Assembly (NCBI GenBank): GCA_039630575.1 | Contig: JBCNUW010000010.1 | Coordinates: 1-64,000, forward strand | DNA from: Candidatus Hydrothermales bacterium | Lineage (GTDB): Bacteria; Hydrothermota; Hydrothermia; Hydrothermales; JAJRUZ01 | Length of the DNA: 64,000 nucleotides | Direction of reading: 5' to 3' | In this document: positions 1 through 64,000 of the stretch, piece after piece | Layout of the letters: every line of letters starts with the position of its first letter | Position numbering within the stretch: the first letter of the stretch is position 1 | Program-made: the position numbers and the translations under genes | The notes under the pieces: generated by a model | Told to the model about the DNA's origin: nothing | Databases searched by the model: none | Seen by the model: only the letters and a program-made list of their open reading frames with translations

Positions 1-670
1 AAACTGAATAGCCAAACAAAGCACCATCTTGGTCAGTTGGGTCAGCTGTCCAGTTAGGAGTTTGGGATAAATCTTTTTCGTTTAGAACTTCGTATCTTAT
101 TTCCTTTTTATTAAAGGCACTTATTTTAATTAAGCCATTTTCAAAATTAAACTTTAGGAGTTTTTCATTATCAAAATTAAATATAATCTCTTTTTCTTTT
201 ACCTCTTTAGTTAGGTTTTCATATTCTATTTTTAAATCAGAAGGGGAGAAATTTATTCCTTTAGAATATATGATTAAACCTTCTTCACTATTTTCAATTT
301 CTAAGTTTTTGTATTTTATTTTATCATCTTTTAATTCTGGTTTATTTTCGTTTGAGAGGATAATTTTTATATTCCAAGGGTAAGTTTTATTTTCAGATAT
401 TTTTCTTGGGAGTATTTCTATTTTATCGTTATCAAAAAAAGCGTGAAAATCATTTTCTCTATTCCAGACATGTAGTCTCTTTTCTTTGAAAGTGATACCA
501 TTACACATATCAAGATAGCGTGGTCTATATTCATCTTTTTTTATGTATAAAATAGCTTTGGCTAGCCAGTCAGAGTCTATTCCTGATTTAGAGGTAGAGT
601 TTTTAATTTTTATGCTTTCATGGGTACTGAATAGAACCCATAATAGGGATACAAAATAATAGTGCCTCAT
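1..670 (-). CDS. Secreted FG-GAP/integrin-alpha-like repeat protein (runs off window start; not in ORF track)
   Basis: My translation from ATG at 670: MRHYYFVSLLWVLFSTHES...SQTPNWTADPTDQDGALFGYSV, open to position 1; the last residues resemble the start of a bacterial integrin-alpha/FG-GAP propeller repeat. Confidence 0.7.
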   Translation of the reverse strand, partial: MRHYYFVSLLWVLFSTHESIKIKNSTSKSGIDSDWLAKAILYIKKDEYRPRYLDMCNGITFKEKRLHVWNRENDFHAFFDNDKIEILPRKISENKTYPWNIKIILSNENKPELKDDKIKYKNLEIENSEEGLIIYSKGINFSPSDLKIEYENLTKEVKEKEIIFNFDNEKLLKFNFENGLIKISAFNKKEIRYEVLNEKDLSQTPNWTADPTDQDGALFGYSV

Positions 671-689
671 AATTGAACTTTTTTTGATT

Positions 690-704
690 TAGGATTTGAA
701 CCTA
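690..704 (-). promoter_or_regulatory. T-arm-like hairpin TAGG-TTCAAAT-CCTA in 5' leader (copy 1)
   Basis: Minus strand reads TAA ATAGGTTCAAATCCTAAATCAAAAAAAAGTTCAATT ATG; 4-bp stem plus 7-nt T-loop, 21 nt upstream of ATG 670, no SD. Confidence 0.6.
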
Positions 705-705
705 T

Positions 706-3357
706 TTAATTTACATTTCTTAAAAGCCAAAGTAAATAGTTGTTTTTCTCAGTTTCTTTAATTTCTTTTAATTTTTTTTCAATTTTTTCATTTTTGAATC
801 TATTTAAACCTTTTATTGCTTCAGCCTTTAATCTTATACTTTTACTGTCAGAAAAATTTAAAAAGATCTCAATTATATCCGAAGTTGTATCCTTAACTTC
901 CTGTAGTATTCTTAAATAATGAAAAAGCGTCCTTTCATCGGATTCTTTTTTAGAATTATTAATTACAAGTTCCTTAATAGAATCTGCGTTACTTGATAAA
1001 ACTTTTTCCACAGCAAATCTTACTAAAGAATTTTCATCTTTTAAAAGAGGCACTAACTCTATTAAAAATTTTTTCTTTTTTATTTCACCACAGGCTCTTA
1101 TTGTTGAAATCCTTACATCTAAATCTTTTTCCTTTAAATACTTAAAAAGATTTTCATAACTTTCAGTTTTAAGTTTTGATAGTGAATAGATAATGCTTGC
1201 CTTTATATAATCTTTTTTTTCTCTTTTCAAAATTTCCCATAAAATTTGCTCCATTTCCCTTAATTCAGCCTCACCTATAAGATATATTACATTTTGCTTT
1301 AAAGTGTCATTTTCCTTTTTTAATGCATCCTTAAGATAAGACAAACTTAATTCCTTATTGTTTTTAATAACTTCCCTAATAGCTCTCAGCTCGAGACCCT
1401 TTAAAGTTTTTATTTTCCTTTTAAAAATGTAATCTAAGGCTTCTTTTTTTCTCTCAGAAAGCCTTTTTCTTGCTTCAGGAACAATTTTTTTATAAGAACC
1501 AACCTCCCACTCCGAAGCAATTTTAAAAAGCGAATCAATCTCTAAATTCTCTTGTATCTCTAAAAGGGCTCCTTCTTCCTCTTTATAAACTGTAGCTACT
1601 GTATCAATATCAAAACCAAATCCCAATTCTCCTTTTGTCCATAAAAATGGCTCATTTTTAATATATTCCCCCCTATAGTTATCCTTTCCCTTTAAATCAA
1701 CAAAAATTCCTATTCCTATCTTTCCTCTTGACATTTTTCCTCCTCCCTGCCCAAGCTCCTCAGTTGTAACATAAAGATCATTCCCCTCTACATCTACAAA
1801 AATTCCTACTGAAGTATTTAAACCTATTCCTTGCCCACCTGAAACTTTATAAGTATCATGTCCCCTTTTATCAATTAAAATACCAACAGAATAGTCATGC
1901 CCTTCACCCTGAGCAGGTCCGAACCTTGAAATGTAATCATCATCTCCATCTAAATCAAATAATCCACCTACAGCTAAATGAATACCAGCTCCTTGACCAT
2001 ACTCCGTAAGATGATAAAGATCATTACCCTTTTCATCTATTAAAACCCCTGATCCATAAAAATAACCACATCCTTGACCGTAAACTTCACTGTAATAAAC
2101 ATCGTTTCCCTCTCTGTCAATTAAGAAAGAAACTCCACCTCCAAGATAAGGTCTTATACCTAAAGAAAAACCCTGAGCAAACGAATTGGTCTCATCTGGC
2201 AATAAAGGTATAAAGAAGTTCTTCCCATATGCTATATAGGAATCGTTACCACTTTTATCAAAAAGTATTGAAAAACCTTCTGTGCTTGAAAAACTCTGAC
2301 CCATCTCAGTTAATTTGTATAAATCGTCACCATCAAGATCAAAGAGTAAAGACTTACCAAAAAATGAAGAAGCTTGAGAAAAAAAGTCTGATTCATAAAT
2401 ATCTTTTCCCTTTTTATCCATAAGAAAAGCTATACCAAACATTGAAGAAGAAATTGAAAACATTCTACCCTTTCTGATATCCTCTCCCTGTAAATCAAAA
2501 CTTATTGAAACTCCAAAAAAAGACGAAGAAATTGAAAAAATCTTATCAGAAAAATAAAAATCATTACCCTCTTTGTCAATAATTATAGAAAATGGAACAG
2601 AATAAAAAATAGAAGAAAAACCCACTCTACCTATGTACCTATCTTCACCTTTAAGATCAAAAATAATAAAGAAACTATCACCACTATAAATGTTATTCTC
2701 ATCTTTTAAATTTATTACTATACATCCCATTTCAGTTTTTATGGATGTATCTTTTAGATTATGTGATATTAAAAGGGATAACGTCAAATTAAAAAGGTTA
2801 ATAAAGGCAAGATTAAGCCCATCAAAAAGCTTCCTTTTATCAATCTTCAAAAGATACTCTGAAATCTTTTTTTCATCCCATATAATTTCTTCTATTTTTC
2901 TTCCCTTTTCTTTTTCAAAAACAGCATATAGATCCTTTTTTTCAATACTTTTTCTCTCAGCAAAAAAACTTGTTAAATTAAAAATTAAAGTATCCAATTT
3001 TTCCCTTTTTATTTTTGAAGTTGATTCTTTAATTAAAATCTTTGCTTTCTTTAAACTCCTTAATGACTTTGGAAGTATTTCATAGAAATTTTTCTCTTCA
3101 ATTTTGAAATTAAAAATTTTTTCTAAAATCCTTTTTTCTTCATCCATAAAGTTTTTATAAAATTTCTCTGAATATAAGGCAAGATTCAAAGGGTCTTTAA
3201 GAAAACTTAAAGTTAAAGTATCCTTAAGATTTGTATATAAACTCTTATCTTTTTCAAAACCAAGATCTTTAATTTCAAGAAATTGATATGAAAGTAAATC
3301 CTTTAAAATCTCAATTTCATTTTCTGAAATAAATAAGAATAAGAGAAAAACTATCAT
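706..3357 (-). CDS. Secreted protein with about 12 DxxGxDxY glycine-rich repeats and C-terminal HEAT-like repeats
   Basis: Repeats DLKGEDRY, DKEGNDFY, DLDGDDLY, DKSGNDSY, DREGNDVY, DEKGNDLY etc.; C-terminal helical repeats (LKDENSLVRFAVEKVL); short hydrophobic N-terminus. Confidence 0.75.
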   Translation of the reverse strand: MIVFLLFLFISENEIEILKDLLSYQFLEIKDLGFEKDKSLYTNLKDTLTLSFLKDPLNLALYSEKFYKNFMDEEKRILEKIFNFKIEEKNFYEILPKSLRSLKKAKILIKESTSKIKREKLDTLIFNLTSFFAERKSIEKKDLYAVFEKEKGRKIEEIIWDEKKISEYLLKIDKRKLFDGLNLAFINLFNLTLSLLISHNLKDTSIKTEMGCIVINLKDENNIYSGDSFFIIFDLKGEDRYIGRVGFSSIFYSVPFSIIIDKEGNDFYFSDKIFSISSSFFGVSISFDLQGEDIRKGRMFSISSSMFGIAFLMDKKGKDIYESDFFSQASSFFGKSLLFDLDGDDLYKLTEMGQSFSSTEGFSILFDKSGNDSYIAYGKNFFIPLLPDETNSFAQGFSLGIRPYLGGGVSFLIDREGNDVYYSEVYGQGCGYFYGSGVLIDEKGNDLYHLTEYGQGAGIHLAVGGLFDLDGDDDYISRFGPAQGEGHDYSVGILIDKRGHDTYKVSGGQGIGLNTSVGIFVDVEGNDLYVTTEELGQGGGKMSRGKIGIGIFVDLKGKDNYRGEYIKNEPFLWTKGELGFGFDIDTVATVYKEEEGALLEIQENLEIDSLFKIASEWEVGSYKKIVPEARKRLSERKKEALDYIFKRKIKTLKGLELRAIREVIKNNKELSLSYLKDALKKENDTLKQNVIYLIGEAELREMEQILWEILKREKKDYIKASIIYSLSKLKTESYENLFKYLKEKDLDVRISTIRACGEIKKKKFLIELVPLLKDENSLVRFAVEKVLSSNADSIKELVINNSKKESDERTLFHYLRILQEVKDTTSDIIEIFLNFSDSKSIRLKAEAIKGLNRFKNEKIEKKLKEIKETEKNNYLLWLLRNVN

Positions 3358-3395
3358 ATTTAAATTCTAAAGTATTTGACTTTAAAATATCTTAT
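3358..3395. promoter_or_regulatory. Putative bidirectional promoter giving leaderless or near-leaderless transcripts
   Basis: TAAAAT (3383-3388) 7 nt before ATG 3396 on +; TAGAAT (3369-3364) 6 nt before ATG 3357 on -; no SD on either side. Confidence 0.4.
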
Positions 3396-4475
3396 ATGAA
3401 ATTAAAAGAAGTTCCAATTGGATCTGATTATTATTTTGAATTTCCCTTTCTCTTTAAGAAAAAAAATAAAATTTTTAGCTTTTGGAAGGACTATCTTAAA
3501 AACTTGAAACTTTTTTTTTCAGGAAGGGATGCCCTTCGTTTTCTTTTGAATCACATTGGAAATAAATACTTTTTCCTTTTACCAAGTTATACTTGTTATG
3601 AAGTCATAAGACCCTTTGAAGAGTTAAATTTAAACTTTAACTTTTATAAAATAAGATTCATGCCAGAACCACAAATTGATCTTGATGATTTGAAAAAATT
3701 AATATTCAAATATAAAAATCCTATAGTTTTAATAATTGAATACTTCGGTTTTCCCCAAAATTATGAACTTGAAATTCCCTTTATCCTTGATATTAGCCAT
3801 TCTCTTTTGACTTTTAAAAAAAGGGAATTCAAAGTGAATCCAACTTATATTTTTGGATCACTGAGGAAGATATTGCCACTAACAGATGGTGGTATCCTTT
3901 TCCATGATGGGGAAATACCAAATAACTTAAAAAGTTACAGTAAAATTCTTTTAACTTTAAAATTAACTTCAAGTCTATTTAAAAATATACATTATGTAAT
4001 ACCAGAAAAAACCAAATTTCTATTTTCCTTTTCGTATTTTCAACTTGATAAAAGTTTCGAAAACTACCTCTCATACAAAAGAGAACCAAAAGATATTTCA
4101 TTTATCTCAAAATTTATGTTAAAAAGAATTCCTTATAGCTTTATAATTAAAAGAAGGAGAGAAAACTTTTTATACCTTTTAAAAAGTATAAATTTTGAAA
4201 AAATAAAACCGCTTTACAGTTATTTACCTTCCTCAGTTTGCCCATTAAACTTTCCCTTTTTTAGTGATTCTAAGAAAAAAATTAAGGAAACTTTAATTAA
4301 AAAGAGAATATTTCCCCCAACAATTTGGGATTATGTCCCACCTGTAATTGATAAAGAAAAATTTCCTGAAATATACACAATCCCTGAAAGGATTTTATCT
4401 TTACCGATTGATCATCGTTATAATATTAAACATATGGATAAAATTAAAAAAGCCTTGGAAGAATGTTTGGGATAA
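3396..4475 (+). CDS. DegT/DnrJ/EryC1/StrS-like PLP-dependent aminotransferase (divergent)
   Basis: SGRDAL, LLPSYTC, IEYFGF, LDISHS, GSLRK (candidate PLP lysine), RRENFLYL, ILSLPIDHRY motifs. Confidence 0.7.
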   Translation: MKLKEVPIGSDYYFEFPFLFKKKNKIFSFWKDYLKNLKLFFSGRDALRFLLNHIGNKYFFLLPSYTCYEVIRPFEELNLNFNFYKIRFMPEPQIDLDDLKKLIFKYKNPIVLIIEYFGFPQNYELEIPFILDISHSLLTFKKREFKVNPTYIFGSLRKILPLTDGGILFHDGEIPNNLKSYSKILLTLKLTSSLFKNIHYVIPEKTKFLFSFSYFQLDKSFENYLSYKREPKDISFISKFMLKRIPYSFIIKRRRENFLYLLKSINFEKIKPLYSYLPSSVCPLNFPFFSDSKKKIKETLIKKRIFPPTIWDYVPPVIDKEKFPEIYTIPERILSLPIDHRYNIKHMDKIKKALEECLG

Positions 4476-6448
4476 TTTTGTTTATTTATATATTTAAATT
4501 TAACAACTTCACACACTCCGATACTTTTTTCTTTTTTTCTGTAAAAAACGAAAGTTTATTCATAGCAGCTGACCACGGACTTTACATTGTCAATATGAAG
4601 AAAGATTCTGTTATATACAAATTTACAAACTCTGACTCAATCCCACTTTATCCATACTATTCAGTATGCATTTTTAATAATTTTTTAATCTTTACAAGCC
4701 CTTTAAACCTTGTTTACATTGATTTAGAAAACAAAGAAAAATATTTCTATCCTTCCCTTTTTTTAGAAAAAGATATTTACAGAACAATCATAGTAGAAAA
4801 AGATACTATTTTTCTCGGTGGAAATAAAGGGCTAAAAGGCATTAAAAGAAATAATACAGTTACTACCCATGATGATATCATTTTTTTTGAAAGAAAGAAT
4901 TATTTACCAAATGATACAATTTATTCTCTTTTATCTAAGGGAGATTCTATCTTTATTGGAACAAAGAAGGGATTATATAAGGTAAAAAGAAACTCGTTAG
5001 GTTTTGTTTCTCCAATTCTACATACTGGTGTAATAAATGGGAAAATTAAAGTTTTAAAAGAATCTGATAAAAAGATATTTGTTTCAGCAGACAGTTTCCT
5101 CTATGTTTATCCTGACTCACTTATAACAGTTTTTCCATCTGTGATAAATTCCATCTTTGTAAAATCTGATACATTGTTTGTTGGAACGGAAGACGGTGCT
5201 TTTATTTTCTATAACAATCAAAGAACAAAATTTACAGATTTTTATGTTAATTCTTTAATTAAATTTGAAAACAAAATCTATATGGGAGGTTTTGGAGTCA
5301 TTGTATACGATTATAAAAGAGATAATTTCTTAAATTTTAAAAATCTCTATAAAGAACTATCTTCAAATAATGTCTCATCTGTTAAAAAATTTGGTAAATA
5401 CTATGTAGTAGCAACTGACAAAGGTATAGATATTTTCAATGAGAAATACGAAAGGGTGAATAATTTACTAACAGGATGGGCTAGAACCTTTGATGAAAAT
5501 TCAAATACTATGATAGCCTCAGTATGGTGTGGATTTCTTTTTAAGATTGACTCTTTTTTTAAGGTTTATGATACTCAACAACTTTTCTACTGTATTCAGC
5601 TTTTGAAATTTATTGATGATTCAACTTTTTTTGTTTTAAAACCTGCTCAAGGCTCTATAGAAATTAGAAATTTAAAGGATGAGAAATTGCATGAAATCTT
5701 TAACCTTAATTATTCCACAGATATAGAAAGCTTCAACGGAAATTATTATGTTTCAAATACAGATGGAAATATCTTTAGTATTGATAAAAATTTAAGAGTA
5801 AACTTTTTATTTAATGTAGGTTATCCTGTATATGACCTTTTTATAAATAAAGATAAAATTTACTTAGCAACAAATTCAGGTCTTTTAAAATATAGTTTTC
5901 CTGATTTTAAATTTGAGAAAATATATCAAACACAAAATCCCTACACTACATCGGTTATAAGTGACAAATCGGGAAATATATATGCTTTAACAAGAGGAGG
6001 ACTTTTGTTTATATCAAGTAGTGATGATAAAGAAAGGACTCTTGAATACGGTACGAAAAGTATTGTCAAAACAGAAAACATTGATTTTAATTCACAATGT
6101 TCTGCCTCCCTTTTATACTATGAAATTTTTGAAAATGAGATTTTAATTGGTACAAATGATGGATTCTCAATATTAACCGTAGAGGATTCTGATATTTTTC
6201 CATCTGAAGAAACTATAATCTTCCCAAATCCGATTAAAAAAGAAAATGGATACTTTTTCTTAAAAACAAGCAAAGACATAAAAGAGATCTATATTTATTC
6301 ACCTTCAGGACTCTATAAAAAATTAGACTTTTTAAAATTAAATAAAGAGAGTTATTCGATAAGTACCTCTGGGATTGAAAGAGGATTTTATATACTTTAT
6401 ATTAAAACTTTTGATAATGTAAAACCCTATAAAATAATATGTGAGTAA
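4463..6448 (+). CDS. Beta-propeller protein with T9SS-like C-terminal sorting domain (PorZ-like architecture)
   Basis: Repeated IFIGTKKGLY/LATNSGLL blades; C-terminal IFPNP...IYIYSPSG...GFYILYIK. Confidence 0.65.
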   Translation: MFGIILFIYIFKFNNFTHSDTFFFFSVKNESLFIAADHGLYIVNMKKDSVIYKFTNSDSIPLYPYYSVCIFNNFLIFTSPLNLVYIDLENKEKYFYPSLFLEKDIYRTIIVEKDTIFLGGNKGLKGIKRNNTVTTHDDIIFFERKNYLPNDTIYSLLSKGDSIFIGTKKGLYKVKRNSLGFVSPILHTGVINGKIKVLKESDKKIFVSADSFLYVYPDSLITVFPSVINSIFVKSDTLFVGTEDGAFIFYNNQRTKFTDFYVNSLIKFENKIYMGGFGVIVYDYKRDNFLNFKNLYKELSSNNVSSVKKFGKYYVVATDKGIDIFNEKYERVNNLLTGWARTFDENSNTMIASVWCGFLFKIDSFFKVYDTQQLFYCIQLLKFIDDSTFFVLKPAQGSIEIRNLKDEKLHEIFNLNYSTDIESFNGNYYVSNTDGNIFSIDKNLRVNFLFNVGYPVYDLFINKDKIYLATNSGLLKYSFPDFKFEKIYQTQNPYTTSVISDKSGNIYALTRGGLLFISSSDDKERTLEYGTKSIVKTENIDFNSQCSASLLYYEIFENEILIGTNDGFSILTVEDSDIFPSEETIIFPNPIKKENGYFFLKTSKDIKEIYIYSPSGLYKKLDFLKLNKESYSISTSGIERGFYILYIKTFDNVKPYKIICE

Positions 6449-7593
6449 TGAAGTTTAAAATTTATCCTGAAGATTTTTTTGTGGAAGAAATTTTAAAGGA
6501 AGGAGTTTTAAAAGACAAGGGTATTTTCAAGCTTTATAAAGCTAAAAAAGCCTCTTTGGAGAGTCTTTATCTAAAAAAATTAATAGAAAGAACCTTCAAT
6601 ACAAAAATTAGTTTTGCAGGTTTAAAGGATAAAAAATCTGTTAGCATCTTTTATTTTACAGCAAAGGGAAATATTCCAAACTTTATTAGATTTAAAAATT
6701 TTTCTGCAGAATTTGTTGGTTATTCAGATAAGGACTTGACTGGTAGTGATTTAGAAAAGAATAATTTCAAAGTTACTCTGAGAGAAATAAAGGAAAAAGA
6801 AATTGAGAAAATAAGTAAAATTCTTGAGGACTTAAAAGTAAAGGGATTCCCTAACTACTTTGATATTCAGAGATTATCCTATGACCCAGCCAGTCTTTTT
6901 TTTCCCTATATCTTAAAGAGAGATTATAAAGAAGCAATAAGAGTTCACCTTCTGTCTCTTTCACCAGATTCAAGAAGAAATTTAAGAAGATTTAAAAAAC
7001 TTTTAAAAAAGTATTTTTATGAACCAAGTAAACTGCTTTACTTTGCTCCTTCACAAAAAGAAAAAGAAATAATAAATAAATTAATAAAAGGTAAATACGT
7101 TGAAATTTTAAAAAACATAGAACCTGATATTCTAAAAATTTATTTTGAAAAATTTTCTTCCTACCTTTGGAATAAATGTGCAAGTAAATTTCTAACAAAA
7201 AATAAAATAAGTAATAAAAGGGGTTTTAAAGTCAAAATAAAAAATGTTTATCTTTTTATACCAGAAAAGATCAATGAAAGAGCAAAAGAAATTGTTGAAA
7301 ATTCTTTTTTCCCAGTTCTTGGTACAGATGAACTAGTCTCCCAACCTGAATTTGAAGAAATTCTTATAAAAGAGCTAAAAAAGGAAAACATAGATTATCC
7401 ATTAAAAATTCCAGATTTTTTTAAAGATTTTTTTTATAAAAGTTATCAAAGAAAATTATGGATATACCCTGAAAATTTAAGTTACCAATACCTAGATAAA
7501 AAGTTAATACTCAACTTTTCACTTGATCCTGGTGCCTATGCTACACTTTTTATAAAAATACTGATGAGAAGACTTAAATTAGGTATCCTTTGA
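6448..7593 (+). CDS. truD: tRNA pseudouridine(13) synthase
   Basis: KIYPEDFFVEE, FAGLKDK (catalytic Asp), NNFKVTLR, GFPNYFDIQR, FSLDPGAYAT. Confidence 0.9.
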   Translation: MKFKIYPEDFFVEEILKEGVLKDKGIFKLYKAKKASLESLYLKKLIERTFNTKISFAGLKDKKSVSIFYFTAKGNIPNFIRFKNFSAEFVGYSDKDLTGSDLEKNNFKVTLREIKEKEIEKISKILEDLKVKGFPNYFDIQRLSYDPASLFFPYILKRDYKEAIRVHLLSLSPDSRRNLRRFKKLLKKYFYEPSKLLYFAPSQKEKEIINKLIKGKYVEILKNIEPDILKIYFEKFSSYLWNKCASKFLTKNKISNKRGFKVKIKNVYLFIPEKINERAKEIVENSFFPVLGTDELVSQPEFEEILIKELKKENIDYPLKIPDFFKDFFYKSYQRKLWIYPENLSYQYLDKKLILNFSLDPGAYATLFIKILMRRLKLGIL

Positions 7594-7992
7594 AAGAATA
7601 AAAATAGCAATAATTGCAAGGATTATTCCCAAATATTTCTTTAAAGTTAACTCTTCTTTCAAGAAAAATTTAGCAAGGATAACTGTAAAGGCAGGATATA
7701 AGGAAGTAAGAGGAACAATTATTGAAGCTTTTCCTTTTGTAAGTGCCAGGTAAAAGGTAATTGTTCCTATGGAACCAGCAAAAAAAGCAAGAAATAAATA
7801 TAAAATTCCACTTGTTTTAAAACTTATTTCGTTTTTAAAAGTTAAAAAGAGCAAGGTAGAAAAAAATAAAGAAATTAATGTGGAGAAGATATAGTACTCG
7901 TACCACTTAAAAAATTTAGTTGATATCTTTGAAAAAAATCCCCACAATCCCCATGTCAGGAGGGTAACAAAGGGTAAAATTAAACTCTCCAT
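7579..7992 (-). CDS. EamA/DMT family small transporter
   Basis: WGLWGFFSK, ALTKGKASIIVPLTSLYP, FFLKEEL; about 5 TM helices. Confidence 0.85.
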   Translation of the reverse strand: MESLILPFVTLLTWGLWGFFSKISTKFFKWYEYYIFSTLISLFFSTLLFLTFKNEISFKTSGILYLFLAFFAGSIGTITFYLALTKGKASIIVPLTSLYPAFTVILAKFFLKEELTLKKYLGIILAIIAIFILSKDT

Positions 7993-8042
7993 AAATAAAT
8001 TTTAAAATAACTTATCTTATAATAACAAAAAAGGAGGTAAAC

Positions 8043-9275
8043 ATGGGAACTGAAAGACTTAATAATGCCCTAAAAAGGGAATATGAAAAACTTCAAAATG
8101 AGGGAAGACTAAAAGGAAAAGAATTTATCATTACTGATATAAAAAAACCAGAGAATAGTAGAGGTCCAAGGTATTTTATCAAAGGTTTTGAAAATAAGGA
8201 ATTTATCAGAATGAATTCCAACTCCTATCTTGGTATGTCTCTTGATGAAGAAATAATAAAAACTGATGAGGAATATGTAAGGAAATTTGGTGTTGGACCA
8301 GGAGCAGTAAGATTTATAAGTGGAACCTTTGAGCCTCACAGATCACTTGAAAAAAAACTGGCAGAATTTCATAAAAGACAGGACTGTATGATCTATAGTG
8401 CTGCCTATGTAACGGTAATTGGTGTACTTGCTGCTCTTATAACCAGTGAAACAATAGTTTTAAGCGATGAACTAAATCACAACTGTATTATTAATGCAAT
8501 AAGATTATCAAGACCAAAGGATAAATTAATTTACAAACATCTTGATATGGTGGATCTTGAGGAAAAGGTCAAAAGCTCAATAGGTAAAGCAAAGAGACTC
8601 ATCATTGTTACAGATGGTGTATTCAGTATGAGAGGAGATTTTGCTCCTTTGAAGGAAATTGAAGAGATTTCAAAGGAGTATGATAGATATTTTGATGAAA
8701 ATGTAGTTGTAGTAGTTGATGATTCTCACGGTGTGGGTGCTTTTGGTGAGACAGGAAGAGGAACTGAAGAGTATACAGGCTCAAGATGTGATATATTGAT
8801 TGGCACTCTTGGAAAAGCTTTTGGAGTAAATGGTGGATATGTAGTTTCTGATGAGATAATAATAAACTATCTAAAAGAAACAGCAATTACCTATGTCTAT
8901 TCAAATCCGATTACACCAGCTGAAGCTGCCTGTTGTCTGAAAGTTCTAAATTTTCTCGACAGTGAGAATGGAAGGAAGAGATTAAAGTATTTAAGAGAAA
9001 TAACTAGATACTTTAAAGAAGGACTCATCAAACTCGGATACGAAACTATTCTAACCGATCATCCAATTGTGCCTCTTTTAATTCGTGATACATGGAAGAC
9101 AAGAGAACTTGTTGATTATTTAATTCAAAACGGTATTTTAGCTACAGGACTTACCTATCCTGTAGTTCCAAGGGGAGATGAGACAATAAGATTTCAAATA
9201 AATGCTGATCATACATATTATGATATTGACTATGTTTTAAGTGTTTTAAAGAATTTCAAAGAAGAAAGAATGTAA
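8043..9275 (+). CDS. Alpha-oxoamine synthase (2-amino-3-ketobutyrate CoA ligase / BioF family)
   Basis: SNSYLG, GAVRFISGT, SDELNHNCII, TDGVFSMRGD, DDSHGVG, GTLGKAFG; strong SD AAGGAGGT. Confidence 0.85.
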   Translation: MGTERLNNALKREYEKLQNEGRLKGKEFIITDIKKPENSRGPRYFIKGFENKEFIRMNSNSYLGMSLDEEIIKTDEEYVRKFGVGPGAVRFISGTFEPHRSLEKKLAEFHKRQDCMIYSAAYVTVIGVLAALITSETIVLSDELNHNCIINAIRLSRPKDKLIYKHLDMVDLEEKVKSSIGKAKRLIIVTDGVFSMRGDFAPLKEIEEISKEYDRYFDENVVVVVDDSHGVGAFGETGRGTEEYTGSRCDILIGTLGKAFGVNGGYVVSDEIIINYLKETAITYVYSNPITPAEAACCLKVLNFLDSENGRKRLKYLREITRYFKEGLIKLGYETILTDHPIVPLLIRDTWKTRELVDYLIQNGILATGLTYPVVPRGDETIRFQINADHTYYDIDYVLSVLKNFKEERM

Positions 9276-9276
9276 T

Positions 9277-9672
9277 ATGGAATGGAAAGTTTGGCTTCTT
9301 ATTGAAAATAAATTAAGAGGCTTACTTGTTTCTCTACTAGTTCTATTTATATCCTTTTTAATTTTTGTTTCATATGGGGAATTTTTTTCACTTTTATCAC
9401 TTCTCATTCTTGTTTTTTCACTTAGTAACTTTTTCTTTCCAATAAAATATAAAATAGATAATGACAAAATAACAGTTGAGAAACCCTTTTGGAGAAGAGA
9501 AATAAGTATTAGAGAAATAAAAAGGATAGAGAAGATAAAGGCCGGTATTTTTATTTCTCCTTATAAAAAAAGCGGGATCTTAGATAGTTTCAGAGGAATT
9601 GTTGTAATTACAAAAGAAAGGGATACTTTATATGAATTTATTGAAAAAGCTAGAAACTTTCACAATACCTGA
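9277..9672 (+). CDS. Hypothetical two-TM membrane protein with PH-like soluble domain
   Basis: Two hydrophobic segments followed by FFPIKYKID...FISPY...LDSFRGI; operon-coupled. Confidence 0.6.
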   Translation: MEWKVWLLIENKLRGLLVSLLVLFISFLIFVSYGEFFSLLSLLILVFSLSNFFFPIKYKIDNDKITVEKPFWRREISIREIKRIEKIKAGIFISPYKKSGILDSFRGIVVITKERDTLYEFIEKARNFHNT

Positions 9673-10324
9673 TAGAATAAATATTATAAGAGAAATTATT
9701 GAAAAAGAATCTGAATACCCTGATAAAGTTAAAATACTTGGAGCAACAAAAGGAATTGATATCGAGAGAATAAAGATTGCTTTTGAACATGGCATAAAAA
9801 TTTTTGGAGAAAACAGAGTTAAAGAGGCTGAAATAAAGATCAAAAGTTTTAAAGAGCCAGAGTGGCATATGATAGGTCATTTACAGTCAAATAAAGTTAA
9901 AAAAGCTTTAGAATTATTTGAAGTTATTGAAAGTGTAGATTCTTTTAAACTCTTAGAAGAAATAGAAAAAAGGGCTTTAATTATTAAAAAAGAAATAAAG
10001 ATTTTAATTGAAGTAAATACTTCCAAAGAAATAACGAAATTTGGTTTTGAAAAAGATGATCTTTTTAGAAACTTTCATAAGTTCTTTAACTACAAAAACA
10101 TAGTCATAAGGGGTCTTTTTACTGTTGGTCCCTATCCGGTGAGTGAAAAGATTTCAAGGAAAAGTTTTTCAGAGTTAAGAGAGTTGAGAGATAAATTAAA
10201 CAGGGAGTATAATTTAAACTTGGAAGAGTTATCTATGGGTATGAGTGAAGATTTTGTTTTTGCATTAAAGGAGGGTGCAACAATAATAAGACTTGGAAGA
10301 GTTTTATTTGGAGAGAGAAAATAG
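9632..10324 (+). CDS. yggS: PLP homeostasis protein YggS/YlmE
   Basis: GATK, FGENRVKE, WHMIGHLQSNKVK, LSMGMSEDF, GATIIRLGRVLFG. Confidence 0.95.
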   Translation: MNLLKKLETFTIPDRINIIREIIEKESEYPDKVKILGATKGIDIERIKIAFEHGIKIFGENRVKEAEIKIKSFKEPEWHMIGHLQSNKVKKALELFEVIESVDSFKLLEEIEKRALIIKKEIKILIEVNTSKEITKFGFEKDDLFRNFHKFFNYKNIVIRGLFTVGPYPVSEKISRKSFSELRELRDKLNREYNLNLEELSMGMSEDFVFALKEGATIIRLGRVLFGERK

Positions 10325-10338
10325 GGTTCAAATCCCAA
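10322..10338 (+). promoter_or_regulatory. T-arm-like hairpin GGG-TTCAAAT-CCC in divIVA leader (copy 2)
   Basis: TAGGGTTCAAATCCCAAATTAATAATAATTTAT ATG; core 10325-10335, 19 nt upstream of ATG 10355, no SD. Confidence 0.6.
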
Positions 10339-10354
10339 ATTAATAATAATTTAT

Positions 10355-10828
10355 ATGAAAATTGCACCAATTGAAATAAGGAATGCTGAATTTCCGAGAA
10401 CCTTAAGGGGTTATGATCCTGAGAAGGTAAGGGAATTTTTAAAGACCGTAGCAGAACAGATGGAAGAACTTGTAAGGGAAAACCTAACATTGAATGAAAG
10501 AATAAGAGACCTTGACAGTAAGGTTGAGGACTATAGGAGGATGGAAAACATCATGAAAGAAGCATTGCTTACGACTCAAAGAACTACAGAAGAACTTAAA
10601 AAGAATGCTCAGAAAGAAGCAGAACTTTTGATATCAAATGCTAAAATTGAATCTGAGAAGATTTTAGAAAATACAAGGAAGGAGTTAAAAAAGTTGAGGG
10701 AAGAGATTGAATTTTTAAAATCAAAAAAAGAAGGTTTTCTATGGGAACTTAAATCACTTCTTGACACCCAAACTGAATGGTTAAATGCTCAGTTTAGACT
10801 ACTCGAGGAACAAAAAAAGAAAATTTAA
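10355..10828 (+). CDS. divIVA: DivIVA domain protein
   Basis: MKIAPIEIRNAEFPRTLRGYDPEKVREFL followed by long coiled coil; follows yggS. Confidence 0.9.
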   Translation: MKIAPIEIRNAEFPRTLRGYDPEKVREFLKTVAEQMEELVRENLTLNERIRDLDSKVEDYRRMENIMKEALLTTQRTTEELKKNAQKEAELLISNAKIESEKILENTRKELKKLREEIEFLKSKKEGFLWELKSLLDTQTEWLNAQFRLLEEQKKKI

Positions 10829-10831
10829 TTT

Positions 10832-11620
10832 ATGAAAGATTTAATTGAATTTTTAAAGAATGAAGGGATTTTAGAAACTGAGATTGGAATTATAGCTGGT
10901 TCTGGTTGGTCTAAGATAGAGGATTTTATAGCTATCAAGAAGCGTTTAAAATATTCTGAAATTAAGGGCTTTCCTATAAGTAAAGTAAAGGGTCATAAAG
11001 GAGAGCTTGTTTATGGAACAATAAGTAAAAGGAATGTAATTTTGTTTTCAGGAAGATTCCATTACTACGAAGGTTACAGTATGAAGGAAATTACTTTACC
11101 TGTGAAAATTTTGAAAGAACTTCAAGGAAAAATACTTGTGGTAACAAATGCTGCAGGGGGCTTAAACCCTTCTTTTGATATCGGAGATTTGATGATAATA
11201 ACTGATCATATTAATTTATTTCCTGAAAATCCCTTAAGAGGAGACCCCACATTCCCATCTATGCTCGATGCCTATGACATTAAAATAATAGAGGAGATTG
11301 AGAGGATAGCAACTAAAAAAAATATAAGTATTAAAAAAGGTGTATATGTAGGTTGGCAAGGACCATCACTTGAAACAAAGGCAGAGTATAGGTTTTTAAG
11401 AATAATAGGAGCAGATGCTGTTGGACTTTCTACTGTTCCTGAAGTTATTATGGCTAAAGCTTTAGGTTTAAAAGTTATAGGTTTTTCAGCTATAACAAAT
11501 ATGGGTCTTGGGGAAAAAATAAAAGATGTAACACACGATGAGGTTTTAAAGGTAGCAGAAGAATGCGCTAAAAAAGCTGGAGAAATTTTAAAAGAATGGT
11601 TAGAGGAGTACTTCTTTTAA
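10832..11620 (+). CDS. punA: Purine nucleoside phosphorylase (trimeric type)
   Basis: GIIAGSG, VKGHKG, GRFHYYEG, TNAAGG, GPSLET, GADAVGLSTVPE. Confidence 0.9.
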   Translation: MKDLIEFLKNEGILETEIGIIAGSGWSKIEDFIAIKKRLKYSEIKGFPISKVKGHKGELVYGTISKRNVILFSGRFHYYEGYSMKEITLPVKILKELQGKILVVTNAAGGLNPSFDIGDLMIITDHINLFPENPLRGDPTFPSMLDAYDIKIIEEIERIATKKNISIKKGVYVGWQGPSLETKAEYRFLRIIGADAVGLSTVPEVIMAKALGLKVIGFSAITNMGLGEKIKDVTHDEVLKVAEECAKKAGEILKEWLEEYFF

Positions 11621-12462
11621 TTTTTCTTATTCCTTTAAGTTGCTACGATCCGATAAAAAGAAGCGAAAAACTCTTAAAAGAGGGAAGATACGATGAAGCT
11701 GAGAGTGTTCTTCTTTATTCCTTAAAGAAAGGTAAATCTTCTCAAGAAATTTTTCTTTTACTTGGCGAAGTTTATGTTAAAAAGAAATTTTACCTATCAG
11801 CTATTAATTATTTTGAAAAAATTCTTGATAAGAAAAAATATAAAAGTAGGTTGTTAAAAAATTTAAGGGAAATTTATAATGAAACAAGGACAAAAGGTTC
11901 TGAAATTGCAAAAAGGGCAATTTTTCTTAGCTTTTTAATTTATCCTGAAAGTTTAACTTTTGATGAGAAAAAATTTGTTGCCTATTTACTTCTTGAGAGG
12001 GAACAGTCAGAGCTTTATAGTTTCTTTGAAAATCTCTTAAATGAAAAATTTGACGATGAACTATATTTGACTTATATAAAATTTTTATATAACAAAGGAA
12101 AAAATGAAAAGATCTTTTATATCTTTGATAAGTTTAAAAATGAAGTTTTAAATTCAAAATTAAGTTTAAATATCCTATTTTATATAGGAACAGCCTATTA
12201 CGAATCGGGTAAAAGATGTTTTGATGAGAAAAAAGTTGATTCTGCAAACTATTATCTCTCAAAATATATAGAAATGGAAATTCCACAAATTTATCTACCT
12301 AAAGCTTATTTCCTAAGAGGTAAACTAAATTTGATAAAAGGAGATACAATTTTGGCTTTTTATGATCTGAGAAAAGTAATTGAGATTTTACCTTTTAAAA
12401 ATTCTGATATAGCTCAAGAAGCAAGAGAAACAATTAAAGAACTAAGATTAAAGGGTTTTTAA
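11596..12462 (+). CDS. TPR-like putative lipoprotein
   Basis: Lipobox-like IPLSC; helical TPR patterns (LLGEVY...AINYFEK, AYFLRG). Confidence 0.6.
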
Positions 12463-12463
12463 T

Positions 12464-13756
12464 ATGGAATTTATTGATATAGTAGAAGCTGGTAAGTACT
12501 TAGGAAAAAAAGTGCGTATTAAAGGGTGGCTATATAATAAAAGATCTAAGGGAAAAATTCACTTTCTCATAATAAGAGACGGAACAGGTTTTATCCAGGG
12601 TATTGTTGTAAAGGATGAGGTTGATGATAGGGTATTCAAAATCTACGATGACCTCTCACAAGAGTCCTCAATAATAGTAAGCGGTATTATCAGGGAAGAT
12701 AAAAGGTCACCCTATCTGTATGAAATCTCAATAAGAGATATAGAATTAGTTCAAAAATCCTTTGAATATCCTATACAAAAAAAAGAACACGGTGTGGGAT
12801 TTTTGTTACCTTATAGGCACTTATGGCTAAGATCAAGAAAACAATGGGCTATAATGAGAATAAGACATGAGATAATTAGAGCAATAAGAGATTTTCTCGA
12901 TAACGAAGGTTTTATACTTATAGATGCTCCTATTTTAACACCCTCTGCCTGTGAGGGAACTACAACTCTTTTTGAAACCGACTATTTTGGAGAAAAGGCT
13001 TATCTTTCACAGTCAGGACAACTTTACATGGAGGCGGCTTGTATGGCTCATAAAAAAGTCTATTGTTTTGGTCCTACTTTTAGAGCAGAAAAAAGTAAAA
13101 CAAAAAGACATTTAATGGAATTCTGGATGGTTGAACCTGAAATCGCTTTTGCTGAACTCGATGATATAATCGAACTTTCTGAAAGATTTGTAAGTTATAT
13201 TGTTGAGAGAGTTTTAGATAAAAATAAGGAAGAACTTAAAATACTTGAAAGGAATACTTTAATCCTTGAGAAGATCTCACCTCCTTTTCCCAAAATAACC
13301 TATACAGAAGCAGTTACTAAGTTGAGAGAAAAATTTCCTGAATTTGAATGGGGACAAGATTTTGGTGCTCCTCATGAACACTTTATTTCAACACTTTATG
13401 AAAAACCTTTGGTTATAACTAGATACCCCAAAAAAGTTAAAGCTTTTTATATGAAACCTGATCCACAGAACAGTGAAACAGTTTTATGTATGGATGTTTT
13501 GGCGCCCGAGGGCTATGGTGAAATCATAGGTGGTAGTCAAAGAGAAGATGATTATGACGCACTTTTAAAAAGAATGGAAGAGGAAAAGATGCCAATTGAG
13601 TACTATAACTGGTATTTAGATTTAAGAAGGTACGGTTCTGTTCCCCATTCCGGGTTTGGTCTTGGACTTGAAAGGACAGTTTGTTGGATTTGTGGACTTG
13701 AACATATAAGAGAATCAATACCTTTCCCCCGTTTACTTGAGAGAATCTATCCATGA
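12464..13756 (+). CDS. asnS: Asparagine--tRNA ligase
   Basis: OB-fold N-terminus (RDGTG), [49 protein letters not shown]. Confidence 0.95.
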
Positions 13757-16700
13757 ATCTCCTTTTTATACTTTTTATTTCGACCTTAATAAAACCTGGA
13801 AATTTTGATAAGAAAATCCTGAATTTTCAAAAAAAATTTGAAATAGTTGAAAGGAAATTTTTAAAGTTTTCTCCCTATCCGGCGGTTAAAGATGCTCAAC
13901 CTCTTTTTAAAAATAAAAAAATAAAATCAAATGTGAAGAAAATATCAGACACTATTAAATTTAATATTCTTGCAATAAGAGTTGGTTTTCAAAAAGAAGA
14001 TCCAGATGACCCATACACAACCGGCAACGGTTGGTTTGATTTTTCTAAAAAAGGTAATCCTGATTCAATTCCTTTTTTCTCTGAACCTCCACATGATAAA
14101 AAGTATTTTGAAACTTACCTTGAATCACTTAGAGCTTATTTATCTTCAATTGGATATGGAAAAATTAAACTTGAGAATTTCGTAGTTAAACCAGATAAAA
14201 ATGATTCCTTTTACATTTTACCACATCCCATGAGATATTACGGTGACCCACTTTATTTTGAAGAGGGTCTTGTTAGACTTCTTATTGATGCCTTACACCT
14301 TGCAGATTTGGATGAGAGTATAAGTTTTATGGATGTTGATAAGAATGGGATTAAGGATTATAAAGAGGGGAAGAAAAATGTATATATAATCTTTCATGCG
14401 GGTTCAACTTGGCAAAGTGATTTAGGTGATACTCCCTATGATATTGCAACTGTAACTATACCACAAGGTGCAATTCATTATTATACTGGAGAAAATTATG
14501 TTATTCTTAATGGAGGTAAAGATACCGTTGTTTCAGGAATAATTCTTCCAGAACAACCTTCTCAGGATGGTTTAGAGGTGGAACTTCAGGGACTTCTTTT
14601 TCACGAGTTTTTTCACGATGCTTTTTATGCCACAGATCTATACGGTGTTAACGGATTATCCTCTGGAGTAGGTTCTTTCTGTGTTATGGGGACAGGTGGA
14701 TGGAATGAGGTTCTATCGAAGGATTTAAACGGTGAGTATCGGTCAGTTTTTGGAGCTATTCCGTCTTTTCCCTCAGCTTGGATGAGGATGTGGATTGATT
14801 ATATTGTACAAGTAATTCCGGAAAAATTCTTTATTCCAGAAGAATGGTCTAAAGATTCTATTTTGCCCCTTTGGGGTTTTTCAATTTATAACGGAATGGT
14901 TGATACTTTTATACCTTATGTTGAGCAAAAAAATTTTTATACTTATGAAGCAACGGAATTCTCAACTGATACGATAAATTTTTTACCTGACTCAATAAGA
15001 TTTCCAAAGATAATCTTTATACCCATTGATGATTATGAGTATTATCTTATAGAATACAGAAATGATTTTTTAGTTTCAAATAATCAGGTTAAAGGTTTTT
15101 TCAAAAACGGAACTTTAATTTCTCCTTACGGATATTGGGACTTTCTTTTACCAGGATCAGGACTTCTTATTTGGCATATTGATGAAAAAACTGTTATTGA
15201 GCACTACTTCGAAGTAAATTCATTTCCACCTTATAAAGGAGTTGATGTTGTAGAAGCAGATGGTATAGGAGATTTTGATAAGTGGACTGAATCTCCTGAG
15301 ACTTTTTACGGAAGCGAGTTTGATCTTTTCTTTAAAGGGTATAAAAATGAATTTTCCTACAAGACTTTCCCTTCGTCAAAGGCAAGATCAGGTGGAAATA
15401 CTTTTATTAAAGTAAGTAACATTTCTGAAAGAAGGAGACATAAAATGGAATTCAATTTAGAAAATAGTTTTTTGAAGTTACATATAAGAAATTATTTACC
15501 TAAATACACAATTCCTTTGAACGGCTTTTTAGCAAGAAAGGGAAATTTTGTAATTTCTTTAATAGGAGGTTTTTTAAACTTAAATGGAGATACCGTGTAT
15601 TTTACTGATGGTTTAAATAAATACTTTTCAGCCTTTTTCATATTTGATACTCTCTCTAATCTTTTAAATGAAATTTATCTAAAACCAATAATTGAAAAAC
15701 CTTTTGCTCTTGCTGATATTGATAATGATTCAATTGATGAAATACTTTATTTAAAAAATAAGAGATTGAGTCTTATAAAACTTAATAGCAATTTTGATAC
15801 TTTAACCTATAAAAATTTGCCTTTTTTTTCTTCTGTTCCAGGAGTTTATGATATAGATAAAGATGGTATAAAGGAAATTTTTCTAGTAGGTGAAGATTAT
15901 TTTTTATACTCATTAAGTGGAAAAAGATTAGATAGTATAATAAGTAAAACATATGCTGGTTCAAAATCTTTATACGGTGTCTCATTTTCTGAGAATCCAG
16001 AGATTATTTATTTTACAGGAATTGACGGTATTCTAAGAGTTTTTGATTCCAGTTTGAATAAATTAGCTGAAATTTTTAGCCCACTTCATGAAATAACAAG
16101 TCTACCTTCAATAACTGCTGATTATGATGGTGATGGGTACCAAGAGATTATGGGTATTAGAGGAAAAGATATTATTTATTTTTATGACCATTTAGAAAAT
16201 AAATTTTATGAAAGAAAAGTGGAAGAGGAAATTAGAAGTTTACCATGTGTCTTTGATTCTGATGGTAATGGACTTCCTGATTTCATCTTTAAAACCGTTA
16301 ATAATGTATACTCTTTCAACTATTTACTCGCTCTAAATAGTGGATTTCCTCTGAAAGTATTAAGTAATTTAGAGGATTACTATTATAGTCCTATCTTATC
16401 AACAGAAAGTGACTTTATCTATTTAGAGAAAAACCGTTTAAATTCATTTAATAAAAATGAAGAACTAAATATAACTGTTTCAAATTTTGGCCTTAAGGAT
16501 ATGTTATTTGATAAAAATGGAAACTTATGTCTTTTATTAGGAACTGGTGAAATAAAAGTCTTTAGTTATGATGTGGTTCCTTTTTATCTTACCTATGGTG
16601 TGAATTTGGAAAGAAACTTTTTATTTGATAGAAGGTTTGAGTATAAAAGTTTTGATGATAAAATTTATCTTATTATTTATCCTTCAATAATAAAAAATAA

Positions 16701-16923
16701 AAGTGGTTTTATAAGAATTTTTACTAAAGAAAGTGGGCAATTAAACTTGAGCTTCTATACTTTTTCAGGTCACAAGATTAAGGATGCAAAAATTTATATA
16801 AGCGATGTTAAGGTAGAAAGAGATATTCCCTATGATTTTTCCTTTCTCACTCCTGGTCCTTATATTTTAAAATGGAGTCTCGGAAAAAGGAGTGGCACCT
16901 TTAAATTTTTTGTTGAAAAGTGA
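13753..16923 (+). CDS. Secreted M6 (immune inhibitor A-like) metalloprotease with FG-GAP repeats and T9SS-like CTD
   Basis: IFHAG, HEFFH...[48 protein letters not shown] repeats; IYPS...FYTFSG...PGPYIL C-terminus. Confidence 0.75.
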
Positions 16924-17648
16924 GGACTCTTGTAATTATTCCAACATTTAATGAAAGAGAAAATATAAGTGATTTAATAGAAAAAATTCTTTCTCTTGGG
17001 ATTAACCTTGATATTTTAGTTGTTGATGATAATTCTCCTGACAGAACATGGGAGTTGGTTGAGAATTTGAGTAAAAAAAATAGTAAAGTTAACTTACTTT
17101 TAAGAAAAAGGAAAGAAGGTCTTGGTTATGCTTATCGAGATGGTTTTAAGTGGGCAATTGAAAGAAATTACGATGTTATAATTCATCTTGATGCTGACTT
17201 TTCCCATGATCCATCTGAGATACCCAATTTTATTAAGAAAATTAATGAAGGCTATGATGTGGTTGTTGGTTCAAGATATATAAATGGTGTTACAGTTGTA
17301 AATTGGCCTTTAAAGAGATTGCTTTTATCATACTTTGCCAATCTCTATGCAAGAGTTCTTACAGGTGTTAAAATAAAAGATCTAACTTCAGGTTACAAGG
17401 CTTTTAAGAAAGATGTGGTTGTAAATATTCCTTGGGAAGAGGTTTCAGCTGGTGGATATGGTTTTCAAATTGAAACTGTATACTATCCTAATTTGTTAGG
17501 ATATAGAATATACGAGATGCCAATAATTTTTGTGGAAAGGAGAAAAGGAAAATCCAAGATGTCAAAGAGAATTATATTAGAAGCTTTTTTTCTTGTTATT
17601 AAACTTTTTTTGAAAAGACTTTTTAAAAGGAGGTATAATAAAAAATAA
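16920..17648 (+). CDS. Polyprenol monophosphomannose synthase (GT2, Dpm1-like)
   Basis: IPTFNERENI, VDDNSPDRT, GLGYAY, DADFSH, GSRY, DLTSGY. Confidence 0.9.
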   Translation: MRTLVIIPTFNERENISDLIEKILSLGINLDILVVDDNSPDRTWELVENLSKKNSKVNLLLRKRKEGLGYAYRDGFKWAIERNYDVIIHLDADFSHDPSEIPNFIKKINEGYDVVVGSRYINGVTVVNWPLKRLLLSYFANLYARVLTGVKIKDLTSGYKAFKKDVVVNIPWEEVSAGGYGFQIETVYYPNLLGYRIYEMPIIFVERRKGKSKMSKRIILEAFFLVIKLFLKRLFKRRYNKK

Positions 17649-18073
17649 TGATTTTTTTAATTTTTTTTGCACAGACTATTTCAGGACCTTCACCCTATGT
17701 TCCAGAATATTACGTTTTTCCTACTGAGGATAAAGTATTAATAGAAGTACAGTTATGGGGACACATTTCAAAACCAGGTCTTTATCAGGTGCCTCTGAGA
17801 ACAGATTTGGTTAAACTCATATCACTTGCTGGAGGACCTCTTCCCAGTGCTGATCTAAGAAATGTTGTAATAATAAGAGATGGTGAAAATAGAAGTGTAA
17901 ATGTAGAGAAAATTTTAAAAACTGAGAAGGTTTATCTTGAACCAGGTGATGTTATTATTGTGCCGGCTAACACATCTACAAGGTTCAAAGATATGATAAA
18001 TTTTTTACAAAATGCAGTAACATTTTTAACACAGGTGATACTTATATATACTTTTTTTAAGGCACAGAAGTGA
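17648..18073 (+). CDS. SLBB-domain polysaccharide export protein (minimal Wza-like)
   Basis: VQLWGHISKPGLY, LISLAGG, ADLRNV, LEPGDVIIVP and a C-terminal helix; directly upstream of wzc. Confidence 0.75.
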   Translation: MIFLIFFAQTISGPSPYVPEYYVFPTEDKVLIEVQLWGHISKPGLYQVPLRTDLVKLISLAGGPLPSADLRNVVIIRDGENRSVNVEKILKTEKVYLEPGDVIIVPANTSTRFKDMINFLQNAVTFLTQVILIYTFFKAQK

Positions 18074-20202
18074 CACCTGAAACGTACACTCCTATAGATG
18101 TTAGAAAATATCTCGATGCTCTGTGGAAGAGGAAGTGGGTTTTTCTTTTGTTTTTTTTGGGAGTTCCAGCAGTTACAATGGTTTTTACTTTTGCGACAAA
18201 ACCTGTTTATGAAGCAAGAGCCGTTTTAATTGCAAGGACTTCTGAAGTAAATCCCTTCAATTTAGGATCTTATCAGAATCCAATAAAAAATCAAATTTAT
18301 ATTTTAAATACAGTTAACTTTGCTGAAAAAGTTTGGAATAGAATAAATGAAGATGAGGTTTTAAGTAAGAACTTCGCCTTATTCTTGAAAGATGGAGATC
18401 CTGTTTTTAACATAAAATCAAAAATATCCTATACTTTTGATGAGCAGAATAATCTACTATACATCAAGGTAAGAGGTAATACTCCTAAAGAGACAGCTAT
18501 GTTATGTAATACTGTTGCAGAGGTTTTTATAAAGACTTCTGAAGAGATTGCTAAATCATCTGCACAAGAGGTTGTAAAGTTTCTTGAGGAGCAGATACCT
18601 AAAGTTGAAGCAAATCTACAAAAAATTCAAGATTCATTAAAAAATTTTAAAATCAAAGAAAAGATAACAGATATTAAATCTCAGGGAGAATATTTGAGTG
18701 GTAAATTAAAGCTGATTGATGAAATGTTCGCTAAGGTAGAAGTAGATATTAGAGAAAGGGAAGGGATTCTGAAGGCTTGGGAAAAAAGAAGAGAGGATTT
18801 AGTAAAAAAAATTTCAGAGGGTGAAGGTAGTGGTACAAAGGAGATAATAAATGCCCTTTATGAAAAAATTATAAAGCTTGAAACACAGAAAACCTCTCTA
18901 TTACTTGAGGGTTTTAGTGAAGATAGTAAGGAAATTAGAGAACTTGAAGAGGGAATAAAACAGGTTAAAAGGGAGCTCAAGGAGAAACTTGAAGAAAGTG
19001 CTTTTAAGGAAATTAGTATTACTGAACCTATCAATGAGATTTCAGAAGCTATTAAAAATATTGTTTCCTTGAGTGCTGAATTAAAGGCCCTTCAGGCAAA
19101 GAGAGAGGCGCTCTTTTTGAATAGGGAAACTTTAATGAAGGAGTTTTCAAGATTTCCTGAAAAAGAAATAACTTTTTTAACTTTACAGAGAGATTTTAAC
19201 ATAAATGAAGAGATTTTGATGATGCTTAAGAAAAGGTACGAAGAAGCTAAACTTCAAGAAGTAGGTCAAATTTCAAGCTTTGTTATCGTAGAGCCATCTG
19301 TAACTCCAAGATTTCCTGTTTACCCTAAAAAAAGACAGAATTTACTTTTTGCAATTGTTATTGGTTTTGGTCTTGCCCTCTCTCTTGTTTTCTTGCTTGA
19401 GTATCTTGATACAAGGATAAGAGATGTAGATGAGATCAAAACAAGTTATCCAGATTTCCCTCTCCTTGCTACAATTCCCATGATAAAAATAAACGATACA
19501 GAAAAAGCATTAATAACCGCACATAAAAAGGGTTCACTTTATATGGAAAGTTTCAGAACTTTAAGAAGTAATTTAAAATTTTTAAAAGTAGGTGAAGAAG
19601 TAAAATCGATTTTAGTAACAAGTAGTCAACCTAACGAAGGCAAGACCACAGTTTCTATTAATTTAGCAATAATTTTTCAGATGACAAATATGAAAGCTGT
19701 GATTATGGAAGGTGATTTGAGAAAGCCTGGTCTTCCTAAGATATTTGGGGAAAAAGAACATGGACTAACTGAGTATCTTCTGGGAGAAACAAAAATTAAC
19801 GATATTATTTATGATACTTATCTTGAAAACCTTCATTACATTCCACCAGGTAAAATACCTCCAAATCCTACAGAACTTATCTCTTCTGAGAGATTTAAAA
19901 ATTTAATTAGTGAATTAAAAAAAGAATTTGATATTATATTGGTTGATTCACCTCCCCTAACACTTTTTGTTGATGCAGCTGTAATTGCCTCACATGTTGA
20001 TGGATCTTTAGTAGTTTTGCAATTTGAGTATACAAGGAGAGAGACTCTTGATTATGCAATTTCTTCCCTTTTAAGATCTGGTGGAAAAATTTTGGGCTTT
20101 GTTGCAAATAAGGTAACTCCATCACCCTTTAAAACAAGAGCTTATTACTATTACCCCTATTACAGAAGCTACAAAGAATACGGATATAATATTGAATATT
20201 AA
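18070..20202 (+). CDS. wzc: Polysaccharide co-polymerase / BY-tyrosine kinase
   Basis: Two TM segments, coiled-coil periplasmic region, ESFRTLRSN, Walker A SSQPNEGKTT, DSPP, C-terminal Tyr cluster YYYYPYY. Confidence 0.9.
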   Translation: MTPETYTPIDVRKYLDALWKRKWVFLLFFLGVPAVTMVFTFATKPVYEARAVLIARTSEVNPFNLGSYQNPIKNQIYILNTVNFAEKVWNRINEDEVLSKNFALFLKDGDPVFNIKSKISYTFDEQNNLLYIKVRGNTPKETAMLCNTVAEVFIKTSEEIAKSSAQEVVKFLEEQIPKVEANLQKIQDSLKNFKIKEKITDIKSQGEYLSGKLKLIDEMFAKVEVDIREREGILKAWEKRREDLVKKISEGEGSGTKEIINALYEKIIKLETQKTSLLLEGFSEDSKEIRELEEGIKQVKRELKEKLEESAFKEISITEPINEISEAIKNIVSLSAELKALQAKREALFLNRETLMKEFSRFPEKEITFLTLQRDFNINEEILMMLKKRYEEAKLQEVGQISSFVIVEPSVTPRFPVYPKKRQNLLFAIVIGFGLALSLVFLLEYLDTRIRDVDEIKTSYPDFPLLATIPMIKINDTEKALITAHKKGSLYMESFRTLRSNLKFLKVGEEVKSILVTSSQPNEGKTTVSINLAIIFQMTNMKAVIMEGDLRKPGLPKIFGEKEHGLTEYLLGETKINDIIYDTYLENLHYIPPGKIPPNPTELISSERFKNLISELKKEFDIILVDSPPLTLFVDAAVIASHVDGSLVVLQFEYTRRETLDYAISSLLRSGGKILGFVANKVTPSPFKTRAYYYYPYYRSYKEYGYNIEY

Positions 20203-20267
20203 TTTATAGTAAAATTTAGAAAGGATTTCAATAATTAAATTTATATGTTCTAATTTTAGTTGCAGAA

Positions 20268-21026
20268 TTGAGAAATTTAAGTATGATTGAAATTATTTTT
20301 CTTGGAACAGGTGGAGGAAGAGTTGTTGTTTTTCAGGGTTTAAGGTTAAGTGGGGGTTTATTGATAAATAGTAGAGAATTTTTAATTCATATAGATCCTG
20401 GACCAGGAGCATTAAATGCCCTTTTAAAAAATGGATTTTACCCAAATAAAATAGATTATGTTTGGATTACTCATAAAGATTTAGATCATACGGGAGAATT
20501 AAATATTATAGTGGAAGGAATGACAGAGAGTGGTTTCAAGAAGAGGGGTACTTTATACGCTCCTGAAGAGGTTTTAAAAGAGCATATACTCCTTGAATAT
20601 TTGAGAGAATATCTAAATGAAATTGTTATTATAAAAAATGAAAGTGTTTACTTTATAAAAGATCTTAAATTTATTACATCACCTCCTCATAATCATAGAG
20701 GGGTGGAATGTTATGGCTTTGTTATTGAAAATTACTCTTTTGGCTACCTTGTGGATACAAGACCAGATGAGAAAATTTTAAACTTTTATAAAAATTTAGA
20801 TTATTTGGTTATAAATTGTGTACTTTTAGAACCAAAAGAGGATGTTTATCACATCAGTTTAAAAGATGTTCCTTTTATTTATGAGATAACAAAACCTAAA
20901 AAGTTAATTCTAAATCACTTTGGAATGAAACTTTTAAAGTATGGGTTTAGAAATATCTCAGATTATCTTAAAAATTATAATATTCCCTTTTTAATAGCCT
21001 ATGATAACATGAAGATAGAACTATAG
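20268..21026 (+). CDS. MBL-fold metallo-hydrolase (start may be ATG 20283)
   Basis: FLGTGGGR, IDPGPGAL, THKDLDH, HNH, VDT, LNHFG. Confidence 0.8.
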   Translation: MRNLSMIEIIFLGTGGGRVVVFQGLRLSGGLLINSREFLIHIDPGPGALNALLKNGFYPNKIDYVWITHKDLDHTGELNIIVEGMTESGFKKRGTLYAPEEVLKEHILLEYLREYLNEIVIIKNESVYFIKDLKFITSPPHNHRGVECYGFVIENYSFGYLVDTRPDEKILNFYKNLDYLVINCVLLEPKEDVYHISLKDVPFIYEITKPKKLILNHFGMKLLKYGFRNISDYLKNYNIPFLIAYDNMKIEL

Positions 21027-21773
21027 TTATTTTGATTTTAGAATTTTGATCTTATTTATACGAGATTCAGAAGCATCAATTATTTCAAAGATATATTTTC
21101 CAATTTTTATTTTTTCTCCCTTAGTAGGAATTCTTTTAATTTTTTCAATAATGTAGCCTGCTGCTGTTATGATTTCGTTTTCTTCATTTATTTCTAACTC
21201 AATTAAATTAGAAAGTTCATCTATTGAAATTCTCCCTGAGACTATGTAACCATCTTTAACTTTTTGAGGTTTTTCAATCAGTTCTCTGTCAAATTCATCG
21301 ACTATTTCACCGACTATTTCCTCAACAAGATCTTCTAAAGTGACAAATCCTGTTACATTTCCAAATTCGTCAACAATTAGGGCAAAATGAATTTTCTTGT
21401 TTCTCATTTCCTTCAACGCCTCAAGTGCATTTTTGTTTTCTGTAAAGTAAAATGGAGCTTTCATAATTTCAGTAACTTTTTTGCTTTCATATTCTCTAAA
21501 ATCGATCAATAAAAGTTCTTTAAAAAAAAGAATACCTATCACTTCATCTTTATCCTCCTTTATTACAGGAATTCTTGAGAAGGGGTTTTCTCTAAATATT
21601 TCGAGTGCTTCTTTAATTGTTGCAGTATGCTTTATACATACCATATCTATTCTAGGAATCATTATCTCCTCTAATCTTCTCTCAGAAAGTTTTTTTATTC
21701 CCTCAATAAAGTCCTCTATTTTTTCCTTCTCCAGTGTTTTTGTTTTTTTATTTCTTTTGAATATTTTGAACAT
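21027..21773 (-). CDS. CBS-pair plus CorC/HlyC transporter-associated domain protein
   Basis: EIMIPRIDM, FSRIPV, VDEFGNVTGFVTLEDLVEEIVGEIVDEFD. Confidence 0.85.
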   Translation of the reverse strand: MFKIFKRNKKTKTLEKEKIEDFIEGIKKLSERRLEEIMIPRIDMVCIKHTATIKEALEIFRENPFSRIPVIKEDKDEVIGILFFKELLLIDFREYESKKVTEIMKAPFYFTENKNALEALKEMRNKKIHFALIVDEFGNVTGFVTLEDLVEEIVGEIVDEFDRELIEKPQKVKDGYIVSGRISIDELSNLIELEINEENEIITAAGYIIEKIKRIPTKGEKIKIGKYIFEIIDASESRINKIKILKSK

Positions 21774-22380
21774 ACTCTTTAATTAGGTTAAAAAGATTTT
21801 TATTTTCAGGTAAAACAATTCCTGCAGAAACTATAGCCTTTAAGGCTTCCTCAACAGAGAGGTCAAGATAAATAATTTTATCTTCAGGAACAATTAAATA
21901 CCAACCACTTGTTGGATTAGGTGCTGTTGGAATAAATATATTTAAATAATTTTTCCCATCAATTTGCCATTTGTTTTCAGAAGTAACAAAAGCAAAAGTA
22001 TAATTGCCCTCTTTAGGAAACTCAACAAGTATAACCTTTTTAAAAGCCGTTTTCTCTGAAAATATAGCATCAGTTAATTTTTTAGCTGCTGAATAAAAAC
22101 TTCTAATAAAAGGAAGTTTTGCTAAAAAACGCTCACCATAACTTAGGATTTTTTTACCAACTAAAGTTGTTACGAAGAAACCTACACCGTAAATGAAAAA
22201 TAAAGAAAGTATAAGTCCTATTAAGGTTGTGATTAAAACATTTTTTGTTTTAATTAATCCAACGTTAACTAAGAGTTCTCCTATGTTTGTGCCTAATATC
22301 TTTATTAAGAATAAGATTACATAAAGGGTTATAAAGAAAGGAAAAATTGCAACAATCCCGGTTATTAAATATTTCTTAAT
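21748..22380 (-). CDS. DUF502 family membrane protein, no ATG/GTG/TTG start (proposed ATT start; absent from ORF track)
   Basis: My translation: IKKYLITGIVAIFPFFITLYV...LPFIRSFYSAAKKLTDAI...VILVEFPKEG...FIPTAPNPTSGWYLIVP...LSVEEALKAIVSAG; 210 sense codons; SD GGGGAGGT at 22391-22398. Confidence 0.85.
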   Translation of the reverse strand: MKKYLITGIVAIFPFFITLYVILFLIKILGTNIGELLVNVGLIKTKNVLITTLIGLILSLFFIYGVGFFVTTLVGKKILSYGERFLAKLPFIRSFYSAAKKLTDAIFSEKTAFKKVILVEFPKEGNYTFAFVTSENKWQIDGKNYLNIFIPTAPNPTSGWYLIVPEDKIIYLDLSVEEALKAIVSAGIVLPENKNLFNLIKEYVQNIQKK

Positions 22381-22398
22381 TTTAAAAACTACCTCCCC

Positions 22399-22890
22399 CT
22401 ATTCACCAACGAAAACTCTTACAAATTTATCAGATTCTGAAAAAGTTATTTTTATATTTTTTTTAAATGTTTTAGCAATACTTTTTCCAATTTTTTCAGC
22501 AAGGTGTTCTGTAGTTGTTTCGATTGTAATCTTGTCTCCTTCATCTTTTACACTAATTATTCTTTCAAGTGGATTATGGATATATTCATCTGCCGCGATG
22601 TGTTTTACTCGCGAATGGATTTCCTCATTTTTTTTACTTACAAATTCACCTTTTATTTCAACTATACCGAGAGGATATTTATCTTTAATTTTTCTACAGG
22701 CTGGACAATCTTTTTGTTCTATCCTTTTTTCGTTTTCTTTTATATTTTTCAATAGTTCCGAGTTATTAATCCATCTTTTTTTATGGTAAATAAGACCACA
22801 GCTTGGACATTGGGTAGGGTCTGAATACAAACTTTTATCCATGTATGGATCTTTCAATTTAAAAACAAATCTCTTATCAGAACCTCTCAT
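22399..22890 (-). CDS. BCAM0308 family (NMD3-like zinc ribbon) protein
   Basis: CPSCG...RW, CPACRKIKDKYPLG, HNPLERI, TTTEHLAEKIGK. Confidence 0.8.
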   Translation of the reverse strand: MRGSDKRFVFKLKDPYMDKSLYSDPTQCPSCGLIYHKKRWINNSELLKNIKENEKRIEQKDCPACRKIKDKYPLGIVEIKGEFVSKKNEEIHSRVKHIAADEYIHNPLERIISVKDEGDKITIETTTEHLAEKIGKSIAKTFKKNIKITFSESDKFVRVFVGE

Positions 22891-22936
22891 TTTTACTCTC
22901 CCTTTTTAAATAAATAAAATTAATTTTATAAAATTT

Positions 22937-25900
22937 TCAAGTATTTTTACCATGACATTTTTTGTATTTTTTTCCACTGCCACACGGGCAGGGATCATTT
23001 CTTCCAACCTTTGGGATTTCTCTTTTATAAGTTAAATTTTGTGACACAGTTTTTATATCTTTATCGTTATTTTCCTTTAAAACACTTAAAGATCTCACAA
23101 GTTCTGGTCTTAACTCCCTTAATTTACTTACATCCAATCTTCTTTCTGCCTCCACAATTCTGCTATGAAAAATTCTGTGAATTGTTTCATTTCTGATTCT
23201 TCTTAAAAGTTCATCAAACATTTTGTAGGCTTCCTGTTTATATTCCAATAATGGATCTCTCTGTCCGTATGCTCTTAGATATATACCTTCCCTTAAGTTA
23301 TCAAGAGAATAGAGATGCTCTCTCCAAGCAGTGTCTAAGGTAAAAAGTAAAGCAGCTCTCTCAAGCTCTCTCATCCTTTCCTTACCAAAAATTTGCTCTC
23401 TTGCTTCATATAGCTCTTTAATCCTTTTCAAAATAAACTCTTTAATTTTCTCTTTTTCCTCTAAATTTTCTATTTCTGAGAAATCTGATAGAAAATGATA
23501 ATAAAGTTCAGATAAAAATTCATTTGTATTCCATTCTTCTTTATGTTCATCTTTTAAATACTTTTCAGTTAGCTCCTCAATTAGATCAGTGACATACTCG
23601 TTTAAAATAAGCTCCTTCATATCCTCTCCCTCGAGAATTTCATTTCTCAGTCCATAAATAACTTCCCTCTGCTTATTCATAACATCATCATATTCTAAAA
23701 GTCTTTTTCTTATTTCAAAGTTTTGCATTTCCACTCTCTTTTGAGCAGTTTCAAGAGCTTTAGTAACCAGTTTGCTCTCAATAGGTCCTTCATCTTTTTT
23801 TCCAAATCTTTCCATTAGTTCTTTTACCTTATCCGAGCCAAAAAGTCTTAAAAGATCATCTTCAAGTGAAAGGAAAAATTTTGTTGTTCCAGGATCTCCT
23901 TGTCTTCCTGATCTACCTCTTAATTGTCTATCTATTCTTCTTGCCTCGTGTTTTTCAGTTCCAATAATATAAAGACCTCCAAGTTCTCTTACCCCCTCTC
24001 CAAGTTTTATATCTGTTCCTCTTCCAGCCATATTTGTAGCAATTGTTACAGCATATTTTTGACCTGCTCTTGAAACGATCTCGGCTTCCTGCTGATGATA
24101 TTTGGCATTTAAAACATGATGTGGAATTCCCTCTCTTTTTAACATTCTTGAAAGTAGCTCGGATACTTCTACTGAGGTTGTACCTACAAGAACAGGTCTT
24201 CCTATTTTAAAGTTTTTCTTAATTTCATCTATAACTGCTTGATACTTTTCTTTTTTAGTTTTGAAAATTATATCTGGAAGGTCTACCCTTATTACAGGTT
24301 TATTTGTAGGTATTGAAATGACATCAAGCTTATAAATTTCCCAGAACTCTTGAGCTTCAGTTATGGCAGTTCCTGTCATTCCAGCAAGTTTCTCATACAT
24401 TCTGAAATAATTTTGGATAGTGATAGTTGCAAGAGTTTGCGTTTCTCTTTGTATTTCAACGCCCTCTTTGGCTTCTATTGCTTCATGCAACCCGTCTGAC
24501 CATCGCCTTCCTGGCATGAGCCTACCAGTAAATTCATCAACTATGATAACTTTACCGTCCATGACAACATACTCATCGTCTTTTTCAAAAAGAGAATAAG
24601 CCTTAAGAAGTTGTTTGATTGCGTGAATTTTTTCTGATTTTTCTGAGTATTCTCTTATAATTTTTTCCTTTTCATAAAACTTTTCCCTTGACGAAAGTGT
24701 ATTGTCTCTATCGATTTTTGAAAGCTCAACAGAAAGATCAGGTAAAAGAAATAATTCTCTATCAATACCTAAAAATTCTCTTCTTCCCTTTTCAGTTAGA
24801 TCAACATTATTTGATTTTTCATCTATTACATAAAAGAGCTCACTTTCAAATTCGCGTAACTTTTTCTCTTTTAAAAGTTCAAGTTCAATTTTTTCAGTAA
24901 TTTTAAGTATATCTGGTTCCTGCAAAAGTTTAAAAAGTTTCCTTGATTTAGGAGCACCTTTTTTAGCTAGGAGTATTTTCTTAGCAGCTTCTTCTATATT
25001 GTTATTTTTTAAACTTATCTCTGCTTCATGTAAAATGTTGTTTATCAATAAAGTCTGTTTTTTTACGATTCTTTCTACATAGGGTTTCATCTGTTTATAC
25101 AAGTAGTTACTTGTTCTATCTACAGGTCCAGAAATTATAAGTGGTGTTCTTGCTTCATCTATAAGTATAGAATCTATTTCATCAACTATCGCATATATGT
25201 GTCCTCTCTGAACTTTATCATCTTTTCTGAAAACCATGTTATCCCTTAAATAATCAAAGCCAAACTCATTATTTGTTCCATAGGTTATATCTCTATTATA
25301 TTCAGGTTTCCTTTCCTGTGGCTCCATACCGCTTTGAATCACTCCCACTTCAAGTCCGAGCATTTCATAGACAGGTCCCATCCATTCTCTATCTCTTTTT
25401 GCTAAATAATCGTTCACTGTAACGAGGTGGTTTATTCCTCTAGGAGAGCCATTTACCAAAAATCTTTTATCACCCTTTAATCCTCTTGCTCTTCCTATTA
25501 TCGAGTTAAGATAAAGTGGCATTGTTGCAACGAGTGTTTTTCCCTCTCCTGTTGCCATTTCAGCAATTTTACCTTGATGTAAAACCACTGCTCCTATGAT
25601 CTGAACATCAAAAGGAATCATATCCCATTCGTAATCTATTCCTGTTATTTTCCATCTTTTTCCAACAAGTCTTCTACAAGCCTCTTTAACTAAAGCAAAG
25701 GCTTCAGGAAGAATATCGATGTCAGGTTCGCCCTCTTTAATTCTATTTGTAAACTCTTCAGTTTTTTTAATTAGATCTTCTGATTTAAGATTATGGTAAG
25801 TTTTGTAAATCTCATTTACTTTTTTGACAGTTGGCCAAATTTTCCTTATTACTCTTTCATTCCTGGAAATAAATATTTTTTTAAAAATTTTTTCAATCAT
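22937..25900 (-). CDS. secA: Preprotein translocase ATPase SecA
   Basis: [47 protein letters not shown]-terminal [22 protein letters not shown]. Confidence 0.98.
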
Positions 25901-26867
25901 TTTCTTTTTGACCTCCCAAAAATACCTGTTTTTTTAACTTATTATGGTAAGGTGTCCACCTTTCACCCTCCTGGCTGCTCTTTATTGCTTCTTCAAATTT
26001 ATAGATCTCAGCATCAAGTAAGTCTGCTATGTGTAAGATATAGGCTTCTCTTGTCATTGGTTCTGTAAGTGATCCCTGGTTTTTTGAACCATGATGAGAT
26101 GCTAAAAGATGTAAAAGATTTAGTCTTAGGTCTTCGGGAAATTTTGTAGGAAACAGTTCATTTGATGAAAGTTCCCTGTTTAATTTTTCTATTTCCTCAT
26201 CAACTTTTTTCAACCCCAAGTAAATATGGTCAAGGAGTTTACCTTCGTCTGTAATTTTTAATTTAAAGTCTACTTTATAAGACAAAACTTTACCAATATC
26301 ATGCAAAATTGCTCCGGCTATTAATAAATCATTATTTAATTGATTATAACAACTTGATATTGCTTTAACTAATTTCAGAACATTTAAGGTATGTTCTGCT
26401 AATCCACCTAAATAGGCATGATGATATTTAAAGGCAGCAGGTGATTCAACGAAACTTTCTATAAACTTTTCATTAAAAATTCTTAAAAGAAGTTCTCTTA
26501 AAAATTCATTTTTAACATTATTTATTTCTTCAAGAATTTCCTCTTTTAATACTTCTTTAGGTATTTCTGAACTTGGAATAAATTCTTTTTTTATAGTACC
26601 ATAATCCTCCAATTTCTCTGCTTCCTTTATAATAACTCTTCTTTCATCATTAAATTTACCTGCCTCCCCTTTAATTTTATAAATACCTTCCTCTAAAATT
26701 ATATCCATATTAAACAGAAAAGCTTTTAATTCTCCTGTTTTGTCAGATATTAAAAGTTCTATATATTCACCCCTTTTTCCTGATTGACTTTTTAAGGTAT
26801 GAAGGTAAAAATAATCCTCAAAAGTTCCATCCAACCTTAATAAGTCACTAACATATATTTTTTTCAT
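25893..26867 (-). CDS. yhaM: 3'-5' exoribonuclease YhaM/CBF1 family (OB + HD)
   Basis: SDKTGE OB fold, [34 protein letters not shown]. Confidence 0.85.
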
Positions 26868-26911
26868 TAGATCTTCTATTAAAGATAAAGAATTTTTTTA
26901 TAAATTTCAAG

Positions 26912-26940
26912 TTGACAAAGTAAATATTTTACTTTATAAT
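26912..26940 (+). promoter_or_regulatory. Consensus sigma70 promoter
   Basis: TTGACA (26912-26917), 17-nt spacer, TATAAT (26935-26940). Confidence 0.85.
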
Positions 26941-26950
26941 AAAATAGTTG

Positions 26951-26971
26951 AAGAATGGTTCAAATCCTCTT
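26951..26971 (+). promoter_or_regulatory. T-arm-like hairpin AAGA-AT-GG-TTCAAAT-CC-TCTT at transcript 5' end (copy 3)
   Basis: Core GGTTCAAATCC 26957-26967, about 10 nt after predicted TSS and 22 nt before TTG 26990. Confidence 0.55.
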
Positions 26972-26989
26972 GTAAAAAAGGAGGATAAT

Positions 26990-27577
26990 TTGAAAATAAT
27001 TTATGCTCTTTTGGTTATGGTTCTTATATTTTTTTCTTGTAGAGAAAGAGAGGGAACTTTTGTTTTGAGAGTATCTCTTCAGAATTATAGAATGGGAATT
27101 GATGTTGTAAAAAGAGTTAACTCTTCTTATGTTTTTACTTATGATACAATTTCTGCGAATTTTACTTTTAATGCCGTAAATACCTCTTTGGAGGGGCATG
27201 AACCTGTTTTGATAGTGGATAGCTTTAAGATTGAGTTCTTTGATCTTTCTAAGACTCCTGCACAAAAAATTTCTTTTGATGTTGCTCCCCCTTACAGAGA
27301 TAGTGTCTCTGTTATTTCATATCCATATTTAATTTACAAACTACCTTTTGAGGTGTTACTAGACGAAACATTTACCTTAACAATACCTGTTTTACCCTCT
27401 TATATCAAGCATATGTATGAGCCATTTTATAATTTATGGCGTAATCAAGATCCTAAGGTACTATATTTAAAAGCTGTTTACACTTTTTATTCTCATGAAC
27501 ACTATACAGGTAAAAGGCTTGACCCTGTAAATTTGGAGTTAACCCTTGAAGTAGCTGATTTTGCCGATGAAGAATAA
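26990..27577 (+). CDS. Hypothetical lipoprotein upstream of secretin
   Basis: SD AAGGAGG then TTG: MKIIYALLVMVLIFFSC (lipobox); beta-rich body; start reassigned from 26948. Confidence 0.7.
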   Translation: MKIIYALLVMVLIFFSCREREGTFVLRVSLQNYRMGIDVVKRVNSSYVFTYDTISANFTFNAVNTSLEGHEPVLIVDSFKIEFFDLSKTPAQKISFDVAPPYRDSVSVISYPYLIYKLPFEVLLDETFTLTIPVLPSYIKHMYEPFYNLWRNQDPKVLYLKAVYTFYSHEHYTGKRLDPVNLELTLEVADFADEE

Positions 27578-27590
27578 AAAGGAGGTTTTT

Positions 27591-29282
27591 ATGTATAAAT
27601 TAATAATTATGAGTTTTTTTCTTTTATCTTTCCTTTATGGACAGTTATTTGACATTACACTTTCTGGCGAAGAGTCGAATTCTATCGTAACTATCTCAGT
27701 ATCAGAGGAAATTTCCTATACTGTTTTCAGACCAACCTCTGATGTTATAGCTGTTGATATCCATACAAATAAAATTATGGTTGCACCTGGTTCATATGAA
27801 GTCAAAAGAGGTGGAGTTGAGAGAATTACTCTTGAGACCTTTCAGCGTGTTCCTCTGACAAGAATTTTTATTTATATGAGTTCATCTTTTGAAAATTACG
27901 ATGTAAGGACAAAAGACGGCATTTCTTTTTACCTTCTAAATACAGGCGGTGTTAAGGAGATCTATTCACTAAAAGGTGGAAAACCAGAATTTATTACTGA
28001 AAAAGAAGAAGAAAGAATTCTTGAAAGACAGGTTGCTCCAAGAGCTGAACCAAAAGAACAAAAAATTTCACTTAATCTTGAAAATGCAGATGTCGTTACT
28101 GTTATAAATGGTATAGCTGAATATGTTGGATTGAATGTGATATATACAACTGATGTGAAGGGAAAAGTTACAGTGATGGTTAGTGATATACCCTGGAGGA
28201 CAGCTCTTGATCTTGTTTTGAAAACTGTAGGTCTTTCTTATATAGAGGAAAATGGGGTTTTGAGAATTGCTCCTCCTGACAAACTTAAAAGAGAAGAAAT
28301 AGAGAGAAGAAAAGCTGAACAGGAGGCTTTGTTACTAAAACCTTTAATTACAAAACTGTATAAACTTGAGTTTACAAAACCAGAAGAAGTTTCCATATCA
28401 ATTCAAAAGCTTTTAACTGAAAGAGGTAGAGTAGAAAAGGATGCACATACAAATTCAATCGTAGTAACAGATGTAGAGGATATTCATCAGAAGATTGAGC
28501 AGTTAATTAGACATCTTGATGTAAGAACCCCACAGGTTGCTATTGAGGCTAAAATTGTTGAGATTAATACAAGAAAATTAAGGGAACTTGGAATTAAATG
28601 GGGTGCTAAGTATACAGGTATAATTCAAGGAATTCCCTCCCAAAAAGTTTATGTAGGAGGAAATCCAAGTGACAATCCTGCAGCACCACCTCCACATGGA
28701 TCAGATTACGGACAAGCTGGTACTGTTGTTTTACCAGCTGCGCCTTCCTTGAAATTCACAGTTGGTTATCTTGGTCCACAGACAGACCTTTACTCAACCT
28801 TAGCAGCACTTGAGTCTGACGAATATGCAAGAGTTATATCATCTCCTAAAATAACAGTTACAGATAACAAACAAGCAAAAATTATAGGTGGTGTTAAAAT
28901 ACCTTTTATTACAACAGATATAGGTGGCAATCCCATAACAAGGCTTGTCGATGTAGGTATAAAACTTGAGGTTACTCCTCATGTTAATTCTCAAAATCAG
29001 GTTACTCTTGATTTAAAAACTGAAGTTTCTCAAGCTGGTGAACCAACTCCAACAGGTCAGCTTACAATTCTTACAAATGAAGCAGAAACTAGAATCTTGC
29101 TTGGTAACGGAGAAACTGCAGTTATTGGGGGGCTTGTAAGCGCTAAAAGGTCAAGGGCTTCAGCTGGTATACCAATACTCAGGCATATACCAATAATTGG
29201 AACACTTCTTGGTGGTAGATCGGCAACAGTAGAAGAAAGAGAAATTGTTATTTTTATAACACCAAATATCATAGCAGAGTAA
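27591..29282 (+). CDS. pilQ: Type IV pilus / DNA-uptake secretin
   Basis: ISLNLENADV, VKGKVTV...PWRTALDLVLK, DAHTNSIVV, PQVAIEAKIVE, GETAVIGGL, IPILRHIPIIGTL, IFITPNI; SD AAGGAGG before ATG 27591. Confidence 0.9.
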   Translation: MYKLIIMSFFLLSFLYGQLFDITLSGEESNSIVTISVSEEISYTVFRPTSDVIAVDIHTNKIMVAPGSYEVKRGGVERITLETFQRVPLTRIFIYMSSSFENYDVRTKDGISFYLLNTGGVKEIYSLKGGKPEFITEKEEERILERQVAPRAEPKEQKISLNLENADVVTVINGIAEYVGLNVIYTTDVKGKVTVMVSDIPWRTALDLVLKTVGLSYIEENGVLRIAPPDKLKREEIERRKAEQEALLLKPLITKLYKLEFTKPEEVSISIQKLLTERGRVEKDAHTNSIVVTDVEDIHQKIEQLIRHLDVRTPQVAIEAKIVEINTRKLRELGIKWGAKYTGIIQGIPSQKVYVGGNPSDNPAAPPPHGSDYGQAGTVVLPAAPSLKFTVGYLGPQTDLYSTLAALESDEYARVISSPKITVTDNKQAKIIGGVKIPFITTDIGGNPITRLVDVGIKLEVTPHVNSQNQVTLDLKTEVSQAGEPTPTGQLTILTNEAETRILLGNGETAVIGGLVSAKRSRASAGIPILRHIPIIGTLLGGRSATVEEREIVIFITPNIIAE

Positions 29283-30391
29283 TCAATCGTCTTTTTATCT
29301 TTAGCCACTCATCCTTACACAGAAGAAATCGCGAGTTTTTTTACTATTTAAAAAAGTACATAAAAGAGATAAAAATTTTTGTCCCTTTTGAGTGGAAGGG
29401 TTCTCTTGGTGAAAAATGCAGAATAAATTCGAAGTTTGTTGAAAATGGCATTGAGGTAATACCTTTAAGTTGGTGTTATTTTAAAAACATTCAACTTCAA
29501 CACATATCTTTAAATTCTATGAGATTAATAAAGAAGCAAAAACCTGACTTGGTAATTTTTTTCGAAGAAAGCTATTCAACCTCAGCTTTTGAATTTGCAA
29601 TCATTTTCAGAGATGTTCCCTTTGTTTTCTTTTCTTTACAAAACATAAATAAGAAATTTCCTTTACCAATAAAACTTTTACAGAGTTATGTATTTAAGAA
29701 GTCTAAAGGTGCACTTATTTCATCCCAAGAAGGTGAGCAAGTTCTAAGAGAATGGGGTTATGATAAAGAAATTTTTAAATTTTATTTAGGAGTCGATCCA
29801 AAAAATTTTGAAAAAGCAGAAAAATTTCCTATTATTGAAGAGTTAGAAAGACCTATATTCTCATATATAGGTAGATTAACTAAAAAAAAGGGCATATATA
29901 TCTTGGTCTCAGCTTTTGAAAAATTTTACGAAAAATTTAGAAAAGGAACTTTACTCTTTGTTGGGGAAGGTGAAGAAAAAGAAAATTTAATAAAGGAGTT
30001 AAAATTAAAAAGATTAAATTTTTATATTTTACCATATGTTTCTCATGAAAAAATTTATTCAGTATATAAAAGTATTGATTTTCTTGTTTTACCTTCCATT
30101 ACAACAAGGAATTGGAAAGAACAGTTTGGAAGGGTACTTGTTGAAGCAATGTGTGCAAAAGTTCCAGTAATAGGCTCAGATTCTGGAGCAATACCCGAAG
30201 TAATAGGTGATGCAGGGCTTATATTTAAAGAATCTGATTCGGTGGATCTTTTTAAATCTATGGAAAGATTGTATCTTGATGAAAATTTGAGAAAACATTT
30301 TGTGGAAAAGGGTTTTAAAAGGGTTAAAGAAAATTTTACTTATGAGGTAATTGCTGAACGACTGTATAATTTCTTAAAATCCTTGATTTAA
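29282..30391 (+). CDS. Glycosyltransferase family 4 (N-terminus extended to proposed ATC start)
   Basis: GT4 motifs YIGRL...KG, LPSITTRNWKEQFGRVLVEAM, SDSGAIPEV; frame open upstream of ATG 29519 to INRLFIFSHS...IFVPFEW with ATC overlapping the pilQ stop (TAATC). Confidence 0.8.
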   Translation: MNRLFIFSHSSLHRRNREFFYYLKKYIKEIKIFVPFEWKGSLGEKCRINSKFVENGIEVIPLSWCYFKNIQLQHISLNSMRLIKKQKPDLVIFFEESYSTSAFEFAIIFRDVPFVFFSLQNINKKFPLPIKLLQSYVFKKSKGALISSQEGEQVLREWGYDKEIFKFYLGVDPKNFEKAEKFPIIEELERPIFSYIGRLTKKKGIYILVSAFEKFYEKFRKGTLLFVGEGEEKENLIKELKLKRLNFYILPYVSHEKIYSVYKSIDFLVLPSITTRNWKEQFGRVLVEAMCAKVPVIGSDSGAIPEVIGDAGLIFKESDSVDLFKSMERLYLDENLRKHFVEKGFKRVKENFTYEVIAERLYNFLKSLI

Positions 30392-30392
30392 A

Positions 30393-31625
30393 ATGAAGTT
30401 AAAATTCAAAGTTAAAAAATTTATCATTGATAACGGATTAAAAGTTATCCTTATACCATTTGATAGGAAGATCACAAGTTTTTATTTAGTATATAAGGTA
30501 GGTTCTAAATATGAATATGATGGAAAAAGGGGTATTTCGCATTTTCTTGAACATATGATGTTTAAGGGTACTAAAAGATTAAAACCAGAGGAATTTTCAA
30601 GAATTATTCAACGTATGGGAGGTATTGATAATGCTTTCACTACCGAAGATTTCACATTTTATTATGTAACAGTTCCAAAAGATGAAATATATAAGGTTGT
30701 AAAGTTAGAGGCTGATAGGATGGAATATGTTACTTTCAAAGAATTTGAATCAGAGAAAAAAGTTATAATTGAAGAAAGAAAAGAAAGTGTTGAAAATTCA
30801 CCTTATGGTAAGTTTTGGGAAAATTTTTCACTTCTTTCTTATACTGTACATCCTTATAGATACCCTGTTATAGGTTTTGAGTCGGATATTTTAAACATTA
30901 CTAAAAATGACTTGAGAAATTGGTATAATAAATTTTATACCCCTTCAAATGCTTTTATAGTTATTTCTGGTGGGATGGAAGAAAAAGTTCTTTTAAAATT
31001 TATAGAGAAAATTTTTTCAAAGATAGAGAAAAAAGATAAAATAGAGAAAAGAGAATTTTATGAACCTGAGCAGAATTTTGAAAGGAAGATGATTTTAAAA
31101 CTTAATAGTTCTCTAAAGATATTGGGAATAAGTTTTCATTCAGTACCTTTTAGCCATCCTGATTTTATAAAATTGAGTTTATTTTCAGCTTTACTTGGTG
31201 GATTTGAGAGTTCGAGACTATATAGAGCTCTTGTGCTTGAGAAAAGTCTTTGTAATGAAGTCTCTACTTTCTGCGAGGAAAAAATTGATAAGGGTCTTTT
31301 CATATTTTATACTATCTTAAATAAAGATACTGAATTTGACGAGGTTATAGAAATATTTTGGAGAGAAGTTGATAGTATTTTTCAAAATTATATAGAGGAA
31401 ATGGAGCTTCAAAAGGTTAAAAATATGATATCATCTGAATTCCTTTACAAAATGCAAAGCACATCAGGAAGAGGTAGAATTGTTTCTCTATTTGAACTTA
31501 ACGGAATTTTTGATAAGATCTTTACTTATTTAGATGAGATTGAAAATATAAAAATAGAAGAAATAGTTGAGACTGCAAAGAAATATATAAAAAGGGAGCG
31601 TTCTAACTATTTAATGCTATGTTAA
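30393..31625 (+). CDS. M16 family zinc peptidase, catalytic subunit
   Basis: GISHFLEHMMFKGT (HxxEH), NAFT, EER, HPYRYPVIG. Confidence 0.9.
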   Translation: MKLKFKVKKFIIDNGLKVILIPFDRKITSFYLVYKVGSKYEYDGKRGISHFLEHMMFKGTKRLKPEEFSRIIQRMGGIDNAFTTEDFTFYYVTVPKDEIYKVVKLEADRMEYVTFKEFESEKKVIIEERKESVENSPYGKFWENFSLLSYTVHPYRYPVIGFESDILNITKNDLRNWYNKFYTPSNAFIVISGGMEEKVLLKFIEKIFSKIEKKDKIEKREFYEPEQNFERKMILKLNSSLKILGISFHSVPFSHPDFIKLSLFSALLGGFESSRLYRALVLEKSLCNEVSTFCEEKIDKGLFIFYTILNKDTEFDEVIEIFWREVDSIFQNYIEEMELQKVKNMISSEFLYKMQSTSGRGRIVSLFELNGIFDKIFTYLDEIENIKIEEIVETAKKYIKRERSNYLMLC

Positions 31626-32914
31626 AAAGAATCTATAAAGCTGAACTGGAAAATAAAATTAAAATTCTATATGTTAAAAATAAAGAACTTCCAATAATCT
31701 CCTTTGCTATTGGATTTGATACAGGGAGTTATTTAGATCCAAAGGGTAAAGAGGGTCTTTTTTACCTAACCTCAAATCTTATTGATAAAGGCAATAGCCT
31801 TCATTCATCATATAAAATAAGGGATTTTTTCGATGGTATTGGTGCTAAGTTTAATATAGTTACTTCAAAAAATTTACTTATAGTTAAATTACTTTGCAGA
31901 GTGGAGTATTTTAGCAAAATAGCCGATTTTTTAGAGCATATTCTTTACTATCCCTCCTTTGATGAAAGGGAAATTGAAAAGGAAAAAAGGACTGTTATTT
32001 CAGAAATTTTACAGGAAGAGGAAGAACCTGACTATCTTGTTTCAAAGAAATTTTATGAAGTTTTATACAAAGATACCCCTTTATCTCATCCAATTGATGG
32101 GTATATACATACTATAAAGGAAATAGAGAAAAAGGATATAGAGAATTTTTATAAAGAAAAAATTTTGGGAAGAAAAATATTTATTGCAGGTTCTGGTTAT
32201 TTAGATTTTGATGAGTTTTTAAATAAATTTGAAAAACTTTTTAGAAATTACAAAATTCTCTCAAATTTTTATCCAGAATTTAGAAAGGAAAGAACTGATA
32301 GAAGGATTTTGGTGATAAAAAAGAAAGTAAATCAGGTTTTTGTGAGAGTTGGTCATTTCTCATTAAAAAGGAAAGATAAAAATTTTCATTATTTAATACT
32401 TTCAAATTATATTCTTGGGGGAGGTGCTTTTGCCTCTAGATTATTTAAGAAAATAAGAAATGAACTTGGTTTTGTTTACTCCATTTATTCAAAGTTCAAT
32501 ACCATTGAGCCTTTTGTTGGTTCATACTCCTATTTATTTCAAACTAGTGAAGAGAATTTTGAAAAGGCTTTTAAAAAAATAATTCATGAAATTAAAAAAT
32601 TTAAAGTAAAAGGAGCAACAATGAAGGAATTGAAAGATGCAAAGGGTTTTTATAAAGGTTCTATTCTAAGAGAATTTGAAACCTATTCACAAATTACAAA
32701 CCTTTTAATTTCTTCCTTACAGTATGGGCTTAGGTACTCTTATGTTTTTGAAACATTAAAAAAAATTTTAAGTACAAAAATCGAAGATTTAAATACTTTT
32801 ATAAAAAATTTTTATGATTATGAAAATTTAAGTGGCGTCATTTTAGTTCCAGATAGGTATGATTTTAGCTTTTTAAAAGAAATTTTACCACAGCATAGTT
32901 TTGAGGTATTGTAA
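31619..32914 (+). CDS. M16 family peptidase, non-catalytic partner subunit
   Basis: No HxxEH; ILGGGAFASRLFKKIRNELGFVYSI (R/Y motif). Confidence 0.85.
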   Translation: MLKRIYKAELENKIKILYVKNKELPIISFAIGFDTGSYLDPKGKEGLFYLTSNLIDKGNSLHSSYKIRDFFDGIGAKFNIVTSKNLLIVKLLCRVEYFSKIADFLEHILYYPSFDEREIEKEKRTVISEILQEEEEPDYLVSKKFYEVLYKDTPLSHPIDGYIHTIKEIEKKDIENFYKEKILGRKIFIAGSGYLDFDEFLNKFEKLFRNYKILSNFYPEFRKERTDRRILVIKKKVNQVFVRVGHFSLKRKDKNFHYLILSNYILGGGAFASRLFKKIRNELGFVYSIYSKFNTIEPFVGSYSYLFQTSEENFEKAFKKIIHEIKKFKVKGATMKELKDAKGFYKGSILREFETYSQITNLLISSLQYGLRYSYVFETLKKILSTKIEDLNTFIKNFYDYENLSGVILVPDRYDFSFLKEILPQHSFEVL

Positions 32915-32936
32915 CAAATTTTAAATTAATATCGTT
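32910..32936 (+). promoter_or_regulatory. Putative ECF-sigma promoter
   Basis: TGTAAC (32910-32915), 17 nt, CGTT (32933-32936); matches the general ECF AAC/CGT pattern, just upstream of the anti-sigma gene. Confidence 0.55.
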
Positions 32937-32946
32937 TATATATTAT

Positions 32947-33426
32947 ATGAAATGTAAATATATAAAAAACCTTATTCTGAAGGAAAAACTTGAAGAAAAA
33001 GATCTTTTACATTTAAGAAGTTGTGAAAGTTGTTACTCCTATTATGAAATTTTAGATTTTCTTTCATTTAACTTTAAAAATATTAAAAAATTAGAACCAC
33101 CTGAAAAAGTCTTTGATATAATTAAAAGAAAGATCAAAACTGAAAAAATTTTTACAATATTTTTAAGTTTCTATATTGTATTTTTTTCTTTGATATCTTC
33201 TTTTTTATTTTTAGTTTACAAAGGCATTTACTTTGAAAGCTTTCTTAGTAGTATTATTATAATTTTTATTAAACTTTTGTTTTTTAACCCTGTAATCTCA
33301 AAAGTTTTGAAATTTGTAACTATTTTCTTATTCTTAAATCTACACATTTTTTTGATAGCACTTTCTATTTTTATATTTATTTTCTTTAAAAGGGTTTTAA
33401 CCCCTTTAAAAGTTACGGAGGTTTAA
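32947..33426 (+). CDS. Zinc-binding (ZAS, HxxxCxxC) membrane anti-sigma factor
   Basis: MKC...HLRSCESC followed by 2-3 TM helices. Confidence 0.75.
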   Translation: MKCKYIKNLILKEKLEEKDLLHLRSCESCYSYYEILDFLSFNFKNIKKLEPPEKVFDIIKRKIKTEKIFTIFLSFYIVFFSLISSFLFLVYKGIYFESFLSSIIIIFIKLLFFNPVISKVLKFVTIFLFLNLHIFLIALSIFIFIFFKRVLTPLKVTEV

Positions 33427-33427
33427 A

Positions 33428-34483
33428 ATGTTTTTATTTTATATGTTTTTAATCATTAATGTTAGTACAGAATATAAAGAATACAAAAACAAAGTTATTG
33501 TTGACAAAAAAGATACTTTGATTGGGGACGTTTCAGTGATTGGTAAAGATGTGGAGGTTTTAGGAGGGATTAAAGGGGATCTTGTAGTTATAAGTGGAGA
33601 TCTTAAATTAGAAGGTTTTGTTAAGGGTGATGTGGCAGTTATAGGAGGAAATTGTAAAGTTTATAAAGGGAGTTTGGTTCTTGGGGATATTGTTGGAATT
33701 GGTGATAAGATTCATATAGAGAAAAATGCTAAAGTTGAAGGTGAGAGGGTAACACTTAGCCCAGGATTTTTACTTTCTCTTTTTAAAATTTTGAAATTTT
33801 TTGGAAAAGGAGTTTTTATTACAAAAGGAGAACCTAAGAAAGAGGAGGTTTATTTGGATACTTTAGAATATAAAGAAGAAAGTGATACCTTAGAAAAAGT
33901 GATAGAAGAAAAAGAAGAATTCATAGAAGTTGAAAAAGAGGAAACACCGAAGAAAAATTTCCTTAAGGTTTTCTTAATCATGTTTTTTGTTGTTTTTTAT
34001 TCTTTTTTAGTTTCTTTAGTAAGGTTTGTCTTTCCTGGATCTGTTGAAAATATGAGAAGGGAACTCGAGTTAAAACCATTTATTTCCTTAGCTGTTGGTT
34101 TTTTAGTACAACTTCTTTACCCTTCCTTTTTAGTTATCTTAGCTGTATCTATTCTCGGTATACCCCTTGCTCTTGCACTCATTTTCTCAACTCCTTTCTT
34201 TTTAATTTATGGTTCTTCACCTTTATTTATAGTTTTTGGTAAATTTATTCTTGATAAGTTTAAATACTCAAAAATTAGTGACTTTAAGTGTATATTGGCA
34301 ACTTCTCTATATCTTTTTTTAGTCTCATTGATTACAAGTTTATTTCTATATTTTGATTATGAAGGTTTCTTTTATAAACTTATAAAATTCTTTTTCTTTT
34401 CTTTTTCTTTTTTGAATTTTTATGTAGTTTTTACTTTTGCTACTGGTATTATTTTCACTGCCAAACTTGGTATAAAAAGATAA
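33428..34483 (+). CDS. Polymer-forming (bactofilin-like beta-helix) membrane protein
   Basis: GDVSVIG/GDLVVISG/GDVAVIGG/GDIVGIG repeats, acidic linker, multi-TM C-terminus (SILGIPL). Confidence 0.75.
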   Translation: MFLFYMFLIINVSTEYKEYKNKVIVDKKDTLIGDVSVIGKDVEVLGGIKGDLVVISGDLKLEGFVKGDVAVIGGNCKVYKGSLVLGDIVGIGDKIHIEKNAKVEGERVTLSPGFLLSLFKILKFFGKGVFITKGEPKKEEVYLDTLEYKEESDTLEKVIEEKEEFIEVEKEETPKKNFLKVFLIMFFVVFYSFLVSLVRFVFPGSVENMRRELELKPFISLAVGFLVQLLYPSFLVILAVSILGIPLALALIFSTPFFLIYGSSPLFIVFGKFILDKFKYSKISDFKCILATSLYLFLVSLITSLFLYFDYEGFFYKLIKFFFFSFSFLNFYVVFTFATGIIFTAKLGIKR

Positions 34484-34487
34484 CACT

Positions 34488-34988
34488 TTGAATAAGGAGA
34501 AAGAGTTTGAAGAAATTTACAAAAAATACAGCAAAGGTGTTTATAACTATTTGATTTTCCTTACTTTTTCCAAGGATGAGGCAGAAGATATTTTACAAGA
34601 TGTTTTTTTAAAACTTTGGAAAATTTTTGATAGATTAAAAAATACTCAAAATTTAAGAACTTATTTATTTAAAATAGCAAGGAGTAGGTTTATAGATTTA
34701 AAAAGAAAAGAAATGGGAAAAAAGTTTATAGAATTAAATGAGGAACTTCTAATTTTTAATGATAACTGTTTCGATTTACAAATAAAAAAGAAAGAATTTA
34801 TAAGAAAAATTCTTCAGAGTCTTGATGAAGAAGAGAGAGAAATAATAATTCTAAGGTTTTATGAGAACTTGAAATTTAGGGAGATTTCTGAAATTTTATC
34901 GATAAATGAAAATACCTTGAGGGTAAAATACTTAAGGATTCTTGAAAAACTTAAAAGGATCATTTATAATAAAAACTATGAGAGATAA
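34488..34988 (+). CDS. ECF RNA polymerase sigma factor
   Basis: AEDILQDVFLKLW, YLFKIARSRFID, REIIILRFYENLKFREISEIL...NTLRV. Confidence 0.9.
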   Translation: MNKEKEFEEIYKKYSKGVYNYLIFLTFSKDEAEDILQDVFLKLWKIFDRLKNTQNLRTYLFKIARSRFIDLKRKEMGKKFIELNEELLIFNDNCFDLQIKKKEFIRKILQSLDEEEREIIILRFYENLKFREISEILSINENTLRVKYLRILEKLKRIIYNKNYER

Positions 34989-35388
34989 AAATATAAAAAT
35001 TGCGATTATAAGTATACTTTTTATCCTCGGAATTACATATTTAATTTTGAGTGGATTGAAAAAGACATGGGTTTATTACTATACAATTGATGAGTTTTTT
35101 CTAAAAAAACCTCAGATTGATGGAAAGGTAATTAGACTTCAAGGAAAGGTTATAGAAGGAACAATAAAAAAAGTGGGAAATCAGGTTGAGTTTGGAATAG
35201 GGACAAAGGAGAAAGGAATTAAAGTTATTTATAAAGGAACAGTTCCTGATATGCTATTTCAGCCTGAAGCACAAGTTGTTGTAGAGGGAGTTTATCTTAA
35301 AGATGAGAATTTATTTAAGGCTCATTTCCTTTTAACTCAATGTCCTTCTAAGTATCAAGCTGAGAAAATGAACAAACAAGATAAATAG
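34978..35388 (+). CDS. ccmE: Cytochrome c maturation heme chaperone CcmE, CxxxY variant
   Basis: N-terminal TM, YYYT, IRLQGKV, YKGTVPDML, VVVEG, LLTQCPSKY. Confidence 0.85.
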   Translation: MRDKNIKIAIISILFILGITYLILSGLKKTWVYYYTIDEFFLKKPQIDGKVIRLQGKVIEGTIKKVGNQVEFGIGTKEKGIKVIYKGTVPDMLFQPEAQVVVEGVYLKDENLFKAHFLLTQCPSKYQAEKMNKQDK

Positions 35389-35421
35389 GATAATTGAAAT
35401 TTAGTGGAATATTAAAATATT

Positions 35422-37122
35422 ATGCGTTTTTATAAATTTATTTTTTTAATATTCTTTTTATCCACATTTATCTTAATTTTATCCTTTTTTTTGAAGTTCA
35501 GAGAAGAATCAGAGATTAAAAAGGAAGCAGGAGAGTTGATTGATTTATTTGATCCATCTTTTGAATCAATTCTGAATGCTTCCTATTACATTGATGATCT
35601 TTATTTTAAAAATCTTGAGGGAATATCTAAACTTATAGGGCCTAACCTCAGAAACGATTCGCTTATGAAAATTGCTTTTTTAGCTGGTTTTTATGAAATA
35701 ACGGTTTTGAATAAAAATTTGAAAGTGATTAGATCGACAACTAGAAAAATTGGTGAATTTTTAGAAAGTGAGATTATAAGAAAGGCAAAGGATGAAATGA
35801 TAAATAACGATTCATTATTTTATTTAACAGAGGAAGAAAATTATTATATTTTGATGATAAAAGATATAAAAGATCTAAAAGAAAAAAAGAGAGAGTCTGG
35901 ATTAAAAAAGGTATTAGAGAAATTAAGTCAGGAGAAAAAAATTGAGTATGTTGCTCTTGAATCAGAGGGTGGAACGGTATTTTCCTCAAAAAAAATTGAA
36001 CCAATAGAGGACAAAAAAATTTTTTCCGATATAATTAATCAAAACAAAATAGTTGTTAAAAAGATAAAAATTAATGAAGAAGAAGTGATAGAGGTTTTAA
36101 AACCATTTTTTTTTAAGAATAATCCAGTTGGGATACTGCGATTAGGTATCTCTATGGATAGTCTAAAAAAGAGGTTTTTTTTAATAAATTGGATTTTAAT
36201 ACTAAATATTTTTATTTTTCTAATTTCATTTTTTTTGACACTTTATTACTTTTACGGAGGTAGAAGGTATATCCTGGGTGATATTTTTGGTGATTTTTCT
36301 ATATATAAAATTCACAACTCTCAAACAAAAAGGATTTATGGAAAAAATCTTTCAATTTTAGGTTTTAACTTTAAGGACAAAGAGCAGTTTTTATACCGAT
36401 TTGACAATGATTATTATCTTGCAAATAGGAGTGGAAATTTAATAGTTTTTTTAAAGATAAACGAGTTTATGAAAATATTTATTGAAAAGGAAAAGAAAAA
36501 GGAAGAAGAAAGTATTTTAAGAATTCTATCTTCTTTTGCCCATGAGTTAAAAAATCCCTTGAATTCTCTGAAACTAATAGTCTATAGGCTAAAAGGAAAA
36601 CTTAAGGATGAGTATCCTGAACTTGAAACTGCCTTGAATTCTTTAACGGATTCAATAGAAGAATTTATGAACTTACTAAGACCCTTTTATTTAAGCAGGG
36701 AAAGAATAAAAATAAAGGAATTTTTAGAAAGAATAATTAAAAAGATGGAATTAGAGTTAAAGGATAATAAAATTGAAGTTATTTTAAAAGGCTCAGATAA
36801 AGAGTTATTTTTGGATCCAGTTCAAATGGAAAAAGTTTTTGTGAACTTAATTAAAAATGCAATGGAAGCTCAACCAGATGGTGGTAAAATAGATATAGAA
36901 ATTTATGAGGAGAAGGGCTCCCTTTTTATAAAAATAAGGGATTATGGTATGGGAATAAAAAAAGAATATTTAGAAAAGATTTTTGAACCTTACTTTACAA
37001 CTAAAAAGAAAGGAACAGGTCTTGGTCTTTTTGTTGTGAAAAGAATAGTTGAAAGCCATGGTTTTGAGATTTTTGTAAATTCAGAAGAAGGTAAGGGATC
37101 GGAGTTTGTTATTAAAACTTGA
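35422..37122 (+). CDS. Membrane sensor histidine kinase
   Basis: Two TM, FAHELKNPL (H box), NLIKNAMEA, DYGMGI, FEPYFTTKKKGTGLGL. Confidence 0.9.
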   Translation: MRFYKFIFLIFFLSTFILILSFFLKFREESEIKKEAGELIDLFDPSFESILNASYYIDDLYFKNLEGISKLIGPNLRNDSLMKIAFLAGFYEITVLNKNLKVIRSTTRKIGEFLESEIIRKAKDEMINNDSLFYLTEEENYYILMIKDIKDLKEKKRESGLKKVLEKLSQEKKIEYVALESEGGTVFSSKKIEPIEDKKIFSDIINQNKIVVKKIKINEEEVIEVLKPFFFKNNPVGILRLGISMDSLKKRFFLINWILILNIFIFLISFFLTLYYFYGGRRYILGDIFGDFSIYKIHNSQTKRIYGKNLSILGFNFKDKEQFLYRFDNDYYLANRSGNLIVFLKINEFMKIFIEKEKKKEEESILRILSSFAHELKNPLNSLKLIVYRLKGKLKDEYPELETALNSLTDSIEEFMNLLRPFYLSRERIKIKEFLERIIKKMELELKDNKIEVILKGSDKELFLDPVQMEKVFVNLIKNAMEAQPDGGKIDIEIYEEKGSLFIKIRDYGMGIKKEYLEKIFEPYFTTKKKGTGLGLFVVKRIVESHGFEIFVNSEEGKGSEFVIKT

Positions 37123-37147
37123 AATTTTTTTTAATTTTTATTATAAT
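37119..37147 (+). promoter_or_regulatory. sigma70 promoter of rplU-rpmA
   Basis: TTGAAA, 17 nt, TATAAT (37142-37147). Confidence 0.6.
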
Positions 37148-37170
37148 TTTCATTTAAAAAAGGAGCAAGT

Positions 37171-37491
37171 ATGTGGGCTGTAATTGAATTTAAAAATTCC
37201 CAATATTATGTAACAGAAGGAAAAAAAATTGATTTGCCACTTTTAAGTGGTGTAAAGGAAGGTGAAGAAGTTCTAATTGATAAGGTTTTATTACTTAAGG
37301 AAAATGGAAATCTTAAAATTGGTTTTCCCTATTTAGATAATGTAAGGGTTAGGGCTAGGGTAGTAAATCCAATAAAAAAATTAAAGAAAATAATAGTTTT
37401 TAAAATGAAACCTAAAAAAAACTACAGAAGAAAAAAAGGACACCGGCAAAAGGTTACTGAAGTTTTTATAGAAAAAATAGAAATTATATAG
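37171..37491 (+). CDS. rplU: 50S ribosomal protein L21
   Basis: MWAVIE..QYYV, IGFPYL, KKNYRRKKGHRQKVT. Confidence 0.95.
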   Translation: MWAVIEFKNSQYYVTEGKKIDLPLLSGVKEGEEVLIDKVLLLKENGNLKIGFPYLDNVRVRARVVNPIKKLKKIIVFKMKPKKNYRRKKGHRQKVTEVFIEKIEII

Positions 37492-37506
37492 AAGGGGGGA
37501 TTAAAT

Positions 37507-37773
37507 ATGGCACATAAAAAAGGAATGGGATCCTCTAAAAATGGAAGGGACTCTAATGCTAAGTACCTTGGAATAAAAAGATGGGAAAATATGTATGTTA
37601 AATGTGGTGAGGTTCTTGTTAGACAGAGAGGAACAAAATTTTGGCCTGGTTGGAATGTAAAAAGAGGTGGTGATGATACACTTTACGCCATAAAAGATGG
37701 TTATGTTAAATTTGAAAGAAGAAAAAATAGAGTTTATGTTTCTGTTTACGAAAAGAGTGAACTTTCTCATTGA
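37507..37773 (+). CDS. rpmA: 50S ribosomal protein L27
   Basis: [31 protein letters not shown]. Confidence 0.97.
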
Positions 37774-38321
37774 GAATAACCAAAGTTTTTACTGGAAAAG
37801 GAGACGAGGGTTTTTCTTCATACTGGAAAGGTAAACTAAAAAGAAAAGACGATAGGATTTTTCATGCACTTGGTGATCTTGACGAGTTAAATACTATTTT
37901 AGGCTTCTGTTATTTTTATTGTAAGGATAGTGATTTAAGAGAGGAAGTTGAAAAAATACAAAAATTAATTTTTATTGCTACTGCTCAACTCATAGTACCG
38001 AGGGAAGAAGGGGGGCCAGTTCTTGATGAGAAAATTTTTGATGAATTTGAAAAAAAAATTGCAAAGTTAAGTAAAAGTTTAGGACCACTTAAGGAATTTA
38101 TACTTCCCTCTGGAACTGTATCTTCTCTTTTTTTTCAACTTGCCAGGTCTGTTTCAAGGAGAGCAGAAAGGAGTGTAGCTTCCCTTTTAGATGAGTATGA
38201 GTCTTCAAAAGCTGTTCTTAAGTTTTTAAATAGACTTTCAGATTATCTATTTTTACTTGGTAGGGAGGTAAACAAAAGGGAGGGTGGGATTGAAAGAAGT
38301 TTACAAGCTTTTAAACCCTAA
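37770..38321 (+). CDS. PduO-type ATP:cob(I)alamin adenosyltransferase
   Basis: [41 protein letters not shown]. Confidence 0.9.
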
Positions 38322-40377
38322 AAGTGTAGTACTTATTGGTGCTTCAAGGAAAGAGGGAAGTGTTGGATATGTTACTCTGAAAAATTTGATACTATCGGGT
38401 TATAAAGGTACTATCTATGTTGTAAATCCATCAGCTGAAAGTATTCTTGGAAATAGGTGTTATAAGAGAATAGCAGATTTAGAAGATATCCCTGATGTTG
38501 CATGTATACTTGTACCAGCTGTGCATGTTCCTATAGTTTTAAGAGAAAGTGCTATTAAAGGAATTAAGGTTTCAATTATAATAAGTGCTGGTTTTAAAGA
38601 ATCAGGACCTGAAGGAGAAAGGCTTGAGAGGGAAGTTGAAAGGATATCAAAAGAATACGGTATAAGAGTTTTAGGTCCTAATTGTATAGGTGTTATAAAT
38701 ACTGATTCAAATGTAAGATTTACTACGAATTTTGCAAGTGATATGCCAAGGGAGGGTGATATTTCACTTATATCTCAAAGTGGTGCAATCTGTGTTGCTA
38801 TTCTTGATTTTGCAAAGTCAAGGGGAGTAGGATTTTCAAAAGTTATCAGTATGGGTAACCGTGTTGATATAGATGAAGTTGAACTCCTTGAATATCTTGG
38901 TGAGGATGAAAAGACAAAGGTGATTTTAATGTATATAGAGGAGCTAAAACAGGGAAGGAAATTTATTGAAGTAGCACGGAATGTTTCGAAAAAAAAGCCA
39001 ATCTTAGCTTTAAAGGCAGGTATGAGCCCTGAAGGTGCAAGAGCTGTTTCCTCTCATACAGGTTCTCTTGCTGGTGAACCGGTTGTTTACAGAGCTGTTT
39101 TTAGACAGGCGGGAGTTATAGAGGTTCACTCACCCCTTGAACTTTTTGAATATGCTTCACTTTTTGCTTCACAACCCTATCCTAGGGGTAATAGAGTAGG
39201 TATAATTACAAATGCTGGGGGTCCTGGAATTGTTGCTACCGATGCTTTAATTGAAAGTGGTTTAAAAGTAAATGAACTTTCCGATTCTACAAAAAATAGT
39301 ATAAGACCTTTTGTTTCGCCACATGCCTCCTTAAAAAATCCTGTTGATCTTTTAGCCGAAGCCGACGCAGAAAAGTTTGAAGTTGCTATTAAAGCTCTCT
39401 ATCATGACAAAAATATTGATGCAATTTATTTTCTAATGGCACCACAAAGAATGATAGATATAGAGAAAGTGGCAAGAGTAATCTCAAAATACGCAAATAA
39501 GAAAAAAAAGACTTTTGTTACTGTTTTGATGGGTGTTGTTGATGTTGAAAAGGGAGCCGAAATTTTAAGAAAAGAAGGTGTGCCTTTCTATAGGTTCCCA
39601 GATGTTGCAGCAAAATCTCTTTCTGTTATGCTAAAATATTCTAATTTTATAAAAACAAGAAGAGAGACTTATAAAAATTTCAATTTTGATACTAAAGTTA
39701 AAAAATTTTTAAAGTCTGATTTAGAAACAGGTTTTATTGATCTTGATGAATGTTTTATGGTTCTTGAAAAATCAGGGTTTAAAGTAGTTCCATGGATGAA
39801 AGTAGAAAGTAAAGACGACCTTTTAAAGGGTATTGAAAAATTAGGTTTTCCATTAGTTCTTAAAATAGCATCTGGAGAGGTTGTTCATAAAATGGATGAG
39901 GGTGGAGTTATTCTTAATATTAAAAATGAGGATGAGCTTTTTAAAGCCTATGAAGATTTAAAAAGGCGATTTGAAGGTAAAATTAAAAAATTTGAAAAAG
40001 CTGTTTTACAGAAAATGGTTAAAGAAAATTGTAAGGAGATAATAATAGGTTTAAAAAAAGATGATAGGTTTGGTTATCTTTTACTTTTTGGTTTAGGTGG
40101 TATTTTTGTAGAAATTTTTAAGGATGTTACTTTTAGATTAGCTCCTGTTTCAGTTGAAGAAACTGAAGAGATGTTGGAGGAGATAAAGTTTTATCCTCTT
40201 CTTAAGGGTTTTAGAGGTGAAAAAGAGTCAGATTTGGGGAAGATAAAGGAATTTATATTGAGACTATCTTCTTTTGCAGAATTTGTTGGTGAGATCAAAG
40301 AGATGGATTTAAATCCGATTTTTGTTTTTGAAAAGGGTAAGGGTGCACTTGTTGCTGATGCGAGGATAAGGGTATAA
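38284..40377 (+). CDS. Acetate--CoA ligase (ADP-forming), fused alpha-beta
   Basis: VLIGAS, ISAGFKE, LGPNCIG, SQSGA, SHTGSLAG, NAGGPG, NPVDL; C-terminal ATP-grasp (HKMDEGGV, GLGGIFVE, DLNP). Confidence 0.9.
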   Translation: MGLKEVYKLLNPKSVVLIGASRKEGSVGYVTLKNLILSGYKGTIYVVNPSAESILGNRCYKRIADLEDIPDVACILVPAVHVPIVLRESAIKGIKVSIIISAGFKESGPEGERLEREVERISKEYGIRVLGPNCIGVINTDSNVRFTTNFASDMPREGDISLISQSGAICVAILDFAKSRGVGFSKVISMGNRVDIDEVELLEYLGEDEKTKVILMYIEELKQGRKFIEVARNVSKKKPILALKAGMSPEGARAVSSHTGSLAGEPVVYRAVFRQAGVIEVHSPLELFEYASLFASQPYPRGNRVGIITNAGGPGIVATDALIESGLKVNELSDSTKNSIRPFVSPHASLKNPVDLLAEADAEKFEVAIKALYHDKNIDAIYFLMAPQRMIDIEKVARVISKYANKKKKTFVTVLMGVVDVEKGAEILRKEGVPFYRFPDVAAKSLSVMLKYSNFIKTRRETYKNFNFDTKVKKFLKSDLETGFIDLDECFMVLEKSGFKVVPWMKVESKDDLLKGIEKLGFPLVLKIASGEVVHKMDEGGVILNIKNEDELFKAYEDLKRRFEGKIKKFEKAVLQKMVKENCKEIIIGLKKDDRFGYLLLFGLGGIFVEIFKDVTFRLAPVSVEETEEMLEEIKFYPLLKGFRGEKESDLGKIKEFILRLSSFAEFVGEIKEMDLNPIFVFEKGKGALVADARIRV

Positions 40378-40391
40378 TATAGAAAATATTT

Positions 40392-40467
40392 GGTGGGCGT
40401 AGCTCAAGTAGGTTAGAGCACTGGACTGTGGCTCCAGAGGTTGGGGGTTCAAGTCCCCTCGCCCACC
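40392..40467 (+). tRNA. tRNA-His(GTG), G-1 encoded, CCA not encoded
   Basis: Acceptor GTGGGCG/CGCCCAC, anticodon arm CTGGA-CTGTGGC-TCCAG, T arm GGGGG-TTCAAGT-CCCCT. Confidence 0.95.
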
Positions 40468-40479
40468 CTCTAAGTTTTT

Positions 40480-40554
40480 GCCCCCGTAGCTCAATGGAAG
40501 AAGAGCGCCTGGCTTCGGACCAGGAGGTTGCGGGTTCAAATCCCGCTGGGGGCT
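40480..40554 (+). tRNA. tRNA-Arg(TCG), CCA not encoded
   Basis: Acceptor GCCCCCG/TGGGGGC, anticodon arm CCTGG-CTTCGGA-CCAGG, T arm GCGGG-TTCAAAT-CCCGC. Confidence 0.9.
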
Positions 40555-40570
40555 TTTAAAAAATTTTAAA

Positions 40571-42292
40571 ATGGAAGTTTATTATTATGATCTCATAATC
40601 ATCGGATCTGGGCTTGCAGGTTTAAGAGCAGCTCTTGAGGCTTCGAGAAAGTCTGATGGTAAAGTTAAAATAGCTTTAATATCAAAGGTACATCTTATGC
40701 GGTCTCATAGTGTTTGCGCTGAAGGAGGAACAGGAGCTGCTATTAATCATGCTGACGGAGATTCCACTCTACTTCATGCTTGGGACACTGTAAAAGGTTC
40801 TGATTTCCTTGCTGATCAAGATGTTGTATTTAGATTTGTTGAAAAAATTATTGAAGAAATTTATTTACTTGAACATTGGGGTATCCCTTGGTCAAGAAAA
40901 GACGACGGAAGGATTGACCAAAGACCATTTGGAGGTCATTCCTATCCAAGAGCTGTATTTGCAGAAGATAAAACAGGGTTTTTTGAAATGCATACACTTT
41001 ATAACAGGCTACAAAAATATGATAATTGGGATAGATTTGATGAGTTTTTTGTTACAAAACTTTTAATAAGAGATAACAGATTTCATGGTTGTGTAGTTTA
41101 CGACATGAAAAGTGGAGAAATGGCTGTTTTTTATGGAAAAACTTGCATAATAGCAACAGGTGGAGCAGGTAGAATATATTCTTTTACAACCTTTTCTCAT
41201 ACAGTCACAGGTGATGGGCAAGCCCTTGCTTTCAGAGAAGGAATACCACTTAAAGATATGGAATTTATGCAATTTCATCCAACCGGTCTTGTTCCATCTG
41301 GTATTCTCATTACAGAGGGAGCAAGAGGTGAAGGTGGTCACTTAAAAAATTTGAAGGGAGAAAGATTTATGGAAAATTATGCTCCCAAAATGATGGAACT
41401 TGCCCCAAGAGATATCGTTTCAAGAGCAATGATGACAGAAATAAGAGAGGGTAGGGGTTTTGAGAGAGCTGATGGATTAAATCATTTACATCTTGATCTT
41501 ACCCACCTTGGTAGAGAAAAAATTTTAGAAAGATTACCTCTTGTAAGAGAAGTAGGAATTAAATACCTTGGTGTAGATATAATTGATAAACCGCTACCTG
41601 TAAGACCTGTTCAGCATTACAGTATGGGTGGTATTCATTGCGACATAGATGGCAAAGTTTTTGGAATAGATAATATGTGGGCTGCTGGTGAGGTTGCATG
41701 TACTTCTCTTCACGGAGCGAATAGGTTAGGAACAAATTCAACAGCTGAATGTCTTGTGTGGGGTGCGATCACTGCGCAGAAAGCTTTAGAATTTCTAAAA
41801 TCTTATGGAGAAGAGCCAAAAAAGATGGATGAGGTTGTAAAAGATGAAATTGACAGGGTATTTAATAGATTGATTAATAAAAATGGTAAAGAAAACTTAT
41901 ACGATATAAGAAGGGAATTAAGAAAAACAATGGATGTAAATGTAGGAGTTTTTAGAGAGAAAAGAGGACTTGAAGAGGCTATTAAGAAAATTAGAGAATT
42001 AAAAGAAAGATTTAAAGATATAAAAATACATGACAAAAGTAAAATATATAACACTGAGCTAGTAAATGCACTTGAACTTGAAAATATGTTAGATGTTTCA
42101 GAGGTTGTAGCAATTTCAGCCTTAAAGAGAGAGGAATCAAGGGGAGCACATTCAAGACTTGATTTTCCAGAAAGAAATGATAAGGATTTTTTGAAGCATA
42201 CAATTGCTTTAAAAGATGAGAAAGGAGAAATAAAAATAGAATATATTCCAGTAAATATTACTTATTGGAAACCAGAGGAAAGAAAGTATTAA
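40571..42292 (+). CDS. sdhA: Succinate dehydrogenase/fumarate reductase flavoprotein
   Basis: [16 protein letters not shown] (covalent FAD His), QFHPTG, ELAPRD, HYSMGG, HGANRLG, ESRGAH. Confidence 0.95.
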
Positions 42293-42306
42293 AAGGAGGT
42301 GTGATT

Positions 42307-42759
42307 ATGATGAAAAAAAATTATAAAGGAATAAGGGCATGGTTTTTCCCAGGTTTTAGGGCAAATATTGAAAGGTGGCTTTTTTCTCTTCATAGGTTAA
42401 CAGGAATTTTGCTTGTTTTTTATCTGTCTCTTCATATTATTGTGGTAGGGTCAAGGGCTTATGGAAAGGATGCATGGATAAGAACTATGAAAATTGTAGG
42501 AGCAACTGGTGAAGGTTTTTATCGTGATCTTTTTATTTTTTTTGAATACTTGCTTGTTCTTGCTGTGGGCTTTCATGCAATAAATGGATTAAGATTATTG
42601 ATAACAGAGTTTGGATTTCTGCTTGGAAAGCCTAAAAGACCTGAATATCCTTATGTTGCTCTTTCCCTAAAAGGACCTAAGGTTTTTCTTTATTTCTTAA
42701 TGATTTGTTTTTTCATTTACTTACTTTTAGGTTTCAAGGAATTTTTTATTTTTAAATAA
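42307..42759 (+). CDS. sdhC: Succinate dehydrogenase cytochrome b subunit
   Basis: LHRLTG, LHI, FHAINGLR; SD AAGGAGGT before ATG. Confidence 0.85.
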   Translation: MMKKNYKGIRAWFFPGFRANIERWLFSLHRLTGILLVFYLSLHIIVVGSRAYGKDAWIRTMKIVGATGEGFYRDLFIFFEYLLVLAVGFHAINGLRLLITEFGFLLGKPKRPEYPYVALSLKGPKVFLYFLMICFFIYLLLGFKEFFIFK

Positions 42760-42769
42760 GGGGGTTTTA

Positions 42770-43129
42770 ATGAAGGAAAAATATTGGATTTTCCATTATA
42801 TATCGGCAGCTTTCCTATTCTTTTTACTTTTAAGTCATATATTCATAATGCATTTTTATAAGATTTTAGAAAAAATAGGATTTTATCAAAAACCTCTTGA
42901 ATGGGAGACAGTAGTTCAAAGGGCAAAAAGTGTAACATTTACCTCTGTTTATATTCTTTTTTTAATTTTTGCTCTATTTCATGGGTTTTACGGTTTAAAA
43001 AATATACTTACTGAAACGATTTTTGGAAAAAAATATAAAAAACATATTACTATCTTTTTGTGGTTTTTAGGGTTATTTTTATTCTTTTACGGAACTTTTA
43101 CAACAATTAAAGCAGGAGGGGTAAAGTGA
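42770..43129 (+). CDS. sdhD: Succinate dehydrogenase membrane anchor subunit
   Basis: Three TM helices, SHIFIMH, FHGFYGL. Confidence 0.8.
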   Translation: MKEKYWIFHYISAAFLFFLLLSHIFIMHFYKILEKIGFYQKPLEWETVVQRAKSVTFTSVYILFLIFALFHGFYGLKNILTETIFGKKYKKHITIFLWFLGLFLFFYGTFTTIKAGGVK

Positions 43130-43938
43130 AAATCAAACTGGTGATAAGAAGGTATGTTCCAGAGATTTTTAAAGTAGGATTTGAAACTTTTGAAATAGAT
43201 TATGAAGAGGGAATGACTGTTCTTGATGCTCTTCTTAAGGTTAAGGAGAGCCTTGATCCCACACTTTCGATTCGTTACTCTTGTAGGATGGGTGTGTGTG
43301 GATCTTGTGGTATGATTATAAACGGTAAACCAGATCTAGCGTGCCATACACAAGTTAAAGAAGTAGCTAAAAAAGGTGTTATAAAGGTTGAGCCTATTCC
43401 AAATTTATCATTAATTAGAGATCTTGTACCTGATTTTAGTCGAGTTTTTGAAAATTACAAAAAAATTAAACCTTATTTGATAAGGAAAGATGAAAGAGAA
43501 CAAGAGAGTCCCATAAGAGAATATATTCAGACTCCTAATGAGCTTCTTGAGTATTTACAGTTTAGCTACTGTATACAGTGTGGTCTTTGTATATCATCGT
43601 GCCCTGTATCTTCTTCTGACGAGTTTTTCTTTCAACCTTTTGTTTTAGCACAGGCTTATAGATATTGTGCAGATAAAAGGGATGAGGGAGTTATTGAAAG
43701 GTTAAATGTTGTAACTCAGGATCATGGCGTTTTTAATTGTCATTTTGCTGGTGGTTGTTCAATGGCATGTCCTAAAGGTGTTGATCCTGCTCTTGCAATT
43801 CAAATGCTAAAAAGACTTATTTTAAAGAGATCTTTTGGACTTTTGAAAGAAAGAAAAGGCAAGGGGCTTGTTCCAACCTATCCGGAAGGACCTAACAAAG
43901 ATAAGATTCCAAAGGCTCCTCCGAAAACTGTTTTGTAA
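43126..43938 (+). CDS. sdhB: Succinate dehydrogenase iron-sulfur subunit
   Basis: SCRMGVCGSC...LAC, CIQCGLCISSCP, CHFAGGCSMACP. Confidence 0.95.
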   Translation: MKIKLVIRRYVPEIFKVGFETFEIDYEEGMTVLDALLKVKESLDPTLSIRYSCRMGVCGSCGMIINGKPDLACHTQVKEVAKKGVIKVEPIPNLSLIRDLVPDFSRVFENYKKIKPYLIRKDEREQESPIREYIQTPNELLEYLQFSYCIQCGLCISSCPVSSSDEFFFQPFVLAQAYRYCADKRDEGVIERLNVVTQDHGVFNCHFAGGCSMACPKGVDPALAIQMLKRLILKRSFGLLKERKGKGLVPTYPEGPNKDKIPKAPPKTVL

Positions 43939-43945
43939 CATTTCT

Positions 43946-44644
43946 ATGCTTTTATTTTTTCTTATTAGTCTTGCTTTTTCTGAAGGTGAGGAGCTCGTAT
44001 TTCACGTTTTTTATGGTTTTGTAGGCGCAGGTATTGCTTATCTGAGGGTTTTAGAACAGGACTCTTTTTATCATTTTCAAGCTCAAGGGCGCACTAATAA
44101 GTTTTTTTCTGTTATTTTTTATGTAAATGATAGAATAGACACTTATTCTGACAAAAACTTTTTACCTTTAAAGCAGGAAAAAGACTTGCATGAAGGAACA
44201 TGGAAGAAAAAGATGTGGTATAAATTTGATTATGACAGTTTAAAAGTCTATGATTCAGATGGAAAGGTAAGCCCCATTGAAAAAGGTGCGTTTGATGTTT
44301 TGTCAATTTTTTATAAATTAAGAAATGAGGAATTTAAAGTAGGAGATACTCTTGAACTTTTACTCTTTGCAGATAGGAAGATTTATAAAATTTATACATT
44401 TGTTGAAAGAAAGGATACAATAAATACATCTTTTGGAAAAAAAGAAGCTTATAAAATAGTTTTAATAATGGAAAAATCCGGTGAATATAAAGGAAAATCT
44501 GGATTAGAGGCAATTTTCGGAGGAAAAGGAGGCTTAGAGATTTGGATTTCAAGTGACGAAAAGAAAGTTCCATTTTATATTTCTACAAGAGTATGGTTTG
44601 GCTCTATAAGAGCAATTTTGAAGGAAATAAGGACTATAAGATGA
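43946..44644 (+). CDS. DUF3108-like secreted protein
   Basis: MLLFFLISLAFSEGEELVF...GAGIA, FDVLSIFY, IWISSDEKKVP, GSIRAIL; start reassigned to ATG 43946. Confidence 0.7.
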   Translation: MLLFFLISLAFSEGEELVFHVFYGFVGAGIAYLRVLEQDSFYHFQAQGRTNKFFSVIFYVNDRIDTYSDKNFLPLKQEKDLHEGTWKKKMWYKFDYDSLKVYDSDGKVSPIEKGAFDVLSIFYKLRNEEFKVGDTLELLLFADRKIYKIYTFVERKDTINTSFGKKEAYKIVLIMEKSGEYKGKSGLEAIFGGKGGLEIWISSDEKKVPFYISTRVWFGSIRAILKEIRTIR

Positions 44645-45561
44645 TAAAGGGTGATTTTTATGTTGAATCCTTTTTAAACAAGCTTTTATTTTATTACAAA
44701 ATAGATGAAATTATATACTCTGGGTTTACTAAATATCAGAAGGTGGATATTGTTAAGCTTTCGATTTTTGGTAAAACTGTTTTTCTTGATGAAAAGATTC
44801 AAAGTTCAGAGTGTGATGAGTTTATATTCCATGAAGCGTTGGTACACCCAGCATTACTCTTACATGATAATCCTGAATATGTCTATTTAGCAGGGGGAGG
44901 AGAGGGCGCGACTTTAAGAGAAATTTTAAAACATGAAAAAGTGAAAAAGGTTAGGATGTGTGATGTAGATGAAGAGTTTGTTAATCTATGTAAAATTTAT
45001 CTTCCTGAATGGCATAGGAATTCCTTTTATGATAGCAAAGTAGAGCTTGTATTTTCTGATGCAAGAAAGGATATTGAAGCGATTGAAGATGATCTAATTG
45101 ATGTTTATGTTTCTGATCTTACTGAACCAATTGAGGGTGGTCCTTCAGCACTTTTATTTACGAAAGAGTTTTTTGAAATTTTATATTGTAAATTAAGGGA
45201 AAAGGGTTTGTGTGTTTTTCAAGCTGGTTCTACTGTTATTTATTACAATAGCTTTATTATTTCTCTTTTTAAAACGCTAAAAGTTGTTTTTCCTTCTGTT
45301 TTTATTTATGAAATTTTTGTGCCATCCTTTAATATGTCTTGGGGGTTTGCTATTTCCTCAAAAGAAATTTTAAACTTAAATGAAATTTTTAAAAGATTCA
45401 ATAATAAAAAAGAAGATAAAATTTTTAAGTCTTTTAGATTTTTAAATCCCGAGTATATTAAAAAGATGTTTAATTTACCAAGTTATTTAGAATCTTCTTT
45501 AAGGGAAAGTGGTAGGGTTTTGACAGATAAAGATCCATTTGTCTGGGAAAAGAGTGTTTAG
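44641..45561 (+). CDS. speE: Polyamine aminopropyltransferase (SpeE/thermospermine synthase-like)
   Basis: TKYQKV, LDEKIQSSECDEFIFHEALVHP, GGGEGATLRE, SDLTEP, LFTKEFF. Confidence 0.9.
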   Translation: MIKGDFYVESFLNKLLFYYKIDEIIYSGFTKYQKVDIVKLSIFGKTVFLDEKIQSSECDEFIFHEALVHPALLLHDNPEYVYLAGGGEGATLREILKHEKVKKVRMCDVDEEFVNLCKIYLPEWHRNSFYDSKVELVFSDARKDIEAIEDDLIDVYVSDLTEPIEGGPSALLFTKEFFEILYCKLREKGLCVFQAGSTVIYYNSFIISLFKTLKVVFPSVFIYEIFVPSFNMSWGFAISSKEILNLNEIFKRFNNKKEDKIFKSFRFLNPEYIKKMFNLPSYLESSLRESGRVLTDKDPFVWEKSV

Positions 45562-46006
45562 ATATTATTTTTTAACAAAAGGTTTTGGTGTTGCTAATAG
45601 AGAGCTTTTATCATTTGATAGAGCTTTAAGAAGTGCAAAAATAGATAATTTTAATCTTGTTAAAATATCAAGCATATTACCACCTGGTGTGAAGAAGTCA
45701 AAAAAAATCAATTTACCTAACGCTTCAATCCTTCATGTTGCCTATGGTTATGTAATTTCAAACAGAGAGAGAGAAGTTATTTCAGCTGTATGTGGTATAG
45801 CTATTCCTCAGAAAGAATGTGAAATAGGTGTAATAATGGAGTGGAGCTCTTATGGAAGTAAACTCAAAGGTGTGGAGGAGGTAAGGAATATGCTTGAAAA
45901 GTCTATGTCAGATAGGAATATTAAGATAAAAAAAATCGAAATTGTATCAATTGAAAAGATAGTTAAAGAATATACTTGTGTTTTTGCGGGTTGTGCTATA
46001 TTCTAG
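45539..46006 (+). CDS. pdaD: Pyruvoyl-dependent arginine decarboxylase
   Basis: SFDRALRSAKIDNFNLVKISSILPP with Ser-Ser autocleavage site; start uncertain. Confidence 0.85.
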   Translation: MSGKRVFRYYFLTKGFGVANRELLSFDRALRSAKIDNFNLVKISSILPPGVKKSKKINLPNASILHVAYGYVISNREREVISAVCGIAIPQKECEIGVIMEWSSYGSKLKGVEEVRNMLEKSMSDRNIKIKKIEIVSIEKIVKEYTCVFAGCAIF

Positions 46007-46015
46007 TTTAATTCT

Positions 46016-46044
46016 TTGATTTTTTAAAACTTGTTGATTATAAT
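46016..46044 (+). promoter_or_regulatory. sigma70 promoter of metK
   Basis: TTGATT, 17 nt, TATAAT (46039-46044). Confidence 0.6.
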
Positions 46045-46057
46045 AAATTATTTTATA

Positions 46058-46079
46058 AAAAGGGTTCAACTTCCCTTTT
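46058..46079 (+). promoter_or_regulatory. T-arm-like hairpin variant AAAAGGG-TTCAACTT-CCCTTTT in metK leader (copy 5)
   Basis: 7-bp stem with 8-nt TTCAA-starting loop just after predicted TSS, 27 nt before TTG 46102. Confidence 0.5.
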
Positions 46080-46101
46080 AAAAAGTGATGGAGTTAAAAA
46101 G

Positions 46102-47250
46102 TTGAGAAAAATTAAAGGGATTTCATATTTTACATCAGAATCTGTGACAGAAGGCCACCCAGATAAACTTTGTGATCAAGTTTCAGATGCTATTCTTGAT
46201 GCTATAATTGAAAAAGACCCTGATGCAAGAGTAGCTTGTGAAGCCCTGACAACAAGAGGGATATTTATTATCGCTGGAGAGATTACTACTGAATGTTATG
46301 TAGAAATACCAGATATTGTAAGGGATACAATAAGGGAAGCAGGGTATACTAATCCTGCTTATGGACTTGATTATGAGACTGTGGCTGTTTTAACTGCGAT
46401 TCAATCCCAGGCTCCAGATATTGCGATGGGTGTAGATATAGGAGGAGCAGGTGATCAGGGTATGATGTTTGGATTTGCTATAAAAGAGACTGAAGAACTT
46501 ATGCCTCTTCCAATAATGTTTTCTCACAAGCTTGTTAAAAGACTTGCAGATGTTAGAAAAAATGGAACTTTACCTTACTTAAGACCTGACGGAAAATCCC
46601 AGGTGACTGTTAGGTACGTTGATGGTAAACCTGATAAGGTTACTGCGATAGTACTCTCTGCTCAACATGATCCTGATATCTCAATAAAAGAGTTAAGAGA
46701 GGATCTGATAGAAGTGGTTATAGAAAAGGTCATTCCAAGAGAAATAATGGATGATAATGTTAAAATTTTTATAAATCCAACAGGGAGATTTGTAACGGGA
46801 GGACCGCAAGCTGATACTGGATTAACTGGGAGAAAAATAATGGTTGATACTTACGGTGGTTACGCAAGACATGGTGGGGGTTGTTTTTCTGGAAAAGATC
46901 CTACAAAAGTTGATAGGTCAGCTACATATATGGCAAGATATCTTGCTAAAAACATAGTTGCTTCTGGTATAGCTGAAACCTGTGAAATACAACTTGCCTA
47001 TGCGATCGGAGTTCCAGAACCTGTTGCTGTTTATGTTAATACGTATGATACTGGCAAAGTTCCTGAAGAAAGGATAGTCAAGTTTATTAAGGAAAGGTTT
47101 GATCTTACACCAAGGGGCATAATAAATTTCCTTAATCTCAGGAGACCAATCTTTAAGAGAACGGCATGTTACGGACATTTTGGGAGAGAGGAAGAGGGTT
47201 TTACTTGGGAAAGGTTGGATAGCAAAGAAGAGTTTAAGGAGTTATTGTAA
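46102..47250 (+). CDS. metK: S-adenosylmethionine synthetase
   Basis: [49 protein letters not shown]. Confidence 0.98.
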
Positions 47251-47294
47251 AATTATGAATTAACTCAATAAAATATTATAAAAGGAGATAAAAT

Positions 47295-50200
47295 ATGTGG
47301 TATTTATTTTTAATGATTAGCATAAATGGGTTTGTAAAGTCAGTTTTAAAAGATTAACTCAAGAGTATGAGATCGACACATTCATAACAAGGAGAATCCC
47401 CCACACAGCTTATCAGAGATTTATTGACATCACTTACAATCACCTTGATCGAGAGTTTTTAATTGTGTGGGCAGATGCAAGATCTGGTAACTATGAAATT
47501 TACGGAACCATAATAAATGAAAGAGGAAAGGAAAAAGTAAGAGGAGGCTTCAAGATATCACCTGGAAGAGGAGATTTTCCTTCGTGTGCTTTTGATGGCG
47601 AAAATTACATAGTTGTTTATATAGATTATAGATTTGATGGTAATGGTGATGTATATGCTGTTAGAGTTAGAAGAGATGGTCGTATTATTGATAATAATGG
47701 TATGTTAATAAATTACGGTATTTCAGGAGATCCCCGTAGAACTGATGTTGCCTTTACAAACGGATACTATCTTGCAGTTTGGGATGAGGGGGATGCATTA
47801 ATTAGAGGTGCAAGAGTTCTTCCTAATGGAAATGTATTAGATCCGGGTTCTATCTTGATAATTGATGCAGCAAATGCCCAATATGGAGCAAGTGTTGATG
47901 GAGATGGAACTCGATTTTTAGTTGCTTGGCATGATTATAGAAATGGAGCAAACTGGGATTTATATGCTACTTTCTTAGATCCAGTAACAGGTTCTTTATC
48001 TCATCCTTCAGGACTTCCTATTATGACCACAGGTTCACATTCTTTATGGCCAAAGGTTACTTTTCATCCAGTTTTGAATAGATACGGGGTTGCTTTTATG
48101 GATAATACTCCAGGTTTTTATCAGATTTATGGATGTATAATTAGAAAAGATGCTACTTTTGCTGTATCTCCAAAGAGGATAACTACATCTACTACCCATG
48201 ATCAATATGGTTTTCTAATTCCTTTGCATAATAAAAACTTTGTAATTACTGTTACTCAAGCTTACAGTGTTAGCTCATCTGGTGAAGTTTATGTGGGAAC
48301 CACTGATTCTCTTTTGAATATGTTTCCGACTACTCATGTTCTAACTTCAACTACATATAATGAGGGTTATGAAAACTACACCTTACCATTTGCTACAACT
48401 CTTGATTCTGTGATAATTATAGGTTACAATGTTTATCATTCAGGTAATTATCAAGAAGTTGGCATTGCCAAAATTCTACCAACTTTAACACTTCGTTTTT
48501 CTGATTTTTACATGGGTTGGCAGGCACCAAGCCAATCTGGGCCAAGAGCTGCAAAAGCAGGAGATAGGTTTATAGTTGTTTACTCCCAAATGGGTTTAGC
48601 TGGAAATTTAGATATATATGGGCGTATCTATACTTTTTCAGGATTACCTTTGACAGAACCTTTTGTTATTACAAGTGCTGCACATGATCAAAGAAATCCA
48701 GTTGTTACTTACAATCCAATTACTGATAACTTTATTTGTGTTTGGGAGGATTTTAGAAACGGTAATTGGGATATATACGGTACCAGAATCTCTCTCTCTG
48801 GTGTTGTGATAGATCCGGCAGGCTTTTCTGTTGTTGCTTTTACACAAGATCAGTTAAGACCATCAATAGCTGTAAGTTCCTTGAATGGTAATTTCTTCGT
48901 TTCATGGTCTGATTTTAGAGCTAGTGCATGGGATATCTATGGGAAGCTTTTTACCTCAACAGGTTCTCCTCTGACCGGTGATCTGGTATTGTCAAATGCA
49001 GGTGGAACTCAAGATTACTCAACAGTTACATTTATTCCATCCTATAACAGATACTTTATAGTGTATGAAACTGATCAAAACGGTAGATGGGATCTTTACT
49101 TTAATGCTGTAAGTGGAGCTGGTTCTGTACTACATGGTTCTGGCGGTTCAGCTCTTTTCACATTGTATTCTCATAAAAGATTTCCTTCATCTGTTTTTAA
49201 TGGTATAAATATAGTTTTGACATGGAGTGATTATAGAAGCGGTTCTCAATGGGATGTTTATGCATCAAGAGTCTCACCCTTTGGTGCTTTACTTGATGGA
49301 GATGGAATTCCAGTCTCAAGGGGTTCTTGGCAGGAAGCTGTTTCAAATATTGCTAATTTAGGTGACCATTTACTTATTATTTGGCAGGACTCAAGGAATG
49401 GTAGAATGGATATTTTTGGAAAAATTCTTGATTTTACCTTAAACCAGCTACCTGAAGAGTATTTACTTTCAAATCTGAGAGTTAATGGTTTTCTATTTTC
49501 ACCTAACGATTATCCCTTACAGATTGCTAATTTGGTGCCTTTAACTGATTCAACCTTTGCACTTTTATATGAGAGATTTAAAACTTCACCCTACAATAAT
49601 AAAAGATCCCATACTATTCTTTTTAGGGATAATTCACCTTCCTTCACAATTTTGCCATTTTCTGACACTTTCTTATACACGAATCAAGTTGCAAACATAA
49701 GATGGACAACAAGAGGTTTGATAGAGAGAGTTTCTCTTGCCTATTCTTCTGATAATTGTCAAAATTTCTTCTATTTAAAAAGTGATACCTTAAATACTGG
49801 AAACTTTAATTATACTGTCCCTCAAACTCCGACAAGATATTTTTATCTTAAGCTTGAAAGTAGAGGAATGTGGAATATCTTTAAGATATCAAGAAGATTG
49901 TATGTCTCAGATAAGATAGATATCACTTATCCTAATTCTCCTTCTGATACTTTACAAATTGGAAACTCTTATATCATACAGTGGAGGAAAAGTGGTATAG
50001 GAGGCTTTGTAAAAATAGAAATTTCCTATGACGGAGGATCAACATTTTCAATAATTGAAAGTGCTTGTCCAGATACAGGTAGGTACCTTTGGAACTGTCA
50101 AGGAGTTGTAACCACTAACGCCGTCTTAAGGATCACTCATAATGAGTTTATGCAGAATAGAGATTTGTCAGGTAATTTTGTAATAAGAGGGGTTCAACCT

Positions 50201-51046
50201 CCTTCTCCTTCCATACAAGTTTTAAATCCAAATACGAGAATAACAAAATATGTTGGTGATACTCTTAACATCAGGTGGATTTATTCAAATGTAAATAATT
50301 TTAGAATACTTTTAACACCTGATAGTTCATTGAGTTATGTAGTGATTAATCCTGCAATATCATACACTGGTACTTACCTATGGACTGTTTCTGACTATGA
50401 AACTCCGTTTGCTAAAATTAGAGTCGAAAATCTAAACAATCCTTTAATTTATGATGAGAGTGATGATTACTTTATAATAAAACAACCAATTTTGATCACT
50501 TCTCCTTCATCAGGTGATACCTTCAGGGGTGGAAGTTATCTAAATGTTTCTTGGAATATTTTAGAACCCAGACTTGTCGATACTGTGGATATTTTCATTT
50601 CTTATGATGGGGGTAAGAATTTCTTGTTAATTGGTGATGATATTGAAGCTGCCCAATCCTCTTTTAATTTCCTTTTACCTAACCAAGACTATGACTCCTG
50701 CAAGATTAAAATAGTTCATCATAAAAGAGAATGGTTAATCAAAAAGGAAAGTGAGGGTTACTTTACAATAACTGCTGTAACAAATTTAGATGAAAAAGAC
50801 TTTGATGGAGTTAAATTAAGTTGTTCTTATTGTAGAGATTTTATATTCCTCTATATCGATTCTGATAAAAGACTTTCTTTTGAAATATATGATACAGGTG
50901 GAAGAAAAGTTTTAAAGGGTAAAAGATTATTTAAAAAAGGTGAAAACAAAATAGATCTAAGGCATATGAGGCAGGGTCTATATATCTTAAAGATTTTTTA
51001 TGAAAATAGTAAAATTTATGAGACTAAGTTCATTGTGGTAAAATAA
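47295..51046 (+). CDS. Large secreted beta-propeller + Ig-like repeat protein with T9SS-like CTD; frameshifted near 47345-47351
   Basis: SD AAGGAG plus ATG 47295 gives MWYLFLMISINGFVKSVLKD* (stop 47355-47357); the -1 frame is open from 47321 into ORF 47465-51046 with WxDxRxGxWDIYG repeats, about four IxxPN/S...GxxxxIxW Ig-like modules and IYDTGGR...GLYILK CTD. Confidence 0.75.
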
Positions 51047-51075
51047 AGTAAAATTAAAAATTTTATTAATAGAAT

Positions 51076-51870
51076 TTAGGGTAAGGGAAATAAAATTACA
51101 AGGTAAAGAAAATAAAAGTAAATAGAAAATAGAAGTGAATCTATTCTATCAAGAAAACCACCATGACCTGGTAAAAGGTTTGAGGAATCTTTAACTCCCA
51201 TTTCTCTTTTAAACATTGATTCCCATAGATCACCAGCAAGTGCTGATAAAGAGAGAAAAGTTGCAATAATTATTCTTCTAAGAATACTCTCTCTAAGTAA
51301 GAGAGCAAAAATTATAGAAAAAATTAAAGTTGAGATAAAACCTCCTATTAAACCTTCTAAAGTTTTACCTTGAGACACTCTCTCCCATAGTTTCCTTTTT
51401 CCAAAATATATACCCGTAAAGTAGGATAAAGAATCGAAAACCCATACAGATCCAAAAAGAAAGAGAATTTCTTTAACTCCATATAGGACTTTTAACTGAA
51501 AAAGTAGGTAAGATGGTATTAATAAGTAAAAAACTGAAACTAAAGCTGCTGATAGGAAATTAAAGCCTTTTCTTTTTTCTGCATAGATTAGGGAAATCAA
51601 AAAGAATATAAAAATTAAGAAAAAAGTTAAAAGAATTCTTATATTAGAAAATAAAATTAATAAAGGAAAAAAGATTAAATTAAGTATAAAAATAATGTAG
51701 GGTCTAATTATAAATCCAGCTCTATAAAGAATCTTTAAAAACTCAAAGAGAGAGAAAAAAAGGAAAATATATATAAGAACAAAGAAAGAAAAGTTGCCCA
51801 AAAGTGTTAAAACAAGAACTAAAAAGATTGAAATTAAACCTGTTAATACTCTAAGCGGTAATTTTCCCAA
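51076..51870 (-). CDS. cdsA: Phosphatidate cytidylyltransferase
   Basis: [50 protein letters not shown]. Confidence 0.95.
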
Positions 51871-52537
51871 ATCTTCTCACTCGTTTTGAATATTCTTTAA
51901 TCGCATTAACAAAATCTTCCCTTCTAAATTCAGGCCAATATTTTTCGGTAAAATAAAGTTCAGTATAAGAAAGTTGAAAAAGAAAAAAGTTAGAAATTCT
52001 CATTTCTCCACTTGTTCTTATTAAAAGATCAGGATCAGGAATATTAGGTACATAAAGATATTTTCTAAATTCATCCTCACTTATTTCCTTTTTCCCATTT
52101 TTTAAAATTCTATTAACTGCGTCAATTATCTCCCTTTTCCCTCCGTAATTTATTGCAAGAATAAGGATCATGTCCTTGTTTTCTTTAGTTCTATCTATTA
52201 CCTCCTCTATAATTTTTCTTGTACTTTTAGGTAATTCCTCAATTTTCCCCATTACTATTACCTTTATTCCATTTTCAACCAAATTCTTAAGCTCTTTTTT
52301 TGCAACAGATTCAAGGAGACTAAAAAGTCCCTTAACCTCTTCTTCTGACCTCTTCCAATTTTCTGTAGAAAAAGTAAAGAGTGTAAGGTATTTTATCTTA
52401 AGTTCTCTTGCTACCTTTATTATTTCTCTTACTGATTCCACTCCTTCTCTGTGTCCTAAGAGTCGTGGTAAATTTCTTTCTTTTGCCCATCTTCCGTTTC
52501 CATCCATCACAATTGCCACATGTTCAGGTATTTTCAT
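51851..52537 (-). CDS. uppS: Undecaprenyl diphosphate synthase
   Basis: [41 protein letters not shown]. Confidence 0.97.
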
Positions 52538-53088
52538 TCTTCCATTATTTCTTTCTCTTTAAGTTTAATTATTTCCTCTATTTCTCCTATTTTTTTCTCT
52601 GTTAAATTCTCGACTCTTTTTTTCATAATCTCTGCTTCATCTTCTGATACTTCTCCATTTTCTTTTTTTTCTTTTATTTTGTCCATCAAATCTCTTCTTA
52701 TATTTCTTAGAGCAATTTTTGAGTCCTCACCAAATTTTCTTACAAGTTTAGCAAGCTCTTTTCTTCTTTCTTCTGATAAAGGAGGAATCGGGATTTTTAT
52801 TATACCTCCCTCAACTTTAGGAGTAAGCCCTATTCCACTTTTTAATATTGCCTTTTCAATCTCTGCTAGTATATTTTTATCGTAAGGTTTTATCACAATT
52901 AACTTAGGTTCTGGAATACCTATTCCTGCAATCTGAATAATCGGTATCTCCTGGCCGTAGTAATTTACCTTGATGTTTTCTAATATATGAGGTGAAGCCC
53001 TTCCTGTTCTTAACCTTTTTAATTCGTCCTTCAAGGCATTAATACTTTTTTGCATCCGACTTTCACCGTCCTTTATTATTTCTTCCAT
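52534..53088 (-). CDS. frr: Ribosome recycling factor
   Basis: LRTGRASP, YYGQ, IPPLSEERRKELAK, RNIRRD. Confidence 0.97.
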   Translation of the reverse strand: MEEIIKDGESRMQKSINALKDELKRLRTGRASPHILENIKVNYYGQEIPIIQIAGIGIPEPKLIVIKPYDKNILAEIEKAILKSGIGLTPKVEGGIIKIPIPPLSEERRKELAKLVRKFGEDSKIALRNIRRDLMDKIKEKKENGEVSEDEAEIMKKRVENLTEKKIGEIEEIIKLKEKEIMEE

Positions 53089-53101
53089 TTTTTTTAAACT
53101 T

Positions 53102-53122
53102 TAAAAGGATTTGAACCATCTA
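53102..53122 (-). promoter_or_regulatory. T-arm-like hairpin TAGATGG-TTCAAAT-CCTTTTA in frr leader (copy 4)
   Basis: Core on minus strand 53117-53107, 18 nt upstream of ATG 53088; spacer TTTTAAAGTTTAAAAAAA has no SD. Confidence 0.6.
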
Positions 53123-53150
53123 TTCATTTTATCAAAAATACCTCCTCATT

Positions 53151-54005
53151 TCAACTAAAATTTACTTCAAAAACAGGGTCACATGATACTGTGTTTTTTA
53201 AATTATCTATCCCTTCCCTGCATAAACCTATCTTTTCTGTGTAGTTTCTTGCTTCCTCAACAAATTCTTCTAAAAGCTCTCTCCTATAATCGTAACTTAA
53301 ATACCTATAACCCCTTAATACTTTTTTTTCCCATGGAAGATTTTCAATGTATGGGAAAGTTTTCTTAATTCTTAGAAAATTGTCAGGTTTTGCCTTATAA
53401 GTTGAAAAAACTACCATAAAGATACCCTCCAAATTTTTTAAAATATTTCTAATTACCTCCCTTTTGTCATTATAAAGAGGTATAATAGGATCAATTCTTA
53501 CGCATACTTTAACTTTCTCCTTTAAAAGTTTCTTTGCTGCTTCTATTCTCTCTCTTACTGGAGGAGCGTTTATCTCAACTTTACTTGCAATTTCGTCTGA
53601 ATAATGAGTTATTGTGAAAGAAACAGTAGCATTTACTTCTTTTATTATATCTATATCTCTTAATACTAACGGAGATTTAGTTATTATTGAAATTTTAAAA
53701 TTATTTTCTTTCAAAAGTAAAAGTGTTCTTCTGGTTAAAAACATAAAACTTTCTATTTTAGGATAAGGGTCAGATGATGAAGATAAATTTACTGGATATT
53801 TTTCTTTTATCTTTTCAATATCTTTTTTTAATTTTTCAATAAAATTTTTCTTAAATCTTATTTGAAATCCATCCTTTATGTAGCTTGTTATATAACAGTA
53901 GGAACATTTATGACTACAACCTGTATAGGGATTTATTGTATACTTTCTCTCACAGGTACAAAAAGTTTTACTTTTGAAAGGATCAAAAAAATTTAGATAT
54001 TTCAT
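53151..54005 (-). CDS. Radical SAM protein, spore photoproduct lyase-like family
   Basis: NPYTGCSHKCSYCY, SSSDPYP, ITKS, RIDPIIP; extra Cys at both termini. Confidence 0.8.
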   Translation of the reverse strand: MKYLNFFDPFKSKTFCTCERKYTINPYTGCSHKCSYCYITSYIKDGFQIRFKKNFIEKLKKDIEKIKEKYPVNLSSSSDPYPKIESFMFLTRRTLLLLKENNFKISIITKSPLVLRDIDIIKEVNATVSFTITHYSDEIASKVEINAPPVRERIEAAKKLLKEKVKVCVRIDPIIPLYNDKREVIRNILKNLEGIFMVVFSTYKAKPDNFLRIKKTFPYIENLPWEKKVLRGYRYLSYDYRRELLEEFVEEARNYTEKIGLCREGIDNLKNTVSCDPVFEVNFS

Positions 54006-56305
54006 TAATCAGTTTTGAAAATTTTATAATACCTTTTAAGTTTTGAAATTACTTTTTGATGAACTATCTCTGGTTTTTTATTGAAAGCAACCCTTATAGC
54101 TTCGTCAATATTTTTTATTGTAATAAGTTTTAAAACTCTTTTTTTCGTTAAATCAAAAACTTCATCTTGAAGACATAAATTTTTTAAATTAGATTCGGGA
54201 AATAGAACTTTAAAGGTTCCTTTATAGTCAATGTACTTTAAAGTTTTTGCGATTCCTTCTATTTTTTCATTTATTCCACCTACTGCTTGTATTTCTCCAA
54301 ATTGATTAATTGAACCTGTTATTGCACAATTTTGATATACAGGTATTTCAGAAAGGGAAGATATTACTGCAACAAGTTCTGCTGCTTGTGCACTGTCTCC
54401 TTCAACTCCCACGTAGGTTTGTTCAAAGACAATTCTTGCGGTCATGTATATTGGTATTTTTTGCCCATATTTATAACCTAAATAACCGCAAAGTATCTGT
54501 GTTCCTTTTGTATGTATTGGTCCTGACAGTTCTGCTTCTCTTTCAATATCTATAACACCCTCTTTACCTGCGAAGCAGGTAGCTGTAATTTTGACTGGTC
54601 TACCAAAACTTATCTCCCCATAGGTTAGGACTGTAAGTCCGTTAACGGTGCCTATTTTTTTCCCCTCAAAATTAATTGATATTGTTCCTTTTTTAATCCA
54701 TTCATAATAAGTTTGTTCTATTTCGCTTTCTTTAAATCTGTTTTTTAAAATTTCTATTATATGGTGATTTTTAATTTCCCTTGTGTTTTCTTTTTTCGCA
54801 ATAAAATCTGCTTCTCTCAGGAGATCACATATTGCACCGAAATTTGTTGAAAGTTTCTCTTGATCACCTGCTAATCTTGATGAATACCATATTATTTTTC
54901 CCAAAGCTTTTCTATCAGGATAAAGAAGTTTTTCTTTATCACAAAATGTTTTTATAAATCTCATATAATCATTTATATTTTCCTCATTGATATCCATAGA
55001 AGATTTGAATTCTACATGAACCTTAAATAATTCGTTGAAATCAGGATCGTTTTCTTTTAGACTGAAGAATGTAGAGGGTGATCCAATAAGGATTACTTTT
55101 CCGTTGAATGGTATTGATTCTGGTTTTATTGTTTTTGTTGTATGAATATTTTCCTCTTCAGAAACATTTTCTATAAGGATTTTACCTGATTTTAAAGTCC
55201 ACTTTAAAAAGGTATAAGCAGGTTCAATTTTTAATATTTCCTCTGCAGGTATTATTAAAAATCCTCCATTTGCCTTATGGAATGCTCCAGGTATTATACC
55301 TGAAAAGTCTAATGTAGGATTTTCGAGAGTTCTTTCAATTCTTCCTATTAATCTTGAGAGTGTTGGGTGAGTTTCAAGAATGATTGGTGCTCCTTTTAAA
55401 TTTGAGTTATCTATAAAAAGGTGTATTTTATATTTTTCTTTAAAATATAGGTAAGCTTCATCTGGTTTTGAGGTGATATAGTCAATATTTTCTAATATAT
55501 CTTGAACTGAATTTAGGACAAATTTTATAATCTCCTTGTTATTAAGATATTTTCCAATAAGAGGGGGGAAAATTGTCGATAGTGTTTTTGCACCGAAATT
55601 TGAAAGTAAATCTCTAATTTTAATTTTAAAATTTGAATTTAATTTTTCTATTTCATTTAAAACTTTATTCAACTCTTTCCTTATTTCGTTAATTTTTTTG
55701 TCAAATTCTTCCTTTTCATTTTTAGAAAGATCAAAGTATTCCTCAGGTGTTAATATTTTCCCTCGAGTTAATGGCAAAAAGTCAAATCCATTTTCTTTTT
55801 GTTTTATAAAAATTCCGAGTTCCGTGGCTTTTCTTCTTACATTATTTAAAAGTCTCTCTCGCTGAGCAATAAAATTTTCTAAAATTTTTTCCTTTGCTTC
55901 GTTGAATTCTTTAATCTTTGTTATTGCTTTAACTTCCTCAAGACTTTCTCTAATTGTATCTTCCATATCTTTTTTAAACTTTTTACCCTGTCCAGCTTCA
56001 AGGAATATTGCCTTTGGTGAGAAAGGATTTTCATGAGAGTATACATAAATTACATCAGGTGGGGGAGGCAATTTTTCAGCTATTTTTGAAACATATTCAA
56101 GAACCATACTTGTTCTTCCACTTCCCGGTTTACCTGATACAAATATATGATGTGTTTTTGAGCTTATCCTTAAACCAAATTCCATGCTCCTTAATGCTTC
56201 TTTTTGACCTATGAACCCTTCAAGTGGCATAAGTTTATTAAGATTTCTTCTTGGTATTTTAATAAATTCTATGAAACTTAGATCTTTAATTTTAAGAGTT
56301 TTCAT
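54005..56305 (-). CDS. LonC-type Lon (S16) protease with degenerate AAA module
   Basis: IGQKEA, GKPGSGRTS (Walker A Lys to Arg), PGAFHKANGG, SGPIHTKG, FEQTYVGVEGDSA (catalytic Ser), GGINEKIEG (Lys). Confidence 0.85.
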   Translation of the reverse strand: MKTLKIKDLSFIEFIKIPRRNLNKLMPLEGFIGQKEALRSMEFGLRISSKTHHIFVSGKPGSGRTSMVLEYVSKIAEKLPPPPDVIYVYSHENPFSPKAIFLEAGQGKKFKKDMEDTIRESLEEVKAITKIKEFNEAKEKILENFIAQRERLLNNVRRKATELGIFIKQKENGFDFLPLTRGKILTPEEYFDLSKNEKEEFDKKINEIRKELNKVLNEIEKLNSNFKIKIRDLLSNFGAKTLSTIFPPLIGKYLNNKEIIKFVLNSVQDILENIDYITSKPDEAYLYFKEKYKIHLFIDNSNLKGAPIILETHPTLSRLIGRIERTLENPTLDFSGIIPGAFHKANGGFLIIPAEEILKIEPAYTFLKWTLKSGKILIENVSEEENIHTTKTIKPESIPFNGKVILIGSPSTFFSLKENDPDFNELFKVHVEFKSSMDINEENINDYMRFIKTFCDKEKLLYPDRKALGKIIWYSSRLAGDQEKLSTNFGAICDLLREADFIAKKENTREIKNHHIIEILKNRFKESEIEQTYYEWIKKGTISINFEGKKIGTVNGLTVLTYGEISFGRPVKITATCFAGKEGVIDIEREAELSGPIHTKGTQILCGYLGYKYGQKIPIYMTARIVFEQTYVGVEGDSAQAAELVAVISSLSEIPVYQNCAITGSINQFGEIQAVGGINEKIEGIAKTLKYIDYKGTFKVLFPESNLKNLCLQDEVFDLTKKRVLKLITIKNIDEAIRVAFNKKPEIVHQKVISKLKRYYKIFKTD

Positions 56306-56331
56306 ATAATTTTATTTTATAATAATTTTAT

Positions 56332-57684
56332 ATGGGATTAAAAGGACACCCTTCTGAAAAATTTATCCTCATTTTACTCGATGTTATATCCCTTTTTCTT
56401 GGTTTTAAAACAGCCTATTGGTTTAGGTTTGAAAGTTCAATAATACCTCTTTGGCGGCAATCTGTACCCTATGAAATTTATTTTAAGTCTTTTCTTGTGG
56501 TTTTTATCTTAGGACTTCTTCTTTATCTCTCAAAGGGTATTTATGAAAAGGAAAAAAATCTTACAACCTTTGATTCATTTTTTGAACTTATAAAAATAAA
56601 TTTTTTATATCTTCTTTTTGTAACTTTAATATCATTTTATTATAGACAAATTGTTTATTCCCGTCTTACAGTTCTTTTTTATTTTATATTTGTTACTTTC
56701 TATCAGTTTATCTTCAGGATTCTATATAGAAATTTTTTCAAAATTTTATTTAAAAGGGGAATTTGGAAAAAGGAAGCGATTGTTATCGGTGAGGGTGATA
56801 TTCTAAGGGCTTTAAGGTCAAGAATTGAAGAAAGACCGGATCTTGGATTAAACATTTCAAGAGTTTATACCGTCAACGAATTTTTTGAGAATAGTATCGA
56901 GTCTAAAGATGATACCATATTAATTTTAGCTCTTCCCTTTGAAAAGCAAATTTTAATACCTCAGATTATAAGAAAGTTTGAAGGAAAAAAGCTTGAGATC
57001 TATTTTGCCCCTGATATTTATGAACTTATGCTTATGGGAGCCGAAACTTTTTATCTGAATGGTATTCCTCTCCTAAAATTAAAGGAAAAAGGGTTAGCTC
57101 CTTTTCAAAGTTTTGTTAAAAGATCTTTTGACATTATTTTTTCATTGCTTTTCCTAATTATTTTTTCTCCCTTGTTTATCTTATCAGCTATTCTTATAAA
57201 GCTTACTTCTAAAGGTCCTGTATTTTACAAGCAGGATAGAGTTGGAAAAGATGGGAAGATCTTCAAATTATATAAATTTAGAACTATGTATGAAGGGGCA
57301 GATAAAGAAAAGGAACCAAAGTTTACAACTCCCTCTGACCCAAGAGTAACAAAAGTTGGGAGAATTTTAAGAAAATTTAGCATTGATGAATTTCCTCAAT
57401 TTATAAATGTTTTAAAAGGTGAAATGAGTATAGTGGGACCGAGACCTGAAAGACCTTATTTTGTTGAAAAGTTTAAAAAAGAAATACCAAGGTATGATGA
57501 AAGACACAGAGTCAAGGGAGGAATAACTGGTTGGGCTCAAGTTCATGGTTGGAGAGGGGATACCTCAATAGAGGAAAGATTAAGATATGATTTATACTAT
57601 ATTGATAATTATTCCTTTCTTTTAGATTTAAAAATAATTCTAAAAACTGTAGCCATATTTTTTTCTCAGAAAAACGCTTATTAG
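56332..57684 (+). CDS. Undecaprenyl-phosphate glucose phosphotransferase (WcaJ-like)
   Basis: KRSFDI, FKLYKFRTM, DPRVTKVG, DEFPQFINVLKGEMSIVGPRPE, GITGWAQV, DLYYI. Confidence 0.9.
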   Translation: MGLKGHPSEKFILILLDVISLFLGFKTAYWFRFESSIIPLWRQSVPYEIYFKSFLVVFILGLLLYLSKGIYEKEKNLTTFDSFFELIKINFLYLLFVTLISFYYRQIVYSRLTVLFYFIFVTFYQFIFRILYRNFFKILFKRGIWKKEAIVIGEGDILRALRSRIEERPDLGLNISRVYTVNEFFENSIESKDDTILILALPFEKQILIPQIIRKFEGKKLEIYFAPDIYELMLMGAETFYLNGIPLLKLKEKGLAPFQSFVKRSFDIIFSLLFLIIFSPLFILSAILIKLTSKGPVFYKQDRVGKDGKIFKLYKFRTMYEGADKEKEPKFTTPSDPRVTKVGRILRKFSIDEFPQFINVLKGEMSIVGPRPERPYFVEKFKKEIPRYDERHRVKGGITGWAQVHGWRGDTSIEERLRYDLYYIDNYSFLLDLKIILKTVAIFFSQKNAY

Positions 57685-58973
57685 AAAAATTTTTCGAATA
57701 TTAAAAAATGGAAAAAAGAAACTGTCAAAAAAATAAGGAGGCTCTTTAGTAATTTAAATTTTATGAATCTGTAAGATATGAAAATTGTTATTAGTGTAAA
57801 AAGAGTTTGTGATATAAGAAAAGAAATTCCAGCTCCTTTAATACCAAAAATGGGTATTAAAATTGAATTTAAGATTATTGAAAGAGGAAGGAGTATAATC
57901 TGATAAGGGATAATAAAAAGATGCTTATTCTCTGCAATTAAGAAAGAATAGAAAAAATAGCTCAATGTTGAAAAAGGAATAAATTCAAGCAAAAGTTTTA
58001 AAAGTGGTAGTGCTGGTTTGTACTTATATAGAAAGTTATTTATTATGAAACATATAATCGGGTTTATGGATATAATTAAAACTGATATAAATAAAAGATA
58101 GGCAAAAATCAGAAAATCTTTTTCAATAAACCTTTCCAACGAACCTTCTAATGCTTTTTTTCTTGTTAGAAAGGGAAGCAAGACAACAGCAAAGGCTACA
58201 GGAACTTGAGAGATTAAATTTAAGAAATTTAAAGCCATCACATATATACCAAAACTTTCTCTGCCATAAGTTCCGAGTATGAATAATCTATCAATTGAAA
58301 ATAAAAAGATGTTGAGAACTCCAATAAAAAAAATTGGAAATCCTACTTTAAAAAGTGATTTTATATCTTCAAAATTTAATTTTATTCCTAAGAAAATTTT
58401 TTTAGTTATAAAAAGGGCTAAAAAAAACAAAACAAGGTGTGAGAGGGCAAAACCCAAAACTGCTCCCTCTGCCTTGAAAAAAATTGAAAATATTATAGCA
58501 AAAAAAATAACAGTAACAGAATCAAAAATATTCAAAATAGAAAGTCCTATAAAATTTTCTAAGCCTTTTAAGGAAAATTTGAATAATTCCTTAAAGAAAT
58601 AAAGTGGAACAAATGGAAGTGTTAAAATGAAAATTTTTTTAAAAAAAGGAGAAGAGTTTAATGAAAATATCAAAATAATAAAAATACTTATAATAGAAAC
58701 GTAAATTGTAAAAGAAAAAACCGAGTTTAAAAGTGATTGAAGTTTTTTGTATTCTCCTAAGGCTTTAACATAAGGAATTTCCCTTTGAAGACCCTGAAAA
58801 ACTCCAAGTTGAAGATTTATTATATAAGAGATAATTAATTTATAGGCTGAATATCCTCCGTATCCATCTGGTTCAAGAATTTTTGCTACAAAAAGGGTTC
58901 CTAAAGCTGTTAAAACGATTGAGAACACATTTGAAGCAGCTAAAAGTAAAGTATCCTTGATAATTTTTCTCAT
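57681..58973 (-). CDS. Wzx-like oligosaccharide flippase (MOP family)
   Basis: About 12 TM; AKILEPDGYG, IDRLFI...FGIY, LIPIFGIKGAG. Confidence 0.85.
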   Translation of the reverse strand: MRKIIKDTLLLAASNVFSIVLTALGTLFVAKILEPDGYGGYSAYKLIISYIINLQLGVFQGLQREIPYVKALGEYKKLQSLLNSVFSFTIYVSIISIFIILIFSLNSSPFFKKIFILTLPFVPLYFFKELFKFSLKGLENFIGLSILNIFDSVTVIFFAIIFSIFFKAEGAVLGFALSHLVLFFLALFITKKIFLGIKLNFEDIKSLFKVGFPIFFIGVLNIFLFSIDRLFILGTYGRESFGIYVMALNFLNLISQVPVAFAVVLLPFLTRKKALEGSLERFIEKDFLIFAYLLFISVLIISINPIICFIINNFLYKYKPALPLLKLLLEFIPFSTLSYFFYSFLIAENKHLFIIPYQIILLPLSIILNSILIPIFGIKGAGISFLISQTLFTLITIFISYRFIKFKLLKSLLIFLTVSFFHFLIFEKFF

Positions 58974-58990
58974 TTTTTGTATATTTAATA

Positions 58991-59626
58991 GTGAGAAGAT
59001 TTCCTCTATTATACGGTATATGGGATGCAGAAGATAATAATTTTCTTTATAAAATTGAAAGGTCCTTTCTTGGTGGTGTTGGTATTTTTCAGTTAAGAAT
59101 TAAAGGTAAAGATAAGAGTTATCTTTTTAATCTGGCGAAAGAAATAAAAAAAATAGCTGAATTTTATGGTGTTATGTTTATTATAAACGATCACCCTGAT
59201 ATTTGTATTGAGGTTGATGCGGACGGTGTCCATATAGGTAAAGAGGATGAGGAAATATCTTATGTGAGGAAAAAAATTGGCAATAAAGTTTTGGGAGTTT
59301 CATGCTATGATAGTATAGAAAGAGCTAAAGAGGCCCAAGCTAAAGGTGCTGATTATGTTTCTTTCTCTTCACCTTATCCCTCTCCGACTAAAGTGGATAA
59401 AAAAATTGTTCCCCTTGCTTTATTAAAAAAGGCAAAAGAAATTTTGAATATTCCGATGTATGTAATAGGAGGTATAAACGCGGAAAATGTCTCTAATTTA
59501 CTTAAGGAGGTTAAATGTGGGGTATGTTCAATATCTGGAATTTATAAAAGTGAGGATCCCTTTTTTAATGCATATAAAATTAGGGAGAAACTGCTTTTTT
59601 ATCATGAAGGTTCTCTCACCTTCTAA
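58991..59626 (+). CDS. thiE: Thiamine phosphate synthase
   Basis: QLRIK, IINDH, DGVHIGKED, GVSC, GADYV, SPTK, IGGI. Confidence 0.92.
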   Translation: MRRFPLLYGIWDAEDNNFLYKIERSFLGGVGIFQLRIKGKDKSYLFNLAKEIKKIAEFYGVMFIINDHPDICIEVDADGVHIGKEDEEISYVRKKIGNKVLGVSCYDSIERAKEAQAKGADYVSFSSPYPSPTKVDKKIVPLALLKKAKEILNIPMYVIGGINAENVSNLLKEVKCGVCSISGIYKSEDPFFNAYKIREKLLFYHEGSLTF

Positions 59627-60437
59627 AGTTAATTTTGGTTTATGGGTTTTATATAAAAGGAGTGATGGTTTTCACGAGATAAGGTCTGTTTTTTTACCTG
59701 TAGATTTGTATGATGAGATTGAGATAAATCATTCTGAGTTAATAAGAATAATTGCAACTGAAGGGCCGGAAGGAGATGAGAATATAGTGTTTAAGGTATT
59801 AAAGGTAATGAGTGAGGAATTAAATAAATTTTTAAGTGCTGATATTTTTATAAAAAAGAGTATACCGATAGGTGGTGGGTTAGGTGGTGGAAGTTCAAAT
59901 GCAGCAGCTATTATAAAAGCAGTAAATGAAATTTATGGACTTAATCTTGAATCTGAAAAACTTTTAAATATAGCTTTAAAGATTGGTTCGGATGTCCCCT
60001 TTTTTATTTTACAAGAACCTGCAATTGTAAGAGGAAGAGGAGATGAGATAGAGAGGCTAGATATTAAATTTCCTTATTATTTTTTAATTCATTATCCTGG
60101 TTTTAAAATTGATACAAGTTGGGCTTATAGTGTGATTTCAAAATTTCTTTCTAATGATTACAAAGTTAAGGAGAGGAGTTTTGAAAGTTTGGTTTCTTTA
60201 TTAAGGGATGGTAAATTTAAGGAGGCACTTTTAGTTTTGGAAAATGATTTTGAAAGAGTTGTTTTTAAAAAATTCCCTGATTATTTGGATTTAATTAGTT
60301 TTTATAAAAAAAAGGGTGCAATAAAGAGTTTTTTAACAGGAAGTGGTTCTTGCCTTGTTTCTGTTTTTGAGGATAAAATTAATATAGAGGTTAAAGAGGG
60401 GAAGTTATTTTGGTGCAAACAATGGGGCGTCGTCTAA
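59604..60437 (+). CDS. ispE: 4-diphosphocytidyl-2-C-methyl-D-erythritol kinase
   Basis: SPSKVNFGL, DGFHEI, KKSIPIGGGLGGGSSNAA, GSDVPFF, NDFE, TGSGS; start reassigned to ATG 59604. Confidence 0.93.
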   Translation: MKVLSPSKVNFGLWVLYKRSDGFHEIRSVFLPVDLYDEIEINHSELIRIIATEGPEGDENIVFKVLKVMSEELNKFLSADIFIKKSIPIGGGLGGGSSNAAAIIKAVNEIYGLNLESEKLLNIALKIGSDVPFFILQEPAIVRGRGDEIERLDIKFPYYFLIHYPGFKIDTSWAYSVISKFLSNDYKVKERSFESLVSLLRDGKFKEALLVLENDFERVVFKKFPDYLDLISFYKKKGAIKSFLTGSGSCLVSVFEDKINIEVKEGKLFWCKQWGVV

Positions 60438-60494
60438 TTGGCAGGACATGGGATTTTGGATCCCAGTGTGGTGGTTCGAGTCCACCCGCCCCAG
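60423..60494 (+). tRNA. tRNA-Gln(TTG), overlaps ispE 3' end, CCA not encoded
   Basis: Acceptor TGGGGCG/CGCCCCA, anticodon arm TGGGA-TTTTGGA-TCCCA, T arm GGTGG-TTCGAGT-CCACC. Confidence 0.95.
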
Positions 60495-60510
60495 CTTTTA
60501 AAAAAGTAAA

Positions 60511-61410
60511 ATGAAATTATTTTTTATATTTCTTCTGTTTAAAAGTTTAGATTCACCCCTTAAGGAACTTTTACCACCTGATTCCTTTGATTTTGCGGTT
60601 GCACTTATTTCTGATGTCGGTAACAATTTCGAACCCTGTGGATGTGGAAATCCACCATTTAAAGGTGGTGAACTTTCTAAAAGGGTTTATTTAGCAAAAA
60701 AGCTTCATGAAAAGTACAATAAAAAGATTTTGATTTTTGATACAGGAAATTATGTAAGTCCATCGTCAAATAAGGAATTCTTGAAAATTTTCAAAAAAAT
60801 ATTAAAACTTATGAGAGTAAAGGCTATGGCTCTTGGACAAAGAGAAGCTTTTTCAAATAAAGAAGAACTTGAATATTTAATTAAAAATCTTAAATATCCA
60901 TACATAAATATGAATTCTGATTTTAAAGACCTTTTAAAGCCCTATGAGATTTTTCATATAGGTAAAACGAAAATTTACTTTACATCCTACAATCCAAAAA
61001 ACATATCTAATGAAATTTCTGACTATGAATCATCTGTATTCGAAAAATTTAAAAAGGAGCTAAAGAATAAAAACTCAATCTTATTTATTGTGACACCCTT
61101 TTATACTGAATTACCAATTGATACAAATCTCTGTGTTTTTAATATTATAGGAAACTCCGCTAAATTTGAAGTAAGTCTAAAGAGGGAAAAGGGCACATAC
61201 ATCCTAACAGTATCAAGGTATGGTATATATTTACCTGTTATATTTTTCTCAGTTAAAAACGATGTAATAAATGTTAAAAAGGTTGTTAATATTCCATTAG
61301 ACGAGAAAGTAGAAAAGGATTCTGAGGTGGAAAAATTGAGAGAAAGTTGGGAAGATAAAAGGAAAAGAGAAATTGAGGAGATGAGAAAAAAATTTTTAAA
61401 GAGTAGCTAA
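60511..61410 (+). CDS. UshA/5'-nucleotidase-like metallophosphoesterase-fold protein with PCGC motif
   Basis: SDVGNNFEPCGC...GGELSKR, FDTGN, ALGQRE, PYINMN. Confidence 0.6.
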   Translation: MKLFFIFLLFKSLDSPLKELLPPDSFDFAVALISDVGNNFEPCGCGNPPFKGGELSKRVYLAKKLHEKYNKKILIFDTGNYVSPSSNKEFLKIFKKILKLMRVKAMALGQREAFSNKEELEYLIKNLKYPYINMNSDFKDLLKPYEIFHIGKTKIYFTSYNPKNISNEISDYESSVFEKFKKELKNKNSILFIVTPFYTELPIDTNLCVFNIIGNSAKFEVSLKREKGTYILTVSRYGIYLPVIFFSVKNDVINVKKVVNIPLDEKVEKDSEVEKLRESWEDKRKREIEEMRKKFLKSS

Positions 61411-61413
61411 TTT

Positions 61414-61800
61414 TTATTTTTTTTGGATTGTATCGATTGTTTGAGTATCTTTTATAATACCAAAAATTTCAAAGACTTTTGAATTACCTAAGTTTTCCCA
61501 CCTATCAAGGGCTTGAAAAGTGATTTCCCACTTATTGTGAGGAGGAGGTAGGAGAAATTCATAAGGTGGGATTGTATCGATTTGGAATTCTTTTCCGTTC
61601 AGTAATAATTTTACCCATACTATTTTAGATTTGTCTTCTACGGATAAAATTATTTTAAAAGTGTCTCTTATAGTATCTTTTTCTTTTAAATTTAAAATAG
61701 TGATTGATGGTGCTTCAATATCTGGTTTACCAGGAGGTGGAGCTTTGTATCCACAGCAAAAAAGAACTAAAGCTAAAAGTTTTATTTTGGAAAAATTCAT
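61414..61800 (-). CDS. Ig-like domain lipoprotein
   Basis: LVLFCC lipobox, APPPGKPDIEAPSITI, EDKSKI..V, PPYEF, ALDRWEN. Confidence 0.65.
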   Translation of the reverse strand: MNFSKIKLLALVLFCCGYKAPPPGKPDIEAPSITILNLKEKDTIRDTFKIILSVEDKSKIVWVKLLLNGKEFQIDTIPPYEFLLPPPHNKWEITFQALDRWENLGNSKVFEIFGIIKDTQTIDTIQKK

Positions 61801-61823
61801 TTTATTTAGTATATAATAAAAAA
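61801..61823. promoter_or_regulatory. Overlapping bidirectional -10 elements for two apparently leaderless genes
   Basis: TATAAT (61812-61817) 6 nt before ATG 61824 on +; TATACT (61813-61808) 7 nt before ATG 61800 on -. Confidence 0.55.
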
Positions 61824-62444
61824 ATGGAGAATGTCACACCAACAAGGATGGTTATGCTTTTAAAAAAGAGGCAGATAAAAGTTGCAGAAAGTGGAGTGTC
61901 TCTTTTAAAGAACAAAAGAGATGCCCTCCTTTCTGAATTCCTAAATTTAATAAAACCACTTCTTAAGGAGTATAAGGAATTAGATAGAACTATTAAGAAA
62001 GCGGTAAACACCCTTATTTTTGCTCTTGGAAAGGATGGCTCAGAAGAATTAAGATCTGCTGCCCTTTTATCTGCAAAAGAGTTAGTACTAAAAATGAGAG
62101 AAAAGAAACTTTGGGGTGTTTCTGTTCCTGAAGTTGAAAAAAAGGATGGTAAAAAGGGGATCTCTTCAAAACTTTTCAGTCCTTTTTCAGTTACTACAAG
62201 AATAGATGAAACTACGTTAGTTTTTGAGAATTTAATAGATAAAATTCTTAAAATAGTTCCACTTGAGATCAAGTTTAAGAGAATAGGGGAGGAGATAAAA
62301 AAAACAACAAGAAGAGTAAATGCTCTTGAGCAAAAAATAATACCAAGACTTAAAGAAGAGGTGACCTATATAAGAAGAACTCTCGAAGATAGAGAAAGAG
62401 AGGACAAATTTAGAATGAAGCTTTTAAAAAGAAAGAGGGTGTAA
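61824..62444 (+). CDS. atpD: V/A-type ATP synthase subunit D
   Basis: MENVTPTRM, GVSLLKNKRDAL, WGVSVP, EIKKTTRRVNALE, LEDREREDKFR; start reassigned from 61704. Confidence 0.9.
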   Translation: MENVTPTRMVMLLKKRQIKVAESGVSLLKNKRDALLSEFLNLIKPLLKEYKELDRTIKKAVNTLIFALGKDGSEELRSAALLSAKELVLKMREKKLWGVSVPEVEKKDGKKGISSKLFSPFSVTTRIDETTLVFENLIDKILKIVPLEIKFKRIGEEIKKTTRRVNALEQKIIPRLKEEVTYIRRTLEDREREDKFRMKLLKRKRV

Positions 62445-62445
62445 A

Positions 62446-64000
62446 ATGCCACTGATGCAATCAATAAGAAAGAACGCGAGGTTTGTGTTAATTTTAATGG
62501 CTATTACATTTATTTTGTGGATTTTTCTTGAACTTGGAATGAATATTGCAGGTTATGAAGTTACAAAACCTTATCAGAGAGGAATAATAGCTGAGATTGA
62601 CAAGGTTCAGGTAAGTTATGATTCTTATCAAGATTTATTAAATGAGCTTATTGAGAGGGAAAGGAATTTAAGGGGTGATTTAACTGATAGAGATATTGCA
62701 GTAATTGAATCGAGGGCTTTTGATGAGCTTTTATTTAGGATAAGATTTTCTGAAATAAAAAAGAAGAGGAAATTGATAGTTGATGATAATCTTTTAAATA
62801 CAATAATTATGAATGCACCACCACCTGAGGTTTTGCAAGATAGTTCTTTCTGGATAAAGGATAGTTTTGATGTTAACAGGTACAGAGAATTTTTAGAAGA
62901 TCCAGCAAATAGAGAACTTGTTTTAAGATATGCAAAAAATATAATAGAATCTTACCCTATTGAACTAATGAATCTTGATATTACCTCTATGTTACATATA
63001 TCTAAAGATGAGTTAGAGAAGGAACTTTTTAAAAGATTGACAGATTTTTCTTTTAAATATTATCAAGTTTTTTATTTGCAAATTCCTGATACTCAAATTA
63101 AATTTAATGACGACAGTTTAAAGAATTATTATGAGAAAAATAAAAAAGATTTTAAAAAAGAAGGTTTTTACAAAATAGGTTATGTAAAGTTTGAGTTAAA
63201 GCCTTCAAAGTCTGATAGTGATTTCGTTTTAGAGGATTTAAGAGAAATAAGAGATCTTTTAATAAATAAAAAAATTGATATATTTGAGGCAAATAGAACT
63301 TATAATAGAATATTGAGATATAAAAAAGACACGACATATAGTTGTGTAGAGGGTTCAAGAAAGTATGAGACTTTAGGTAATTATAAAGAAAAGGATATAA
63401 CCGAGCCTGTAATTATAGGTGATACTGCTTTTATTTTCTTTGTAGAAAGTAAAGGAAAAAAAGAGATAAAGTATAGAGTTTTAGTTGCAGTTGCAGTAAC
63501 AACAAGTTATGAGACAAGGATGAATTTAAAAGACAGGGTGATTAACTTATTTAGGGAAGCAAAAAGTAGAGGTTTAAAGGTGGTGGCAGAATCTCATAAA
63601 GTTGAATATGTAGAAAGTGGAGAGATTCCTTATAACTTACCTTTCATTCCAGGTGTTGGGGAAAATGATGCAATAATAGAGTGGATCAAAAAATCAAAGA
63701 AAGGTTCTATTCAAAAATTTTGGACCCCTGATGGTTTTTATATTATAGAGATTCTCGATAAAAAGCAACCTAGATTTGAAGATTTTGAAGAGGTGAAAAG
63801 TAGAGTGAAGTTTATGTATTTAAGATCAAAAAAAGAGAAATTAGGTCTTAAAATATCTGAGAAAATATTAAAAGGAGAAGTTTATGATACAAGCTTTGTG
63901 GTAAAAAAAGATTTTAAGGATGTGAATTTTTATGATCGAGTATTTGGCTTACAGTATCCTGATAGGGTTTATGGAGTTCTTATAAACATGAATGTGGGTG
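62446..64000 (+). CDS. PpiD/SurA-N domain periplasmic chaperone (3' end beyond window; not in ORF track)
   Basis: MPLMQSIRKNARFVLILMAITFILWIF...IAEIDKVQVSY...FDVNRYREFL...LKNYYEKNKKDF...FEEVKSRV. Confidence 0.75.
   Translation, partial: MPLMQSIRKNARFVLILMAITFILWIFLELGMNIAGYEVTKPYQRGIIAEIDKVQVSYDSYQDLLNELIERERNLRGDLTDRDIAVIESRAFDELLFRIRFSEIKKKRKLIVDDNLLNTIIMNAPPPEVLQDSSFWIKDSFDVNRYREFLEDPANRELVLRYAKNIIESYPIELMNLDITSMLHISKDELEKELFKRLTDFSFKYYQVFYLQIPDTQIKFNDDSLKNYYEKNKKDFKKEGFYKIGYVKFELKPSKSDSDFVLEDLREIRDLLINKKIDIFEANRTYNRILRYKKDTTYSCVEGSRKYETLGNYKEKDITEPVIIGDTAFIFFVESKGKKEIKYRVLVAVAVTTSYETRMNLKDRVINLFREAKSRGLKVVAESHKVEYVESGEIPYNLPFIPGVGENDAIIEWIKKSKKGSIQKFWTPDGFYIIEILDKKQPRFEDFEEVKSRVKFMYLRSKKEKLGLKISEKILKGEVYDTSFVVKKDFKDVNFYDRVFGLQYPDRVYGVLINMNVG

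Follow-up and report, generated by a model that had tools for sequence, protein, structure and literature searches.

A tRNA T-loop-like hairpin at a set distance upstream of start codons in a family of WOR-3 bacteria, a candidate substitute for the Shine-Dalgarno sequence

T-loop hairpins in the leaders of the analyzed locus

The window, i.e. the whole stretch of 64,000 nucleotides analyzed here from a Candidatus Hydrothermales bacterium, contains short hairpins resembling the tRNA T-arm in front of several genes, as well as tRNA genes that are themselves followed by protein genes lacking a Shine-Dalgarno (SD) sequence. The relevant features are as follows:

692..702, minus strand: T-loop hairpin, 4-bp stem; 3 nt past the upstream stop (706), 21 nt to ATG 670; no SD
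10325..10335, plus strand: T-loop hairpin adjoining the upstream TAG; 19 nt to the divIVA ATG (10355); no SD
26912..26940, plus strand: predicted consensus sigma-70 promoter TTGACA-17-TATAAT, upstream of the 26957 copy
26957..26967, plus strand: T-loop hairpin; 22 nt to TTG 26990 of the gene preceding the secretin gene; SD present
33393..33403, plus strand: possible degenerate copy, weak (C56 to T, longer stem); 24 nt to ATG 33428; SD present
40480..40554, plus strand: tRNA-Arg, whose own T-loop ends 27 nt ahead of SD-less ATG 40571
46016..46044, plus strand: promoter-like site (10/12 match) upstream of the metK copy
46062..46075, plus strand: variant with an 8-nt loop and 7-bp stem; 26 nt to the metK TTG (46102); weak SD
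53107..53117, minus strand: T-loop hairpin, 2-bp stem; 18 nt to the frr ATG (53088); no SD
60423..60495, plus strand: tRNA-Gln, whose T-loop ends 27 nt ahead of SD-less ATG 60511

Four exact copies of GGTTCAAATCC outside tRNA genes, claimed in an earlier note on this DNA, were all recovered at the positions listed above, and a fifth exact match in the window proved to be the T-arm of tRNA-Arg. Their claimed rarity was borne out by 100 shuffles of the window, which gave a mean of 0.06 copies and a maximum of one. The start distances of 21, 19, 22, and 18 nt and the absence of an SD from three of the five leaders were likewise as described, and the 27 nt given for the metK variant is obtained when counting from 46074 (26 nt from 46075). 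The statement that the flanks of each copy extend a stem was too strong: the 692 copy has 4 bp and the metK variant 7 bp, but the frr and 26957 copies carry a T/T mismatch beside GG/CC. In the 10325 copy, the third stem pair is supplied by the G of the upstream TAG stop. The 26957 copy begins 16 nt downstream of a perfect −10 hexamer and the frr copy 8 nt past a −10-like one. Pfam supported the assignments of divIVA, frr, metK, and the secretin, but gave no family for the 223-aa truncated protein described as 'FG-GAP' or for the ORF at 26990. ARAGORN and Rfam detected three genuine tRNAs in the window and no cloverleaf or acceptor-plus-T minihelix at the hairpins; at the gathering threshold, Rfam returned only these tRNAs for the 64 kb and no family matching the hairpins.

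Genome-wide distribution of the element

Outside tRNAs, the host genome holds 163 matches to GGTTCNANNCC, of which 122 lie in sense orientation 15 to 36 nt ahead of a start codon and five are antisense, so that neither the strand bias nor the start distance, which the earlier note had proposed to scan, is random; a reversed-motif control gave 2/21. The motif is enriched in all six genomes of the host family, a group of uncultured WOR-3 bacteria with more than 100 hairpin-bearing genes per genome, compared with 266 other WOR-3 genomes. A few free copies are also present in genome G010 and may stem from binning contamination. Viral contigs carry at least 118 matches with evenly spread spacing, which are uninformative. 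The leaders are not all intergenic, as had been thought: 13 of 126 copies fall inside the upstream coding end, 20 lie within 10 nt of its stop, and 33 are located inside operons. Many copies stand directly downstream of a promoter, and because a −10 box tends to occur 8 to 16 nt before the hairpin (93 copies), the latter would lie near the 5′ end; no fixed distance to the −10 box was found. The 80-nt regions preceding 47 tRNA/tmRNA genes contain no free copy, except at one tmRNA-like end. Classes of the element with 6- or 8-nt loops were considered and rejected.

Structure and covariation of the hairpin

The third stem pair is of the Watson-Crick type in 79 of 126 copies, compared with 43.4 ± 4.9 in shuffled controls, and controls slid along the sequence were null. 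No pairing signal was found beyond this pair, and the flanks are unconserved. The proposed conservation of the stem past the core is thus confined to one pair beyond GG/CC that covaries genome-wide, and 40/126 copies have just 2 bp (105/126 have 2 to 4 bp). Covariation is seen at pairs 51-63 and 52-62, outer-pair variants occur upstream of ATG in 8/91 cases when paired vs 1/224 when unpaired, and in one orthologous leader a G-C pair is replaced by A-U. A base-paired stem is therefore present beneath the loop. Within the loop, variants ahead of genes number 0/72 for U54 and 0/71 for A58, and 6/507 for G53; the closing G53-C61 pair together with U54 and A58, the hallmarks of a T-loop, is unchanged in 27 orthologue pairs. 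Between genera, the hairpin is kept in 27 of 29 orthologues, the loop differing at positions 57, 59, and 60 and in one case at 55, and U55-to-C variants are found in orthologous leaders. These substitution patterns indicate that the element is an RNA hairpin with a short stem.

The earlier note had named TrmI among possible readers of the element. TrmI needs a purine at position 57, and because 25/126 copies carry a pyrimidine there, it is an unlikely one. Its suggestion of a thermostable protective hairpin is weak as well, because the median stem pairing probability is low (0.10 at 37 °C and 0.07 at 70 °C) and 33/126 copies are intra-operonic.

Relation to the start codon and the Shine-Dalgarno sequence

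Among copies without an SD, 87 of 94 sit 17 to 25 nt ahead of the start, whereas those with an SD lie 21 to 39 nt away (median 27), the SD core following the hairpin by at least 10 nt in 30 of 32 cases. Orthologues were compared with the reference G006 from the sister family: an SD was found there for 36/49 hairpin-only genes and 40/50 SD genes, but only for 28/129 of the comparison class, that is, SD-less, non-coupled genes without a hairpin (p = 4e-10). In the sister family, divIVA has an SD in place of the hairpin and metK a strong SD and no hairpin, while the frr hairpin is retained in a close relative (L001) and gives way to an SD in G006. As expected of a start signal, the position of the hairpin is set by the start codon, and an SD takes its place in orthologues; spacing that follows the start codon, with a variable distance to the −10 box, led us to reject a promoter-element class. 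The hairpin genes are not leaderless (2/58 vs 115/243). Among non-coupled genes, the hairpin and the SD are not anti-correlated (12/75/46/243, p = 0.74), and 128 such genes have neither SD, hairpin, nor strong leaderless promoter. AUG is depleted from the spacers in every bin (11/27, 5/19, 2/14), a result that is partly built in by the choice of start and does not separate the mechanisms discussed below.

Judging by these comparisons, the hairpin appears to replace the SD in about three-quarters of its genes and to supplement it in the remainder. Sequence comparison shows its RNA nature, a position measured from the start codon, and its use at genes that have an SD in the sister family. Genome scan, covariation, and orthologue comparison thereby support the earlier proposal of a structured RNA element that is specific to the lineage, lies on the sense strand, and is tied to the start codon, and none of the outcomes it had named as contrary (random orientation or distance, no covariation, an Rfam match, DNA-only binding) was encountered.

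Real tRNAs ahead of SD-less genes

A similar spacing was found behind genuine tRNAs: SD-less starts no more than 60 nt away number 17, and 15 of them lie 20 to 27 nt from C62 (p = 4e-7). In the sister genome G008, 21 of 29 pattern matches are of the tRNA-then-SD-less-gene type, as judged by eye with ORFs unchecked, and the tRNA spacing is less pronounced in G006 (7/12, p = 0.027); for most other families of the class, the excess is small (ratios 0.84-1.76). Free copies and real tRNAs differ in their spacing by 3 nt (p = 7e-4), and 45 of 46 tRNAs lack an encoded CCA. As a counterpoint to recruitment of ribosomes, the tRNA spacing would equally fit a need for an unpaired stretch past a processed or folded tRNA.

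Because tRNA T-loops stand at nearly the same spacing, in the sister family as well, the element has the look of a tRNA pared down to its T-loop. The sister-family SD at most hairpin genes, together with the near-equal tRNA distance, therefore suggests that it may be a start signal borrowed from tRNA.

Search for a partner

No family-specific insertion was found in S1, S4, S11, S13, S18, IF3, L1, L11, or TruB, and S21 is extended at its C terminus by just a few residues. An altered 16S 3′ tail was not found either: two genomes each from the family and the sister family have the canonical tail with its anti-SD (the 16S of G000 is unassembled). The 23S rRNA differs in variable helices, one with a longer and another with a shorter tip, which we take to be H68 and H38, respectively; no sequence is common across the family, and this is a lead only. 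We saw no duplicated or fused TruB, TrmI, or TrmFO, and RNase P RNA is present in the family and its relatives. An RNase Z-like candidate (G000 C78:10557-11294; its G001 orthologue scores 149.9 bits vs a curated cut-off of 292.95) lacks the flexible arm; it is found in all six family genomes and in none of five sister genomes, and also in 23 genomes without expansion of the motif. A basic protein of 80 aa, whose gene has a hairpin leader, is confined to the family and has weak fold matches (best Z 6.8); it was rejected as an obligate partner because, even with a profile, it was found in only 4/6 family genomes. Among the 503 of 1861 G000 proteins without a match in G006 DNA, a genome that itself lacks some core genes, the part inspected by eye yielded no clear RNA-binding candidate.

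Discussion

Of the three mechanisms that had been offered for the element, SD-independent recruitment is best supported, and we are inclined, with modest confidence, to regard the hairpin as a translation-initiation handle that recruits the ribosome in place of an SD. It would act as a minimal T-loop in mRNA, with a G53-C61 closing pair, a U54-A58 pair, and a stem of 2 to 4 bp. Such a stem seems too weak alone and would fold upon binding a tRNA-elbow-binding surface of the initiating ribosome, which could be the L1 stalk of a 70S or, on the 30S platform, the N-domain of IF3; this IF3 domain touches psi55, C56, and A57 (PMC9723500). The docked hairpin would place the AUG, 17 to 25 single-stranded bases downstream, in the P site. 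As to origin, tRNA genes in the host order would have been co-transcribed just before SD-less genes at near-equal spacing, and the host family may have kept the T-loop alone and spread it to about 125-200 genes, many of them for translation. TruB, TrmFO, and TrmI, all of which are encoded, may modify the hairpin. The full form of this proposal, a genome-wide structure-based start signal in which a tRNA-derived T-loop docks on the ribosome/IF3 elbow site and sets the start 17 to 25 nt downstream, is more tentative, and we consider it possible rather than probable.

According to the accessible part of PMC9142559, tRNAs in cis increase in vitro translation 2-6.3-fold, but the enhancement required the whole tRNA-like fold, was measured on leaders that had an SD, and did not vary with T-loop sequence. 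Structure-based recruitment in bacteria is disputed, and apparent structure-based IRES activity in Escherichia coli was ascribed to S1 plus an SD-like element (excerpt of PMC9458429). How start codons are chosen on leadered SD-less bacterial mRNAs is an open question. If the recruitment reading is true, bacteria would have one more way to initiate translation besides SD, leaderless, and S1/A-rich starts, unprocessed tRNAs would be ribosome-binding sites for the genes behind them, and tRNA genes placed directly ahead of protein genes would have a function. More than 100 natural variants define an element of 11 to 13 nt with measurable spacing, which is therefore testable with short synthetic leaders.

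A serious rival, though in our judgment an unlikely one, is that the hairpin is a minimal t-element. The tRNA 3′-processing machinery would cut about 11 nt downstream and leave an A/U-rich leader of 6 to 14 nt; the cutter would be either RNase E/G or the RNase Z-like protein without an arm, the latter perhaps with a T-arm enzyme as its guide, and translation would use the short-leader route on which these genomes draw heavily, as after release of an upstream tRNA. The residual leaders are indeed alike (6-14 nt for free copies vs 9-16 nt for real tRNAs), even if the spacings themselves are the 3 nt apart noted above, and a fixed ruler would predict a sharp AUG position if leaderless mRNA were the aim. 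The lack of encoded CCA in nearly all tRNAs and the SD core lying at least 10 nt past the hairpin in 30/32 copies fit such cleavage, but for the many copies directly behind a promoter, producing a short leader by cleavage would be roundabout. In all six family genomes the RNase Z-like gene reaches E-values between 1e-33 and 1e-38, compared with 1e-10 at best in five sister genomes, and RNase J above cut-off is absent from five genomes. However, the protein falls under the NCBIfam cut-off and lacks residues 152-200 of the Bacillus subtilis enzyme (1y44), presumably the elbow-binding arm; the gene also occurs at E ≤ 1e-30 in the 23 WOR-3 genomes without expansion and did not turn up in the sister family, where the tRNA spacing persists. 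Plant mitochondrial t-elements with the same motif mark RNase Z 5′ ends, but those known fold as tRNAs (excerpt of PMC1920247), whereas here the acceptor stem is absent and the stem has 2 to 4 bp. If true, this reading would reveal a genome-wide minimal bacterial form of tRNA punctuation, and under either reading start-codon annotation in the host lineage is aided.

It is rather improbable that the hairpin serves T-arm enzymes or another protein as a landing site, giving 5′ protection or standby, with S1-driven initiation on the A/U-rich spacer and a 17-nt floor that is a mere ribosome footprint. The loop fits the determinants of TruB and TrmFO, which like TrmI are encoded, S1 is full length, and the −10 boxes place the hairpin near the 5′ end; yet carriers and non-carriers both encode a single copy of each T-arm enzyme, and orthologous leaders carry U55-to-C variants. 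Bacterial mRNA is modified at TruB-type motifs (excerpt of PMC13236023). A landing site does not account for the tight upper bound on spacing (87/94 copies no more than 25 nt away), for its shift when an SD is present, for the 33 copies inside operons, or for the SD swap. That the hairpin is a DNA element, a promoter part or transcription-factor site merely resembling a T-arm, is very improbable: a stem too weak to fold alone and a strand bias that an asymmetric DNA site could yield would agree with it, but pairing covaries copy by copy, spacing tracks the start codon and SD rather than −10 boxes, and tRNA/tmRNA genes lack free copies upstream, bar the one tmRNA-like end.

Comparison with known systems

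We found no published report of such a start-proximal T-loop element in a search whose reach excluded most subscription papers and bioRxiv supplements, and within that literature it appears to be without known precedent. With the tRNA T-arm (RF00005) it shares G53-C61, U54, U55, C56, A58, a 7-nt loop, and a closing stem, but it has no D-loop, acceptor stem, or 5-bp T-stem, leaves position 57 free, lies in mRNA leaders, and has no Rfam match. The yjdF riboswitch and engineered cis-tRNA leaders also place a tRNA-like structure ahead of the start, raise translation, and bind ribosomes; they are described, in the accessible part of PMC9142559, as whole tRNA-like folds, ligand-dependent, in one gene family, and with an SD. 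The element is a fragment of 11 to 13 nt at about 125-200 genes, mostly without an SD, as read from sequence, and its unconserved flanks and lack of an Rfam match speak against a four-way junction of the yjdF type, in which counterparts of the D- and T-loops accompany a ligand pocket.

Plant mitochondrial t-elements carry the same T-arm motif outside tRNA genes and are linked to mRNA 5′ ends, but they are tRNA-like folds of about 70 nt, few per genome and at distances from the AUG that can reach hundreds of nt, with demonstrated cleavage (excerpt of PMC1920247). The hairpin has no tRNA-like fold with an acceptor stem, and its cleavage is putative. TruB-type mRNA substrates similarly present GUUC-containing loops in mRNA; the excerpt of PMC13236023 reports no fixed start-codon distance for them, and modification of the element is only putative. 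The SD sequence itself is likewise short, dispersed, at a set distance before the start, and located on the same genes in the sister family; the element differs in being a hairpin rather than a pairing strand and in standing 17 to 25 nt away, in genomes whose anti-SD is intact and still used.

Free T-loop cores ahead of unrelated genes

In the window, the earlier note had placed four exact copies of the T-loop core outside tRNA, and we recovered all of them at the same coordinates and distances from the start codon, together with a fifth match in the T-arm of tRNA-Arg, whereas shuffled windows held 0.06 exact copies on average. The 8-nt-loop variant ahead of metK was found 26 nt from its start codon, rather than 27 as first counted.

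702-692, minus: exact core, 21 nt before the start codon
10325-10335, plus: exact core, 19 nt before the start codon
26957-26967, plus: exact core, 22 nt before the start codon
53117-53107, minus: exact core, 18 nt before the start codon
46062-46075: metK variant with an 8-nt loop, 26 nt before the start codon

Rfam and ARAGORN, run over the 64-kb window, returned three tRNAs and nothing else, and the element matched no existing Rfam family. Throughout G000, the genome of the window (1.89 Mb, 30% GC), GGTTCNANNCC occurred 163 times outside tRNA and tmRNA calls. Copies lying 15-36 nt before a possible start, as defined by a simple ORF caller made for this analysis, numbered 122 on the sense strand vs 5 on the antisense strand, and only 2 of 21 matches to a reversed-pattern control were so placed. 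The working catalogue comprised 126 copies (127 minus one tmRNA-like end). In a survey of WOR-3 genomes, matches to the pattern with an ATG 16-30 nt downstream numbered 126-215 in each of the six genomes of the family and 5-74 in each of the other 266 (tRNAs included in all counts).

The downstream genes are unrelated to one another, as originally held: they include frr, divIVA and metK as well as those for S1, S21, S6, IF3 and S15 and, named from their N-termini alone, EF-Tu, S12, L7/L12, RpoA and EF-P. An ATG start of infC (L231; G000 contig C17) is apparent in all five genomes compared, preceded by the hairpin in the family and by a Shine-Dalgarno sequence (SD) in the sister family. On small contigs (C25, C31, C38, C39) of G010, a sister-family bin, there were also several free copies of the T-loop before ATG, which may reflect transfer or contamination. 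Separately, a tmRNA-like 3' end at the end of G000 contig C22 (minus strand, ahead of tRNA-Leu) is unlike the full tmRNA of small contig C35 (C35:4000-4357), the end of which is repeated on C83; there may be two tmRNAs here, or the sequences may stem from an integration site or from contamination of the bin.

A minimal hairpin with T-loop constraints

The pair outside GG/CC was Watson-Crick in 79 of the 126 copies vs 43.4±4.9 in shuffles, while slid controls and all pairs beyond the third gave no pairing signal across the same copies. When the outer G-C was changed, 8 of 91 paired variants stood before ATG vs 1 of 224 unpaired ones, and in one orthologous leader G-C in G000 became A-U in two other family genomes (G001, G004). 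Variants at U54 (0/72) or A58 (0/71) never preceded genes. In the part of G005, representing a second genus, that was examined, 27 of the 29 orthologues located kept the element, with changes at positions 57, 59 and 60, and once at 55; at the third pair, both sides had changed in eight orthologues, and the pair was broken or formed in seven. Covariation at the third pair, in the G000 copies and their orthologues, supports conservation of structure one pair beyond the core. The claim that every window copy extends a stem was too strong, because a T/T mismatch adjoins GG/CC in two of five. The pattern of constraint (U54 and A58 invariant, changes at 57, 59 and 60) is that of the T-loop fold. These data indicate an RNA hairpin of minimal size; its stem has 2-4 bp in 105/126 copies and, by prediction, does not fold unaided, so a partner must hold it.

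Spacing from the start codon and relation to SD

Among SD-less copies, 87 of 94 end 17-25 nt before the start, whereas for the 32 accompanied by an SD this distance is 21-39 nt (median 27). No -10 peak is seen for the 33 copies inside the upstream gene or within 10 nt of its stop, and that of the remaining 93 is broad, 8-16 nt upstream, at no fixed spacing. The position of the element is measured from the start codon. Among 376 non-coupled G000 genes with unambiguous starts, a leaderless-like arrangement (-10 box with its end 4-8 nt upstream of ATG), abundant in this genome, was seen in 115/243 genes with neither signal, 2/58 with the hairpin and 0/75 with SD only. In G006, a sister-family genome (about 2.05 of 2.1 Mb compared), an SD precedes the orthologues of 36/49 hairpin-only genes, 40/50 SD genes and 28/129 other SD-less non-coupled genes. 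No overall anti-correlation between hairpin and SD was seen in G000, which counts against a simple either-or rule, as do 128 genes with no start signal detected.

Real tRNAs ahead of genes

Leaving out those with another tRNA next in line, G000 has 43 tRNA/tmRNA genes, and behind 20 of them an ORF begins no more than 60 nt from C62. These starts were SD-less in 17 cases, 15 of them at 20-27 nt (p = 4e-7 vs uniform), and the three SD starts lay at 28-37 nt. The two tRNAs of the window that precede a gene fit this pattern (27 nt from T-loop to start). SD-less starts after a stop codon (n = 126) fell at gaps of 0-8 nt in 61 cases and 9-16 nt in 27, unlike tRNA-to-start gaps, none of which was below 9. 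The spacing was weaker in G006 (7/12); in G008, also of the sister family, 29 pattern matches were read by eye with ORFs unchecked: in 21, a tRNA end preceded an SD-less ATG by 20-27 nt, and in two more it preceded an SD start by 35-36 nt. The sister family had 127 matches at 16-30 nt vs 58 at 31-45 nt; the corresponding ratio was 0.84-1.76 in the other families of the class. The simplest history has SD-less genes led by tRNAs as the ancestral state of the order, with a single family retaining the T-loop alone.

Candidate partners

In the two family and two sister genomes compared, the 16S tail has the canonical sequence, with no altered anti-SD. No family-specific insertion was found in S1, S4, S11, S13, S18, IF3, L1 or L11; S21 is 4-7 residues longer. 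Carriers and non-carriers alike have one copy each of TruB, TrmI and TrmFO. No RNase J was found over the cut-off in five genomes, and encoded CCA is absent from nearly all tRNAs. All six family genomes have an RNase Z-like metallo-hydrolase gene (G000 C78:10557-11294; L358:1267-2010), which searches did not find in five sister genomes, yet it is patchy across WOR-3, occurring in 23 other genomes without element expansion. Its product scores under the family cut-off and is arm-less, missing the segment that makes up the elbow-binding arm of RNase Z. A very basic 80-aa protein (L354:1498-1740; G000 C89:21785-22028, minus), with an Mrr-like fragment and a hairpin in its own leader, occurs in 4/6 family genomes vs 0/57 others of the class; it was looked for and not found in the remaining two.

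A second RNase Z-like gene of metallo-beta-lactamase fold (window 20268-21026, plus) matches RNase Z models weakly, as do sequences of the sister family. An NYN-domain protein (G000 C67:30421-30964; L333:14605-15138) is 82% identical between two genera and had no match in the G006 DNA examined. In 23S rRNA, the family (L341, L342, L344) has a longer H68 tip and a shorter H38 tip than the sister family (L343, L345). At one shared site, the 23S rRNAs of G005 (L344) and G006 (L345) are interrupted by insertions of 800-900 nt; these contain ORFs of about 180 aa and are probably group I introns encoding LAGLIDADG-type endonucleases.

Discussion

Sequence comparison shows a real, conserved, family-wide RNA element; every mechanistic step beyond that pattern we infer. 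We lean towards the element recruiting the ribosome, because this would account for both spacing limits, for the shift seen when an SD is present, for the copies within operons and for the exchange of hairpin and SD between families. In PMC9142559, tRNAs in cis raise translation 2-6.3-fold, but with an SD present and the whole fold needed; PMC9723500 has the IF3 N-domain contacting psi55, C56 and A57 of initiator tRNA. PMC9458429 is a caution: the apparent structural recruitment it examined in E. coli was driven by S1 and an SD-like sequence. A tRNA-style processing signal marking a cut is a less probable, though serious, candidate: it fits the parallel with real tRNAs, and plant t-elements with an identical motif are described in PMC1920247, but the element has no acceptor stem, and why leaders close to a promoter should be cut is not explained. 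Protection or a standby site (cf. PMC13236023) fits less well than either and is improbable, and a DNA site, likewise a poorer fit than recruitment or processing, is very improbable.

The literature searched, with most subscription papers beyond reach, yielded no description of such an element. It has the defining bases of the T-loop, but falls outside the tRNA, t-element, yjdF and SD classes; if it recruits ribosomes it would be categorically new, and if it marks a cut, a new form of tRNA punctuation.
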